Source: Macrostomum lignano
Taxonomy: Eukaryota
DNA length: 64,000 nucleotides
NCBI GenBank assembly: GCA_002269645.1
Contig: NIVC01002822.1
Coordinates: forward strand, 1 to 64,000
Direction of reading: 5' to 3'
Shown here: one piece after another, positions 1 to 64,000 of the stretch
Layout of the letters: each line of letters starts with the position of its first letter
How positions within the stretch are numbered: the first letter of the stretch is position 1
The notes under the pieces: generated by a model
Database searches by the model: none
Seen by the model: the letters and a program-made list of their open reading frames with translations, nothing else
Told to the model about the DNA's origin: nothing
Made by a program: the position numbers and the translations under genes

Positions 1-260
1 TAGCTGCAATGCTGACCAGTAGCCGTTGAGTTGCAGTGTTAATTCCGCTGAATAGCAATTTCGAAAGGGACAAATTTGAGTATTGATCTCGATCATTCCA
101 CCAACTAGCGATATTAACAAAGTCAACACAGGCAGACGTGACGTGCATCATAGTGACGGCAGTGACGCCTGCAGCCTGATGCTTCTGTGCGCTGGAGGAA
201 ATAACGAAGCTGCATGTCTGGAGCGATGATGCCAGTGCAAATAGTTTTAGAAAAAGCTTG
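1..260. repeat. Segmental-duplication block (flank of the lectin-like gene unit)
   Basis: tagctgcaatgctga...ccgttgagttg...gctgaatagcaattt recurs at ~8375-8560 and ~12255-12400. The following part (gtgacgcctgcag...gatgccagtg) recurs at ~8790-8830, ~9270-9320 and ~14880-14930. Confidence 0.8.
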
Positions 261-2849
261 CAAAACGAGCGATTGTTAATAGGATCGATGTTATCTGCGT
301 CACGACAAGCAGTCACGCTGATGCGACCGGCCCAGTGCGAGCCGCCGGTATGGCAGGACAACCCGGCACTCGGCAAGCGACCCAGTGGGACAACTAAGTG
401 GGCGTACAGTGGGCGGTGTGCACACTTGCGACTGCCTGTTGAGAGCAGTCGGTAAATATTTTTATTTTCAATTTACAATGAATTATGACTGATTTTTGAT
501 GAAAAGCGTGATTCTGTACTCGTAATACTTTATTTAGCCTTAATAAGAACCATTCTTCCATCCCAATCGAGGCCGCCCGGTGATCGTCCGGCAATTTAAC
601 TTTGGCATGTTTTATGTTCAAGCAGCTTAATTTAATAGCTCTGCTTGTTCAGCTTAGCGGGAGAACCATTTTTATCCCAATATTAGGTTAGGTTGGAGTA
701 GAGCTGAAAGCCCCGCGGAGCCAACTTTTTGTGTTGGCAGTCGAAAGAAGATTAGAAACATCAAATTGACAATAATATGAAATATTTGCGCTTCTGTCAT
801 GAATGTGTTATTGTGACTTGAGTGGCACTATTCTACGCCGGCCAGTCTGGCCGGCCTCTCCCCCTCCTCAGATATTTTCTGACTCACCCACCTTCACTTC
901 TCTCTCTGCCTAGGCCTTGTCTGTTTATTCACCCCCATTCTTTGCGTGCGACCCCACCCCATTCTTTTGTAAGCCTTGCTGCCCCGCCCCTGTAGTTTGT
1001 GATTGGCTGCCAGTCCCAGTCTGCCGTGCTGCGCTCTCGGCGATTAGGCTGGCACTTCTCATTTTGGTCCCATGTCGTTTTCTAAACTCCCTGTTGCCGC
1101 CTTCATCCCGCGCCCTCGACCCCAGTTTGCTGCCTATACAAATATCAGACCCCGTGAGACCCCATTTCCGTCGTTCTCGTCGCTCCCCGGTGATTTGTTG
1201 CCAGCGTTGGTTGCTATTACACTAAATTGTCCTTAATTGTCCTAATTGTTCTAAATAAATAGAAATACAAATAAGAATACCAAGAAGACTCCCACCGCTC
1301 TGTCGGCGTGTTTCCGGGTTGAACGACCGAAATCGCGGCTGGTAAGCCTTCCACCTTGCAAGTCATTTGGGGTCTGCATCTGTACTAGGCACCTTAGAGG
1401 GATTAAGTGCGTCGTACGCCGGTCCCACCCCAAGCAGCTTTGCGTCGTACGCGAGACTGTAGGCTATCGTGCGTCGCACGCTCGTGCAGCCTGGTCCCGA
1501 CGGACACCGCGTCGTACGCGTGTCAGTGGAGGACCGCAGCCAGGGTTAGTACGCGAACCCGGGTCTGGAAAGGGGCACGAAGGGACCGAGCCCGTGAGCC
1601 CCATCACAAAACTTCTATAAGCTTTGTCTTGCTTTGCCATCTATTTTGAATTGCTGCTCAACCTGCTGGCTTAAAATGCCCCTTAGAAGTAGAGTTACGG
1701 ACTCCTCACTGGGTGAAACTAATGTCTGCAATGCTCGACCTCATGCTGTTGGCCAGAAACCCATGATCGATCTGAAAAATGCTGCAGCAACTGTTACAGC
1801 TTTGAGTTGGTGTCCACTAGAATAACAGAATAATTTTTATACCTGGATGGCGCTGTGCAGCTGGGATATTTCTAAGCAGAGCAAAACTAGTTACTGATTT
1901 TTTAGATATTTTGTTTTGGCAACGCTGTTTTAACCTGGAATTTAAACCCGCAGAATTTGGAACCCTGTATCTATTTTGCTTCTTAGATTTAAAGAAATCG
2001 AACAAAAACTTATTTAAATAGTGATGATAGAAGTTAGTAAAAACCAAATTAGGATTACCATTTCGATTCCTTTGGTTTATTTCAGCAGGATTGTATTGCC
2101 TCTACTTTTCTCTACTTCTCTTTCATCTGTCCTCTCTCCATCCATCTATTAACTATTCCTCACACTCCCTTCCATCTGTCTACTCTCCCTCTCTCCCTTT
2201 GTTCATTCTGTCCTCCCTCCCTCCCTTCTATCTGTCTACTTTCACTCTGTTATCCCTGTCTTCCTCTTCTGCTGTACCCTCTCTCCATCATCCCTCTCTT
2301 GCCTCTGCCCTGCCTCCCTTCCATCTGTCCTCTGCTGCTCTCTCTCTCTGCCTTGTCTACCGCTTTTTCTTTGACTTTTTTGACTTTGAAACTTGAAAAT
2401 TTACAGGTAATGTTAGGAAATAGTTAAAGGTGTTAGTGTAAAATTTGAATAGGATTGGTTGAAGGTTTGAAGACTTGAATTTAGGAAGTTTTAAGGTAAC
2501 CTTAAGTCTTTTCCATAGTGAATTTAGTGTGGGTGTAAATTTTAATGAAGTTTGTAATGTTTGTAAGTTTCTAACTCACAGTGTAATGTGAAACTATACA
2601 TTTGCTAAAAATATCAACCCTTTCGTTTCAGAGGACACCCAAATCAGATTGATATAAGCAGATAGAATCGTTCATCATTGTAAATGCAAGACAGGACAAG
2701 CATGCAAAACAGCGTGGGGCGTCGTTGTTGAAAGGCTAAACTTTGTACTTAAAACGTAAAAAATATAGTAACTGTAACATTCACATGGGTATTAATGGTA
2801 TAATAAGTATATTTAGGAACGAGTTATTAAATTAAATTAAAGAGCTGGA

Positions 2850-4695
2850 GAGACTTCGTTTGAGAAGGCGACCAACCTGCGAAGCAGAGGAGGTCTTGGG
2901 TCGCGTGGCCTGGTCTGCCATCAGCGCTTACTTGGGCGAAAGCGGCGCATTCTGCTAAATCTGGCAGGCGACTCTAAGGACGAGCGCAGCAATGAGCTGC
3001 ATGAGTTTTTCGACGCCAATGTTAACGCACCGCCACTTCTCTGCCAGACGATCTGACGCTGCCGCCGGAGATGCCGTTGCTGGAAGAGGAGAGCTTCAGC
3101 GTTGCACCAGTCAACACAGCCGACGCTGTGTGGCTCCACCAACAGTCACCGGGCGGGAAAAAGCTGTGACCGGACAAGTTGCATTGAGGCATTGCTCATA
3201 CAACCCTGGCCATTGAGAAGGCACCTAAAGAGTGGACCACGGCACACATTTTCGCTATTCCAAAGAAGCCAGGCACCACAGGGCTAGAGAAGCACTGAGG
3301 CATCTGCCTTCAGTCTTTCGCTGCGAAGCTGTTTAATCGGCTGCTGCTATCGCGGTTGCTGCAGGTGCTGGATCCGTACCTACGTCTTGAGCAGGTCAGC
3401 TTCCGGCTCCATCGCGGCACTGTGACGCAGATCCTAGCTCTTCGTCGAGTCATCGAGGAGACGCGGATATGCCAGACGATCCTGATTGTTATCTTCATAG
3501 ATTTCAAAAAGGTATTCGACTCGCTCGTCAGGTCCATACTCCCAGAGGTGCTCCGTGCGAACACAGTGTCAGAGTAGCTTGTCTACGCCATCACGGCAAT
3601 GTGTACCGTGATACAAAAGCTGTTGTTTCAACACCGGAAGGTCTATCTGACTGCTCCAGAGAGACTCGCGCCGCTGCGGATTGCTCTTCATACCAACGAC
3701 GACGGCTTTCTGCTACTGCACGGCTTTCTGCTTCGGTCAGCGACAACCGGAGAGGCGGCTCAGCGTGTTGGCTTCGCCGATGATCTCGCCCTGCGGTCAT
3801 TAACTGTTGAAGTCGCCCAGCGACAACTGGATAAGCTGGTTGCGTCGAGTGTCGGCCTGTTGGTCAACATGCAAAAGACCATCGTGCTCTGCTGGCCGGA
3901 CGACATTGTGTCTGCAATTTTGTGCAGATGGACAGGCGACAGAGCTTCTGTGTTGTCAGCAGTTCATCTATCACCTTGGCGGTCTGGCTTCCGACATCCG
4001 CGAGAATCTGCAGCGTCGCTGCAGGCTTGCCAATAGCCTACCTAACTACCAGTGGATGGCCCTGCTCCAGGTGGTGGTCGAGACTATCTTGTTATACATC
4101 ACTGAGACCTGGACGCAGAGCGCTTCATCTGCGCTGAGTCGCACTGCCCACAGCCGGTGCGGGGAAGTCCTGCTGCTGAAGCAGCAGGTGCACCCTCCCT
4201 ACCGGCGGGAACAGGCGCGCACTTGGCTTTTCGTTCACAGCCTGCTGGTGCTGGCTGACGCCGGCGTCTCGGATTTGGTCGGCGGCGTGGCCTGCATTCG
4301 CGACCTGGCCCAGAAGCGCGCCCTGTGACGCTGCCTTCTAAAGACTCTAACAGCGTATTTTGTTGTTCGTCGTTGGCAAAGTCAAATCGGCAGGAGAAAC
4401 TGCAAGGCTTAGGCTCAAGCCAGGCGGACACGAGCTGGGAAGACACAGACAGCGCATGGCGGAGAAACTTTTCTCCAACACACCCTACCCAATCGTAGAA
4501 GACAATTGACAGGTAAGCAGCAAAGTTAGAGGCAAAAGAGTCATCGAAGCGTGAAGCTTAAGCCCACGCAGGGTTGCGACTCATAGCTACTAGACGCATC
4601 GGGGGGTGGGGGGGGGTGAACAGTCGTCGGGACTTTTGCCGTCCCACGCTACAAGTGAAAGCTCAAGCGCCTTTGAAAAAGAAAAAAAGAAGAAT
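2850..4695 (+). mobile_element. Decayed non-LTR retrotransposon (RTE-like), RT and 3' part
   Basis: Frameshifted RT motifs AKLFNRLLLSRL, EQVSFR, FIDFKKVFDS and GFADDLAL (~3770). A 3' UTR ends in an A-rich tail (~4675-4695). Same family as the copy at 12.5-14.8 kb. Boundaries approximate. Confidence 0.8.
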
Positions 4696-4972
4696 TCTAG
4701 CAGTTCTCGGATTGTCTTTTATATTTCTTTGTCTGCGCAGAAACTTTTTGAATAAAATTTTTACCACCCACGTCCTACTGCCACCAATGTAAGCGTCTAT
4801 TGGTGCAGAGACAAACTGCCAACTCAACTGCCTGCTGCAACCCAGGACGGTACGTAAAACGAACAGCTCAGAGATGCTAAACGGCCTAAATAGGCAAAGC
4901 CTTCGCAAATACACAACACGAGTCAGAGCGCTGAGCTCAACTTGATAAAAAATCACATAATTCAGTGTAAAA

Positions 4973-6085
4973 ATGCAATATTCAGGTGAGCACAATCCTG
5001 AAACATTGTCTCATGTCATTTTTCACGCAATTATCGCAAAGCCAGCTCCCTCAGCTAAGCCAATCATTCCTAACTTTCCAGCCCGCGCTCTACTCGCCGT
5101 CCTCCTCGTCTGGCTGGCTCCTCGGCCGACCCGCTGCGACTGCCAGCGAGGTTGGCGCCGTCTGCAGACGAAGAGCTGTCTGAGCGACTCGCTGGCGCTG
5201 TGGACGAGACCCTCCGGCTCCGTCCTCGACTGCGTGCTCGAAGCCGAGCGCTCGAGCGGCCTTCTGGTGGCCCAGTTCGACTCGGACACTCGCCAGTGCT
5301 CGCTCTTCCAATACACCGCAGTGTGCCACCTCATCGATGGACTCGCTGCTGCAGAGAGCTCGAAGTCCCGCCGCTGTGCCGCATTCGCCAATGACAGAGC
5401 CGCCAAGTTCCTCACCTTGAGCAGGAAGCTCATGCTGGATGTGGGCTCGAAGCTGAGGGCCGCCTGGGTGATGAGCGACGATGCGGACGCCAGCAGGAGC
5501 AACTTGGTGTGCGGCCAGACGCAGCAGTGGATGTCGGAGAATGTGGAGTGGAGCAGCGAGGGAGCCAAGCTCGACGGAGTGTCGTCCAAGATGTGGCTGG
5601 AGAACGTGGAGCTCGCGAGCGTGCAGCAGAGACTCACGTGGCTGGTCAGGCTCAAGCGGACTGTCCGGAAGGAGGCAACGCTGCTCGAATCCTACAACTG
5701 CGACTCCACGGCTTTGAACGCAGCCTTTTGGGACGGCTGGACAGGCGGATGGGGCCTGTACTTCTTCAGGGTATCTTCATCTTACTTTGAGTACTTCACA
5801 CCATCTGTAACGAACTCGTTTGACGCGAATGGATTCGTTGAGGTCGGCATCAGTTCGGCGTCTCCGTCAAGCCGCGACTTCTTCTCCAACTTCGCGTTCG
5901 TGCCGCAGTCTGTTGTGAGCGCTGGTCCTCAGCGTAACGCAGCCGTGTCAACATGCCGCTGCATCCGCTTGGGATTTAGACCTGCCGACTCGCGAATGTT
6001 GAACGGCACAGTGCAGTCGGTGGCCATCATGAACGACACGATGACGGAGGCTGAGATCCGCAGCTTCTTCGGCCTGGTACGCTGA
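4973..6085 (+). CDS. Secreted PAN/Apple-like + LamG/ConA-like protein, copy 1; join(4973..4985,5082..6085), 338 aa
   Basis: ATGCAATATTCAG|gtgag...ctttccag|CC; removing the 96-nt phase-1 intron gives the signal peptide MQYSARALLAVLLVWLAPRPTRC. Cys pattern SVLDC...FDSDTRQCSL is PAN-like. LRAAWVMSDD...GAKLDGVSSKM...GTVQSVAIMNDTMTEAEIRSFF resembles the Laminin_G_3/ConA-like profile (recognised by eye). Confidence 0.85.
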   Translation: MQYSGEHNPETLSHVIFHAIIAKPAPSAKPIIPNFPARALLAVLLVWLAPRPTRCDCQRGWRRLQTKSCLSDSLALWTRPSGSVLDCVLEAERSSGLLVAQFDSDTRQCSLFQYTAVCHLIDGLAAAESSKSRRCAAFANDRAAKFLTLSRKLMLDVGSKLRAAWVMSDDADASRSNLVCGQTQQWMSENVEWSSEGAKLDGVSSKMWLENVELASVQQRLTWLVRLKRTVRKEATLLESYNCDSTALNAAFWDGWTGGWGLYFFRVSSSYFEYFTPSVTNSFDANGFVEVGISSASPSSRDFFSNFAFVPQSVVSAGPQRNAAVSTCRCIRLGFRPADSRMLNGTVQSVAIMNDTMTEAEIRSFFGLVR

Positions 6086-7449
6086 CCTGCCAGCCGCTCG
6101 GTTAATGCAAACTTACCAACTAAACAATTCAATGCACCGATGTTTTCTAAAAAACGACGTCCTTTTAGCACTGAAGAGTTTCCTTCTGTTGTGCCCGGCT
6201 GCATCTATCTACACCGATGAGCAATCTTTGTCTTTTGGTCAGTTGGGCCGGGGATTGCGCTCTAACCACTCCTGCCGCGTTTGCATATCCCACCCCTAAT
6301 CGTCTGGATTGGGGTTGGGTTTATTGTATCATTTTGGAGGGGTTTTTAGGGGGGGGTCCACCAATGAAGCCAAATTGCTGCACGCTTAAAACTTCTATGG
6401 CCAAACCACACTGAGAAATCACTTCAGCAAAAATCTAAGCGAGCCAGAATCTCAACTCAGTCAATAGGCCTGCGAACAAAAGATAGCAAGCACGTAGGAC
6501 ACCTGTTGAAGAATGGATCATTTTGGTCCATTTGGTCCATTCGGTCTATTCGGTCCATTTGGTCAATTTCGGGTCCAGAAGGGATCAATTCGGTCAAAGT
6601 AGCGGCGTTACTTTTCCAAATCCTGTCTCCAAAGCACAGAACGGTTTCACGGAGCCACCTGACTTGAACGTTGGCGGTGGTGGCTTTGAATTAAAAATTG
6701 GCCCTTCCGAAACGTTGATCCTCGATGATAGTGATTCCACAGACACGAAGGTAGATAGCGGAATAGACCAGCTCAAGCGGTAATCAATGAAGCAGGCGCA
6801 TAAAATCCGCCATCAATCTTGCGTAAGCGTAGAAGATGCGCAAACCTGGATGTTGAAAATCGGCTGTCGCCGGATCGCAGGAGTAGCTGTTGCTTAGGAG
6901 AACCTCGCTAAACTTACGAAGTACCAATTTTCTCGGACTAGAACAGACCGGCGTATTGCCCAATTGCATAATATCCATTTCATTGATCTCAGCGGAGGAG
7001 CTTCAACTTCATCGGCGTCCAATTGAATGAGATCCTCAAGCGTGCATTGCATTGCGGACTCTCGCTCAACTCTTTCGCCCAACTGGGAACTCGAAGCTCC
7101 AACAACGTCACCTTGCGACGCGTGCAATAGTCCGATACGAGTGCCGGTTGTTGAATCCAAAATTTAAGCCATTTGCCTTTGGTTGCAGTCGCGCGTTGAG
7201 CTATAGCTAAGCTATGAACCTTCTGCTACATATTTGACTTACAACTTCATGTTTACACTTTCTATTTTGGACCATAGACACTACCATAGATAGATAAGAC
7301 CAAGTATTTTGAGCGTGCAACAATGCATCATTGCCCAAACTGATGGTTTCACGCTTTAAATATCAATGGTCCAAACGCCTTCAAAATCATACAATATCGG
7401 TGAAGAACGGCTATTCATGCACCAATTGTTTATTTGATATCCAGCTCTG

Positions 7450-7692
7450 ATTGGCCGGACTGGCCGACACGCGCTCCCATTCCCAATTACTAGCCTCCGT
7501 GCCAAGTTGGATAGGCTAGTATGTACGCGCTTGTTGTCAGCCAGTCGTCAGTCGGAAGAAATCTATGAGCCTAGAGATTTGAGGGGTTATTTGATGAAAT
7601 ACGATCGTATACGTATATAAATGAGCTGGCGGTGGGCGAGGGAGAGCGTGCTGCTGAGTTCGGACTCGGCGACACAATGGGCTATAGTAAGC
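7450..7692 (+). promoter_or_regulatory. Putative Pol II promoter (CCAAT + TATA) with downstream splice donor
   Basis: ATTGG at 7450-7454, TATATAAA at 7614-7621, gtaag at 7687. The same arrangement occurs in the paralogous unit. Confidence 0.4.
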
Positions 7693-9999
7693 CAAAGCTT
7701 CAAGTTCAAGTTAATAAAGATATTTTAATAAAAGCCCGCTGCCTCGCTCTACCTAGATTTTTGGCCGAAGTATCAAAGAAGAACAATTATTGAGTATTCT
7801 CTGTTCCTTCCGTGGGAGACGCTGCCACTCTGGACACTGAATCTGATAAGATTAGGGACGGGCTGATCAAGTCCCTAGACATGACCTTACGCTCAGTAAT
7901 CGAAGTCAGTCCGGCCAGCGGACTGAGGCGATCTCGGGCCCGTCGGCTGAAGAGTCCAACCAGTTAGTTTCGATCAGGCCGTGCCGCAACACTTCGATAA
8001 TTCTGCGTGACTTTTCTTGCATTCAGTATTTTGGGCTTATGCTCATCAACGACTAATTGTGCGATAAGTTACTTTCGAAGTCCTTAGGGTGCATGTGAAG
8101 ACTTAATGCTTCGTGTTCAAGGCCAATTTGCAGCTAGTCTGTGCTTGGGAGATTTCGGATTCTTTACTTACTTTGACTGTGTTTAAAAGGTCAAACTAAT
8201 CAGGATTGATCGATCAGAAATGACATGTCCCGCGCCTTTTACTCGTGTTTATTTCCTTTGATTTATAGCATGCATGCGCAGCACTCGGCAAAGATGACAA
8301 ATCTGGGTAAAGAAGTATGGAGTGAATGTTGAATTCAGACGCAAACACACTTAACTACCACTAAGAGTAAAGGTAGCTGCAATGCTGAATTTAATGACCG
8401 TTGAGTTGTGGTGCTACTCTCCCGCTGAATAGCAATTTTGAAGGGCAAAATGTGAGTAGTGAGTTGGATCAATTTCACCAAGTAGCCAGTTTAACAAATT
8501 CAGCATGGCGAGGGTAACGCACAGTACGACGTTAAAACAGCTCTATAGTGGTTAGTGCGAGAAACCAAAAGTATTGAGCTCTGAGCTCACTAGACGACTT
8601 TTATATTTTTGGTACAAGCGAACGTAAGAATAATTGATGCATAAAAGCACAAGGGGTTTTAAAAGAACGCACACACTAGTCACGCTCAATGAAGCATTGT
8701 CAGTCAATCGATAAAATAAAACAGCGAGTGTACTCAATGTACACCCGCTGAGTCACGCGATACGACAGACGTGGCGAGCAAAATCTCTGATTGGCAGTGA
8801 CGCCTGCAGGCTGATGCTTCTGCGTGCTGGAGGCACATAACAATAAATAAAAATAATAGATAAAAAAGTTTACATACCAGAGCAGGTGTGCAAATTTCAG
8901 TACATTTTAATAACAATTATAATGGCACTGCAGTTTTGCTTGATCAGTATAAGAAACATCATCTATCCAGCATCTTTGTGGTCTTTAAATTGCAAAAAAA
9001 TTGAAAATTGAGAAACATCAAAGTACGCGTGTACGAATATACGAGCTAAGTCTAATAACTCTGTGAATTATTGATGCATTCACATGTGCATAAGTGAATG
9101 GAGTTTGACCACTCTAAAAGAAGCTCCGGCTCCTTGTATCACACGAAGTATAAAAGCAAGCAAGCAGTATGTGCATTTCCTCTATGCCCCTGCCTCATCC
9201 TGCACGGAAACCGTGACTCATGGCCGTTTACCTTGTGTCTCGATGCTAGCTAAAGAAGGTCCTGCATTAGCGAAGCTGCATTGCTGGGGTTGATGCCAGT
9301 GTAAATATCTTAGAAAAAAATGCGGGTAAACATAGAACGCATAAAACTGACGCCCAATGCTTCGTGGTGATGTATCGGATGCAAACACCATCAAACGCGC
9401 TTGAATTGCTAAGTTGTCTTCACTACTTTTTTAGCAGACTTGGCACCGGAGAATCAGCCGTGAGATGAGTTGCAGAATCGCTTGAGCGAAGCAGCTAATG
9501 GAGTTTATTTTAAAAAGTAGAAAGGAATCCACAATCCAGTGAGCACCGTCACTATAATGCATTTGATCGACACTCGATCCCAGAACCTGCGGTGGATGCG
9601 ATATTTGCGTCACGAATGCCTTGCTGGATCACTAGTTTGTTCTACCACCTGAAGAGAAAGTCTTCAGTGCAGTTGGTTTCTTTCAAGTTAAAGAAAACAT
9701 CGACGAGGGACTTCTTGGCTAGACTAATTCTGCACTCAGAAATGGTGCAAAAATATGAATCAATTAAAAATCTTCTTGATGGGAAGTGTTTCTCAGTAAC
9801 TTTCCATGAGCATCCTGCTGAAGAAAAAAATGGAGCTAGGCTTCTGGATTGCAAAAGGATTCTTCATTGTTTGGGATTGCCGGATGACTGTGGTGTCAGC
9901 GGTTACTGTGGCGTCAGCAGCGACTGTGGACAAGTCAGACATACATGCAGTCATAATTAATCTGTTCATTGGTACAAGTTAGATGCCACGACCTCCAAG

Positions 10000-10230
10000 T
10001 GTTCAAGACAGTGAGCCGAAGCGCTTCAGTGCTGCTGTGGCCCATGTGGATCTTCGGGGTGACGCCAAGGACTCGGTCGAATCGAGCCCCAGCCGTACCA
10101 CAGGACACACTAAGGGTCGGGACGCTGAACTGCCTGACGGAGGCTGCCTGGGCTCTGGCAAAGGCTTCTTCGTCTTCGTAAAACCATATTGCATTCTTTA
10201 CCTTTCACGCCAGACTGCCCACGATGTAAG
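10000..10230 (+). mobile_element. Old LINE endonuclease N-terminal fragment in the upstream region of copy 2 (paralog ~24300-24580)
   Basis: Encodes DTLRVGTLNC here and HLIRVGTLNC in the paralog, resembling the GTxNV start of APE endonucleases. Confidence 0.4.
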
Positions 10231-10407
10231 CGCCTATTGGTGCAGAGACAAACTGCCAACCCAATCACCTACTACGCTTAAGTCGGAAAGCAAGTAAAAC
10301 GAACAGCTCAGAGATGCAAGACGGCCTAGGAGGCAAAGCCTTCGCAGATACACAATGCGAGTTAACTTAACTCAACTTGATAAAAAATCACATATTTAAG
10401 TGTAAAA

Positions 10408-11516
10408 ATGCAATATTCAGGTGAGCAGAATCCTGAAACATTGTCTCATGTCATTTTTCATGCAATTATCGCAATTCCAGCTCGCTCAGCTCAGCCGGTC
10501 ACTTTCCAGCCCGCGCTCTACTCACCGTCCTCCTCGTCTGCCTGGCTGCTCGGCCCGCCCGCTGCGACTGCCAGCGAGGTTGGCGCCGTCTGCAGACGAA
10601 GAGCTGTCTGAGCGACTCGCTGGCGCTGTGGACGAGACCCTCCGGCTCCGTCCTCGACTGCGTGCTCGAAGCCGAGCGCTCGAGCGGCCTTCTGGTGGCC
10701 CAGTTCGACCCGGACACTCGCCAGTGCTCGCTCTTCCAATACACCGCAGTGTGCCACCTCATCGATGGACTCGCTGCTGCAGAGAGCTCGAAGTCCCGCC
10801 GCTGTGCCGCATTCGCCAATGACAGAGCCGCCAAGTTCCTCACCTTGAGCAGGAAGCTCATGCTGGATGTGGGCTCGAAGCTGAGGGCCGCTTGGGTGAT
10901 GAGCGACGATGCGGACGCCAGCAGGAGCAACTTGGTGTGCGGCCAGACGCAGCAGTGGATGTCGGAGAATGTGGAGTGGAGCAGCGAGGGAGCCAAGCTC
11001 GACGGAGTGTCATCCAAGATGTGGCTGGAGAACGTGGAGCTCGCGAGCGTGCAGCAGGGACTCACGTGGCTGGTCAGGCTCAAGCGGACTGTCCGAGTCG
11101 CGGCAACGCTGCTCGAATCCTACAACTGCGACTCCACGGGGGATCGAGGCGCGGCGTTTTGGGACGGCTGGACAGGCGGATGGGGCCTGTACTTCTTCAG
11201 AGTCGCTTCATCTTACTTTGAGTACTTTACACCATCTGCCACGAACTCGTTTGACCCGAACGGATTTGTTGAGGTCGGCGTCACTTCGGCGTCTCCGTCA
11301 AGCCGCGACTTCTTCTCCAACTCCGCGTTCGTGCCGCAATCCAGTTTGAATCATGGTGATGAGCGTAACGCAACCGTGTCGACATGCCGCTGCATCCGCT
11401 TGGGATTTCGACCTGGCGACTCGCGAATGCTGAACGGCACGGTGCATGCGGTGGCTTTCATGAACGACACGATGACGGAGGCTGAGATCCGCAGCTTCTT
11501 CGGCTTGGTGCGCTGA
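10408..11516 (+). CDS. Secreted PAN-like + LamG/ConA-like protein, copy 2; join(10408..10420,10510..11516), 339 aa
   Basis: Same ATGCAATATTCAG|gtgag exon. The 89-nt intron (not a multiple of 3) must be removed to join the signal peptide MQYSARALLTVLLVCLAARPARC to the 10662-11516 ORF, which supports the intron. Confidence 0.85.
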
Positions 11517-11769
11517 CCTGCGAGCCGCTCGGCCACTGCAACTCAAAAACTCAAAACTTCAACACACCATGTTTTTTTTAAGAAATGACGTTCTTGTAGC
11601 ACTGAAAAGTTTCCTTTCTTCTGTTGTGAACGGCTGCATCTACACCGATGAGCAATCTCTGGCCATTGGTCGTCGGCCGGGCATTGCACTCTAACTAACC
11701 CTCTGCCTCGTTTGCGTATTCCAACCCCAATCGTCTGAATAGGGTGGGTTTATTGCATACCCAGCTCTG

Positions 11770-12007
11770 ATTGGCCGGACTCCCCTCCGCATTACCTCTA
11801 GCCTTCGTGCCAAGTTGGATAGGCTAGCATGTACGCGCGATTGGTGTCGGCCAATCGGCTGTCGGAAGGAATTTGTTAGCCCCAATCTCTGACCGTAGGG
11901 ATTTGAGGTGTGTTTTGATTAAATACGTATATAAATTAGCTGGCAGTGGGTGAGGGAGAGTGCGCCTCTGAGTTTGGGCTCGACGACACGGTTATAGCGT
12001 GGTAAAG
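11770..12007 (+). promoter_or_regulatory. Putative Pol II promoter (CCAAT + TATA) with downstream donor, paralog of 7450-7692
   Basis: ATTGG at 11770-11774, TATATAAA at 11928-11935, gtaaag at 12002. Confidence 0.4.
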
Positions 12008-12489
12008 TTTGGAATTCAAGTTATAAAAAAATATTTCACCCGCTCTGCCTCAATCTGCCCCGATTTTTGGCCGAAGTATCGAAGGGAAAATCAGAATTGA
12101 TCGATCGTAAACGACATGTCCAGCCTTTTGTTTATCGCCTTAGATTTTTAGCACGCATGCGCAGCATTTGGCAGAGGTGACTAAGCCTGGATAAGGAAGT
12201 GTGGAGTGAATGATGACTTCAGATGCAAACACCTTTAACTACTACTAATAGTAAAGGGTGTTGCAATGCTGACTACTGGCCGTTGAGTTGCGGTGCTACT
12301 AACACTGAATAGCAATTTTGGAGGGCCAAATGTGAGTAGTGAGCTGGATCAATTTCAACAAGTAGCGAATTTAACAAGTTTAGCACGGCAGGGTATCACT
12401 GCACAACATGTTACTCTGTTGTATTTTATATAGTTCTGTAGTGAAAGTTAATTCTCATATTGCTTTCTTCTTATTTTATAAGCCCAAGC

Positions 12490-14760
12490 AGAGATTATTT
12501 GCAGAGCCATTATATTTGGACGCCCCTGCAAATAGTGCTGCCACCTCCTGGCATCGCGGCCAGATCAACAGATCGCGCATGACCTCGGTTGGCTCGAACG
12601 GCCGCGCCTCGGCTGCGGTAGCAAAGCTCAGCGCACCAGGGACACTCAGAGGTCGGCCCAGCGCGCAATGTCGCACTGAGCGGCGGCGTGAGCGCAACCG
12701 GCGAGGGCGACTCCGTGGCGCGGCCAGGCGCCTGTTGCCCCCCGTCCCTGCAATTCCAACTATGGATCCACCGGGTAGCGCCGGGGACCACGAGGCCAAT
12801 CTCCATCTGGCCCCAGCTGTACCAGTTGGCCGCACTCTGAAGGCCCCCTGGCGTCGCATCATTCTCATCGAGCTGGCCCACGACCTACAGCTGGACCTTA
12901 TCATGCTGCAGGAGGAGGTCGATCCGACTGATGGGGGTCGACCAGCGCGCCCGCTGCATCCGGATGTTGTGCGAGTATGCACCCATTGCTGCTCACCCTA
13001 AGGAGGCTCGTTCCTTCTTCGACTTCCTGGCTAGGCAGCTGGAAGAGGTGCCAAACCGCGACACGCTGTCGGTGCTCGGAGACCTGAACGCAGTCCCGCG
13101 GAGGTCCGAGCGCTCACCCTTTGTCACGGGACGCGAGAACGCCAACACCGATGCGCTGGAGGACCTGCTTGACCGGCTGGACCTGGTGTCCACGAAAACC
13201 CTAGCCCCCTGCCCGCCTGGTTACCTTTGCCGGCTGCAAGAGAAGGCGGCGGAACGCACGCGGGCAGAACGCCACGAGGAGACTGGCACAACTCGACCAT
13301 GCGCTGGTTCGCACTCGCGAGCGCCGCCGCGTCACCAACTGCGACACTATGGCTCCGCTAGCTCTCCGGTCAGACCACAGACTCCTGCTCTGCGACTTGC
13401 GGCTCCACGACCAGCTCTACCGACCTCCAAAGCAGCGGCCACGGCGCTACTATCGCGCTCTGTCGGACATCCGCGTGAATCGTCAAATTCGTGGCCCCTT
13501 TCGTCGGCGCGCTAGGAGACCAACGTGAGGCGGAGTATTCCGACATCAGCACCACCGTTAGGGCTGCTGCGGAGCAGACAGTCCCGCTGATGCAACCGGC
13601 GCAGAAATCGCTGGCTTTCTGGCAGAGCGACCCGACCATCAGGCAAGCGTGGCTCAGCATCGAGCGACTCCGCAGAAACCGGCGGCCGACAGGCGACGCT
13701 GAAGACGCGTTTGAGCGCCTTCTAGATGAGCGGCAGCAGGCCGCTGTCGACGACGCCGTCCGGACCATTACTGCAGCCGGCCTGAAGTGAGGAGCCGCGC
13801 AGTGTGGACGGCCGTCCGGACTCTGACGGGACGCAAAAAGCGCGTGGCGCTGAATCTGGCCGGTGATACCTCGGAGGAGCGCATTAATGAATTGCGGGAG
13901 TGAACGCAGGAGTGAACGCGCCATCGTCGTCACTGTTTGTCAGTTTTGCGCTCCCACTGGACATGCCGCTCCCAGCTGAGGAGGACATCTGCATTAGCCT
14001 AGTTACCATGGAGGACGTTGTGCTGTTCGCTCGGGAAACACCAGGCGGCAAGGCGCTCGGCCCCAAAAAAGTTTCGGTCGAAGAGCTGCGGCTCCGCTGT
14101 GTGGCCTCCTAGGTCACAGGCGTCGTGAACCAGCGTGCTCGCCCGCGCCCCTTCGCCCACCGAGTGGACCGTCGTGCACATCGTGCCGATCCCGAAGAAG
14201 GCAGGAACAACGTGGAAAGAAGACCACCACGGATGGATCTCGCTGTCCTGCCTCGCGAAGCTCTTCAACCGGCTGCTGCTGGATCGTCTGCAGTCGGTGC
14301 TAGACCCGTACCTTCGGTACGAGCAGAACGGATTCCGGCCGCAACGCGGTACAGTGACACAGATCATCGCACTCCGCCGTGTCATCGAGGAGGCGCGCAT
14401 CCGCCAGTCTATGCTGATCATTGTCTTCGTTGACTTTCGAAAGGCGTTTGACTCGGTGCTGAGAGCCGCGCTTCCCTTCGTCCCTCGAGCCTACCGGGTC
14501 GAAGGCAGCTAATCAAAGCGATACTCGAACTGCTGTGGTGATGGCGAGCGGCCAGTCTGACCTGTTTGAAAATTAATCGGGAATTTTGCAGGGCGACACG
14601 ACACGCTAGCACCGTTCCTCTTTGTGCTGCGGCTGGACTGGGTGCTCCAGACCGCGCTCCCTGGCTGACGACGGCTTCCTGCTGCGCAGACGCATCGGTC
14701 GCCGCCACGGCGAAAAGCGTCTGAATGAGCTTGGCTACGCCGACGACCTCGCCGATGCAT
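12490..14760 (+). mobile_element. Decayed RTE-like LINE with APE endonuclease and RT
   Basis: Endonuclease motifs LDLIMLQE, YAP and LGDLNA. RT motifs VPIPKK, LAKLFNRLLLDRL, EQNGFR, FVDFRKAFDS and LGYADDL (~14730). Multiple frameshifts and deletions; boundaries approximate. Confidence 0.85.
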
Positions 14761-14930
14761 CAAAGTTGGTACATCTCTTCGCTGTGCCCCTGTAAAAAAC
14801 CGGCCTCATCTTGCAGGGAGACCCTGACTCATGGCCATAACCTTGCGTGTCCTGATGTTAGCTAAATAAGGCCCTGCATTAGCGAAGCTGCGTTGCTAGA
14901 GCTGATGCCAGTAAAAAATTTAGAAAAAAA

Positions 14931-16977
14931 TTGAAGGTAAAAACAGGATACATAATAACTGATACTCAGTGCTTCATGGGTGATGCATCGGATCAAACAC
15001 AAAAATTGCAGGTAAACATAGGATACATAATAACTGATACTCAGTGCTTCATGGGTGATGCATCGGATCAAACACAAAAATTGCAGGTAAACATAGCATA
15101 CATAATAACTGGTACTCAGTGCTTCATGGGTGATGCATCGGATCAAACACAAAAATTGCAGGTAAACATAGCATACATAATAACTGATACTCAGTGCTTC
15201 ATGGGTGATGCATCGGATCAAACACAAAAATTGCAGGTAAACATAGCATACATAATAACTGATCCTCAGTGCTTCATGGGTGATGCATCGGATCAAACAC
15301 AAAAATTGCAGGTAAACATAGGATACATAATAACTGATCCTCAGTGCTTCATGGGTGATGCATCGGATCAAACACAAAAATTGCAGGTAAACATAGGATA
15401 CATAATAACTGATACTCAGTGCTTCATGGGTGATGCATCGGATCAAACACAAAAATTGCAGGTAAACATAGGATACATAATAACTGATACTCAGTGCTTC
15501 ATGGGTGATGCATCGGATCAAACACAAAAATTGCAGGTAAACATAGCATACATAATAACTGATCCTCAGTGCTTCATGGGTGATGCATCGGATCAAACAC
15601 AAAAATTGCAGGTAAACATAGGATACATAATAACTGATCCTCAGTGCTTCATGGGTGATGCATCGGATCAAACACAAAAATTGCAGGTAAACATAGGATA
15701 CATAATAACTGATCCTCAGTGCTTCATGGGTGATGCATCGGATCAAACACAAAAATTGCAGGTAAACATAGCATACATAATTACTGATACTCAGTGCTTC
15801 ATGGGTGATGCATCGGATCAAACACAAAAATTGCAGGTAAACATAGCATACATAATTACTGATACTCAGTGCTCCATGGGTGATGCATCGGATCAAACAC
15901 AAAAATTGCAGGTAAACATAGCATACATAATTACTGATACTCAGTGCTCCATGGGTGATGCATCGGATCAAACACAAAAATTGCAGGTAAACATAGGATA
16001 CATAATAACTGATACTCAGTGCTTCATGGGTGATGCATCGGATCAAACACAAAAATTGCAGGTAAACATAGGATACATAATAACTGATACTCAGTGCTCC
16101 ATGGGTGATGCATCGGATCAAACACAAAAATTGCAGGTAAACATAGGATACATAATAACTGATACTCAGTGCTTCATGGGTGATGCATCGGATCAAACAC
16201 AAAAATTGCAGGTAAACATAGCATACATAATAACTGATACTCAGTGCTTCATGGGTGATGCATCGGATCAAACACAAAAATTGCAGGTAAACATAGGATA
16301 CATAATAACTGATACTCAGTGCTTCATGGGTGATGCATCGGATCAAACACAAAAATTGCAGGTAAACATAGGATACATAATAACTGATCCTCAGTGCTTC
16401 ATGGGTGATGCATCGGATCAAACACAAAAATTGCAGGTAAACATAGCATACATAATTACTGATACTCAGTGCTTCATGGGTGATGCATCGGATCAAACAC
16501 AAAAATTGCAGGTAAACATAGCATACATAATTACTGATACTCAGTGCTCCATGGGTGATGCATCGGATCAAACACAAAAATTGCAGGTAAACATAGCATA
16601 CATAATTACTGATACTCAGTGCTCCATGGGTGATGCATCGGATCAAACACAAAAATTGCAGGTAAACATAGGATACATAATAACTGATACTCAGTGCTTC
16701 ATGGGTGATGCATCGGATCAAACACAAAAATTGCAGGTAAACATAGGATACATAATAACTGATACTCAGTGCTCCATGGGTGATGCATCGGATCAAACAC
16801 AAAAATTGCAGGTAAACATAGGATACATAATAACTGATACTCAGTGCTTCATGGGTGATGCATCGGATCAAACACAAAAATTGCAGGTAAACATAGGATA
16901 CATAATAACTGATACTCAGTGCTTCATGGGTGATGCATCGGATCAAACACAAAAATTGCAGGTAAACATAGGATACA
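14931..16977. repeat. 60-bp tandem array, left arm (~34 units)
   Basis: Unit ggtaaacataggatacataataactgatactcagtgcttcatgggtgatgcatcggatcaaacacaaaaattgca-type, with a few biallelic positions. Confidence 0.97.
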
Positions 16978-19804
16978 TCTTCTAATCTTCTAATCTTCTA
17001 ATCTTCTAATCTTCTAATCTTCTAATATATCTTCTAATCTTCTAATATATCTAAAGTAGCAACCCCCCCCCTCCACCGGCCCTGTCTGTCTGTGGGTATG
17101 TAACAGGTTATCTCCCAAAAGGCTCAACCGATTTTCTCCGTTTCTTCGCCAAAAGATGTCAAATGTGCCCGGGACGGTACATGTAATTTTATTAAGCTCT
17201 AGCTCAATGCTAAGGGGATTAAATATTCGAAAAACTGTTTTAAATGGCCTTTTTAGTGTATTTTTTTATCAGCCTGCGCGCAGCGAGAAACTTCACAGCC
17301 AATTTTAATGATTGCGCCAGAGCCAACTGATAAGAAAATTCACTTTGCCCCACTGCCCAGATAATTACTCTATTTAACTTGCGTAACCAATTAAGGGGGG
17401 GGGGGTATAATAAAAATTCTGGATGCTTTCCAATATACTAAAAATCAAAACTATGTACCTATAGGAACCTTCGCTTAACTTCACTCTACATGGTCGGAAT
17501 TTCGTGGGGTTTTCTGCATTCGATGCGTATTGATGGTGCGCTGGTACACAAAATTTTGCTAAGAAATTGCTTTATTTTTTCGGGCTTAAATATTCGAAAA
17601 ACTCGATTTTTACCCCGTTTTTTAAAGTTCAAACAGTTCTTTCCGATTGAGAAGCAGTCTGACTGCCGATGGAATTGTATTGCATCATAACTCAGTGCCA
17701 ACTATAGCATTGGTTCTCTACACTCGCGTGGAGAGCTACAAGCGTTGAAAGGTTGCGCAACACATTTTAGATACTGAAATTGAGGGGCGGGTGTCGCTAT
17801 TCAATTAGTCCTGGGCATTGGCTTGGTTGTTAATTTTAATGGATCAACTTGCAGGCCTCTCACTGTAACTGGCGCTGAATGTACACCTTTATGAATTTGA
17901 ATGCTTTAAAGCAGGAATGTTCAATTGTTATTTTTGCTTCGAGTTTTTCACTTTCAGAAGAGAGCCTTGTATTGCTGGAAAGAGCTAGAAACGCTGAGTT
18001 CGGGAATATAATTTGTTTGCTGAGATTCGAAAAATGAAAAGCACAGCATTAAAAAGAAGATTTCTATGCATTTTACTATATATACTCATTGTACACTCTC
18101 CCATAACGCAAACCCCTACTTTATCGCAACTCCACAATTCAAACCAGCGCCATTGGATTTCAATTTAGATTGCGTAACCATATTGTTGACTTTAATTGTT
18201 GACTTTAATAATTGAAACTGATATTGACTGCCTGAGAAATTGATTATGTCATAACTTGCTTCGAGCGATTTCTACTCTATGCTTGGAGTTTTCAGTGTTG
18301 AAATATATAAGTGCTAAAATTCATAGTGCTAAATTCAGAGAGCTAGCCTAGAAGTGAACAGACTGAACTGCTAATGCAGCGACGTGGGTTCGAATTTTTA
18401 GAGTGTAAAAGTTTTTTCTTAAAAATTTTAATTTCAAGACAGTTGAAGGAAACTTTAAAAAACGTCAAATAAATCAGATAAAAGAGAAGAAGCTACGAGC
18501 GTTCATGTAGTGTATTCGAAAATTCTTATTAAACTTTAACTTTTGAAAAGGATTATTGCACTAGATAAGAAATTAATTATTGTACGAGTACTAGCTGAGG
18601 AAATTTTCTTACTATCTTGCTTGGGGTACTTTATATCAGGGGATGCTTGCTATCGGAAGGACGCTTGCTCTTAGGGATGCTTGCTCAGGGGAGATTGCTG
18701 AGATGCCAAGACTTACTGGGGAATTATTCAAATATGCAGGCTTACTGGGGGAATTACTGAGATGTCAAAGGCTTAAAACGGACTTGCTGAGATGCCAAGG
18801 CTTAAGAGGAAATTGCTGAGATTTCAAGGCGTGGGGGAATCTCTGAGATGTCAAGGCTTTGGACGCCTTGATAGCTAAGATTTCAAGACTTACCGGGGGG
18901 AATAACTGAGATATAAAGGCTTACGCAGGGAATTACTGAGATGTGAAGGCTTGGGGAGGTATCGCTGAGATAGCAAGGCTTTGGATGGGGAGAAATTGCT
19001 AAGATGTCAAAACTTACTGGAGGAATCACCGAGATATAAAGGCTTACTTGGAGGACTGCTGAGATGTCAAGGCTTGGGGAAAATTTATGAGACGTCAAGT
19101 CTTGGGGGTTCCTGAAATTTCAAGTCTTGAGAGCGAATTGCTGAGATAACAAAGCTTAAGAGAGAATTACTGAGGTGTCAAGCTTGGGGGAAATTGTTGA
19201 GATGTCAATTCTTGGGGGGGGGATTCTATGGATTGGAGATTCTTTCCACAAGGGCTGCTTCTAATGGATATCTTTAGATAGGTGATTCATTGGGAAATTC
19301 CTTCGATGGGGGATTCTTTCGATGGAGGGTTCTTTGAATGGGGGGTTCTTTAGATGAATGATTCATTCGATAAAGGGATCCTTTTGGATATGGCATTGTT
19401 TGGACGGGGATTCTTTAGATGAGTCTTCGGATAGGGGTTTCTATAAATGGGAGGTTTTTTGGATGGGGTATTCTTTGCATGTGAGATTCTTTGTATCGTG
19501 GATTCTTTGGATGGGAGATTCAGTTGGGTTAAATTTTATTGTGTAAGAAAACTGTGGTTGGAGTTTGGACGAAAAGCCCAAACGGGGGTTGGAATTGGCT
19601 AGCTGAGGAAATTGTTTCACTAATCTTGCTGGGGGTACTTTCTATCAAGGGATGATTGCTATCAGAAGGACGTTTTCTCTTGGGGGATGCTTGCTCGGAA
19701 TAAAATTCTAAGATGTCAAGATTTACAGGGGAATTATTGAGATACATGTATAAAATCTTACCTTAAGAGAGACTTGCTGAGATGCCAAGGCTTGTGAGGG
19801 GAAT

Positions 19805-20340
19805 TGCTGAGATTTCAAGTCTTAGGGGTAAACTGCTGAGATGTCAAGTCTTAGGGGTAAACTGCTGAGATGTCAAGTCTAAGGGGTAAACTGCTGAGAT
19901 GTCAAGTCTAAGGGGTAAACTGCTGAGATGTCAAGTCTTAGGGGTAAACTGCTGAGATGTCAAGTCTTAGGGGTAAACTGCTGAGATGTCAAGTCTAAGG
20001 GGTAAACTGCTGAGATGTCAAGTCTTAGGGGTAAACTGCTGAGATGTCAAGTCTTAGGGGTAAACTGCTGAGATGTCAAGTCTAAGGGGTAAATTGCTGA
20101 GATGTCAAGTCTAAGGGGTAAACTGCTGAGATGTCAAGTCTTAGGGGTAAACTGCTGAGATGTCAAGTCTTAGGGGTAAACTGCTGAGATGTCAAGTCTT
20201 AGGGGTAAACTGCTGAGATGTCAAGTCTTAGGGGTAAACTGCTGAGATGTCAAGTCTTAGGGGTAAACTGCTGAGATGTCAAGTCTTAGGGGTAAACTGC
20301 TGAGATGTCAAGTCTTAGGGGTAAATTGCTGAGATGTCTA
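19805..20340. repeat. 26-27-bp tandem array inside the Helitron
   Basis: (ctgctgagatgtcaagtcttaggggtaaa)n. Confidence 0.95.
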
Positions 20341-20999
20341 ATCTTGTCGCCGTCAGGGAATTGCTGAGATGCCAAGGCTTAAGAGGGACTTGCTCAGATG
20401 TCAAAGCTTGTGGGGAATCAAGGCTCAGAGGGAGTTCCTGAGATGTCAAGTCTTGGGAAGGAGAATTACTCAGATGTCAAGGCTTGGGGAATTTCTGAGA
20501 TGTCAAGGCTTGGGGGGATTGCTGAGATGTGAAGGCTTAAGAAGGAATTGCTGAGGTGTCAAGACTTTGGGAGGGAAATCGCTGAGATGCCAATGCTTTG
20601 GACGGGGAGAAATTGCTAAGATGTCAAGACTTACTGGAGGAATTACTGAGATATGAAGGCTTACTGGGGGAATTACTGATATGTCAAGGCTTGGGGAGGG
20701 GAATTACTGAGAAGTCAAGGCTTTGGACGGGGAGAAATTGGTAAGATGTCAAGGCTTGCACCGGAATTGCTGAGATGTCAATGCTTGGGGGAAATTTCTG
20801 AGGTGTCGAGGCTTGGGGGAACGGCTGAGATGTTAAGCCTTGGGGGAAATTCTATGGATTGATGATTCTTTGGATGAGGGATGCTTTTAATGTATATCTT
20901 TGATTCATTGAGGAATTCCTTCGATGGGGCATTGTTTCGATGGAGGATTTTTTGAATCGGGGGATTCTTTAGATAAAGGATTCTTTTGATGGGGGATAT

Positions 21000-21500
21000 T
21001 TGGACGGGGGTTTTTTAGATGAGGGGATTCTTTGGCCAAGAATTCTATTGATAGGGGAATTATTTGGATGGGAGATTCTTTGGATTATTTGTATGGGGAT
21101 TATTTGGACGGGGTTCTTTAGATGAGGAAATTCTTTGGCCAAGAATTCTATTGATAGGAGGATTATTTGGATGGGAGATTCTTTGGATTCTTTGGATGGG
21201 GATTATTTGGACGGGGTTCTTTAGATGAGGAAATTCTTTGGCCAAGAATTCTATTGATAGGAGGATTATTTGGATGGGAGATTCTTTGGATTATTTGTAT
21301 GGGGATTATTTGGACGGGGTTCTTTAGATGAGGAAATTCTTTGGCCAAGAATTCTATTGATAGGAGGATTATTTGGATGGGAGATTCTTTGGATTCTTTG
21401 GATGGGGATTATTTGGACGGGGTTCTTTAGATGAGGAAATTCTTTGGCCAAGAATTCTATTGATAGGAGGATTATTTGGATGGGAGATTCTTTGGATTCT
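21000..21500. repeat. 103-bp tandem repeat inside the Helitron
   Basis: ttctttggccaagaattctattgatagg recurs every 103 bp. Confidence 0.9.
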
Positions 21501-22210
21501 TTGGATGGGGATTTTGTGGATGGGGATTATGATATGAATTATTTGGGTGGATTCTTTGGATATGGATGGATGGAGGATTCTTTGGATGGGAATTCTGTGG
21601 ATGAGGATTTATTGAGTAGGGGATTCATTGGATGGGGAATTCTTCAGATGGGAGGATTCCTTGAAAGGGGAATTCTTCGGATCGGTGATTCAATCGATGG
21701 GGGTTCTTTGGATAAAGGATTCTTTGCATGTGAGATTTTTTGCATCGGAGATTTTGTGGATAGGGAAAACTGTGATTGGAGTTTGGACGGAAAGCCCCAA
21801 CGGACTTATTTCTGTAATAAGGGATTCATTGGACGGGGAATTCTTCAGATGGGAGGATTCATTCTTCGGATCGAGGATTCTATCAATGGGATGGGATGGG
21901 ATGGGACGGGAAGGATTGGTATTCTTTGCATGTCAGATTCTATGGATGGGCGACTCATTAAATAGGGAATTCTACAGATAGAGGATTCCTTGAATGGGGA
22001 ATTCTTCGGATCGGGGATTCTGTCGATGGGGGGTTCTTTGTATGGGATTCTTTGGATGAGGGTTTTTTGCATGTGAGATTATTTGCATCAGGGACTTTAT
22101 GGATTAGAGATTCTTTGGATGGGGGGTTGAGTTGGGTGAATTTCTTTTGCGTGGGAAAACTTTGGTAGGAGTTCTGACGGAAAGCCCCAACGGGGGTTGG
22201 AATTGGCTAG

Positions 22211-23757
22211 TAATAACTGATCCTCAGTGCTTCATGGGTGATGCATCGGATCAAACACAAAAATTGCAGGTAAACATAGCATACATAATTACTGATACTC
22301 AGTGCTCCATGGGTGATGCATCGGATCAAACACAAAAATTGCAGGTAAACATAGCATACATAATTACTGATACTCAGTGCTCCATGGGTGATGCATCGGA
22401 TCAAACACAAAAATTGCAGGTAAACATAGCATACATAATTACTGATACTCAGTGCTTCATGGGTGATGCATCGGATCAAACACAAAAATTGCAGGTAAAC
22501 ATAGGATACATAATAACTGATACTCAGTGCTTCATGGGTGATGCATCGGATCAAACACAAAAATTGCAGGTAAACATAGCATACATAATAACTGATCCTC
22601 AGTGCTTCATGGGTGATGCATCGGATCAAACACAAAAATTGCAGGTAAACATAGCATACATAATTACTGATACTCAGTGCTCCATGGGTGATGCATCGGA
22701 TCGAACACAAAAATTGCAGGTAAACATAGCATACATAATTACTGATACTCAGTGCTCCATGGGTGATGCATGGGATCAAACACAAAAATTGCAGGTAAAC
22801 ATAGCATACATAATTACTGATACTCAGTAATCCATGGGTGATGCATCGGATCAAACACAAAAATTGCAGGTAAACATAGCATACATAATTACTGATACTC
22901 AGTGCTCCATGGGTGATGCATCGGATCAAACACAAAAATTGCAGGTAAACATAGGATACATAATAACTGATACTCAGTGCTTCATGGGTGATGCATCGGA
23001 TCAAACACAAAAATTGCAGGTAAACATAGCATACATAATAACTGGTACTCAGTGCTTCATGGGTGATGCATCGGATCAAACACAAAAATTGCAGGTAAAC
23101 ATAGCATACATAATAACTGGTACTCAGTGCTTCATGGGTGATGCATCGGATCAAACACAAAAATTGCAGGTAAACATAGGATACATAATTACTGATACTC
23201 AGTGCTTCATGGGTGATGCATCGGATCAAACACAAAAATTGCAGGTAAACATAGGATACATAATAACTGATACTCAGTGCTTCATGGGTGATGCATCGGA
23301 TCAAACACAAAAATTGCAGGTAAACATAGCATACATAATAACTGATCCTCAGTGCTTCATGGGTGATGCATCGGATCAAACACAAAAATTGCAGGTAAAC
23401 ATAGCATACATAATAACTGGTACTCAGTGCTTCATGGGTGATGCATCGGATCAAACACAAAAATTGCAGGTAAACATAGCATACATAATAACTGGTACTC
23501 AGTGCTTCATGGGTGATGCATCGGATCAAACACAAAAATTGCAGGTAAACATAGCATACATAATAACTGATCCTCAGTGCTTCATGGGTGATGCATCGGA
23601 TCAAACACAAAAATTGCAGGTAAACATAGGATACATAATAACTGATCCTCAGTGCTTCATGGGTGATGCATCGGATCAAACACAAAAATTGCAGGTAAAC
23701 ATAGGATACATAATAACTGATCCTCAGTGCTTCATGGGTGATGCATCGGATCGAACA
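22211..23757. repeat. 60-bp tandem array, right arm (~26 units)
   Basis: Same unit as 14931-16977, resuming in register after the Helitron. Confidence 0.97.
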
Positions 23758-24759
23758 CAGTTGCAGAATCGCTTGAGCAAAACAGTTACATCTAATGGAA
23801 TTTACTTAAAAGTAGAAAAGACTTCACAGTCCAGTGAGCACCGCTACTAATAGATCGGCACTCGATCCCAGAACCAGCGGTGGATGCGACATTTGCGTCA
23901 CGGATGCCTTGCTAGATCGATCTGCCTCTAGTTTTAAGTCTTCAGTGCAGTTGGTGTTTTAAGCTTAAAAAATGGAATCGAGGGACTTCTTCAATAGACG
24001 AATTTTGTACTCGGAAATGGTGCAAAATATGAGTCAATTCATAAACTTCATAATAGGAAGTATTTCTTAGTAACTTTCCATTAGCACCCTAAAACTAGAA
24101 AAAGAGAAAGACGGCGCTCGGCTTTTGAATTGCAAAACGATTCTTCATTGTTAAGCTTTTTTTGAGGCTGTGGGAGCCTTCACTGCTGCCAGGTGTCAGC
24201 GGTGACCGTGGTGTCTGTGGACAAGTGAGACAAACATGCAGACAACATGCGTGTCTCCATAATAATCTTAATTTATCTGTACATTGGTAAAAGTAAATTC
24301 CGCGACCTCCAAGTGTTCAAGACGGTGAGCCGAAGCGCTTCAGTGCTGCTGCTGTCCATGCGGATTCTCTGGGTGGCGCCAGGGACTGCGAGTGCGAGGC
24401 TCAATCACATCGAGCCCCAGCCGAACCACATGGCACACTTAATTAGGGTCGGGACACTGAACTGTCGAGCTCTCAGAGCCGCCTGATGGAGACCGACTGG
24501 ACTCTGGCAAAGGCTTCCTCGTCTGCGCGGAAACTTTTGCTTTTTGACCTTTCATGTGCTACTCCCAGCAATGTAAGCGCCGATTGGTGCAGAGACAAAC
24601 TGCCAACCCGCTCGCCTGCTGCATCCCGAGACAGCAAGTTAAAACGAACAGCTCAAAGATGCAAGACGACCTAAAGAAGAACCAGCCCTCGCAAATACAC
24701 AATTCTGATCTAAGCGCTGAACTCAACTTTAAAAAAAGATTTCATAATTCAGTATAAAA

Positions 24760-25730
24760 ATGCAGTATTCTGGTGAGCATTATCCTGAAACACTGTCTTA
24801 TGCCATTTTTCCCGCAGTTTTCACCATGCCAGCTCGCTCAGCTCAACCAGCCACTTTCCAGTCCGCGCTCTACTCGCCGTCCTCCTCGTCTGCCTAGTTT
24901 CTCGGCCCACCCGCTCCGACTGCCCCCTAGGTTGGCGCCGTCTGGAAACGAAGAGTTGTCTTAGCGACTCGCTGGCGCTGTGGACGCTGTGGCCTAACCC
25001 TTCCCGTATTCTCGCTGTGTGTTCAGCTCAGCCGGTCACTTTCCAGCCCGCGCTCTGCTCGCCGTCCTCTTCGTCTGCCTGGCTGCCTGGCCCGCCCGCT
25101 GCGACTGCCAACGACGTTGGCGCCGTCTGGAGACGAAGAGCTGCCTGAGCGACTCGCTGGCGCTGCTGATGAGACCGTCCGACTCCGAACTTGACTGCGT
25201 GCTCAAAGCCGAGCGCTCGAGCGGCCTGCAGGTAGTCCAGTTCGACTCGGACACTCGCCAGTGCTCGCTCTTCCAATACACCGCAGTGTGCCACCTCATC
25301 GATGGACTCGCTGCTGCAGAGAGCTCGAAGTCCCGCCGCTGTGCCGCATTCGCCAATGACAGAGCCGTCAAGTTCCTCACCTTGAGCAGGAAGCTCATTC
25401 TGGGTGTGGGCTCGAAGCTGAGGGCCGCCTGGGTGATGAGCGACGATGCGGACGCCAGCAGGAGCAACTGAGTGGAGCAGCGAAGGAGCCAAGCTAGACG
25501 GAGTGTCGTCCAAGATGTGGCTGGAGAACGTGGAGCTCGCGAGCGTGCAGCAGAGACTCACGTGGCTGGTCAGGCTCAAGCGGAGTGTCCGGAAGAGAGA
25601 AAACGCTGCTCGAATCCTACAACTGCGACTCCACGGGGAATCGGGGTGCGGCGTTCTGGAACGGCTGGACTGGTGGATGGGGCCTGTACTTCTTCAGGGT
25701 AGCTTCATCCTTGTTTGAGTACTACACGCC
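24760..25730 (+). pseudogene. PAN-like + LamG-like copy 3, pseudogene
   Basis: ATGCAGTATTCTG|gtgag exon at 24760-24772. The acceptor and exon-2 start are duplicated (24862 and 25047). A ~40-nt deletion creates TGA at 25469-25471, there is a +1 frameshift near 25600, and the copy is truncated after EYYTP (~25730). Confidence 0.9.
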
Positions 25731-25888
25731 TTCTTTTTTCTGTAAACAAGCTGCAGAAAGGTCTTCTGGAATAAGCAGGGCGTTGCAGATAGGAAAGCTT
25801 CTGGTGAATAAGCGAAGCTTCCATCAGATAGGCATTTTTCTTGCTGCAAGTTATCTAAGATCTTGAGAGGCTAGAGTTGACAGGATTA

Positions 25889-27024
25889 CACCATTTTACC
25901 TCATATTTTGAACAAAGTCTTGTTCAAAAGAAACAAGCAGAACTTCAATTCAAACACTTTAAGAAATATCAGCCCTTGCGGAAGTTCAATTCAAACAAAG
26001 TCCCTTTCTATTGAAACAGAACTTCAATTCAGACTGTCTGTGGCCAAAATTGTCCCCGAGTGACGCGCATGCGCAGAATTGAAATTCAAAATAAACAAAG
26101 TCACCTTCTATTTCGACAGAGATTTTTGCAGATAGGTACAAGTACATTTTAGTACATTAATCTAACTTTTTGTTTTTCCTGTACTGCATACTGTACAATC
26201 GTTGCGCAATAAGAAACGATATGAATGCTGAAGATCAGATTGAAGAAAACGATGAATTGCTGGAAGAAGATGGAATCGATGAATTTGAAGCAGAATTCGA
26301 TAAAGATATCATGGAAAAGCAGCCTCGGCAGTGCGCTATTGTTTAAGCAACAGTGACAGAGACCGTATCATCAGGGCTGCTGATTGTTGGGATGACTTGT
26401 GGAACTGGCGCGCCAACTTGGAGTCAAGAGGTCAACAGCGAACACGACTGTGAGGTCAGGGAGAGCGGAAAAGCAGCCTACGAGATTCCGGACACCATTC
26501 AGGTCAAGCGGCTTCCATCATACAGTCCATTTTTGAGTCCTGTGGAGAACTCAATCTCCTGTTGGAAAGACACTCTGAAGAGAAAACTGGCAGCAGACCA
26601 GCAAAATTTCATCACTCCGATAGCTGAGCAGCACGGGAATCAGTCAATGGCGGCCTATCGGCGAGACATTCTGTACAACATGGTGGACAGAACCATTGGC
26701 TGCATCTCTGTGGACAAATGCATTGAGTGGTTTAACCGTGTGTTTACATACGTACCTCGCTGCGTTGGTGGACAGGCAATTGATGGTCAGTTGGCCAACT
26801 GACACCGTCTTGTTCCTGTTTTTTCATTTTACTCTTATGTTCGTCGATATGCTGTGTTTGTTGTGACTTTGTTTCTTTTGAAATTCAAATCTGCGCATGC
26901 GCGTCACTCGGGACAATTTTGGCCACAGACAGTCTGAATTGGAGTTCTTCTGTAAGTGTTAGAATTGAAGTTCTGCTTGTTTCTTTTGAACAAGACTTTG
27001 TTCAAAATAAGAGGTAAAATGGTG
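25889..27024 (+). mobile_element. Internally deleted IS630-Tc1-mariner DNA transposon
   Basis: Long imperfect TIRs (CACCATTTTACCTC..., ~25889-26104 and ~26863-27024), TA on both sides (25887-88, 27025-26), and the residual transposase motif LPSYSPFLSPVENSISCWK (DDE_3-type YSPxLNPIE). Confidence 0.9.
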
Positions 27025-27057
27025 TACAACGAACGCAGGTAAACTCATTCAAGCAGA

Positions 27058-27451
27058 TTACCACTCCCCAGCTGCACCAACCCCACTAATCCCAAGCTGC
27101 ACCAACCCCACCACTCCCCAGCTGCAACAACCCCACTACTCCCCAGCTGCACCAACCCCACCACTCCCCAGCTGCACCAACCCCACCACTCCCCAGCTGC
27201 AACAACCCCACTACTCCCCAGCTGCACCAACCCCACCACTCCCCAGCTGCACCAACCCCACTACTCCCCAGCTGCACCAACCCCACTACTCCCCAGCTGC
27301 ACCAACCCCACTACTCCCCAGCTGCAACAACCCCACCACTCCCCAGCTGCACCAACCCCACTACTCCCCAGCTGCACCAACCCCACTACTCCCAAGCTGC
27401 ACCAACCCGACCACTCCCCAGCTGCACCAACCCCACCACTCCCCAGCTGCA
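27058..27451. repeat. ~25-bp C-rich tandem array
   Basis: (gctgcaccaaccccaccactcccca)n. Confidence 0.95.
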
Positions 27452-27904
27452 TGAATTATTTATAGCACAAACTCTCATAACCAATGGCCCATAAATTTGG
27501 CAAAACCGTTCTGTGATTTGATCTGCAGATATTTTTGTTAAAGCACTGCATCAAGCAGGACTTCTTTACAGACTACAAAATCGTTTAAAGAGCGTGTAAA
27601 CTCAACTATGCAAGCCATCGGTTCGTGTTAGGTTTGTGGCTTTGCCTTAACAGTGCTAACGAAAACGAATGCAAAATATTTATTTAAAATTTCTCAATGC
27701 ATAATATATTCTACAGGCAAAGAGCTACCTTGAAAACACTCGTACTTTGTTAAACATCATAATTTTAGTGTTGTTGAGGCTAGCAGCAAACTTTATTGGT
27801 GGACAGCAAGTAAAAAGTCAAAAATGCTTTGGAAACAAACCTATCTATGCTCAGTGACTGAGCGGCACCTCATCTACAGAACTCGGTGACACCTCACACG
27901 GTTA

Positions 27905-28050
27905 CCCGATTCACGCGCATCACACTGACCTCATTCACGCGCATCACACTGACCTCATTCACGCGCATCACACTAACCTCATTCACGCGCATCACACTGA
28001 CCCCATTCACGCGCATCTCACTGATTTCATTCACGCGCATCAGACTGGCT
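27905..28050. repeat. 24-bp tandem repeat overlapping the ECSIT stop codon
   Basis: (attcacgcgcatcacactgacctc)n; the terminal unit contains the last codons and TGA. Confidence 0.9.
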
Positions 28051-31000
28051 GCTATCCCCACCCTGTCCGGATGCCGCAGCATCCGATCCATCAGCTGCAT
28101 CGCCGTCTCCGTCACTTGGCCGCAGCCGCAGCACCACGGCGGCCCGCTGCAGCGCCTCGTTGCCGGGCTCGGCGGCCAGCAGGCGGACCCAGCGGAGCAG
28201 CAGGTCGGCGCCGCCTGAGCTGCTGGCGATGGCCAAGGACAGCACGGTGCAGTCGGGCAGCTCGTGCTCGCTGGGCGCCCTCGCCAACTCGCCATCCGGC
28301 TGATCCTCATCGCCGCGGTCGCCATCGCCATCGTCGTCGTCTGCGCAGCGAAGTCGCCGCCACCAGGTGAAATCCTCTTCCATCAGGCGAGGTCGAAGTT
28401 TCTGCGGAGTTTCAGCAGCAGCGGCCGCCGTCGCTTCTTTGCGGGCAGCGCTGCATTAGAGAAGGAAGATTTGGTGCGCTTTTAATTTATTTTCGATATA
28501 TATCGGCAAGGGATATCCCAGCTAACTGCATTGGTAAATTGCAGGATTTAAAAAAAACATTTCGATACATATCGGCAGAGGGTATCAGAGCTAATTTCAT
28601 TAGTAAATGGCAGGATTTAAACAAACATTTCGACACATATCGGTAGAGAGTATCTGAGCTAACTGCATTAGTAAATTGTTTTGATTTAAACAAACATTTC
28701 GATACATATCGGCGGATGATATCTGAGCTAACTGAATTTGTAAGTTGCAGGATTTAAACAAACATTTCGATACATATCGGCAGAGGGTATCTGAGCTAGC
28801 TGCATTAGTAAATTGCAGGATATAAACTAACATTTCGATACACCTTAATAAGGTAGTTAATAAATAAGAACTCACATCTCCCTGGCCAGCGGGGTGGGAT
28901 CAGCTGACAGAGCATAGTAGCTGAGCCGGTGCTCCCCGAACCAGACCCAGTTGGGCCCGTCCAAATACACGTGCGCCCCGGCAGCCATGTCGGTCAGCAG
29001 CTGTTGCTGGGCGGGCGCCTGAGCACTGGCCACAAACAGGTCGCTGCCGGGCGGGCCGTCCATGCTGTAAGTGGTTACCCGGGTCTCCGGGTCCGGACAC
29101 ATGCGGCGCAGCGCTCTGACCGCCAGGTCCCTGTTGGAGTTCCGGTTCACCGGTTTCGTTTAGATTGATCAGGTGCGGTTTTACGGGATCTATCTGGACC
29201 TTGTTTTGGATTCGCAAACGGCTGCGGGAATCCTGGTAGAAAGCCTTCGGCGACTGTCCCACAGCCAGAGCCGAAGGCAATTCTACCCAGTCCGCTGACC
29301 CGTGAGCACATGCAACTGCACCAATACTGTACGCAGGCGCACACTCTCACACACGCTCACAGGGTGCACAGCCGCCCTGGATTTCTAATCGCCAGGCATG
29401 TACACTCTTTGTCCAGGCATGACCAGAGGTCCATGGCGCAAGAGTCAGACGCGTTTACAACTGAGCTGCCCTGCCCTCTATTCATGATGATATGATTAAA
29501 GTTGCGTATTAATAAGTTTTTTTTCGACCTCAGCGGTCAGAGTCATTCCTGTCTATGGCTTTTTCCATAACTTTCTTTTTCTATATGCAACATGGCGTTG
29601 CGACGCGGGAGATGGAGCTTCACACCATCTTCCACTTCAAGAAGTGCAAGCCTTGCAGCGGAAGGGGAAGTCTAAGACTGATATTCGACCTAGAGACGCA
29701 GCGCCATCTGACCTCCATCATCTCGAGCTTGGCCGACACAAATTTGTGCTCAATAGCACACAAAAGAAACGACTGCAACTCTGCAAACTGCGGACTGCCC
29801 TCAGGGTCGAGACTACTAAAAAATTGTTGACAATCTGCATGGCCTGACAGAAAAGATAAAAAATGACTCGGATATTAAAAGAATGTCGCGTTGAAAGAAA
29901 CTTTCGAGATGCCGCGGTCACTGCCAAGAGTACCAGCTACGCGAGAGTCATCCAAGAAGAAGTGTGCAATCATGACTGGAGAGCAACAGGTCTAATCTCT
30001 AAGAAGTCCACGAATCTCCAAGACCGCGAAGGCGAATCAGCTACAAAGCGATTCACAATGCTCAATCCTGAGAATCGTCCAGACGGCATTTGGAGAACGT
30101 GCAGATTTTACAAAGCGATTCACAATGCTCAATCCTGAGAATCGTCCAGACGGCATTTGGAGAACGTGCAGATTTTACAAAGCGATTCACAATGCTCAAT
30201 CCTGAGAATCGTCCAGACGGCATTTGGAGAGCGTGCAGATTTTACAAAGCGATTCACAATGCTCAATCCTGAGAATCGTCCAGACGGCATTTGGAGAACG
30301 TGCAGATTTTACAAAGCGATTCACAATGCTCAATCCTGAGAATCGTCCAGACGGCATTTGGAGAACGTGCAGATTTTACAAAGCGATTCACAATGAACAA
30401 TCCTGAGAATCGTCCAGACGGCATTTGGAGAACGTGCAGATTTTACAAAGCGATTCACAATGCTCAATCCTGAGAATCGTCCAGACGGCATTTGGAGAAC
30501 GTGCAGATTTTACAAAGCGATTCACAATGAACAATCCTGAGAATCGTCCGTAAGGCATTTGGAGAGCGTGCAAATTTTACAAAGCGATTCACAATGCTCA
30601 ATCCTGAGAATCGTCCAGACGGCATTTGGAGAACGTGCAGATTTTACAAAGCGATTCACAATGCTCAATCCTGAGAATCGTCCGTAAGGCATTTGGAGAG
30701 CGTGCAGATTTTACAAAGCGATTCACAATGAACAATCCTGAGAATCGTCCAGACGGCATTTGGAGAACGTGCAGATTTTACAAAGCGATTCACAATGAAC
30801 AATCCTGAGAATCGTCCGTAAGGCATTTGGAGAGCGTGCAGATTTTACAAAGCGATTCACAATGAACAATCCTGAGAATCGTCCAGACGGCATTTGGAGA
30901 ACGTGCAGATTTTACAAAGCGATTCACAATGAACAATTCTGAGAATCGATCGTCCAGAAGGCATTTGGAGAACCTGCAGATTTTACAAAGCGATTCACAA

Positions 31001-34000
31001 TGCTCAATCCTGAGAATCGATCGTCCAGAAGGCATTTGGAGAACGTGCAGATTTTACAAAGCGATTCACAATGAACAATCCTGAGAATCGTCCAGAAGGC
31101 ATTTGGAGAACGAACAGATTTTGTGGACGTCAACTATCGACCCAGATGTGAGCACAGTCTCGCTAGTAACTCAGAATCAACTTAAAACGGTTGGCATCCA
31201 AGCAATAAGCCAGTTTGTTTAGCTGCGCTTTGTAAATGCAATATTCGAAAAAGTCCTAAGCGAAACCTGACGAATCGATTGGGAAGTGATTGCAGTGAAA
31301 AGCAAAGTATTTGCGATGCGAAACACAAAACAATCTAAATAAAGAAGCAATGCGCAAGCAAGAACGCAACGTAACGCATTGTCTCGTTCCATAGGCAATA
31401 ACCAGTATTCAGAATCTATGTAGGACGACAGCACAGTATTTTCTAGTCTCGAATCGTGCTAATACAATAATAGTACTGAAGTAACGCTTTGCCAGTAGGG
31501 GGACAAAATCTTTAAAACTAATATTTGAGTACATTATTTATTGCATAATGTACTTCCGCTCTAAGCCTGTGCAGCGTTGGAGTATAGGTTGTGTTATGCG
31601 TACACTTTGGACTATTTTTAGAATTGTGCCATCTGCACTGGCGTACGTGACACATACATCCGTGACTCACACATCCATGACTCATTCCTCTGTGACTCAT
31701 ACATCCGAGACTCATTCCTCCGTGACTCATACATCCGAGACTCATTCCTCCGTGACTCATACATCCGTGACTCATTCCTTCGTGACTCATTCATTCCTGA
31801 CTCATGCATCCGTGACTCATTCATCTAAAACCTTTATGAATGCTAACTATCGACCCAGATGTGAGCACAGTCTCGCTAGTAACTCAGAATCAACTTAAAA
31901 CGGTTGGCATCCAAGCAATAAGCCAGTTTGTTTAGCTGCGCTTTGTAAATGCAATATTCGAAAAAGTCCTAAGCGAAACCTGACGAATCGATTGGGAAGT
32001 GATTGCAGTGAAAAGCAAAGTATTTGCGATGCGAAACACAAAACAATCTAAATAAAGAAGCAATGCGCAAGCAAGAACGCAACGTAACGCATTGTCTCGT
32101 TCCATAGGCAATAACCAGTATTCAGAATCTATGTAGGACGACAGCACAGTATTTTCTAGTCTCGAATCGTGCTAATACAATAATAGTACTGAAGTAACGC
32201 TTTGCCAGTAGGGGGACAAAATCTTTAAAACTAATATTTGAGTACATTATTTATTGCATAATGTACTTCCGCTCTAAGCCTGTGCAGCGTTGGAGTATAG
32301 GTTGTGTTATGCGTACACTTTGGACTATTTTTAGAATTGTGCCATCTGCACTGGCGTACGTGACACATACATCCGTGACTCACACATCCATGACTCATTC
32401 CTCTGTGACTCATACATCCGAGACTCATTCCTCCGTGACTCATACATCCGAGACTCATTCCTCCGTGACTCATACATCCGTGACTCATTCCTTCGTGACT
32501 CATTCATTCCTGACTCATGCATCCGTGACTCATTCATCTAAAACCTTTATGAATGCTAAATATTTAAGCACTGGTGTTCACCATTAGTCGATGTTAGTAC
32601 TTTGCCGGATAAAATAATATATTCACAGCCAGCCAACCTGAAGCTCTCGGGCGCGGGCAGATACTGCAGGCCGGAGCTGGTGAGCCTCACAGCCGGCCAC
32701 GGGTCAGCGTGCCGCAGCTTGGGCATCCAGTACATCATGCGCTGGAACTTGGTCATCACGTAGGACTCGGTGCCGAATATCCGACTGATCTGCAGGCCCA
32801 TGTCCGTGTCCGGCATCACTCCGTGCTCGTTCATCGTGTCCAGCAGAGCGATGGCCGTGTCCTGCTGTCTGGGGTAGTGCCTGAACTCGCTCTGCCACAT
32901 CGTGCGCACCCGCATCACCTCCTTGGGGAACACGTCCAGCAGGGCCTTGTAGCTCTGAGGGGCGGGGGAAGCTGCTGCTATGAAGGCCTGGTTGGTACTC
33001 AGTGCCCTGATGGCTTATGTAACTGCAGTATGCCCGCCCTACTCAAACAGACCCTGCTGAACCCCACTCTGCTCAACCCCACCCTACCCAACCGAACCCC
33101 ACCCTACCCAACCAAACCCCACCCTACCCAACCAAACCCCACCCTACCCAACCAAACCCCACCCTACCCAACCAAACCCCACCCTACCCTACCCTACCAA
33201 GCCCCACCCTACCCAACCAAACCCAACCAAACCCCACCCTACCCAACCAAACCCAACCCTACCCAACCAAACCCACCCTACACAACCAAACCCCACCCTA
33301 CCCAACCAAACCCAACCCTACCCAACCAAACCCTACCCAACCAAACCCTACCCTACCAAACCCCACCCTACCCAACCAAACCCTACCCTACCCAACCAAA
33401 CCCTACCCAACCAAACCCTACACAACCAAACCCCACCCTACCCAACCAAACCCAACCCTACCCAACCAAACCCTACCCAACTAAACCCTACCCTACCAAA
33501 CCCCACCCTACCCAACCAAACCCAACCCTACCCAACCAAACCCTACCCAACCAAACCCTACCCAACCAAACCCCACCCTACCCAACCAAACCCCACCCTA
33601 CCCAACCAAACCCAACCCTACCCAACAAAACATAACCCTACCCAACCAAACCCAACCCTACCCAACCAAACCCAACCCTACCCAACCAAACCAAACCCAA
33701 CCCTACCCAACCAAACCCAACCCTACCCAACCAAACCCAACCCTACCCAACCAAACCCAACCCTACCCAACCAAACCCTACCCAACCAAACCCTACCCAA
33801 CCAAACCCCACCCTACCCAACGAAACCCCACCCTACCCAACCAAACCCCACCCTACCAACGAAACCCCACCCTACCCAACGAAACCCCACCCTACCCAAC
33901 CAAACCCCACCCTACCCAACGAAACCCCACCCTACCCAACGAAACCCCACCCTACCCAACGAACCCCACCTGCAGATCCTTGTGCACGCCCAGCTCCTGC

Positions 34001-34446
34001 AGGCGGCTCCGCATGGCCTCGATGAACTCAACGTGGCCCCGCCTGGTGCGGCCGTACCGCTGCATGTACAGGAAGATGGAGTCGTGGAATTCCTGCCGGC
34101 GCCGCTCTCTATCAGCCAAGACCTCCGGGCTGAAGGCCGCCTCCGGCTGCCGCAGTCTGGCCGGCGCCGGGGCGGCCACGGCGGCCTGTCTGGTGAGGTC
34201 CTCCAGCCGGCGCCGCCGCTCCAGCTGGCGCCGCTCCTCCACTTTGCGCTCCCGGTCGGTGGCGCGAACGGAGATGATGCTCTGGAGGAAGGGCCGGCGG
34301 CAGCTGGTGGACACCGGGCAGGCCTGGAGCAGCTGGCGAGGCTGCAGGACGGCGGCGGAGGCGGCCAGCGCCACGGATGGCGAAGGCGGTGGAGGGCGGC
34401 TTCGCTTAAAAAGCAGCTGCGAGCGGAGAGTTACGAGATGTGACAA
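28027..34446 (-). CDS. ECSIT: ECSIT (mitochondrial complex I assembly / Toll pathway adaptor); exons ~34420-33970, 32954-32638, 29130-28876, 28450-28027; start exon unresolved
   Basis: Motifs RRGHVEFI...GVHKDL, YKALLDVFPK...HYPRQQ...GVMPD...RMMYWMPK, SAQAP.QQ.LL...YLDGP.WVW and HELPDCTVLS...LLRWVRLL match ECSIT. GT-AG junctions with phases 0, 2, 2 join all exons in frame. Confidence 0.92.
28490..28850. repeat. 69-bp tandem repeat (~5 units) in an ECSIT intron
   Basis: aaacatttcgatacatatcggc recurs every ~69 bp. Confidence 0.9.
30045..31125. repeat. 67-bp tandem array (~16 units) in an ECSIT intron
   Basis: (caatcctgagaatcgtccagacggcatttggagaacgtgcagattttacaaagcgattcacaatgct)n. Confidence 0.97.
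31132..32557. repeat. 713-bp tandem duplication (two apparently identical copies)
   Basis: aactatcgacccagatg at 31132 and 31845; identical ORFs offset by 713 in the ORF track. Confidence 0.95.
33055..33968. repeat. C-rich (G-rich on gene sense strand) 15-20-bp minisatellite filling an ECSIT intron
   Basis: (ccaaaccccaccctacccaa)-type units running up to the splice donor. Confidence 0.95.
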
Positions 34447-34519
34447 TCAGCAGCCCAGTAATAAATCTGCGCTGCAAACCTAAAGTGGGCAGCTAAAATA
34501 AATCTAATAGAAACTGTCC

Positions 34520-35420
34520 AAACCTAAGAATGGACAGACCTAAACCTGAGAATGGACGGACCTAAACATAGGAATGGACAGACCTAAACCTAAGAATGGA
34601 CAAACCTAAACCTAAGAATGGAAGACCTAAACCTAAGAATGGACAAACCTAAACCTAAGAATGGACAGCCTTAAACCTAAGAATGGACAAACCTAAACCT
34701 AAGAATGGACAGACCTAAACCTGAGAATGGACAGACCTAAACCTAAGAATGGACAGACCTAAACCTGAGAATGGACAGACCTAAACCTAAGAATGGACAG
34801 ACCTAAACCTGAGAATGGACAGACCTAAACCTAAGAATGGACAGACCTAAACCTAAGAATGGACAGACCTAAACCTAAGAATGGACAGATCTAAACCTAA
34901 GAATGGACAGACAAACCCCCGAATGGACAGACCTAAACCTAAGAATGGACAGACCTAAACCTAAGAATGGACAGATCTAAACCTAAGAATGGACAGACCT
35001 AAACCTGAGAATGGACAGACCTAAACATAGAAATGGACAGATCTAAACCTAAGAATGGACAGACCTAAACCTGAGAATGGACGGACCTAAACATAGGAAT
35101 GGACAGACCTAAACCTGAGAATGGACAGACCTAAACCTGAGAATGGACGGACCTAAACATAGGAATGGACAGACCTAAACCTAAGAATGGACAGACCTAA
35201 ACATAGAAATGGACAGATCTAAACCTAAGAATGGACAGACCTAAACCTGAGAATGGACGGACCTAAACATAGGAATGGACAGACCTAAACCTGAGAATGG
35301 ACAGACCTAAACCTGAGAATGGACAGACCTAAAACTGAGAATGGACAGACCTAAACCTGAGAATGGACAGACCTAAACCTGAGAATGGACAGACCTAAAC
35401 CTGAGAATGGACAGACGTAA
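34520..35420. repeat. 22-bp tandem array
   Basis: (acctaaacctaagaatggacag)n. Confidence 0.97.
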
Positions 35421-36049
35421 ACCGTCTAAAAAGACATTTTTACGGATACTTTCATACATATATTTTTATTTCAAATCTCAAAGCAGGAGGGGGGGGGGCA
35501 GAAACAACAGACTAATAAAACTTGCAACAAAAATAATTTCAATCTGAAAATAATAAATATACGCGTGTTAGCTACTGATAGTACCGGCAGCACTGAAACA
35601 GAATCAAACAAACTCTCTTTAGAATAAACAAATGGGTGCACAGTTGGTGGCAGATGCAGCAAATATTTTATCATGCACAGAATCACAATGGTTTGGCAGC
35701 TCAGGAATATCACATTGCTCTGCAGTGTCGATAATTTATATTATTGCCCATTCTTTATACAGAAAATTCAATTATAATAAATATGCGCACGCTATATTAC
35801 TGACTAAATAAGCATATATAAGTAGAACAAGACAAATTTTCGGCAAAACCTTTTTTCCAGAAAAGCAAACAAGAAAAAAACAAAAAACTCAATGCAAATT
35901 TAACAGCTGGAATTTTATTATTAATGATGATGGGCACAGCAGCACCAAATGAGATAAAGATGATGCTTTATGCTACTTATTTAGTAGCTTAATAGCATTT
36001 TTAGCGTGCTTTTAATTATTACTCTTTTTATGTCGTCAAATGAGGATTA

Positions 36050-36295
36050 TGAAATTTTGGGGATTGTGAATTTGTGGGGATTATGAATTTAGTGGGATTA
36101 TGAATTCGGTGGGATTATGAATTTGTGGGGATCTTGACTTTATAGGATTATGAATTTTTAGAAATTATGAATTTGGGGGATTATGAATTTGAGGGGATTA
36201 TGAATTGGGGAATTATGAATTCAATGGTATGAATTTGTGAGGATTATGCATTGGGGATTATGAATTCTGAGGGATTATGAATTTAGGGGATTATA
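36050..36295. repeat. Degenerate ~16-bp repeat downstream of the FICD stop
   Basis: (ggattatgaattt...)n. Confidence 0.85.
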
Positions 36296-36402
36296 ATGTT
36301 TGAAGTTTATATGATCCGGGATTGAGGACTACAATGTGAAATGATGTGATTGGCCCCAGATTAAAAAATCAATTTCAACACTTGTAGCCGCCAGCGCAGG
36401 CG

Positions 36403-39400
36403 TCACAGGTTGATGACCCTCGGCTTGCAGTCTTCTGACTGCTTGGCAAGCGACAGCGAGGCGCCGGACTCCGCCGCCTCAAAGTCGGACACCCGCTGCG
36501 CGGTGAGCAGGAACTCATCGATGGTGGCCTCCGTGCAGTGCCCGATGAAGCGGATGAAAGGCCGGACGTCGCCTTCGTTGGCCTCCTTAATGAGCTGGTA
36601 GTAGATGGCCCGCTCCTCCACCCGGACAATGGCCGGTGGGTAGCCGGAGCGCATGAGGATCAGGTTCATCAGCAGCCTGGGGGGGGGGGGGTTGGGGTTC
36701 GAGTTTCACACCGAAGAGAAAAAAATGACACTAAAATTCAAAATCTTTCAGTAAAATCCTGAATATGGCACCATAGAATCCTGATGAAAATGGCACCCAA
36801 AACTCTGAAAATGGCACCCAAAACTCTGAAAATGGCACCCAAAACTCTGAAAATGCACCCAAAACTCTGGAAATGGCACACAACATGGCTCCCAGAATCC
36901 TGAAAATGGCACCAAAGAATCCGGAAAATATCACCAAGGAATCATGAAAATATCACCAAGGAATCCTGAAAATGGCACCAAAGAATCCCGGAAATGGCAC
37001 CAAAGAATCCTGGAAATGGCACCAAAGAACCCTGAAAATGGCACCAAGGAATCCTGAAAATGTCACCAAAGAATCCTGAAAATGGCACCCCAAAATCCTG
37101 AAAATGGCACCAAAGAACCCTGAAAATGGCACCAAAGAATCCCGGAAATGGCACCAAAGAATCCTGAAAATGGCACCAAAAAACCCTAAAAATGGCACCC
37201 CAAAATCCTGAAAATGGCACCAAGGAATCCTAAAAATATCACCAAGGAATCCTGAAAATGGCACCAAGGAGTCCTGAAAATGGCACCAAGGAATCCTGAA
37301 AATGGCACTAAGAAATCCTGAAAATGGCACCAAGAAATCCTGAAAATGGCACCAAGAAATCCTGAAAATGACACCAAGGAATCCTGAAAATGGCACCCCA
37401 AAATCCTGAAAATGGCACCAAAGAACCCTGAAAATGGCACCAAAGAATCCCGGAAATGGCACCAAAGAATCCTGAAAATGGCACCAAAAAACCCTAAAAA
37501 TGGCACCCCAAAATCCTGAAAATGACACCAAAGAACCCTGAAAATGGCACCAAGGAATCCTGAAAATGACACCAAGGAATCCTGAAAATGGCACCCCAAA
37601 ATCCTGAAAATGGCACCAAGGAATCCTGAAAATATCACCAAGGAATCCTGAAAATGGCACCAAGGAGTCCTGAAAATGGCACCAAGGAATCCTGAAAATG
37701 ACACCAAGGAATCCTGAAAATGGCACCAAGGAGTCCTGAAAATGGCACCAAGAAATCCTGAAAATGGCACCAAGAAATCCTGAAAATGACACTAGGGAGT
37801 CCTGAAAATGGCACCAAAGAATCCTGAAAATGACACCAAGGAATCCTGAAAATGGCACCAAGGAGTCCTGAAAATAGCACCAAGAAATCCTGAAAATGAC
37901 ACCAAGGAATCCTGAAAATGACACCAAGGAATCCTGAAAATGGCACCAAGGAGTCCTGAAAATGGCACCAAGGAATCCTGAAAATATCACCAAGGAATCC
38001 TGAAAATGGCACCAAGGAGTCCTGAAAATGGCACCAAGGAATCCTGAAAATGGCACTAAGAAATCCTGAAAATGGCACCAAGAAATCCTGAAAATGGCAC
38101 CAAGAAATCCTGAAAATGACACCAAGGAATCCTGAAAATGGCACCCCAAAATCCTGAAAATGGCACCAAAGAACCCTGAAAATGGCACCAAAGAATCCCG
38201 GAAATGGCACCAAAGAATCCTGAAAATGGCACCAAAGAACCCTAAAAATGGCACCCCAAAATCCTAAAAATGACACCAAAGAACCCTGAAAATGGCACCA
38301 AGGAATCCTGAAAATGACACCAAGGAATCCTGAAAATGGCACCCCAAAATCCTGAAAATGGCACCAAGGAATCCTGAAAATATCACCAAGGAATCCTGAA
38401 AATGGCACCAAGGAGTCCTGAAAATGGCACCAAGGAATCCTGAAAATGACACCAAGGAATCCTGAAAATGGCACCAAGGAGTCCTGAAAATGGCACCAAG
38501 AAATCCTGAAAATGGCACCAAGAAATCCTGAAAATGACACCAGGGAGTCCTGAAAATGGCACCAAGGAATCCTGAAAATGACACCAAGGAATCCTGAAAA
38601 TGGCACCAAGGAGTCCTGAAAATGGCACCAAGAAATCCTGAAAATGACACCAAGGAATCCTGAAAATGACACCAAGGAATCCTGAAAATGGCACCAAGGA
38701 GTCCTGAAAATGGCACCAAGGAATCCTGAAAATGACACCAAGGAATCCTGAAAATGGCACCAAGGAGTCCTGAAAATGGCACCAAGGAATCCTGAAAATG
38801 GCACCAAGGAATCCTGAAAATGGCACCCCAAAATCCTGAAAATGGCACCAAGAAATCCTGAAAATGGCAACAAAGAATCCTGAAAATGGCACTAAGAAAT
38901 CCTGAAAATGGCACCAAGGAATCCTGAAAATGGCACCAAGAAATCCTGAAAATGGCACCAAGAAATCCTGAAAATGGCACCCGGAATTCATAAAACGACA
39001 CCAAAGACTAAAAAGGCCCTGAAATGCTAAAATGGTACCGAAATAAAAAAAATCACCAAACTCCGGATGCCATTTAGAAAGCTGTTCACATTAAAATATC
39101 CGCGCATCCCCGTCACAGACCTGGCGGTGCGGCCGTTGCCATCGTAGAATGGGTGAATGTACACCAGCTTCCAGTGCGCCAGGGCGGCCACCTCCACCGG
39201 GTGCAGCTCGGCGGTGTCCTCAGAGTTCAGCCAGTTGAGGAAGTCCGCCATCAGGCTGGGCACAAGGTTGGCGGGCGGGGGTTCGAAGTCCGCGATGAAC
39301 ACCTGGGCGGGAGGGGGTGGTTTGAAACTGGGACTGATTGGTTTGCAACTGGGACTGATTGGTTTGCAACTGGGACTGATTGGTTTGCAACTGGGACTGA

Positions 39401-41158
39401 TTGGTTTGCAACTGGGACTGATTGGTTTGCAACTGGGACTGATTGGTTTGCAACTGGGACTGATTGGTTTGCAACTGGGACTGATTGGTTTGCAACTGGG
39501 ACTGATTGGTTTGCAACTGGGACTGATTGGTTTGCAACTGGGACTGATTGGTTTGCAACTGGGACTGATTGGTTTGCAACTGGGACTGATTGGTTTGCAA
39601 CTGGGACTGATTGGTTTGCAACTGGGACTGATTGGTTTGCAACTGGGACTGATTGGTTTGCAACTGGGACTGATTGGTTTGCAACTGGGACTGATTGGTT
39701 TGCAACTGGGACTGATTGGTTTGCAACTGGGACTGATTGGTTTGCAACTGGGACTGATTGGTTTGCAACTGGGACTGATTGGTTTGCAACTGGGACTGAT
39801 TGGTTTGCAACTGGGACTGATTGGTTTGCAACTGGGACTGATTGGTTTGCAACTGGGACTGATTGGTTTGCAACTGGGACTGATTGGTTTGCAACTGGGA
39901 CTGATTGGTTTGCAACTGGGACTGATTGGTTTGCAACTGGGACTGATTGGTTTGCAACTGGGACTGATTGGTTTGCAACTGGGACTGATTGGTTTGCAAC
40001 TGGGACTGATTGGTTTGCAACTGGGACTGATTGGTTTGAAACTGGGACCTCACCTGAGTATTCCTGAGCCGCCCAGCCTCCTGCAGGTCCACATAGCCCA
40101 GAACTCTGCGGTGGATCTCCAGCAGGTCGTTGAGCAGCAGGGGTCCCGGCTTTCTCAACAGGCTGCTATTGAGAAACATGAGAGCGGCGTCGAGGCCCAG
40201 AACTTCGTTGTGCTCAAGCAGGCTCTTGCCGCCAACTGCGATGCGGGTCTCCAGGATGGCGCGGGTCTGCGCCAGGTCCAGCGTGTTGCCCTCGATGGCG
40301 TTGCTGTGGTACACGTAGCGGAAGTAGTGCTCCTTCTTCAGCCGGCGGAGGCCCGGGTGCGTCTCCGGGATGTGGTAGTACTGGTACACCTTCTGGTCGA
40401 TGCGGTTGAACCTGGCCTGGTCGATCTGCTCAACCAGGGGCAGAGTTCGCTTGCGGGAGGCCTTGGCCTGGGGACGGCGGAGGGTGAGAAAGTGGGACAG
40501 ATTGTGCACTGTGCAGGCTACTGCTGGCATTACGACTATCTAGGTATTATTGCTCTTTCTGGGGATCAGGGATTACCGATGGCATTCCTGAGGATTAGGG
40601 ACATTGGATTACTGGGGATTTGAGATATTGGATTACTTGGGATTAGGGACATTGGATTACTGGGGATTTGAGATATTGGATTACTTGGGACATTGGATTG
40701 CCGATGGGATTCCTGGGGATTTGGGATATCAGATTATCGTTGGGATCGTGGGGGCTTGGGATATTGGATTACCGATGGGATTCCTGGGAATTGGGGATAT
40801 TTTGGGATAGATTTGGGATATTGGATTACCGATGGGATTCTGTGAGGATATTTGGGGGATGTGAAGTGACACGCGATCTGGGATATCAGTCTGGCTCCGA
40901 GCAGGATGTCAGGTAAGCCAAGACTCACCTTCTCATTGGTGGGATCAGTCAGCAGCGCTTTGCCGTAGTAGTGCTCAGCTTTCACATAATCGGGCGGTCG
41001 GTGGTGCTCAAACACCTCCCCGTAGGCAGCCATGGCCTCGGCATCGTACGGGTTGAGCTGCCTGGCGTGCTCAAGCAGCCGCTTGGCCTTGGCCAGGTTG
41101 CCAGTCCGGAGAAACTCCCGGGCCAGCCTGAGAGTGCTGTTGGCCTCGCGGACCAGGT
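36403..41158 (-). CDS. FICD: FICD/HYPE protein adenylyltransferase; exons 41158-40929, 40467-40054, 39302-39121, 36676-36403
   Basis: TPR region ([15 protein letters not shown]...KALLTDP), inhibitory helix YHSNAIEGN, Fic motif [12 protein letters not shown] and C-terminal [14 protein letters not shown] match metazoan FICD. GT-AG junctions join in frame. Confidence 0.96.
36780..38995. repeat. 20-22-bp tandem array in a FICD intron
   Basis: (ggcaccaaggaatcctgaaaat)n variants. Confidence 0.97.
39320..40050. repeat. Near-perfect 21-bp array (~35 units) filling FICD intron 39303-40053
   Basis: (aactgggactgattggtttgc)n. Confidence 0.98.
40595..40850. repeat. Degenerate repeat in FICD intron 40468-40928
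   Basis: gggacattggattac / gagatattggattac units. Confidence 0.8.
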
Positions 41159-41289
41159 CTGGGCGGAGGGTTGCAGCTTAGAATTATTTTTGATATGCGT
41201 CTATGCATTATTGGCTGTTTTGACTGGGACAGGAGTACCTTTGCTTTGTTTGTAGTCTTAGTACCCAGATACATGCACTGATATCTTAT

Positions 41290-43500
41290 AATCCACTCTA
41301 TCTGAATTCTGAAATCTCACCAATAACCAGTCTGAAATCCCATTGATAATCCAGGATTCCAATCTGTCTGAACACTTATCGATAATCCAATTTGTCTTGG
41401 AAATCCCATCGATAATCCAATCTGAAATCCCATCGATAATACAATCTATCTGAAATCCCATTGATAATCCAGGATTCCAATCTGTCTGAACACTTATCGA
41501 TAATCCAATTTGTCTTGGAAATCCCATCGATAATCCAATCTGAAATCCCATCGATAATACAATCTATCTGAAATCCCATTGATAATCCAGGATTCCAATC
41601 TGTCTGAACACTTATCGATAATCCAATTTGTCTTGGAAATCCCATCGATAATCCAATCTGAAATCCCATCGATAATACAATCTATCTGAAATCCCATTGA
41701 TAATCCAGGATTCCAATCTGTCTGAACACTTATCGATAATCCAATTTGTCTTGGAAATCCCATCGATAATCCAATCTATCTGAAATCCCATCGATAATAC
41801 AATCTATCTGAAATCCAATCGATAATACAATCTATCTGAAATCCCATCGATAATCCAATCTATCTGAAATCCCATCGATAATACAATCTATCTGAAATCC
41901 CATCGATAATACAATCTATCTGAAATCCCATCGATAATACAATCTATCTGAAATCCCATCGATAATACAATCTATCTGAAATCCCATCGATAATACAATC
42001 TATCTGAAATCCCATCGATAATACAATCTATCTAAAATCCCATCGATAATCCAATCTATCTGAAATCCCATCGATAATACAATCTATCTGAAATCCCATC
42101 GATAATACAATCTATCTGAAATCCCATCGATAATACAATCTATCTGAAATCCCATCGATAATACAATCTATCTGAAATCCCATCGATAATACAATATATT
42201 TGAAATCCCATCGATAATACAATCTATCTGAAATCCAATCGATAATCCAATCTATCTGAAATCCCATCGATAATACAATATATTTGAAATCCAATCGATA
42301 ATACAATATATCTGAAATCCCATCGATAATACAATCTATCTGAAATCCCATCGATAATACAATCTATTTGAAATCCCATCGATAATCCAATCTATTTGAA
42401 ATCCCATCGATAATCCAATCTATCTGAAATCCCATCGATAATACAATCTATCTGAAATCCCATCGATAATACAATCTATCTAAAATCCCATCGATAATAC
42501 AATCTATCTGAAATCCCATCGATAATACAATCTATTTGAAATACAATCGATAATACAATCTATCTGAAATCCCATCGATAATACAATATATTTGAAATCC
42601 AATCGATAATCCAATCTATCTGAAATCCCATCGATAATACAATCTATCTGAAATCCCATCGATAATACAATCTATCTGAAATCCCATCGATAATCCAATC
42701 TATCTGAAATCCAATCGATAATACAATCTATCTGAAATACAATCGATAATACAATCTATCTGAAATACAATCGATAATACAATCTATCTGAAATACAATC
42801 GATAATACAATCTATCTGAAATCCCATCGATAATACAATCTATTTGAAATCCCATCGATAATCCAATCTATTTGAAATCCCATCGATAATCCAATCTATC
42901 TGAAATCCCATCGATAATACAATCTATCTGAAATCCCATCGATAATACAATCTATCTGAAATCCCATCGATAATACAATCTATCTGAAATCCCATCGATA
43001 ATACAATATATTTGAAATCCAATCGATAATCCAATCTATCTGAAATCCCATCGATAATACAATCTATTTGAAATACAATCGATAATACAATCTATCTGAA
43101 ATCCAATCGATAATCCAATCTATCTGAAATCCCATCGATAATACAATCTATCTGAAATCCCATCGATAATACAATATATTTGAAATCCAATCGATAATCC
43201 AATCTATCTGAAATCCAATCGATAATACAATCTATCTGAAATACAATCGATAATCCAATCTATCTGAAATCCCATCGATAATCCAATCTATTTGAAATCC
43301 CATCGATAATACAATCTATCTGAAATCCAATCGATAATACAATCTATCTGAAATCCCATCGATAATCCAATCTATCTGAAATCCCATCGATAATCCAATC
43401 TATTTGAAATCCCATCGATAATACAATCTATCTGAAATACAATCGATAATCCAATCTGTTTGAAATCCCATCGATAATCCAATCTGAAATCCCATCAATT
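41290..43500. repeat. 118-bp higher-order repeat (~4 units) grading into a 25-bp monomer array
   Basis: 118-bp periodicity to ~41760, then (atcgataatacaatctatctgaaatccc)-type units. Confidence 0.95.
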
Positions 43501-46500
43501 ATCCAATCGATTCTAAGTCCCTAAATACCCACTGTATTTAGGAGGGCCTTCAATTATGGAGCAAAGCATCTTTTTGAATTACTAAACATATTAAATCCAG
43601 CCATAGTAGTTGTTTTTATATAAATATCTTGTCTATAGACACTATAAAGGTAATCTCAAGAGCCTTTCTGCCATAATAGGTTTCACTAGGTTCCAATTAT
43701 GGTCAAGGGTGAAATCATATTAGACACTTCTTTCAACATGCTAGACTGAATGCAAAAGTGCATAAAAAACAATGCTAAAGTGTAATAAACAAAAGCTATA
43801 GCTAGCCTTCTATTTTTTAACACACTTGAGCATTAGCATATTGGTGTACTAACATCAGTGCAGCTGCACTGATGCTGCCAGTTGCGTGCAGTCTGGCTGC
43901 CACAATGCCCAGCTTATTGCTTATATAGTCACCTATATTTAGTAGTCTAAATTGATAGCTAAATAAATTCATTCTAGATAAATTGCTATAATAGCAATTA
44001 TAAATGTGGACTAACTTCATTGTTTTATTTTCTTAGAAAAACTGCCACACAGGTAAGCACTTTGGTGGAGCCATGAATTGCAATGATTCAACTTGTGGAA
44101 ATATCTAGCTATAAGTAAATTCACTACTAGAAGCACATAGTATTTAATACTGAGCCTTGATATATGGATTCCCTTTAGCAGCCCTAAACTAATAGGCATG
44201 CATCTTTTTGTCCAATGAAATATGTCTAGACCAAATGCCAACCCTTAACCCTCTAAATTTGTAAGAATCAGGTTTAATCCATGTTTTATAAACTTGATTT
44301 TTAATCAATGCTCAACTTTTCTAAATGCCTCAAAGCCTCTTAAAGCAAGGACAGATTTAAGGGAGGGGGCACAAAGGGTATGCATCACTATTACTTCCAA
44401 CCAATTTAGGTTTGGTTTGATGCTGAATACATTTTTATAATACGCAAACTTTATATGTGAGCTCCCTATTAAAGAATTTCTATATCTGCCCATTTTAAAG
44501 CCTTAGTACTCAATTTGACCATAACCCTTAAAATTAAAACTTTTCAAATCCAAACTTCTTAGTCTTTAAATTCCCTAATTCTTTCCTTTCATTTATGAGC
44601 CATGATGTCAATATTTAATTCAATTTGGATTTTGATTTAATTTAATTTGTCTTGTCATCAGTACCTCTAAACAAGCAAACCAGTAAAAAACATTAAAATT
44701 TAATTTAAAAAATTTAAATTTTAAAATTAAAAAAATAATAATAAAAGAATTCCCCTGAGTGTATTCTTCAGCCAGAGGAACAGAATGTTCTGATTGGGAC
44801 TATAGGAGTTCTGTCAAATCATGGTGACAAAGCACTTATGTAGGAAACCCCAAGAGTTGCGCAGCATGTAGTCTAGCTTTCTTGTCAGGCTCCATGCTTT
44901 GATTGCACTTTTACTAGGCTTTTTGAATGCCCTATGTCGTAGGGCTCTTAATTATTCCTTTTGCTAGCCTTACTAGCTGCCACCAAAGTTGTTACAAAGC
45001 TATTTCTTCTTAACAATTCTACTGGTTGTTAATTGTAATTCTACTGGTAGCGCATGTACTTCTATTGGTAGCGTATGTACTTCTATTGATAGCGTATGTA
45101 CTTCTATTGTACTTTCTGGCCTGAGCGGTCTAATAGCACTGTCTATTCTATTCCTATGCTTCCCCTAATATTATTCTCTCAGTCCTGGGCGTTCCCTGGA
45201 TCAGAGGGTCACAGCTTATGCTCTTTCTCTGCCCTGAGGCGATCTTCTCTCGTTATGAGGCGGTTCTCCTGCCCTGAGGCGAATTTACAATTTACTGCCC
45301 TGAGGCGGTTTCTCGCTTGTAGCGGTTTCTGATACTCCCAATTGGGGTTCTTATACTCTAAGAAATGATTAAGTCTTTAAGCGATTTCAATATTTAGAAC
45401 GAACTAAATTTGCTTATCGAAAACCGAGAGGCAGCAAACGGTTGCAAACGGTTGCTTCCTCAAGTCTGCTCAGCGTGTCTATTTATACCCAAAATTCGTT
45501 ATAGTTTAAACAAAATAATAATTGCAGAAATATTTTTGCAAACCACAACATTCAAACAAATATTTCGCGCAGATTTGAATAAAGGTTTTTCTAATAAAGG
45601 CAAACATAAAACAAGTAAAATTTAAAAGTATTAGAGCTATTATTAATGCCTGTCTCACTATAGACACTCAGGGTTTTAAACCTGACTCTAAGTGAGTTTT
45701 TCTTGTAGCAAGCCAGTTTTTTTAGTAATAGTTTGTTTTATAATTATGGCCATTTTTATTTAAGACTCTTGTTCCATTTGAAGTATTTTGCATATCTTAT
45801 ATCTGTCTTATCATTATTTCAATCCATATCACAGCATCAAAGATTGGGCATTCCTTCAGTTACAATCATTGAAAATTGAAACAATCTCTATTAGAAAGAT
45901 ATAAGAAAACAAAACATGTGTCATTTTAATCATAGATCAAACCAACAATCCAAAGTCACTATAATCTTTATTTTTCAGTCATCAAAGGATCCAATGCCAA
46001 ATACATGTAGAATGAAATGATACATAGCGATAGTAAGATGTTCATACTATGCAGGTGTTTGTTGAAGATAATCCTATATATCCACTTTAGTTTACAATAA
46101 TTTAAATAGGAGAAATACATGTAAATGATCCCTATAGGAAAAAGTTGTAAAACCGCAGACGTTGTCCGGCGCACTTTTGAAATTTTTCTTAAAATTTCCT
46201 ACGCGTGCGCTGCCCTTTCTTACTGGCTGCTGCTCTAGCAAATACAAATACATGTAATGGGAATATTACCTCTGTTGAAGGGGCTTATACACTCGTAATT
46301 TATTAAGCTTAGAGATGTTCCAAAAAATTCAATTTCAATTTTCCAAAATTTGAAATTTTTTAGAGTGAATATCAATTTCGAAAAAAAATTAGAAGTGAAA
46401 TTTTGGTAGTATCTAAAAAGTCACTAAAAATAAACTACTTTCTACTACATATAAATGTTTTACTTTTTGCTTAAGCAGTAAATTGAAAGTAAAAAAAGTG

Positions 46501-47770
46501 AGTGTTGATCATACTAAACTTTGTTTTTCTGAATTATGATTTCAGGAAATTTCAATTTTGATTATGGAAAGTTAGCAAATTTTGATTTTGACAAAACTGC
46601 AGATTGTTTGGAACATCTCTAATAATCCTAAAGTGCGGTAAAATAGTTTGACTCTTTTCTAAAGCAAGCGTCTGGGGTTGTTTAACATTTATTCCAATAG
46701 GGTAAATGATCATGAACTGAAACTAAGGGGATTTCACTATCATTTCACGTTCTAGAACTCTTAATTGAAGAGGATCTTTAGTGAAATGGGTGCCTGTGCC
46801 TTCCCACTGTGTCCCCTCTGGGACAGCCCTGCAGCTAAGAAGAGGATCTTATATATCCACTTTGGTTTACAATCAGTTTAAATGGGATAAAAAATATATA
46901 TATAAATGATTGCGAACAGAAGCTAAGGAGGTTTGATATAAATTGATCCCTATCTAAATACATACTACCTTCAGTTCAGGATCATTTACATTTATTTCTC
47001 CCATTTAAATGATTGTAAATTGAAGCTAAGGGGGGTAGTAATGACATGTTATATTCTAATTCATTTGTCTTCTCTCCACAGAACTCTGCAAATAATATAT
47101 AGACTTGAGTCTAAAGTGCCATATAGTGCATGGTCAACTATTATTGCACTATATATATGATGAATGGTTTAAAAGTCAAGAAGACAGCATCATATCATTT
47201 ATAGCAAACCCCTTTAGCTTTGGTTTACAATCATTTATTTCTTTTTGAATGATTATAAACCAAAGTAGATATATAGGATCTTTTTCAACAAATAGTTTTA
47301 TGAAATGATAGACAAAACCAAAGTGGATATATAGGATCCTTGTCTTTGCCATATGCCATGAGAGAAACTATAAGTTGGCTATTCTTTAGTTTTTCTAATG
47401 AAATGAATAAGCCTAGTTTAACACATTTTTTGTTGCACACCTGCTCAATTTTTTTTGCGCGATGGCTAGCCTTGTTAAACTTACAGCCTGAGAATTGAAA
47501 GCCTAACTCTCCGCGGCTGGCCAGCCAACTAATGGTAACAAGAGAACTCTGTTAGCGCGCCTGAAAAGTCTGCAAGGTAGAGACCCTGAACAAGACGACT
47601 CAACCAGCAGACAAGAAGAATCAACTGACAGCGAGACCAACAGCCAACCGCAGCCCCAGCCACCGCCCCTCAACCGCCACCGCTCGACGAAGGGTCAGGA
47701 CCTGCGCGATGAGATCGAAGCGACCGAGGAACGCATCAGGCTACTGAGGCTCCAAAAGGAGGAAGCGAAA

Positions 47771-48469
47771 TTGACAGCCAAGCTCAGCGGCAGACGCCAT
47801 GGCACGAAGACGTATGGTAAGCCAGCTTTTTCTGCTAGTTGGGGCGCCGCCCATTCTGCCTTGGAGAATATTCCCCTCCTGGAGCAAGATGCTGACCCCA
47901 CGAAGAGGGGCCCACTTCTCATACCTGACTTCGTCGAAGACTCCGGAAATGTCAGCGCTGGCAATAAGAAAGGAACAAATACCAGACAGAAGCCTCTGGA
48001 GCAGATTAGCATCGGCGAGTAGATAAGTGCGAATGCGAGAATTCTCCAGTCCCTGATCGAATCTGGCGAGATGATTGACTGGGAAGCGCGCACTGCTCCA
48101 AGGTTGCATGAGTACCTTGCCTACAACCGCCAGTTAGGCGAACTGCTGAATAGTGGATTTGATGTCAGTAATGTCCTGCTCTATGATGACAGCTTTCGGA
48201 GGCTCCAGCATGAAACCAGTCGTCACTGGGACAACGAGTCTTTCCAGTTGCTCTCACGACACCTGCTTGCTCCGAATCGGCTTAGCGCTATAGACAGCAA
48301 CTTGCAGCGTAGAAAGCAGCCACAGAATAGGAGGAATCGCCAAATCTGCCTGCTCTTCAACCGCAATACCGGCTGTAAGTTCGGCGAGAAATGCAAATTT
48401 CAGCATGCTTGCGTCATCTGCAGAAGGGACCATCCGGGTCATCTGCACGCTTCAGCGTCAAAAAACTAG
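47771..48469 (+). pseudogene. Ngaro gag-like ORF1 with in-frame stop
   Basis: GE*ISANARIL...VLLYDDSFRRLQ...CLLFNRNTGCKFGEKCKFQH; TAG at 48020-48022 splits one reading frame. Confidence 0.75.
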
Positions 48470-50181
48470 ATGACCGCCCGCCCGCCATTGTAAATAGTTC
48501 ATCAATCCGCGATTTTATTCCTGATAATTTTCCTACATCCAGCTGCGGTGACATGCGCTTTTGTGAATGGTCGAAGTATCTTGATGAAGACAGAGATGCC
48601 GAGTTTCTCTTAAATGGTATTAGTGCCAGGTTTATGATCACTGATGATACCAAATTCTGCGAAAGCTTTAAGCCTAACTACAACTCTGCGCTCGCGCACC
48701 AGGAGCTCGTGGATAAGCAAATTAAAGAAGAGCTAAGAACAGGCCGCTATGTGATGTCTTCCACAAAGCCTACGAAGGTCAGCCCGCTGGCAGCAATCCC
48801 TAAGGGCAGCTCATCAATCCGGCTGATTCACGACGCCAGCGCTCCGTATGGAAATTCTATCAACAGTCACTACCATCAGCAGGAACGCATCCGCTTTCAG
48901 TCTATCGATGAATTTTATCGTCTGCTCCGTCCTGGCTGCTTTGTGGCAAAAGTCGACATCAAGCATGCCTATCGCTCCGTTGGCATTCACCCTTCTTGCT
49001 ACCCGGCAGCCAGTCTACAATGGAAATTCAAAGGAGCCGACTCGCTGTGCTACCTGGTTGACACCCGGCTGATGTTTGGCGCAGCTGCCTCCATGTCCAT
49101 TTTTCACAGAATCTCGCAGGCGATTGTCCGAATTATGCAGCGGTCTGGCTTTAGCAATGTCGTTGGTTATTTGGACAACTTTGGCCTTGCCTTTGACAGT
49201 AGAGCCAAGTGTGAAGAGGCCTTTGAGTTTTTAACTGGCCTTCTCCAACGTCTCGGGTTTGACATCAACTGGGAGAAGAGCAGCGCCCCAGCCCAGACCG
49301 TCACCTACCTCGGTGTGAACATCGACACGAGTTCTAGTTTGCTTTGCCTGCCCGATGATAAGATCGATCTGACTGTCAACCTCGTCCAGCAGATGAAGCT
49401 GAAGTCTCGGTTGACTAAGCGGGAGCTTCAGAAGCTGTGTGGCAAGATTAACTGGTGGTGCCAGGTCGCTCCTCCCGTGGGTAGAAGTTTCCTGCGCAAC
49501 CTTATCTCCAGAGTTAACTCTCTAGCTCATCCTAGGCACTGCGTCCGTATGGATGAGTCGCTGCGTGGCAAGCTGGAGTGGTGGACCCTGGCTATCCGAA
49601 AGCTGAATGGCCGCGAGCTCTGGCCCAAGTATCTCAATGAGTGGGTGCTGGAGAGTGACTCATCCGAGAAGGCGGGCGGCTGCATTGTCCGCAGCCACAA
49701 TTTTTGTGACTGGATCTTCATCGACTGGGAGAAGGACTTCAATGGCCAGTTTGCCAAGTACCCGATCAACTACAAAGAAGCTCTCGTGTCGCTTCTCACT
49801 CTGATGGTGCTGCGCCCGCTGCTGAGCCAGTGCAAGGTCGTATGCTACGTTGACAATGACCCAGCTGTCTTCATCCTCAACAAGGCTGCTTCTAAGGACC
49901 CTGAGCTGCTGCGCCTGCTTCAGACCATTGGTCTCTTCTGTTTCGCTAACAAAGTTGTGTTAAGCTTCTTTTATGTGCCGGGCTGGTTTCAGACCTATGC
50001 TGACCCCATTTTGCGTCTTCATTCTCGGAGTGGCCTCATTAACTTTTGCATGCATTTTTATGGCACTGTGCAAGTGTGCCCGCTTGAATTTGCCTCCCAC
50101 GCGCTGGCCTCTGCTGCCTCCCATTTTCTGCTTTTACAGGTCCTGACCCTGCGGTGCGGCGGCTGCAGGCGGCTCGTCTAA
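48391..50181 (+). CDS. Ngaro RT-RNase H ORF (catalytic motif YLDN)
   Basis: AKVDIKHAYR, LMFG, YLDN, TYLG; RNase H-like ESDSS / NYKEA / YVDN / YAD. Confidence 0.9.
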   Translation: MQISACLRHLQKGPSGSSARFSVKKLDDRPPAIVNSSSIRDFIPDNFPTSSCGDMRFCEWSKYLDEDRDAEFLLNGISARFMITDDTKFCESFKPNYNSALAHQELVDKQIKEELRTGRYVMSSTKPTKVSPLAAIPKGSSSIRLIHDASAPYGNSINSHYHQQERIRFQSIDEFYRLLRPGCFVAKVDIKHAYRSVGIHPSCYPAASLQWKFKGADSLCYLVDTRLMFGAAASMSIFHRISQAIVRIMQRSGFSNVVGYLDNFGLAFDSRAKCEEAFEFLTGLLQRLGFDINWEKSSAPAQTVTYLGVNIDTSSSLLCLPDDKIDLTVNLVQQMKLKSRLTKRELQKLCGKINWWCQVAPPVGRSFLRNLISRVNSLAHPRHCVRMDESLRGKLEWWTLAIRKLNGRELWPKYLNEWVLESDSSEKAGGCIVRSHNFCDWIFIDWEKDFNGQFAKYPINYKEALVSLLTLMVLRPLLSQCKVVCYVDNDPAVFILNKAASKDPELLRLLQTIGLFCFANKVVLSFFYVPGWFQTYADPILRLHSRSGLINFCMHFYGTVQVCPLEFASHALASAASHFLLLQVLTLRCGGCRRLV

Positions 50182-51173
50182 TCGAGTTGTCTCTGGCGGA
50201 GTCGACACGGCTGACCTACGAGTCTGTCTGGCGAGCCTGGTGTCGTTTCTGTCAAGGGCTAAATGAACGACCTGAGCAGCCCATGGTGGAGCTTCTCGTT
50301 CTCTACCTGTCCAACATCTCTCTTCGCCTACTTTCGTTCAACAGTGTTCAGCTTCATCTGCAAGCGTTGAGCTGGTATTGCCGCTGCCTTGGTCTTGACA
50401 AAGTCGCGCGAGCTCCAATTCTGCCACTCATCCTAAAAGGAATCAGACGGGACCTAAGCAAGTCGTGGACCCCAGCCACTAAGCAACCACTCCGGCTGGA
50501 GCATCTGATGCGCATTCGCCAGCACCTGCTGCTGTCAGATCCGGCAGATGCTGCTCTGTGGGCTCTCGTGCTCACGGGCTGGTTCGGCATGCTTTGCCTC
50601 GATAATCTGTGCGCCCGCAAGAAATTGGGTGACTCGGCGAGCGCGATAAGGTTATCTGATGTCAAGTTCAGCTGCGCTGGTGTTACCATCTTTGTAGCCC
50701 ATTCAAAGACAGTGCAGTTCGGTGAGCGCATTCACACCATCCAGCTCCCGGTCATGGGCCCGAGCTCAGCAGCTGCTCTCAGATTGTGTCCTGTGGCTGC
50801 GCTCCGACATCACTGGCAGCTGAATTGCCTTTTTGATGCGTCTCACAGTCTGCCCATATTCTCAGTTTCATCAGCGCCGCAATCCTGGCGGCCTCTGACT
50901 CAGCGGGGGGTTCGCCACCGCCTGCATCGCCTGTTCTGCAAGGCCGGACTGGAAGCTTCTAGCTTCTCGGCGCACTCGCTCCGGCGTGGTGGAGCAACGT
51001 TTGCTTTCAATGTTGGGTTGAGCGTGGACCGCATCAAGCTGCTAGGAGATTGGTGCAGCTCGGCGGTTTCGCAGTATATCTCTGATGGCAATGCCGGTAA
51101 CCTAGCGGCCTGTCAATCTATGTCTGCTTGCCTTGGCTCCTACTGTTCATCATTTGCCTCCTCTCCCCTCTGA
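50154..51173 (+). CDS. Ngaro tyrosine recombinase ORF
   Basis: SAM-like N-terminus (LAESTRLTYESVWRAWCRFC), HSKT, HSLRRGGAT and GDW...QY; the first catalytic Arg position reads Cys (GMLCLDNL). Confidence 0.9.
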   Translation: MRRLQAARLIELSLAESTRLTYESVWRAWCRFCQGLNERPEQPMVELLVLYLSNISLRLLSFNSVQLHLQALSWYCRCLGLDKVARAPILPLILKGIRRDLSKSWTPATKQPLRLEHLMRIRQHLLLSDPADAALWALVLTGWFGMLCLDNLCARKKLGDSASAIRLSDVKFSCAGVTIFVAHSKTVQFGERIHTIQLPVMGPSSAAALRLCPVAALRHHWQLNCLFDASHSLPIFSVSSAPQSWRPLTQRGVRHRLHRLFCKAGLEASSFSAHSLRRGGATFAFNVGLSVDRIKLLGDWCSSAVSQYISDGNAGNLAACQSMSACLGSYCSSFASSPL

Positions 51174-51951
51174 CTCGCCTGCTTTTTGGAGTTTGGGGTT
51201 GCTCCCCTGCTCGCTGCTTTGTGCCCACGTTCTGTGTTCGGTCTTCGTCACTCGCCTAACCCCTAAGTGTGCTTTGTGGGCGGCCGTAGGCCGCGTACAA
51301 AGTGTGTTAGGGGTGGCGGGGTGGCGTCTGCGTTGGGGGGGGGGGTTGTCGCGGGGCGGCTAGCTTTTAACCCCCAGCTTGTGCTCTGCTCGCGGTGTTG
51401 CACACCTGCTCAATTTTTTTTAAAAAATTCGAAGTAATGCATTCTTTGATTCTTAGTGTCTTTTAAATACCAATTTCAAGTAATACGCTCGTAGTTCATC
51501 GAACAGCCTTTCAAATAAATAACTCGTCGAACAGCCAGGGGTTGCTCCCCTGCTCGCTGCTTTGTGCCCACGTTCTGCGTTCAGTCTTCGTCACTCGCCT
51601 AACCCCTAATAAGTTTATTAATTTTCTATTGCAAAAAAGCAATTTTAAAATGGTTAAAATCTTGCTATAATTGTTAAAAATATAATTTAAATAAGATCTA
51701 AAAATATCTAGTCATATTTAAAAACCAGATTTATATTAAAACATTTTAATAGTGTTAATAAACTAGTATTAATAAAAAAGTAAAATTTCTTAATTGTGCT
51801 TCTCTTCTTATTATACTTTTTGTAAAGATAAATCATAATGCATTCATTTAGTCATTATTTATTATTTTTACCATTGGCTATTCTTTATATTTCAGTCAAA
51901 AGTAGCTAATACAAATGTAGAATAAATAATAATAAATGAAACAAATTAAAG

Positions 51952-52683
51952 TCAATTACCAATTGAAAGATTAGCTTTCTTTGTCAGACTGAACTGTGTA
52001 GTATTAATAAAATTCTCTTGATTGGTAGGCCTATGAATCATAACATTCTTTGATAAAACATTTCTTTGAATCTTTGCAGATAATGCAAAAGTGCCTTGTT
52101 GCACATCAGTGTCTAAAACTGAAGAATATACACGACTAGGTGATGTAACTGACAATTGTGATTGTGACTCAGGGCTTCTTTGATCTTCAAAACCAGGCTT
52201 AATAAGCACATCTGAATCAGAGAACATAGAACTTCTTAAATATATTTTAGCCTCAGATATCCATTTCAATGCTATATCAAAAAATGCAACTGAGAGCTGC
52301 TCAACTTCTTCCAATGCAATAAAAACTCCATCCCATATTGAGGCAAACGCATGTTTAATCCGTTTTTGTGCATATCTTGCATATGATTGTCTTCTGAGAA
52401 TTCTTACATTAGAGTCGAAATCACAGTGTAATTCTCCTGCACTCGGGTGTCTTTGGCATGACTTATCATGAACCACTCTAGACTTTGCTTGAAGATTATC
52501 AGTTTCGGAAAATTCTGGGATGCTTGCTGCAGAGAGTGCATGAATTTGCTGGCTGTCAACACTAAATTGGTTAACACTTTTTAAGAGCTGTGGCTTAATA
52601 ACAAAGAAATATACATCCAAAAGAACTAAAAACAAAAGCGTATAAATAAAAGCGAATTTAATGAATCTTGTTGCGGAACTCAT
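51952..52683 (-). CDS. Type II membrane-anchored ORF, candidate FICD first exon (52683-51960)
   Basis: 243-codon ORF with N-terminal TM segment FIKFAFIYTLLFLVLLDVYFFVI. A phase-1 donor ATTG|gtaatt at 51960/51959 matches the phase-1 acceptor of FICD exon 41158 (G|AC). Confidence 0.6.
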   Translation of the reverse strand: MSSATRFIKFAFIYTLLFLVLLDVYFFVIKPQLLKSVNQFSVDSQQIHALSAASIPEFSETDNLQAKSRVVHDKSCQRHPSAGELHCDFDSNVRILRRQSYARYAQKRIKHAFASIWDGVFIALEEVEQLSVAFFDIALKWISEAKIYLRSSMFSDSDVLIKPGFEDQRSPESQSQLSVTSPSRVYSSVLDTDVQQGTFALSAKIQRNVLSKNVMIHRPTNQENFINTTQFSLTKKANLSIGN

Positions 52684-53039
52684 TCTCCGACTATTTTTCC
52701 TTTCTTCTGCCTCCGCAGCTTCTGGTTAAAGTATCCAGTTCAGTCAGTAGCTCAATTTTATTGTCGATTCATGGAAATGTCAACTTACATTATGTTTGAA
52801 AATCAATTATAAATTAATAGAAATATAAACAAATTTCTAGCAAATTAAAAGAAAAGCAGAAATAAATGAACAATGACAAAAATACATAAAAAACTAGTAT
52901 AAAACAGTTTAAAAAATGTTTTACGAAATCCTTCGTAATACGAAATCGTTTTACGAAGCACTTTCGATTCTTTATGATTATCGCAACGGCCTTGATGGCC
53001 ACCAGTGCCATAAAAGACTCTCATCCGATGCTGCTCGAT

Positions 53040-53900
53040 CCATCGTTTTGCAACCATCACTGGTGCATGTCTCTAGCTGAGACTCGCTGGAAGACGAGGA
53101 ACGGGCAGGCCAACCAACCAACCACTGCTACAACACTGGAGACAGTGGCCCGTGTGCGACAGCCAAAAGAAGAGTAACAGGGCGGATAAAGAGATTAAAG
53201 ACATAAGGCAAAACCTATCCATTCGCTGGCCATCAAAAACATTCAATCATGCACGATCACATTGGCCTGAGGAAGCTGACGCGTAGTTGGGTGCCCCGAC
53301 GACTGCTGCAGCCTGAGCAGAAATAGTCGATCGTGGGTGTGGACTGGTGCCGTCAGATCGATGCTGCAAAAGTGCAGCAACCGGGCGTCAAAGGCCAGTC
53401 GTTGCTATCGTGACGTGTGATGAGACTTAGATGCTGCTGCTATATAAGCCCGAGCGCAAGTGCCAGTCTCAGCTAGATTTGGATTTCTTTCGTCTCTTCG
53501 GTCACGCAACGACTATGCGGTTGCTAAAAACATCGTACAGTTGACTACACAGCGGTCAGTGTGGTACACAGCTAGCTGTTAAGCTGCGTCTGCTTGCCCA
53601 GGTTTTTCGAAGCTTGAGCAGGACAGCGTCCAAAGTCCGGTGTCTGAGGCCTGACACTGCACCAGGACAACGTGAGGCAACAAACGCAGTTCTTAGACTT
53701 GTAGGCGCAGGGAATGAAGTTGATCCATCATCCGTCTTAATCACCTGACCTGGAACAGTGTGGACTTTTCTCTTTTCGAAAGCGAAAGATCCACTACTCA
53801 GGCCAGCGATTTTCAACTGCATTTGATGAAGCGGTGGGGGGTTCCGCTTCTGAGTGGCACCACTGCTTTGACTCCTGGTTTAAAAGGATGAGACGCTGTG
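53040..53900 (+). mobile_element. Highly degenerate mariner transposase relic
   Basis: Fragments EDEERAGQP, RKLTRSWVPRRL, VDWCRQ, IVTCDET and SPDL..C match mariner WVPHEL, TGDETW and YSPDLAP motifs; many stops and frameshifts. Confidence 0.7.
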
Positions 53901-54428
53901 TGCGTGCTGAGGAAGGGTATTTTAAAAGTTGATTTTTTCAGCTTTACATCTTGAAAATATTCCTTATTGTACATGATGCGAGAAAATATAATAAAGGATT
54001 TCCATAAGGTAAATGATGCTTCAAGCTTCAAGCTTCATACAAGCGATATGGTCAATCCTTGGCTACAAAAATTCGAAGCACTCATTTTAAAGTTTTGCTA
54101 CTACAGGAGAAAATTACATGCCTGTCGGGAGGTAATGCTAGTAATATTTGAATCTATTAACCGACAGCAACTGAACGTGCGACAAATGCACCCAAAGCTT
54201 CTCTGAAAGAATTAATCAAATGAATTTACATGTTTGCATTGAATACTCTTCGTCGACGGACACATGAAACGTGTGACACGATAGCTGCAGCTTTCTGTTC
54301 CCGTCCTAAATTTCGCTTAGCATGAAAACTACCTTAACGCGTCAGAATAATCCAGACTAAAAAACTCTAAGGCTCTCTAAGAAAAATTCCATTTCAACTT
54401 TCGGTAGTTATTAGATTAGTTCAGTACT

Positions 54429-55360
54429 TCAAGGCGACCGCACCAGAACGAAGAAGCTGCTGATCTCAGCCTCCGTCATCGTGTCGTTTATGATGGCCAC
54501 CGCCTGCACTGTGCCGTTCAGCATTCGCGGGTCACCAGGTAGAAATCCAAAGCGGATGCAGCGGTATGACAACACGGTTGCGTTGCGCTCATCACCACGG
54601 TCCAAACTCGCCTGAAGCATGAATCCGGAGTTGGAGAAGAAGTCGCGGCTTGACGGAGACGCCGAAGTGACGCCGACCTCAACGAATCCATTCGGGTCAA
54701 ACGAGCTCGTGGCAGATGGTGTGATGTACTCAAAGTAATATGAAGCCACCCTGAAGAAGTACAGGCCCCATCTGCCAGTCCAGCCGTCCCAAAAAGCAGC
54801 GCCCGATCCCCCGTGGAGTCGCAGTTGTAAGATTCGAGCAGCGGTGCCTCCACTCGGACAGTCCGCTTGAGCCTGACCAGCCACGTGAGTCCCTGCTGCA
54901 CGCTCGCGAGCTCCACGTTCTCCAGCCACATCTTGGACGACACTCCGTCGAGCTTGGCTCCCTCGCTGCTCCACTCCACATTCTCCGACATCCACTGCTG
55001 TGTCTGGCCGCACACCAAGTTGCTCCTGCTGGAGTCCGCATCGTCGCTCATCACCCAGGCGGCCCTCAGCTTCGAGCCCACACCCAGCATGAGCTTCCTG
55101 CTCAAGGTGAGGAACTTGGCGGCTCTGGCATTGGCGAATGCGGCACAGCGGCGGGACTGCGAGCTCTCTGCAGCAGCGAGTCCATCGATGAGGTGGCACA
55201 CTGCGGTGTATTGGAAGAGCGAGCACTAGCGAATTTCCGAGTCGAACTGGGCCACCTGCAGGCCGGTCGAGGCGTCGTAGAACTGGACGAACTTGATGAT
55301 GCACTTGCTGATGCTGATCGGAGTCTTGATTGCCGTAGAGCAATAGCCAGCCCTCTCTAT
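54429..55360 (-). pseudogene. PAN-like + LamG-like copy 4, pseudogene
   Basis: TAG at 55228-55226 where other copies have CAG; 1-nt deletion near 54805; divergent 5' end with no clear start. Confidence 0.88.
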
Positions 55361-55429
55361 TATTATATGATGGCTCGTTTCTGCCTGTTTTAAAAACTGC
55401 CAGCCAAGAATGAAGGAAGCTTTACACTA

Positions 55430-56850
55430 AAACTTTTTTAGCATCTTTTCATTCCAAAGCTGGGCTTCTAAAAGCCAGCAGCCTCCAGACTGCTCCATAA
55501 TCGTATGCTGCTCCGTGAGTTTTCAGTAGTAACTCACACTTTGCTAGGCCACATTATGGAAGTATGATTTAAATTTGACTTTCTTTTTTCTCTTTTTGCT
55601 TTTAAAATCAGTCATCATTGACAAGTTTCATATTGTGATTGATGTTTGATGAGCACAACAGATTCGATGTACGAGCTTGCTGTCAAATGTAGAGCGATAT
55701 CTGTACGAGTGTAGTACATGTAGCTGCTAAAGAGCAGTGTCAGATAGCACACATGGTGGATACCTCCACGCGCAGACGGGCGTTGAGGGTGTCCGATCTC
55801 ACTCTACGCCTCATCTGACTCTCAACGTACTTTTACAGAATTCTATACCTTGCCTCAATAAAACACACTTCCTTCATGTGCAACTCCGAAGTGCAGAAGA
55901 TGGGACATTGGGAATGGCTCACCTTCTCCATGGCTTGTACTTACCTGGCACATGCATGCCAGTACATGTAACGCATATGCACCTGGCTGGAGTTTTTGGT
56001 ACTGCTTAACATCAAGGGCGACAGTAGACACGCATGCAGCGATACGCCAACCTCATGCGCGCTCACCGTACCCTCAGGGCTGCCCTAATGGGCTTAAGTT
56101 TCTGTACGCAGACCCCAGTTAATGTGGCTGCGTACGGACTCGAACCCAGGTGGTGCCTTGTAGAACTCGTTAGTTGATTGCATGGCTTATGTCGCAATGC
56201 TGTTTGGGTTTGTGAAAAGCTTCAAAACGAAACCTGCTGGCTGCGGCTTCTTAGCGATTTTTTCATGCTGAGGGCTGGCAGCTGCAGAGTGCGGAGGGGG
56301 AGCCGCTGCTTTCCCACCTCCCCATGCCAATGCGTGCCCCTCATGCCATTCTCAACTGTCCCTCAACTCAAACTGAAAGTTGCACGGCGGGATGCCAATT
56401 AGTCCATGAGAGCAGCTCCAACCTGCTGCAAAGCGGAACGCTTGAGCACTCTTCTCATGCGATTTTTAACTGGCAGTGTAAAAAAATCATGAATGCCTAT
56501 AAAAATAGCCAATATTTGGTCAGTTTAAGCCACTGCCAGCAACAAGGGACAAGCCCAGCTTCAGACTTGCTTCTTTCTGAAGCTCCCACGTTTATTTTAA
56601 TTCCATGTACTGCTCTCAATTCTCCTCCCCATGCTGCTACCTATGCTCCCTATACTGTTCTCTATGCTCCCCATACTGCTCCCTATACTGCTCCCTATAC
56701 TGCTCCCTATACTGCTCCCTATACTGCTCCCTACACTGCTCCCTATACTGCTCCCTATACATACCGCAGCCAATTTTGTGTACATCTTGGTTGCGAATAC
56801 ATATCAGGCCTCAAAATGACAGCGAGTTGCTTTGATTTGATTGAAGTTTA
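55430..56850. repeat. Segmental-duplication block upstream of copy 4, paralogous to ~59465-61975
   Basis: aaagctgggcttctaaaagcc...cctccagactgctcc at ~55457 and ~59485, with collinear similarity continuing to the tgctttgattt end. Confidence 0.85.
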
Positions 56851-57634
56851 ACAATATATACCTGTTCGGTGGGCTTTCAGTTATTAATCGGTGCTAAGAA
56901 TTCAGAATAGGAAACTGGAAAACAGTTAATTAGGAACTAAAATTAATGCTTGAAATTGGGTCACCAATTCTTCTCAGCTCAGCAAGATGAGGCGAGGCTG
57001 AACTGCCAGATTTTGAGGCTATATACAGGGATTGAAAAGTCTACATGTACTTTTCACAACGGCTGGTCACTACTACCTTATTACTTTTTATCGTAGTATT
57101 CATGGCTCTTACTGCGATACAGTATTCTGATTTATTGCCATCGCTTCATTTTTGTGATTCATTAAATTAGAAGATTGTTGCATGAAATCTAAAGCGGTGC
57201 AAATTGGTCATTTGCAAGTCCGATCGGAACCTCTTGTGATGCTTTATGGATGATCCCACTTAAGTACTCATGAATAGCAAGTTCCGATATTATATTTCTT
57301 GTTAGTAAACTTGGCTTGTACGTATTTATACCTCATGCTGGTATCTGTTACGAGCTACAAAAATGAAACAAACACCTTTGAACTGAGTTGCCAATTTGGC
57401 ACAGAGCGTTGCCAGGGCTGAAACTGCAAAACTGCCAAACCAGATGGTATCAAATATTTTGGAAAACAAAGGCTTTTTTGCCTGTAAGTCTTTCAAAGAT
57501 ACATGAATTATTAAAAGTATTCCGAAACGACACAAGCCACATAAATAGAAAATGTTTTAAAACACCAAACAAAACTCGGTGATTCAGCTATTTCCCACTC
57601 TAACAACTAAAAGTAATTCAATTAATTTAGTACT

Positions 57635-58669
57635 TCAGGGCAACCGCACCAAACCGAAGAAGCTGCTGATCTCAGCCTCCGTCATCGTGTCGTTCATTAC
57701 GGCCACCGCCTGCACCGTGCCGTTAAGCATTCGCGAGTCGGAATGTCGAAATCCCAAGCGGATGCAGCGACATGTTGGAATCTCAGTTTCATTATGGCTA
57801 CTGGTTAGAGTTACATTCGACTGCGGCACGAACCCGGAGTTGGAGAAGAAGTCGCGACTTGACGGAGATGCAGAAGTGATGCCGACCTCAACAAATTCAT
57901 CCGGGTTAAAGAAGTTTGTTGAAGCAGCTGTTATGAACACAGAATAGTTTGGAGCTTTCCTAAAGAAGTACAAACCCCGCGTATTAGGATATCCGTCCCA
58001 GAAGGCGGCCCCTATTAGACCTGAGACGCAGCTGTAACTCTCGAGCAGCGTTGCCTCTACTCGGACAGTCCGCTTGAGCCTGATCAGCCACGTGAGTCCC
58101 TGCTGCACGCTCGCGAACTCCACGTTCTCCAGCCACATCTTGGACGACACTCCGTCGAGCTTGGCTCCCTCGCTGCTCCACTCCACATTCTCCGACATCC
58201 ACTGCTGCGTCCGGCCGCACACCAAGTTGCTCCTGCTGGCGTCCGCATCGTCGCTCATCACCCAGGCGGCCCTCAGCTTCGAGCCCACACCCAGCATGAG
58301 CTTCCTGCTCAAGGTGAGGAACTTGGCGGCTCTGGCATTGGCGAATGCGGCACAGCGGCGGGACTGCGAGCTCTCTGCAGCAGCGAGTCCATCGATGAGG
58401 TGGCACACTGCGGTGTACTGGAAGAGCGAGCACTGGCGAGTGTCCGAGTCGAACTGGGCCACCAGCAGATTGCTCGTGGCGCCGTAGAACAGGGCGACCA
58501 GGATGAGGCACTCGCTGATTCCGGATGGAGTTTCGGCCACCTGCACCGCCTGGACCTCAGGTAAGCACTGCGGCAGTTCGAGTCTCTGCCACTGGCCAGA
58601 AGAGCTGTCGCAGGAGATCAACTGGACGCAGCAGAGCAGGATCAGAGCGCAGCCTGTAATTAGTTGCAA
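57635..58669 (-). CDS. PAN-like + LamG-like copy 5; intact frame, start codon absent at the homologous position
   Basis: Uninterrupted ORF. ATT ACA GGC (58660-58652) aligns to ATG GCA GGC of copy 6. Signal-like GCALILLCCVQLISC. Confidence 0.8.
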   Translation of the reverse strand: MQLITGCALILLCCVQLISCDSSSGQWQRLELPQCLPEVQAVQVAETPSGISECLILVALFYGATSNLLVAQFDSDTRQCSLFQYTAVCHLIDGLAAAESSQSRRCAAFANARAAKFLTLSRKLMLGVGSKLRAAWVMSDDADASRSNLVCGRTQQWMSENVEWSSEGAKLDGVSSKMWLENVEFASVQQGLTWLIRLKRTVRVEATLLESYSCVSGLIGAAFWDGYPNTRGLYFFRKAPNYSVFITAASTNFFNPDEFVEVGITSASPSSRDFFSNSGFVPQSNVTLTSSHNETEIPTCRCIRLGFRHSDSRMLNGTVQAVAVMNDTMTEAEISSFFGLVRLP

Positions 58670-58749
58670 GAAGTTTGTTGTTTAATTCCATGTCCGCTAA
58701 ATTAATTCAGTTTGATGGTTCACAGGGCTGCTTAAGGCACTGCCGTAAA

Positions 58750-58979
58750 TTAAGAGCGACAGACGACCTGAGACCAGCTACTCATAATCGGTTTTTCCTT
58801 ATTTCGGCGCGGCCACTTGCACTATACTTGCCCTGGAGACCAGCCTTCATGGGTGAATCGCACGATAAGCGATGTGCCGATTTCTGTGCACAGACCCCAA
58901 TCGTTGTGGCCGCGTACGGAATCGAACCCGGGCCAGGTACTTTATTTGTAAGACTCGTTACCGCTGAGCTAGCTTGCCC
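58750..58979 (-). mobile_element. tRNA-derived SINE-like element
   Basis: A box TAGCTCAGCGG (58971-58961) and B box GGTTCGATTCC (58928-58918) on -; no complete cloverleaf. Related heads at ~56120-56180, ~60240-60960 and 63900-63950. The 3' boundary is uncertain. Confidence 0.65.
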
Positions 58980-59704
58980 CTGCATGAGTGCTTACCTGAG
59001 CGCAGTTCATTGGTTGCTTGCATTGCTTCTGGTGCAATTGTGCCTGAGCGTAAAAAGCTTCAATAGCAGAAATACACTTGGCTGCAGCTTGCGGGCTCCT
59101 TGGCGCTTTTTTATGCTGAGGGCTGGGCTGGCAGCTGCAGAAGATTCTCAGATGAAGCAACAGGGAGGCCAAGCGCAGCCTTCCCGAACCCCCTCATGGC
59201 CGATGAGATGGGAGGTGGCCAATTGTGAGAAACTTTGTCTCCGTTTCCTCGGCAACCTACCGGGATGCAACGCTTGAGTAGTGCTTTGATTGCGACTTCC
59301 TATTTAATTAGCGAGTGAAAAATTCATGAATGCCATGGATTCGTGGATTCTGTAGAGCAATGTCTGTAGCCCTTACTATTATTTGAAGGCCCGTTTCCGT
59401 TTGTTTAGAAACTACCAGCCAAAGAGGCAAGCCTAGAATGAAGCAAGCTTCATTTATAAACTTTTTTTGCTTTTTTCATAACAAAGCTGGGCTTCTAAAA
59501 GCCAACAGCCTCCAGACTGCTCCATCATTGTATTCTGCTCCATAAGTTTTGCAAGTTGTGAAAAGTTAAGTAATTCACTATTTGTGAGGCCACAACACCA
59601 AAGTATAAATTCAATTTGACTTTCCACTGCTCTCTTTTTGTTTTCAAAATCTATCGTCATTAACAAGTTCCATATTGTGATTGATGTTTGATGAGCACCA
59701 CAGA

Positions 59705-59820
59705 TTCGGTGTACGAGCGTGCTGTCTAATGTTGAGCGATAGTTGTACGAGCGTGCTGTCTGATGTAGAGCGATAGCTGTACGAGCGTGCTGTCTGATGT
59801 AGAGCGATAGCTGTACGAGC
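59705..59820. repeat. 34-bp tandem repeat (~3 units)
   Basis: (gtacgagcgtgctgtctgatgtagagcgatagct)n. Confidence 0.85.
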
Positions 59821-60261
59821 TTAGTAGATACTAAAGAGCACTAAATAGCACTGTGCCAGATAGCACACTTGGTTGGTGCCTCCACGCGCTGGTTGGCTGG
59901 CGAGGGTATTCGATCTCATTCTACTCTCACTCTACGCCTCATCCAACTCTAAATGCACTTTTATAGAATCCTGTAATACCTCGCCTCAAAAAAGCACACT
60001 TGCTTTATTTGCAACTAGGAAGTGCAGAATGTGATAATACATAGTGAATGAGTTTACCTCACCTCCATGGCTCAAGTACTTATCTGGCACATGCATGCCA
60101 ATACATGTAGCGCACATGCACCTGGCTAGAGTTTTTCGTACTGCTTAACATCAAGAGCGACAGTTGACACGCACGAAGAGAAACGCCAAGCTTATGCGCG
60201 TGCACCGTACCCTCAGGGCTGCCCCTAGTGGGCTGGAATTTCTGTGCACAGACCCCAATTA

Positions 60262-60932
60262 ATGTGACCATGTACAGAATCGAAGATGTGACCATGTACA
60301 GAATCGAAGATGTGATCATGTACAGAATCGAAGATGTGACCATGTACAGAATCAAAGATGTGATCATGTACAGAATCGAAGATGTGACCATGTACAGAAT
60401 CGAAGATGTGATCATGTACAGAATCAAAGATGTGATCATGTACAGAATCGAAGATGTGATCATGTACAGAATCGAAGATGTGACCATGTACAGAATCGAA
60501 GATGTGACCATGTACAGAATCGAAGATGTGACCATGTACAGAATCGAAGATGTGACCATGTACAGAATCGAAGATGGGACCATGTACAGAATCGAAGATG
60601 TGACCATGTACAGAATCGAAGATGTGACCATGTACAGAATCGAAGATGTGACCATGTACAGAATCGAAGATGTGACCATGTACAGAATCGAAGATGTGAC
60701 CATGTACAGAATCGAAGATGTGACCATGTACAGAATCGAAGATGTGACCATGTACAGAATCGAAGATGTGACCATGTACAGAATCGAAGATGTGACCATG
60801 TACAGAATCGAAGATGTGACCATGTACAGAATCGAAGATGTGACCATGTACAGAATCGAAGATGTGACCATGTACAGAATCGAAGATGTGACCATGTACA
60901 GAATCGAAGATGGGACCATGTACAGAATCGAA
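60262..60932. repeat. 24-bp tandem array (~28 units)
   Basis: (atgtgaccatgtacagaatcgaag)n. Confidence 0.98.
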
Positions 60933-61414
60933 CCCAGGTGCCTTGTAGTACTCGTTAGTTTTAGTTACTTGAATTGCGTTTGTCGCAAATGAGTTCAAGT
61001 TTTTGAAAAGCTTCAAAACACACCCGCTTGCGGCTTCTTAGCGACTGGCAGCTGCAGACTGGGGGAGACGGCTGCTTTCTCACACTTCTTATGCCACCGA
61101 TGTCAGTGGAAAAAACCTCCAGTTATCTCGGCATCTTCTTACTTGTTAATACACTTTTCAGAACTAAACTCAAATTGTAAGTTTCAATCAGTCCATTGGG
61201 AAGCCAGTCAGTCCATGGGAGCAGCTCCAAACTGCTGCAGTGCGCAACGCTTGAGAAATCTTCTCATTCGATTTCTAACTGGCAGTGTAAAAAATTTATG
61301 AATGCTGATAACAATAGCCAATTCTGTCAGTTCAAGGCACCGCCAGCAGCAGAGGCAAGCCCGGCTGGAAACGAATGTGTTTCTGAAACTCTCTAATTTC
61401 TTGTATTTAAATGC

Positions 61415-61885
61415 ACTGCTCTCTATGCTTTCTATCCTGCTCCCTATGCTCTCTATCCTGCTCCCTATGCTCTCTATCCTGCTCCCTATGCTCTCTATCC
61501 TGCTCCCTATGCTCTCTATCCTGCTCCCTATGCTCTCTATCCTGCTCCCTATGCTCTCTATCCTGCTCCCTATGCTCTCTATCCTGCTCCCTATGCTCTC
61601 TATCCTGCTCCCTATGCTCTCTATCCTGCTCCCTATGCTCTCTATCCTGCTCCCTATGCTCTCTATCCTGCTCCCTATGCTCTCTATCCTGCTCCCTATG
61701 CTGCTCCTTATGCTCCCTATGCTGTTCCCTATACCCTCTATACTGCTCCCTGTGCTGCTTCTTATGTTCCCTTTACTGCTCCTTATGCTCCCTATACTGC
61801 TCCCTATACTGCTCACAATGCTGCTCCCTACACTGCTCCCTACACTGCTCCCTACACTGCTCCCTGTACTGCTCCCTATGCTGCC
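61415..61885. repeat. 21-bp array grading into 12-bp units
   Basis: (tgctccctatgctctctatcc)n then (tgctccctacac)n; the paralogous shorter 12-mer run is at 56620-56765. Confidence 0.95.
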
Positions 61886-62574
61886 CCCTGAGCTGTTGAG
61901 TACGTCTGAGTTGCAAATGCACATTGTTGGTCTCAAAAAACAGCAAGGTGCTTTGATTTTATCGATGTTTTAAAACGTACCGATTCAGTAGGTATTAAAC
62001 TTTTAATGCAAAAGTGAAACAGGAATATTATGAATAGAAGCAGTGCTGCTTATTTAAAATTAGAGTCACTAATCCTCAGATCAGCTCTGAAAGATGAAGC
62101 GAGGCTCAACTTCCAGGTCATTTAAGAAGATGTTGAAAAGTCTACTTTTTATAGTAGTAGTTAGGACTTTTGCTACAATATTGCGATCCGCTTGATTTCC
62201 ATCCTTTAATTCTATTACAGAAAAGTCGTGCTTTACGCATGACACCTTGGCGTCTCTCCCTGACCTCACGGCCTCATCTGATGGCAGGATGAAATCGAGC
62301 CTTCGTCCATCATTACGCTCCTAAATCCTACCCCTTACCCTCCCAGAAAGGATAACCTACTCGTAGTTTGAAGGGGGTGAGGTTCACAACACCCAAATCT
62401 TTATCCATGATGCCACACAAGTGCGTACTCGCACACTGCATGCCATTTCGATATATTGTTCGCTCGTATTTGTACGGAAGTCTACAGTTTGTAGACTTGG
62501 CTTGTCTTCGGCTCACATAAGTTTCAGGTAACTCCCACTCCAACAATTAAAAGTAACTCAATCAGTTCAGTACT

Positions 62575-63592
62575 TCAGGGCGACCGCACGAGGCCGAAGA
62601 AGCTGCGGATCTCAGCCTCCGTCCTCGTGTCGTTTATGATGGCCACCGCCTGCACCGTGCCCTTCAGCATTCGAGAGTCGCCAGGTCGAAATCCCAAGCG
62701 GATGCAGCGGTATGTCGACACGGCGCCGTTACGCTGAGGAAGATCGCGCACAGCAGACCGCGGCACGAACCCGGAGTTGGAGAAGAAGTCGCGGCTCGAC
62801 GGAGACGCTGAAGTGATGCCGACCTCAACGAATTCATTCGGGTCAAACGAGTTCGTGGCAGATGGTGTGATGTAGTCAAAGAAAGATAAAGCCACCCTGA
62901 AGAAGTACAGTCCATATCCACCCGTCCAGCCGTCCCAAAACGCCGCGCCCAAAGCCGTGGAGTCGCAGTTGTAGGATTCGAGCAGCGGTTTCTCTCTCGG
63001 GGACTCCCGCTTGAGCCTGACCAGCCACGTGAGTCCCTGCTGCACGCTCGCGAGCTCCACGTTCTCCAGCCACATCTTGGACGACACTCCGTCGAGCTTG
63101 GCTCCCTCGCTGCTCCACTCCACATTCTCCGACATCCACTGCTGTGTCTGGCCACACACCAAGTTGCTCCTGCTGGCGTCCGCATCGTCGCTCATCACCC
63201 AGGCGGCCCTCAGCTTCGAGCCCACATCCAGCATGAGCTTCCTGCTCAAGGTGAGGAACTTGGCGGCTGTCTTTGGCGAATGCGGCACAGCGGCGGGGCT
63301 GCGAGCTCTCTGCAGCAGCGAGTCCATCGATGAGGTGGCACACTGCGGTGTACTGGAAGAGCGAGCACTGGTGAGTGTCCGAGTCGAACTGGGCCACCAG
63401 CTGGCCGGTCGAGTCTTCCGTGGACATGGCGAACAGGACGCAGTCGGAGACGCCGGATGGAGTTTCGTGCACCCGCACTGCTTGGGCCTCGGGCAGGCAC
63501 TGCGGCAATCCCAGATTCTGCCACTGGACAACCGAGCTGTCGCAAATAATCAGCTGGACGCAGCAGAGCAGAAGCAGAGCGCAGCCTGCCAT
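62575..63592 (-). pseudogene. PAN-like + LamG-like copy 6; single 2-nt frameshift (pseudogene or assembly error)
   Basis: ATG at 63592 with signal peptide MAGCALLLLCCVQLIIC, intronless. It reads gacagcc where other copies read gacagagcc/gccagagcc near 63268. Total 1018 nt. Confidence 0.8.
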
Positions 63593-63624
63593 GAGGTGTG
63601 CGAGGTCTGTGACTTCGACTGCTC

Positions 63625-63638
63625 TTTAAATATATATA
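63625..63638 (-). promoter_or_regulatory. TATA-like box ~35-45 nt upstream of the copy 6 ATG
   Basis: TATATATTTAAA on the - strand. Confidence 0.5.
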
Positions 63639-63805
63639 GTGTACTTCTTTTTGCGGGCTTAATTAGACTAGGAAACTTTTGAATTAAGTGCTCAAGTCAG
63701 TAAGAGGCAAGCAATCTTCCGCTGAACCCTTAGCAAGCCAAGAACCACTAGTAGTTACTTCTAGGTAACTAGGTTACTTAACTCCTAGTGGTCCTTAGAG
63801 CACCC

Positions 63806-63810
63806 ACACA

Positions 63811-63856
<46 letters not shown>
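63806..63856. repeat. (CA)n microsatellite
   Basis: Direct reading. Confidence 0.98.
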
Positions 63857-63857
<1 letters not shown>

Positions 63858-63899
63858 ATACAGAAGCTATACAGGCACACCATTATACAAGGTGAACGA

Positions 63900-63950
63900 C
63901 TATGTGGCCGTGCCTGCGGTATCGAACCCTGGTACCGCTGAGCTATCTTA
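63900..63950 (-). mobile_element. tRNA-derived SINE-like head with shortened A-B spacer
   Basis: TAGCTCAGCGG (63945-63935) and GGTTCGATACC (63928-63918) on -; the flank is homologous to that of the 58979 copy. Confidence 0.55.
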
Positions 63951-64000
63951 CAGATTCATGCGTGCTCACCTGTGTGCAGTTCATTAGCAACTTGCATGGC

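Follow-up and report, generated by a model that had tools for sequence, protein, structure and literature searches.

The cluster of six related genes in the window, i.e. the 64,000-nucleotide stretch of Macrostomum lignano DNA analyzed here, raises the question of how a 393-bp block inside a coding sequence can remain nearly the same in every copy, even at synonymous sites, while the sequence on either side of it diverges. The answer favored here, and considered probable, is recurrent interlocus gene conversion of this 0.39-kb tract, which would keep the core ~98% identical while the flanks go on diverging. The locus would then exemplify concerted evolution in a clean yet ordinary form, within a family that has so far been without a name.

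Organization of the gene cluster

Blastn and tblastn searches of the window recovered exactly six copies (c1 to c6) and no further fragments, all of them where the initial annotation had placed its six-member cluster. Three of the six are apparently intact (c1, c2, and c5) and three are broken as assembled (c3, c4, and c6). The first copy, c1 (4973..6085, plus strand), comprises a short exon 1 (4973-4985, MQYS and a phase-1 G), a 96-nt GT..AG intron (4986-5081), and exon 2 (5082-6085) with its stop codon at 6083-6085. The spliced product would measure 338 aa and start with a signal-peptide-like N-terminus. This putative splicing is suggested by the sites CAG/GTGAGC and TTTCCAG, and by c2, which is in frame solely when spliced. 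The homogenized core of c1 runs from VAQFD to WLVRLKR (5267..5659, plus); these limits, like those given earlier for c5 (58462-58070), proved exact. The second copy, c2 (10408..11516, plus), appears intact after splicing (exon 1, 10408-10420; intron of 89 nt, 10421-10509; exon 2, 10510-11516) and carries its core at 10695-11087.

The third copy on the plus strand, c3 (24760..25734), is a pseudogene. It contains a duplicated 5' piece (24760-24986) that spans exon 1 through the beginning of exon 2, intron included, and it is truncated at the 3' side, where homology stops at ~25734. The deletion reported earlier for this copy was confirmed: after 25469 its core (25232-25583) lacks the 41 bp that correspond to c1 5505-5545. 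On the minus strand, c4 (54429..55312) is a pseudogene without the N-terminal region or signal peptide. Its reading frame (core, 55255-54863) is interrupted by a TAG at 55228-55226 and is shifted, past the core, by the loss of 1 bp from a G run. Some of the lesions in the pseudogenes, such as the latter, might stem from errors of assembly.

The remaining minus-strand copies probably begin at an upstream mini-exon. In the apparently intact c5 (57635..59023 including the mini-exon; main part 57635-58669), the putative exon 1 (59023-58996) encodes MQATNELRS plus a G and would be followed by an intron of 342 nt (58995-58654) and exon 2 (58653-57635). The corresponding elements in c6 would be exon 1 (63997-63970, MQVANELHT plus a G), an intron (63969-63586), and exon 2 (63585-62575). 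This takes c6 to 62575..63997, past its earlier end (62575-63592). The mini-exon was assigned because it is conserved between c5 and c6 and has a GT donor. The start MAGCALLLL, initially proposed for the minus copies, probably belongs to the splice-acceptor region instead; at this site c5 reads ATT where c6 reads ATG. The open reading frame of c6 is broken by a 2-bp deletion inside its core (63397-63007), between 63269 and 63268.

A near-identical core between diverged flanks

Between every pair of the six copies the core is 96.3-99.0% identical. The term invariant, used initially, is too strong for this near-identity, with 26 variable sites in the 393 bp, 20 of which are singletons. The consensus of the six copies equals c1 at all variable core sites. 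As had been claimed, the near-identity extends to synonymous sites: core dS is 0.012-0.061, compared to 0.20-0.65 in the C-terminal part, and the N-terminal dS between plus and minus copies is near saturation (~0.9-1.2). Core dS is 10-50x below that of the flanks. Codon pairs specifying the same residue use an identical codon in 96-100% of cases in the core versus 64-92% in the C-terminal part, and third-position differences distinguish the two regions in all 10 pairs (Fisher p 3.7e-4 to 6e-14). Uniform divergence, or a core dS equal to that of the flanks, had been named beforehand as speaking against the conversion reading; what was found is non-uniform divergence along the gene, with core dS well below flank dS.

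Both core edges are sharp, within ~10-20 bp, which bears out the abrupt boundary noticed earlier. The N-termini of the plus and minus copies, described as barely alignable, are indeed divergent. However, they can be aligned on a common Cys/Trp framework, with ~35-40% protein identity by hand count on the alignment. The non-coding flanks of the duplication units are 76-88% identical (c1/c2 ~88% overall, c4/c5 76-80%) versus 96-99% for the core.

Purifying selection alone, at the level of protein and codon usage, might be thought to produce this pattern if no other part of the protein were as constrained as the core and codon bias froze its synonymous sites. In the distant homologue P0002, dN is lower in the core (0.36) than in the flanks (0.64-0.92), the positions of TWLxRxKR, EG, and NLV are invariant or nearly so across the family, and core GC3 is very high (0.85-0.91 vs 0.59-0.73 in the C-terminal part). 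Nevertheless, this explanation is improbable and largely refuted already by the difference in dS: since core dS lies far below flank dS, protein-level selection alone cannot explain the core identity. In addition, core dN/dS among the copies is ~1 and not well below 1, as expected from few new mutations after homogenization. Between M. lignano and the second organism discussed below, synonymous core sites are saturated (dS ~1.15), which shows that nothing intrinsic freezes them. The core is also retained by the pseudogenes c3, c4, and c6 (at 96-98%) and by a frameshifted dispersed copy, while the conserved C-terminal stretches FVEVGITSASPSSRDFFSN and MNDTMTEAEI still show a pS of 0.1-0.23. Purifying selection does appear to contribute, as the core is also the best-conserved protein part in distant homologues (dN 0.36 vs ~0.7), and codon bias could add to its synonymous conservation. 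The raised GC3 is predicted by GC-biased conversion. Furthermore, 16 of the 20 core singletons are GC-to-AT changes, resembling new mutations that arose after a recent homogenization of the tract.

It is also quite improbable that the DNA sequence is fixed by a nucleotide-level element in the core (an overlapping antisense ORF, an RNA structure, or a site that yields small RNAs or is targeted by them) and not by conversion. Two antisense frames are stop-free over the full 393 bp, antisense ORFs of 120-223 aa are found in every copy, and the core is common to the window and the dispersed copy at 93-100%. However, open antisense frames are expected at a GC3 of 0.86, and they are not conserved, with 2-10 stops in the core of the second organism. 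Folding of the core RNA is no better than that of shuffles (z +1.8), no Rfam match was obtained, and deletions are tolerated inside the core (41 bp in c3, 2 bp in c6).

Predicted architecture and fold

The products are predicted to be small two-domain secreted proteins, in which a signal peptide precedes a Cys-rich PAN/apple-like module and a linker helix connects this module to a ConA-like (LamG-like) jelly roll. Secretion is suggested by the N-termini of c1, c2, c5, c6, and P0002, which turn hydrophobic after a few charged or polar residues, together with the absence of a C-terminal hydrophobic stretch. The proteins may also have a ligand-binding role.

The jelly roll, residues ~130-344 of the AF2 model (pLDDT 79, pTM 0.75), is a well-supported prediction and agrees with the ConA-like fold first suggested. 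With a cut-off of E <= 1e-3, Foldseek returned 184 PDB matches. The top 50 listed are all ConA-like domains and include the trans-sialidase lectin domain, neurotoxin HCN/NTNHA, and one GH43 arabinanase; the matches to the trans-sialidase and neurotoxin structures have E values of 5e-8 to 7e-6, a probability of 1.00, and a query TM of 0.39-0.49. Sequence profiles point in the same direction at low scores: Laminin_G_3 (PF13385) matches c5 and c1 with 15.2 and 13.9 bits, under the Pfam cut-off of 27.6, and gives weak matches in 11/17 family members (best E 1.2e-5). A profile search of PDB sequences yielded no match, and identity of the family to solved structures is 9-14%.

The PAN-like character of the N-terminal domain is less firmly established than the initial annotation implied. 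The best Foldseek matches of its model (pLDDT 78) are nearly all PAN/apple modules, but they are weak (E 0.07-1, TM 0.35-0.47), and none of the 17 members matched a Pfam PAN model at E <= 1. Cysteines are invariant at c5 N-domain positions 16, 35, 61, and 70 and nearly invariant at 87. The core corresponds to residues 70-200 of the c5 ORF, which in the model reach from N-domain strands 3-5 across the linker helix to the sixth strand of the jelly roll. According to the model, it straddles the two domains and is not a structural module. Domain-level constraint would therefore not explain where the core begins and ends.

Mosaic copies

A further line of evidence comes from the distribution of shared sites in c6. 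In its N part, 69 sites are common with c5 versus 19 with c1. In the C-terminal coding part the affinity is reversed (16 with c5, 77 with c1), and at the 3' end/UTR it switches back (39 vs 3). The copy is thus a significant mosaic across three segments (Fisher p ~1e-17). The C-terminal coding part of c4 is c1/c2-like as well. More generally, the informative sites of the core and of the C-terminal part back mutually incompatible groupings. A larger stretch of identity is seen between c1 and c2, which do not differ across ~490 bp (c1 5131-5620).

The young-looking core (dS ~0.02), the old-looking flanks, and the sharp boundaries could also be read as a recent duplication of whole genes with subsequent flank replacement, or as a mobile core cassette that inserted into unrelated genes. 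Both versions are very unlikely. The N-core-C order is colinear in the distant homologues P0002 and P0004 too, so the core is ancestral and not an insert, and no boundary repeats or target-site duplications were seen by eye in the six-copy alignment. Replacement of flanks from diverged paralogues, for its part, is itself gene conversion or recombination and no distinct mechanism.

Relatives outside the window

The family is lineage-restricted, of a Macrostomum-type flatworm, and has so far been recorded only in M. lignano and, by way of short environmental contigs, in a second organism. A dispersed and frameshifted copy (L001, NIVC01000195.1) was found in an independent assembly of M. lignano. 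The 3' half of its core is 93-100% identical to the window copies (dS 0.02-0.065), compared to a dS of 0.8-1.1 in its C-terminal part. The UniProt models P0003 and P0005, from another assembly, carry the same core sequence, and the M. lignano protein P0003 shows mosaic similarity to the window copies. If the window and L001 belonged to different, well-separated species, their near-identical cores would speak for constraint on the nucleotide sequence and against conversion. The mosaic similarity of P0003 favors one species or two sibling species. A DIRS reverse transcriptase is also present in the window; its best M. lignano match reaches only 39%.

The evidence from the second organism consists of short metagenome and metatranscriptome contigs, among which chimeras are possible. 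The family's metagenome contigs tend to end inside the core. Among the paralogues of the second organism, core pS (0.15-0.53) is lower than tail pS (0.61-0.88), in short contigs that are possibly chimeric, which suggests that the pattern of conserved core and variable tail is repeated there more weakly. Within the window, core pS amounts to 0.01-0.06, and between the two organisms to ~0.59; the core is not conserved at depth at the nucleotide level. Such saturation of core dS at depth, combined with core similarity within each organism, would be the signature classically expected of concerted evolution.

These relatives also bear on the suspicion that reads of mixed paralogues homogenized the core consensus during assembly or polishing. 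In favor of this view, the genome is rich in repeats, long-read errors might lie behind several indels of the copies, and the metagenome contigs tend to break within the core. An artefact of this kind is nonetheless extremely unlikely: the same core recurs across the separate assemblies mentioned above, the 26 distinct variable sites have been kept, some of them copy-specific, and polishing is unable to raise 60-70% identity to 98%.

Course of the proposed gene conversion

Gene conversion homogenizing the core, as the initial annotation proposed, remains the best explanation for the low core dS, the diverged neutral flanks, the pseudogenes that keep the core, the mosaics, and the raised GC3. 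From these observations we infer the following course. Two older sub-arrays, convergent and with different N-terminal types (c1-c3 on the plus strand, c4-c6 on the minus strand), would each have expanded by tandem duplication. Non-reciprocal exchange among the paralogues, pseudogenes included, would then have overwritten the internal 0.39-kb tract again and again. Conversion would be commonest and most recent in the core, being the best-conserved protein part and offering the longest uninterrupted homology. The tract edges would lie at the onset of sequence divergence, on the 5' side of VAQFD and the 3' side of WLVRLKR. Beyond them, mismatches would block heteroduplex extension, so that the flanks escape and go on diverging. 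The c1/c2 identity over 490 bp and the c1/c2-like C-terminal coding parts of c6 and c4 would reflect larger and older tracts.

Variable segments and a possible role in recognition

The diversifying recognition family (immune, allorecognition, or reproductive) proposed in the initial annotation gained no support from the analysis. An overall dN/dS above 1 was not found in the variable segments: it is 0.32-0.74 in the C-terminal part and 0.66 in the N-terminal part of c5-c6. Sliding windows reach ~1-1.7 only in short stretches or loops with few changes. Overall values of 0.3-0.7 would be as compatible with a relaxation of constraint as with diversifying selection, and recombination would confound site models of selection in such genes.

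A bolder reading takes the core as the homology anchor of a cassette-shuffling system. The intact c1, c2, and c5 would swap their variable segments, the N-terminal half-PAN and the C-terminal half-jelly-roll, with the silent c3, c4, and c6 and with dispersed copies, in the germline or even somatically, for self/non-self or mating-partner recognition. The return of the layout of conserved core and hypervariable tail in the second organism, where all four combinations of adjacent dimorphic blocks are also present, is compatible with such shuffling. Although this reading is speculative and quite unlikely, it would, if true, provide new combinations of a bipartite binding surface and a flatworm counterpart of pseudogene-templated diversification.

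Comparison with known systems

The primate gamma-globin pair is a textbook case of concerted evolution, in which tandem or inverted paralogues undergo interlocus gene conversion with bounded tracts. The window shares with bounded-tract concerted evolution a delimited, near-identical tract including synonymous sites, diverged flanks, sharp edges, raised GC, and mosaic phylogenies. In contrast to the textbook case, the tract of the window is internal to the coding sequence, where it cuts across two predicted protein domains, and is common to six copies in two orientations, three of them pseudogenes, and to at least one dispersed copy.

As to fold, the predicted jelly roll places the proteins with the ConA-like lectin/glucanase superfamily (Laminin_G_3), with structural neighbors in Trypanosoma cruzi trans-sialidase (lectin-like domain) and in clostridial neurotoxins (HCN/NTNHA jelly rolls). 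Unlike Laminin_G_3 members, they fall below the Pfam cut-off and are remote in sequence from solved structures. In this superfamily, binding-site residues are not conserved across members. As modeled, the N-terminal domain would resemble PAN/apple modules such as the HGF N domain, leech antiplatelet protein, and apicomplexan microneme apple domains in its size (~85 residues), its strands packed on a helix, and its conserved Cys residues, but it has an extra helix (residues 88-99 of the full-length model).

The polymorphic mucins of Schistosoma mansoni (SmPoMuc), the snail FREPs, and sea-urchin Sp185/333 are recombining, secreted, polymorphic families of invertebrates. No kinship in sequence or fold is known with these families, and the variable parts of the window family have an overall dN/dS below 1. 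What they have in common is that they are lineage-specific, clustered, and secreted (here by prediction), with alternating conserved and variable blocks and exchange between members, which is probable in the window family. Pseudogene-templated gene conversion is known from chicken immunoglobulin V pseudogenes, trypanosome VSG, and Borrelia vls. Nothing seen in the window points to conversion of a directional, programmed, or somatic kind, and its pseudogenes may be mere decaying duplicates. The resemblance is that truncated, promoter-less copies (c3 and c4) adjoin intact genes, and that the common conserved segments could anchor the exchange of variable ones.

Family copies and gene structure

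Six copies of the family gene (c1 to c6) were matched in the window by blastn with the first ORF (4973-6085), three per strand and convergent, and tblastn with the family proteins found no further copy there. On the forward strand, c1 (4973-6085) looks intact, as does c2 (10408-11516), which is in frame only if spliced. The third forward copy, c3 (24760-25734), is broken as assembled: part of its 5' end is duplicated, its core lacks 41 bp and its 3' end is truncated. On the reverse strand, c5 (57635-58669) looks intact. The other two are broken as assembled: c4 (~54429-55312) is without the N-terminus, is interrupted by a TAG at 55228 and has its frame shifted by 1 bp, and c6 (62575-63592) has a 2-bp deletion at 63269/63268.

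The forward copies start with a 13-nt exon 1 (ATGCAATATTCAG, followed by GTGAGC), placed by inferred splicing at 4973-4985 in c1 and 10408-10420 in c2 (both +). A 89-96-nt intron follows, ending on a TTTCCAG acceptor. The N-terminus MQYSARALL, proposed for these copies in the initial annotation, holds as the product after splicing, where the 13-nt first exon is joined to the second. In c5 and c6 homologous mini-exons are located 342-384 nt upstream, at 59023-58996 (-, MQATNELRS) and 63997-63970 (-, MQVANELHT), respectively. Each has a GT donor and the intron phase of the forward copies. Without the mini-exon, c6 would start at an ATG for which c5 has ATT. From these mini-exons we infer a likely two-exon structure for all copies. 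Every predicted spliced product begins with a signal-peptide-like hydrophobic segment.

A near-identical core between diverged ends

The core of the gene is a 393-bp block running from VAQFD to WLVRLKR (5267-5659 in c1). Its identity is 96.3-99.0% across all 15 copy pairs. Of the 26 variable sites, 20 are singletons, and c1 equals the consensus. When forward and reverse copies are compared in sliding windows, identity is ~0.4 in the N-terminal coding part, reaches 0.96-0.99 in the core within ~30 bp, and drops to 0.65-0.9 past WLVRLKR. By the Nei-Gojobori method, dS in the core is 0.012-0.061 (dN 0.007-0.027), versus 0.20-0.65 in the C-terminal part (dN 0.09-0.29) and ~0.9-1.2 in the N-terminal part of forward versus reverse copies (dN 0.72-0.86). 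Third-position differences likewise separate the core from the C-terminal part in every pair (Fisher p 3.7e-4 to 6e-14). The near-identical core with diverged flanks, as first described from the sequence, is thereby borne out. Neither of the two sequence-based outcomes set against that description, uniform divergence along the gene and a core dS equal to that of the flanks, was found.

Relatives of the family

The top protein match is the hypothetical protein P0001 of the free-living flatworm Macrostomum lignano (70% identity). HMMER, run exhaustively over 1.84 billion cluster representatives, returned just 27 relatives. Among the ten whose source was looked up are six UniProt models from M. 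lignano, of which several are obviously chimeric; the other four are short JGI/ENA environmental contigs of a second organism. Profile search of a 90%-cluster protein collection gave at least three proteins, and a metagenome scan for homologues yielded no contig beyond one already known. Literature searches on gene conversion and genome assemblies in Macrostomum, on lectin-like secreted families and on the locus tag Mlig033890 found no description of the family. With 27 relatives only, the ten looked up being from M. lignano and the second organism, the family is, as far as these sequence searches reach, lineage-restricted and uncharacterised.

P0001 (BOX15_Mlig033890g1, 215 aa) is a truncated gene model in L001, a dispersed copy on M. 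lignano NIVC01000195.1. Upstream of the model (9741-10000), N-terminal and 5'-core sequence is recognisable but frameshifted, so the locus is either a pseudogene or affected by an assembly indel. Another M. lignano model, P0003, has an identical core and a C-terminal part that is a patchwork of motifs from the window copies. This speaks for an origin of the window in M. lignano or a sibling species; nucleotide-level constraint on the core would become more likely were L001 from a well-separated one. Three distant M. lignano paralogue models (P0017, P0021 and P0024) stop, or repeat, exactly after an (L/M)KR motif, which is dibasic (R-x-K-R) and corresponds to the 3' edge of the core (5639-5659 in c1). 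P0017 carries two tandem N-plus-core units. The stop at this motif may mark an exon boundary, a processing site or mis-annotation.

In the second organism, whose contigs are short and possibly chimeric, paralogues have a lower pS in the core (0.15-0.53) than in the tail (0.61-0.88), DNA homology ends at the matching WLLRLKR motif, and neighbouring dimorphic blocks are found in each of the four possible pairings. Several family contigs (L005-L008) start within a few bases of a conserved core block, as would be expected where short-read assembly breaks off at stretches that paralogues have in common. This is indirect evidence that the core may be near-identically repeated there as well.

Probable gene conversion and alternative explanations

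The non-coding, neutral flanks of the duplication units are ~88% identical overall between c1 and c2 and 76-80% between c4 and c5. They have diverged much further than the core, which points to gene conversion there. Selection on the protein alone could in principle keep the core alike, but it is contradicted by the contrast in dS and by the pseudogenes, in which the core is retained. The core dN/dS of ~1 and the excess of GC-to-AT changes among its singletons (16/20) give these the look of fresh mutations in a recently homogenised tract. GC3 is 0.85-0.91 in the core versus 0.59-0.73 in the C-terminal part, which would be compatible with GC-biased conversion.

Putative conversion tracts of differing extent are evident at the sequence level. 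The copies c1 and c2 are 100% identical across ~490 bp, and c6 is a mosaic: the sites it shares with c5 and c1 number 69:19 in the N part, 16:77 in the C-terminal coding part and 39:3 in the 3' end/UTR (p ~1e-17). In the frameshifted L001, the 3' half of the core is 93-100% identical to the window copies (dS 0.02-0.065), with a dS of 0.8-1.1 in the C-terminal part. Apart from the family gene, no sequence is common to the window and L001. The region upstream of c4 (55335-56850) is 71-80% homologous to the c5-c6 spacer (59352-61970), so the c4 and c5 units are a tandem duplication that included flanks. Arrays with units of 24 bp (60262-60932) and 21 bp (61416-61882) have arisen in the spacer since then.

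A nucleotide-level element embedded in the core found no support. Synonymous sites of the core are saturated towards the second organism (dS ~1.15), so the core is not an ultraconserved nucleotide element. A structured RNA was dropped, since Rfam at gathering thresholds gave zero matches in the whole window and the core RNA does not exceed its shuffles in fold stability (z +1.8; adjacent 393 nt, z -0.17). Each copy does have a stop-free ORF of 120-223 aa antisense to the core (5023-5655, 10499-11083 and 25028-25579 on the - strand; 54867-55229, 58074-58487 and 63011-63682 on the + strand). These frames, probably an incidental result of GC3-rich codons, are not kept in the second organism, where 2-10 interruptions occur. 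That distant homologues have a colinear architecture contradicts a mobile core cassette, and the presence of the same core in independent assemblies contradicts homogenisation by the assembly.

Predicted structure

The full-length AF2 model of c5, built from a 17-sequence alignment (pLDDT 79, pTM 0.75), contains a jelly roll at residues ~130-344. Its PDB neighbours are ConA-like, namely the lectin domain of the T. cruzi trans-sialidase and the HCN/NTNHA domains of clostridial neurotoxins (E 5e-8 to 7e-6, probability 1.00, TM query 0.39-0.49). Pfam Laminin_G_3 is sub-threshold in the window proteins and recurs in 11 of 17 relatives; a family-built profile matched no PDB sequence. Modelled alone (pLDDT 78), the N-terminal module finds best matches that are almost all PAN/apple (HGF N domain, leech antiplatelet protein, apicomplexan apple domains), at a weak E of 0.07-1.

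In the model, the core (c5 ORF residues 70-200) takes in the second half of the N-module and extends through a linker helix as far as the sixth strand of the jelly roll. Such crossing of domain boundaries favours a recombination tract over a selected module. The dibasic RLKR at the 3' edge of the core was considered as a proprotein-convertase site and set aside, as it is situated in a jelly-roll beta strand (residues 192-200).

Repeats and a retroelement in the window

Mini- and microsatellite arrays are extremely abundant in the window, which is eukaryotic DNA. Two same-strand arrays of a 75-bp satellite (14926-16978, 27 copies; 22211-23759, 21 copies; 97-98% matches) bracket a 5-kb stretch of 29-30-bp, 94-125-bp and 103-bp tandem repeats (18797-21525), and short matches to the 75-bp unit occur downstream of c1 (9189-9388). 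Near-continuous, unrelated minisatellites with units of 15-70 bp and a strong strand composition skew fill 27063-43485, among them arrays of 67 bp (x16, 30042-31122), 20 bp (33075-33970), 22 bp (34520-35423), 22 bp (x95, 36895-38981), 21 bp (39318-40048) and 28 bp (x75, 41360-43485). The long ORFs of this region were discarded as repeat artefacts, including a spurious MBTPS1_3rd match at 36953-38254.

Between the two sub-arrays of family copies lies a DIRS-like retroelement (48391-51173). Its 596-aa ORF encodes reverse transcriptase and RNase H, and a second, overlapping ORF has a sub-threshold Phage_integrase (tyrosine recombinase) match (22.3 bits versus a cut-off of 27.1). The nearest proteins are just 39% identical; they come from environmental contigs, apart from one RT of M. 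lignano, and so low a match is uninformative or mildly against M. lignano as the source. Exact look-ups of the c1 ORF and of the RT ORF in public assemblies gave no match.

Selection and significance

In the variable parts dN/dS is 0.3-0.7, reaching ~1 in two places alone, the loop QSVVSAGPQRNAA and the stretch right after the core, and sliding dN/dS revealed no convincing window above 1. These values fit relaxed constraint or site-specific diversification; a recognition arms race is not demonstrated by them. At most, the product can be described as a two-domain protein, probably secreted, with variable ends and a lectin-like fold. These ends mark the family proteins as candidates for extracellular interactions that evolve rapidly.

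Within the core, gene models and short-read assemblies of this family will break or fuse; P0003 and P0005, both chimeric UniProt models, and the truncated P0001 are examples. Across Macrostomum species, orthology calls and dN/dS scans will be misled unless each segment of the gene is treated separately.

The analysis delineates an uncharacterised family of putatively secreted proteins, PAN-like plus ConA-like in make-up and restricted to Macrostomum. If correct, it describes compact, well-delimited intragenic concerted evolution in a free-living flatworm, where the two protein ends diverge and a 0.39-kb tract stays uniform, be it in intact genes, in pseudogenes or in a dispersed copy. The concerted evolution is real and cleanly delimited in this unnamed, flatworm-specific, putatively secreted family; the phenomenon itself is known.

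What the first reader, a model, noticed from the sequence alone, without database searches (positions are those of the whole stretch)
5660..63000. C-terminal haplotypes are shuffled across N-terminal classes (combinatorial N x C mosaics)
Seen: copy 1 (+ class N-terminus) and copy 6 (- class N-terminus) share DSTAL(N/G)AAFW and PQRN(A/G)AVST. Copy 2 (+) and copy 4 (-) share DSTGDR and GDERNATV. Copy 3 has DSTGNRG like copy 2 but the aagagagaaa-like segment of copy 6. Copy 5 is unique. Inference: crossovers or conversion within the shared core recombine N-terminal PAN modules with different lectin-domain variants. This would be a germline modular diversification system and is the best candidate for an undescribed system in this window.
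Basis: partly seen in the sequence, partly recalled or inferred. Interest (0 to 1): 0.8.

Follow-up and report, generated by a model that had tools for sequence, protein, structure and literature searches.

The report
Patchwork gene conversion among flatworm paralogs
Six neighbouring copies of a secreted, lectin-like flatworm (Macrostomum) gene have exchanged short stretches of sequence by ordinary gene conversion, so the mosaics are real, but nothing points to a dedicated diversification machine.

Summary
The window carries six paralogs of an uncharacterised Macrostomum secreted protein with a PAN/apple-like N-terminus and a ConA-like beta-sandwich.

Tree incongruence is significant in the quartet c1, c2, c4, c6:
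- The flanks (N-terminus, last codons, 3'UTR) give 24:0:1 informative sites for c1c2|c4c6.
- The variable C-terminal segment gives 4:11:0 in favour of c1c6|c2c4 (Fisher p=8e-7).
- SH tests reject the rival tree in each partition.

- The exchanged units are short internal patches, interleaved with class-specific sites.
- The 3' end of each gene returns to its N-terminal class, so these are not whole C-terminal modules swapped by crossovers in the core.
- The shared patches are themselves about 20% diverged, so the exchanges are old.
- Three copies (c1, c2, c5) look intact and three (c3, c4, c6) are defective.

The most striking feature is a roughly 400-bp core kept nearly identical at synonymous sites. 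dS is 0-0.09 there, against 0.2-1.4 next to it. This holds in all six copies and in a frameshifted M. lignano paralog. Metagenomic relatives show the same identical-block and hypervariable-block pattern.

Best reading: germline interlocus gene conversion in a clustered multigene family. This is a new member of a known kind.

The parts
4973..6085 (+). Copy c1, + class, apparently intact. Exon 1 is 4973-4985 (ATGCAATATTCAG). The phase-1 intron is 4986-5081. Exon 2 is 5082-6085. Within exon 2 the core is 5266-5661 and the variable C segment is 5662-5984. Patches: V1 5662-5680, V2 5705-5722, V6 5908-5945.
10408..11516 (+). Copy c2, + class, intact once the 89-nt intron (10421-10509) is spliced out. 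Read-through of the intron is out of frame, which supports the intron. Core 10694-11089. Patches: V2 11133-11153, V6 11339-11376.
24760..25735 (+). Copy c3, + class pseudogene. It has extra sequence between exon 1 and exon 2, including a partial duplication. It has a 41-bp deletion after 25469 and a 1-nt insertion, and homology ends near 25735. It carries V2 of the c2/c4 type (25630-25650). Its V1 (25586-25605) resembles both c1 and c6.
54429..55292 (-). Copy c4, - class pseudogene. Exon 1, the intron and the start of exon 2 are deleted. There is an in-frame TAG at 55228-55226 and a 1-nt frameshift near 54811. Core 54861-55256. V6 (54575-54612) is of the c2 type.
57635..59023 (-). Copy c5, - class, apparently intact and the most divergent in the C-terminal segment. 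Exon 1 is 59023-58996 (ATGCAAGCAACCAATGAACTGCGCTCAG). The intron is 58995-58654. Exon 2 is 58653-57635. Core 58068-58463.
62575..63997 (-). Copy c6, - class. Exon 1 is 63997-63970, the intron is 63969-63586 and exon 2 is 63585-62575. A single 2-bp deletion after 63269 shifts the frame. Core 63005-63398. V2 (62944-62961) and V6 (62721-62758) are of the c1 type.
5266..5661 (+). The roughly 400-bp near-identical core, given in c1 coordinates; the equivalents in the other copies are listed above. It encodes ...LLVAQFDSDTRQC...WVMSDDADASRSNLVCGQTQQW...LTWLVRLKR. Identity is 97-100% between any two copies, and it is flanked on both sides by much more divergent sequence.

Best explanation
The window holds a clustered multigene family of a Macrostomum-lineage secreted protein. 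Three copies lie on the + strand on the left and three on the - strand on the right. The protein has a signal peptide, a six-cysteine PAN/apple-like domain, a helix and a ConA-like/LamG-type beta-sandwich.

Two old paralog classes differ completely in promoter-side flank, exon 1, signal peptide and N-terminus, and 3'UTR.

Germline non-allelic (interlocus) gene conversion acts on the homologous part of the genes in two ways:
1. It repeatedly homogenises a ~400-bp central core. The core therefore stays almost identical in every copy, pseudogenes included.
2. More rarely, it copies short tracts of tens of bp up to about 100-200 bp between the more divergent C-terminal halves. This leaves patches, mostly in loops of the beta-sandwich, that group copies across the two classes (c1 with c6; c2 and c3 with c4).

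Shown: the copies, their lesions, the segment-specific divergence and the tree incongruence.

Inferred: that the process is gene conversion, that the tracts are short and multiple, that the divergent flanks limit how far conversion spreads, and that selection for variety in the loops helps keep the variable parts from being homogenised.

The outcome is a modest, evolutionary-timescale patchwork of the kind seen in many tandem families. It is not a programmed N x C combinatorial system.
For: - Six copies exist, with class-specific flanks on BOTH sides.
- Every pairwise comparison shows an identity plateau of 97-100% over the core, falling on either side.
- dS in the core is 0-0.09. It is 0.19-0.27 in the variable C segment among c1, c2, c4 and c6, 0.7-0.9 against c5, and 0.6-1.1 in the N-terminus between classes.
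- The M. lignano paralog at L001:9741-10651 has several frameshifts, so it is a pseudogene. Yet its core differs from the window copies by dS 0.02-0.07, while its flanks are at dS of about 1.0-1.4. Protein-level selection cannot do that.
- Quartet site patterns are 24:0:1 in the flanks and 4:11:0 in the variable segment. The SH and RELL tests agree, and the clustering test is significant.
- Discordant patches are interleaved with class-specific sites, and the 3' end returns to class. This fits short multiple tracts.
- GC3 is 0.86 in the core against 0.50-0.66 in the variable segment, consistent with GC-biased conversion.
- A further M. lignano gene model, P0003, combines an L001-like N-terminus and the identical core with C-terminal states otherwise seen separately in c1, c2, c4 and c6.
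- Relatives from metagenome contigs show the same architecture. For L002 versus L004 there are 0/30 synonymous differences in a core block and 56/83 in the C-terminal part. Short cassettes also occur in all four combinations.
Against: - The PHI test is not significant (p=0.77).
- A GENECONV-like scan gives only p=0.10 for c1-c6 and p=0.14 for c2-c4. Tract-level support is weaker than site-pattern support. The number of independent exchange events behind the 11 discordant sites may be as low as 3-4.
- The shared patches are about 20% diverged, so donors and direction cannot be assigned.
- Some nucleotide-level constraint on the core cannot be excluded.
- The source species and assembly could not be identified or checked.
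- The metagenome contigs are short-read assemblies that break inside the core, so some of their cassette combinations could be chimeric.
Confidence: 0.75

Rival explanations
1. Reciprocal crossovers, or long conversion tracts starting in the shared core, reassort complete N-terminal (PAN) modules with complete C-terminal (lectin) variants. This gives a selected germline N x C combinatorial repertoire.
For: - The core is an obvious stretch of homology between otherwise divergent N and C parts.
- The variable C segment as a whole prefers the tree c1c6|c2c4.
- P0003 pairs a third N-terminal type with c1/c6-like C patches.
- Metagenome relatives combine different N patches with different C parts around identical blocks.
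Against: - In all copies the last ~35 codons, the stop context and the 3'UTR follow the N class: 16 sites to 0 for c1c2|c4c6 over c1c6|c2c4, plus one c1c4|c2c6 site.
- Class-specific sites at 718, 838, 948 and 1011 sit between the shared patches.
- A crossover between the + and - copies, which are inverted relative to each other, would invert the intervening 40-50 kb rather than simply swap ends.
- The core boundaries do not match domain boundaries.
Confidence: 0.12
2. No exchange at all. The shared motifs are retained ancestral states, or convergent changes under similar selection on the loops of the lectin-like domain.
For: - The shared patches are short, lie mainly in predicted loops and evolve at dN/dS of about 1.
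- They are about 20% diverged within a type.
- PHI is not significant.
Against: - Eight consecutive discordant sites, including synonymous ones, fall within 31 bp, and there is a shared 3-bp indel.
- The discordant classes are asymmetric at 11:0.
- Synonymous divergence for the same gene pair differs tenfold between segments.
- The pseudogene L001 keeps a near-identical core.
Confidence: 0.04
3. Assembly artefact. Near-identical cores caused mis-joins or collapsed haplotypes, creating false mosaics.
For: - The core is 97-100% identical between copies.
- The metagenome contigs of relatives break exactly in such blocks.
- The 1-2-nt frameshifts in c4 and c6 could be sequencing errors.
Against: - A mis-join in the core would swap everything downstream, 3'UTR included, and this is not seen.
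- The mosaic patches are far shorter than any read.
- Kilobase-long minisatellite arrays are resolved in the window, which suggests long reads.
- Each copy has private substitutions throughout.
Confidence: 0.04
4. A programmed cassette system. Defective or truncated copies serve as silent donors for frequent, possibly somatic, segmental conversion into the expressed genes, with the invariant blocks acting as homology anchors. Analogues are chicken Ig pseudogene V segments and Anaplasma msp2.
For: - Half of the copies here, and the L001 copy, are defective yet keep a pristine core and largely open C-terminal frames.
- The block architecture recurs in a second species, with 100% identical anchors.
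Against: - The shared patches in the window are old, at about 20% diverged.
- Three different intact genes exist rather than one expression site.
- The pseudogene lesions are ordinary birth-and-death decay.
- No somatic data exist, and no associated enzyme gene lies in the window. The only recombinase and reverse transcriptase genes belong to a DIRS-like and a LINE-like element.
Confidence: 0.05

Closest known systems
Interlocus (non-allelic) gene conversion and concerted evolution in tandem multigene families. Textbook cases, from general knowledge, are MHC 'patchwork' alleles, globins, opsins and KIR.
   Same: - Paralogs lie in one cluster.
- Tree discordance is segment-specific.
- Synonymous divergence is very low in the converted stretch and sits next to old flanks.
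- The tracts are short and interleaved.
- Pseudogenes take part.
- GC3 is raised in the homogenised part.
   Different: - The contrast here is unusually sharp: dS is about 0.02 in a 400-bp core against 0.2 to more than 1 beside it.
- The homogenised stretch is internal to one exon and cuts across domain boundaries.
- It is shared with a dispersed pseudogene copy in the M. lignano assembly.
SmPoMuc polymorphic mucins of the flatworm Schistosoma mansoni (PMC2576457)
   Same: - It is a flatworm multigene family.
- Mosaic genes are formed by recombination between members, with pseudogenes as a pool of variants.
- Conserved blocks are kept alike by gene conversion.
- The authors propose birth-and-death turnover.
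   Different: - SmPoMucs are mucins. Their variability lies mainly in the tandem-repeat exon 2 array, and the exchanged units are exons and introns of many-exon genes.
- Here a single large exon encodes a PAN-like plus ConA-like protein, and the patches are sub-exonic.
- There is no sequence relationship between the two families.
- No host-parasite context is known, as Macrostomum is free-living.
Sp185/333 (SpTransformer) genes of the purple sea urchin (PMC3342357)
   Same: - Small two-exon genes with a short leader exon.
- A tight cluster of six genes in mixed orientation.
- Shared blocks allow exchange.
- The neighbourhood is rich in repeats.
   Different: - Sp185/333 diversity is a presence/absence mosaic of 25-27 elements. 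Each gene is bracketed by GA microsatellites, and almost no pseudogenes occur.
- Here the variation is substitutional, in fixed positions.
- The minisatellites do not bracket each gene in a regular way.
- Half of the copies are defective.
Segmental gene conversion from silent donors. From general knowledge: chicken Ig light-chain pseudogenes, Anaplasma msp2 and Borrelia vlsE. msp2 is cited as reference 43 in PMC2576457.
   Same: A variable region is flanked by conserved sequence, and truncated or defective copies carry alternative variable segments.
   Different: - Those systems have one expression site and act somatically or clonally at high rate.
- Here there are three intact genes, the exchanges are old, and there is no evidence of somatic change.

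Membership tests
Interlocus gene conversion / concerted evolution | Two or more paralogous copies in the same genome | tested here: met
   Six copies lie within 59 kb.
Interlocus gene conversion / concerted evolution | Different segments of the same genes support different trees | tested here: met
   Site patterns are 24:0:1 in the flanks and 4:11:0 in the variable segment, Fisher p=8e-7. The SH test rejects the rival tree in each partition.
Interlocus gene conversion / concerted evolution | Synonymous divergence in the converted stretch is far below that of adjacent sequence | tested here: met
   dS is 0-0.09 in the core, 0.19-0.27 in the variable C segment and 0.6-1.1 in the N-terminus. This also holds for the pseudogene L001.
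Interlocus gene conversion / concerted evolution | Identifiable tracts with statistically supported end points and a donor/acceptor direction | tested here: inconclusive
   In the GENECONV-like scan the best fragment is c4-c6, p=0.002, while c1-c6 gives p=0.10 and c2-c4 gives p=0.14. PHI gives p=0.77. Donors cannot be assigned.
ConA-like lectin / LamG-type beta-sandwich | Sequence match to a curated family model above its cut-off | tested here: not met
   Laminin_G_3 scores only 15.2 bits (E=0.025) against a cut-off of 27.6. One relative has a weak precomputed hit.
ConA-like lectin / LamG-type beta-sandwich | Jelly-roll beta-sandwich fold | tested here: met
   The AF2 model has pLDDT 81. Foldseek matches the lectin-like domains of trans-sialidase and of clostridial neurotoxins, with E from 2e-8 to 1e-5 and probability 1.0.
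ConA-like lectin / LamG-type beta-sandwich | Carbohydrate binding | not testable with these tools
   This needs glycan arrays or binding assays.
PAN/apple domain | Sequence match to a Pfam PAN model | tested here: not met
   No PAN family appears at E<=0.1.
PAN/apple domain | Alpha/beta fold with a six-cysteine pattern like known PAN modules | tested here: inconclusive
   There are six Cys in the N-terminal ~90 residues. The top Foldseek hits are all PAN/apple modules (plasminogen, HGF N domain, Sarcocystis SML-2, Eimeria PAN), but with E of 0.1-1 and probability up to 0.99.
Sp185/333-type element mosaics | Presence/absence mosaic of sequence elements, with each gene bracketed by microsatellites | tested here: not met
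   The copies align colinearly with only 1-3-nt indels in the intact parts. The tandem repeats do not bracket each copy regularly.
Programmed segmental conversion from silent donors | New variants arise somatically or clonally, and there is a single expression site | not testable with these tools
   Only one genomic sequence is available. Three copies look intact, which argues against a single expression site.
Dscam-like mutually exclusive splicing | Variable cassettes are alternative exons around shared constant exons of one gene | tested here: not met
   Each copy carries its own core and its own variable parts within one continuous exon.
Diversity-generating retroelement | Template/variable repeat pair with adenine-specific differences next to a dedicated RT | tested here: not met
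   The differences cover all six unordered base-pair classes: 138 transitions (A/G 90, C/T 48) and 147 transversions, with no adenine-specific excess. The RT genes in the window belong to a DIRS-like and a LINE-like element.

The most novel reading that the evidence does not exclude
The family could be a selected cassette-exchange repertoire. Under this reading, nucleotide-identical 'anchor' blocks are conserved as an architecture in at least two macrostomid species and channel frequent segmental conversion. Decayed copies are among the donors. The product would be a combinatorial set of secreted PAN-ConA-like recognition proteins, immune or reproductive, in a free-living flatworm, possibly with somatic activity.
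Probability: 0.12. Interest if true: 0.75.

Novelty: new member of a known kind. Interest (0 to 1): 0.35.

Why it matters
If the reading is right, this is a clean small example of how gene conversion can do two things in the same exon. It can freeze one part of a gene family while leaving neighbouring parts free to diverge and occasionally swap patches.

The family itself is undescribed. It has no Pfam family and no paper turned up, and only about 27 representatives exist among 1.8 billion protein clusters. The known members are the M. lignano proteins plus unidentified relatives on metagenome contigs.

The sharp alternation of identical and hypervariable blocks recurs in a second species. That makes the family a reasonable candidate for a rapidly diversifying recognition molecule in flatworms, and worth an expression and population check.

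It does not by itself reveal a new mechanism.

Tried and rejected
- **PHI test.** It was not significant, because incompatible sites are finely interleaved. It was kept as evidence against long tracts.
- **Species identification.** The ECSIT fragment search found nothing. Exact look-ups of eleven window proteins (one, ten) found none in the collection. L001's 20-kb flanks share no repeats with the window. The species is unresolved: a Macrostomum, either M. lignano or a near relative.
- **Metagenome scan for relatives.** DNA of six more relatives was then obtained one at a time.
- **First AlphaFold run.** With 6 sequences it failed for the C-terminal domain (pLDDT 39.6). A 22-sequence alignment gave pLDDT 81.
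- **Antisense ORF across the core.** It is open in all six copies but truncated to 44 aa in the distant relative L002. It was rejected as a by-product of codon composition.
- **c5 start codon.** c5 first appeared to have lost its start codon. This was rejected after a conserved 28-nt upstream exon 1 was found in both c5 and c6.
- **Other mechanisms.** A DGR-type mechanism was rejected, and Dscam-type splicing was rejected.
- **RNA genes.** No tRNA genes or Rfam families were found in the window.
- **Literature.** Searches found no description of this family.

Full report
**What is there**

The window is eukaryotic. It is rich in minisatellites and carries retroelement genes and an ECSIT gene.

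BLAST of one copy against the window finds six paralogs. Three lie on the + strand:
- c1 4973-6085
- c2 10408-11516
- c3 24760 to about 25735

Three lie on the - strand:
- c4 55292-54429
- c5 59023-57635
- c6 63997-62575

The closest database protein is a hypothetical protein of Macrostomum lignano, P0001, at 70% identity. An exhaustive HMMER search of 1.84 billion cluster representatives finds only 27 relatives. These are M. lignano gene models and short metagenome contigs. This is therefore a small, undescribed flatworm family. No window protein is in the collection by exact look-up, and the source species could not be fixed.

**Gene models**

Both classes are two-exon genes with a phase-1 intron.
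- The + class has a 13-nt exon 1 (ATGCAATATTCAG|GTGAGC) and an 89-96-nt intron. Read-through of the intron is in frame in c1 but out of frame in c2, which supports splicing.
- The - class has a conserved 28-nt exon 1 (ATGCAAG...CAG|GTRAGC) and a 340-385-nt intron.

Status of each copy:
- c1, c2 and c5 are intact.
- c6 has one 2-bp deletion, after 63269.
- c4 lacks exon 1, the intron and the start of exon 2. It also has an in-frame TAG (55228-55226) and a 1-nt frameshift.
- c3 has a 41-bp deletion and a frameshift, and loses homology near 25735.

**The protein**

Pfam gives only a sub-threshold Laminin_G_3 hit. An AlphaFold model built on 22 family sequences has pLDDT 81. It shows three parts:
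- a six-cysteine alpha/beta N-terminal domain;
- a long helix;
- a beta-sandwich that Foldseek matches to the ConA-like lectin domains of trans-sialidases and clostridial neurotoxins (E down to 2e-8).

The N-terminal domain's best structural matches are all PAN/apple modules, but the scores are weak (E 0.1-1). The first is unproven.

**Checking the observation**

All quoted motifs are present, and c5 is indeed the outlier. The two N-terminal classes are real. Upstream flank, exon 1, signal peptide and N-terminus are 87-98% identical within the + class. They are about 43-51% identical, effectively unalignable, between classes.

For the quartet c1, c2, c4, c6:
- Informative sites in the flanks (end of the N-terminal segment, last ~35 codons, 3'UTR) are 24:0:1 for c1c2|c4c6.
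- In the variable C-terminal segment they are 4:11:0 in favour of c1c6|c2c4 (Fisher p=8e-7).
- The 11:0 asymmetry of the two discordant patterns has p=0.001.
- Eight consecutive discordant sites lie within 31 bp (p=0.013).
- A JC-likelihood SH test rejects c1c6|c2c4 in the flanks (delta lnL 45.7). It rejects c1c2|c4c6 in the variable segment (delta lnL 16.1, p=0.035; RELL 0.976).

**What the mosaic looks like in detail**

It is not an N module joined to a C module.
- The discordant sites form patches at alignment columns 708-709, about 750-760 (with a 3-bp indel), 892 and 965-995.
- Class-specific sites at 718, 838, 948 and 1011 lie between them.
- From the last ~35 codons onward, every copy again follows its N-terminal class: GLVR* in the + class, GLVRSP*/LP* in the - class, each with its own 3'UTR.
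- Within the main patch, c1 and c6 differ at 7 of 38 nt and c2 and c4 at 8 of 38. The exchanges are therefore old.
- PHI is not significant (p=0.77). A GENECONV-like scan supports only some fragments. Both fit many short tracts rather than one long one.
- Mapped on the model, the variable residues fall mostly in loops and edge strands of the beta-sandwich.
- Patch codons evolve at dN/dS of about 1 (0.95-1.35), against 0.18-0.68 in the rest of that segment.

**The more remarkable feature: the core**

Every pairwise comparison shows a plateau of 97-100% identity over about 400 bp, dropping sharply on both sides. This core runs from ...LLVAQFD in the second half of the PAN-like domain to ...LVRLKR in the beta-sandwich. 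Its boundaries do not match domain boundaries.

Synonymous divergence by segment:
- Core: 0-0.09.
- Variable C segment among c1, c2, c4 and c6: 0.19-0.27.
- Variable C segment against c5: 0.7-0.9.
- N-terminus between classes: 0.6-1.1.

The M. lignano copy at L001:9741-10651 is itself a multiply frameshifted pseudogene. Its core still differs from the window copies by dS 0.02-0.07, while its flanks are at dS of about 1.0-1.4. Selection on the protein cannot preserve synonymous sites in a pseudogene, so recurrent homogenisation by gene conversion is the economical explanation. GC3 is 0.86 in the core against 0.50-0.66 in the variable segment, as expected under GC-biased conversion.

An antisense ORF that is open across the core in all copies shrinks to 44 aa in a distant relative. 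I regard it as a by-product of codon composition.

**Beyond the window**

The M. lignano model P0003 combines an L001-like N-terminus and the identical core with C-terminal states found separately in the window copies:
- VGVT as in c2 and c4;
- PRSAV as in c6;
- SAGPQRN and RPAD as in c1;
- MLKGT as in c6.

Seven metagenome contigs of a more distant relative (42% protein identity) show the same design in stronger form:
- Blocks that are 100% identical in nucleotides alternate with stretches at 30-60% identity.
- For L002 versus L004 there are 0/30 synonymous differences in a core block and 56/83 in the C-terminal part.
- Two adjacent short cassettes (NGQTQQ/NSQ.PK and AINVTFTS/ASGVEWTK) occur in all four combinations.

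These contigs are short-read assemblies that often begin inside a conserved block. Some combinations may therefore be chimeric. The block structure itself is robust.

**Mechanism**

The best-supported account is germline interlocus gene conversion in a birth-and-death multigene family. Conversion is frequent in the core. It is rare, short-tract and old in the variable C-terminal half. Divergent flanks, and probably selection for loop diversity, limit how far it spreads.

Rivals considered:
- Whole-module N x C reassortment by crossovers. This is disfavoured by the 3' ends and the interleaving. In addition, crossovers between the inverted + and - copies would invert about 40-50 kb.
- No exchange at all, which the statistics and the dS contrasts reject.
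- Assembly artefact, which would swap the 3'UTRs too.
- A programmed pseudogene-donor system, for which there is no positive evidence and whose patches would be expected to be fresh rather than old.
- A DGR-type mechanism and Dscam-type splicing, both excluded.

**Comparison with known systems**

The closest mechanistic analogue in flatworms is the SmPoMuc family of Schistosoma mansoni. There, mosaic genes arise by recombination among members, pseudogenes included, and conserved blocks are kept alike by conversion (PMC2576457).

The Sp185/333 cluster of sea urchins shares the small two-exon genes, a six-gene cluster and exchange through shared blocks. Its diversity, however, is a presence/absence mosaic of elements bracketed by microsatellites, and it has almost no pseudogenes (PMC3342357).

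Neither family is related in sequence to the one here.

**Verdict**

The mosaics are real and recombination is required. They are, however, the ordinary product of gene conversion in a clustered family, not a new kind of diversification system. The undescribed family, and its unusually sharp alternation of frozen and hypervariable blocks across species, deserve a modest follow-up on expression, population variation, and gDNA versus cDNA.

Noticed in passing
window 14926-16978 and 22211-23759; also 36895-38981, 41360-43485, 39318-40048, 33075-33970, 34520-35423, 30042-31122, 60262-60932 and 61416-61882: There are very many long minisatellite arrays with periods of 20-75 bp, each up to about 2 kb. 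The same 75-bp unit forms two arrays about 5 kb apart. Several arrays create long spurious ORFs in all frames.
   Followed up: partly
window 48071-51173 (+): This looks like a DIRS-like retroelement. It has a CCCH zinc-finger ORF, then a reverse transcriptase/RNase H ORF (48391-50181), then a tyrosine-recombinase (phage-integrase family) ORF (50154-51173). All are open.
   Followed up: partly
window 32556-32933 and 33952-34446 (-): Two exons of an ECSIT homologue (Pfam ECSIT_N, E=6e-31 and 3e-6) lie between the + and - halves of the cluster. A 20-bp minisatellite sits in the intervening intron.
   Followed up: partly
window 40050-40530 (-), continuing into the 21-bp array at 39318-40048: An ORF with a Fic-domain-like motif ([11 protein letters not shown], identified by eye; Pfam gave no hit) runs straight into a 35-copy 21-bp minisatellite that stays in frame.
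   Followed up: no
window about 58975-58915 (c5 intron) and about 63945-63905 (c6 intron), - strand: The introns of both - class genes hold a tRNA-like fragment with A-box and B-box-like motifs (TAGCTCAGCGGTA ... GGTTCGAT(T/A)CC). ARAGORN and Rfam call nothing, so it is probably a SINE remnant. The c6 intron also holds a (TG)n microsatellite at about 63855-63812.
   Followed up: partly
window 5023-5655 (-), 10499-11083 (-), 54867-55229 (+), 58074-58487 (+), 63011-63682 (+): A long antisense ORF (MSLTSHVS.CCTLASSTF...) is open across the conserved core of every copy, and a third sense frame is open as well. In the distant relative L002 the antisense ORF is only 44 aa, so it is probably a codon-composition by-product.
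   Followed up: yes
window 12400-14520 (both strands) and 26353-26802 (+): There are LINE-type reverse-transcriptase fragments (RVT_1, E=1e-10 at 14135-14512) and a weak DDE_3 transposase fragment. Decayed mobile elements therefore lie between copies c2 and c3.
   Followed up: no
L002, L004-L009 (metagenome contigs): Contigs of the related family mostly begin inside the conserved blocks at different points, as expected if the assembler broke at a multi-copy identical repeat. L004 ends in an assembly-loop duplication of its last ~45 nt.
   Followed up: partly
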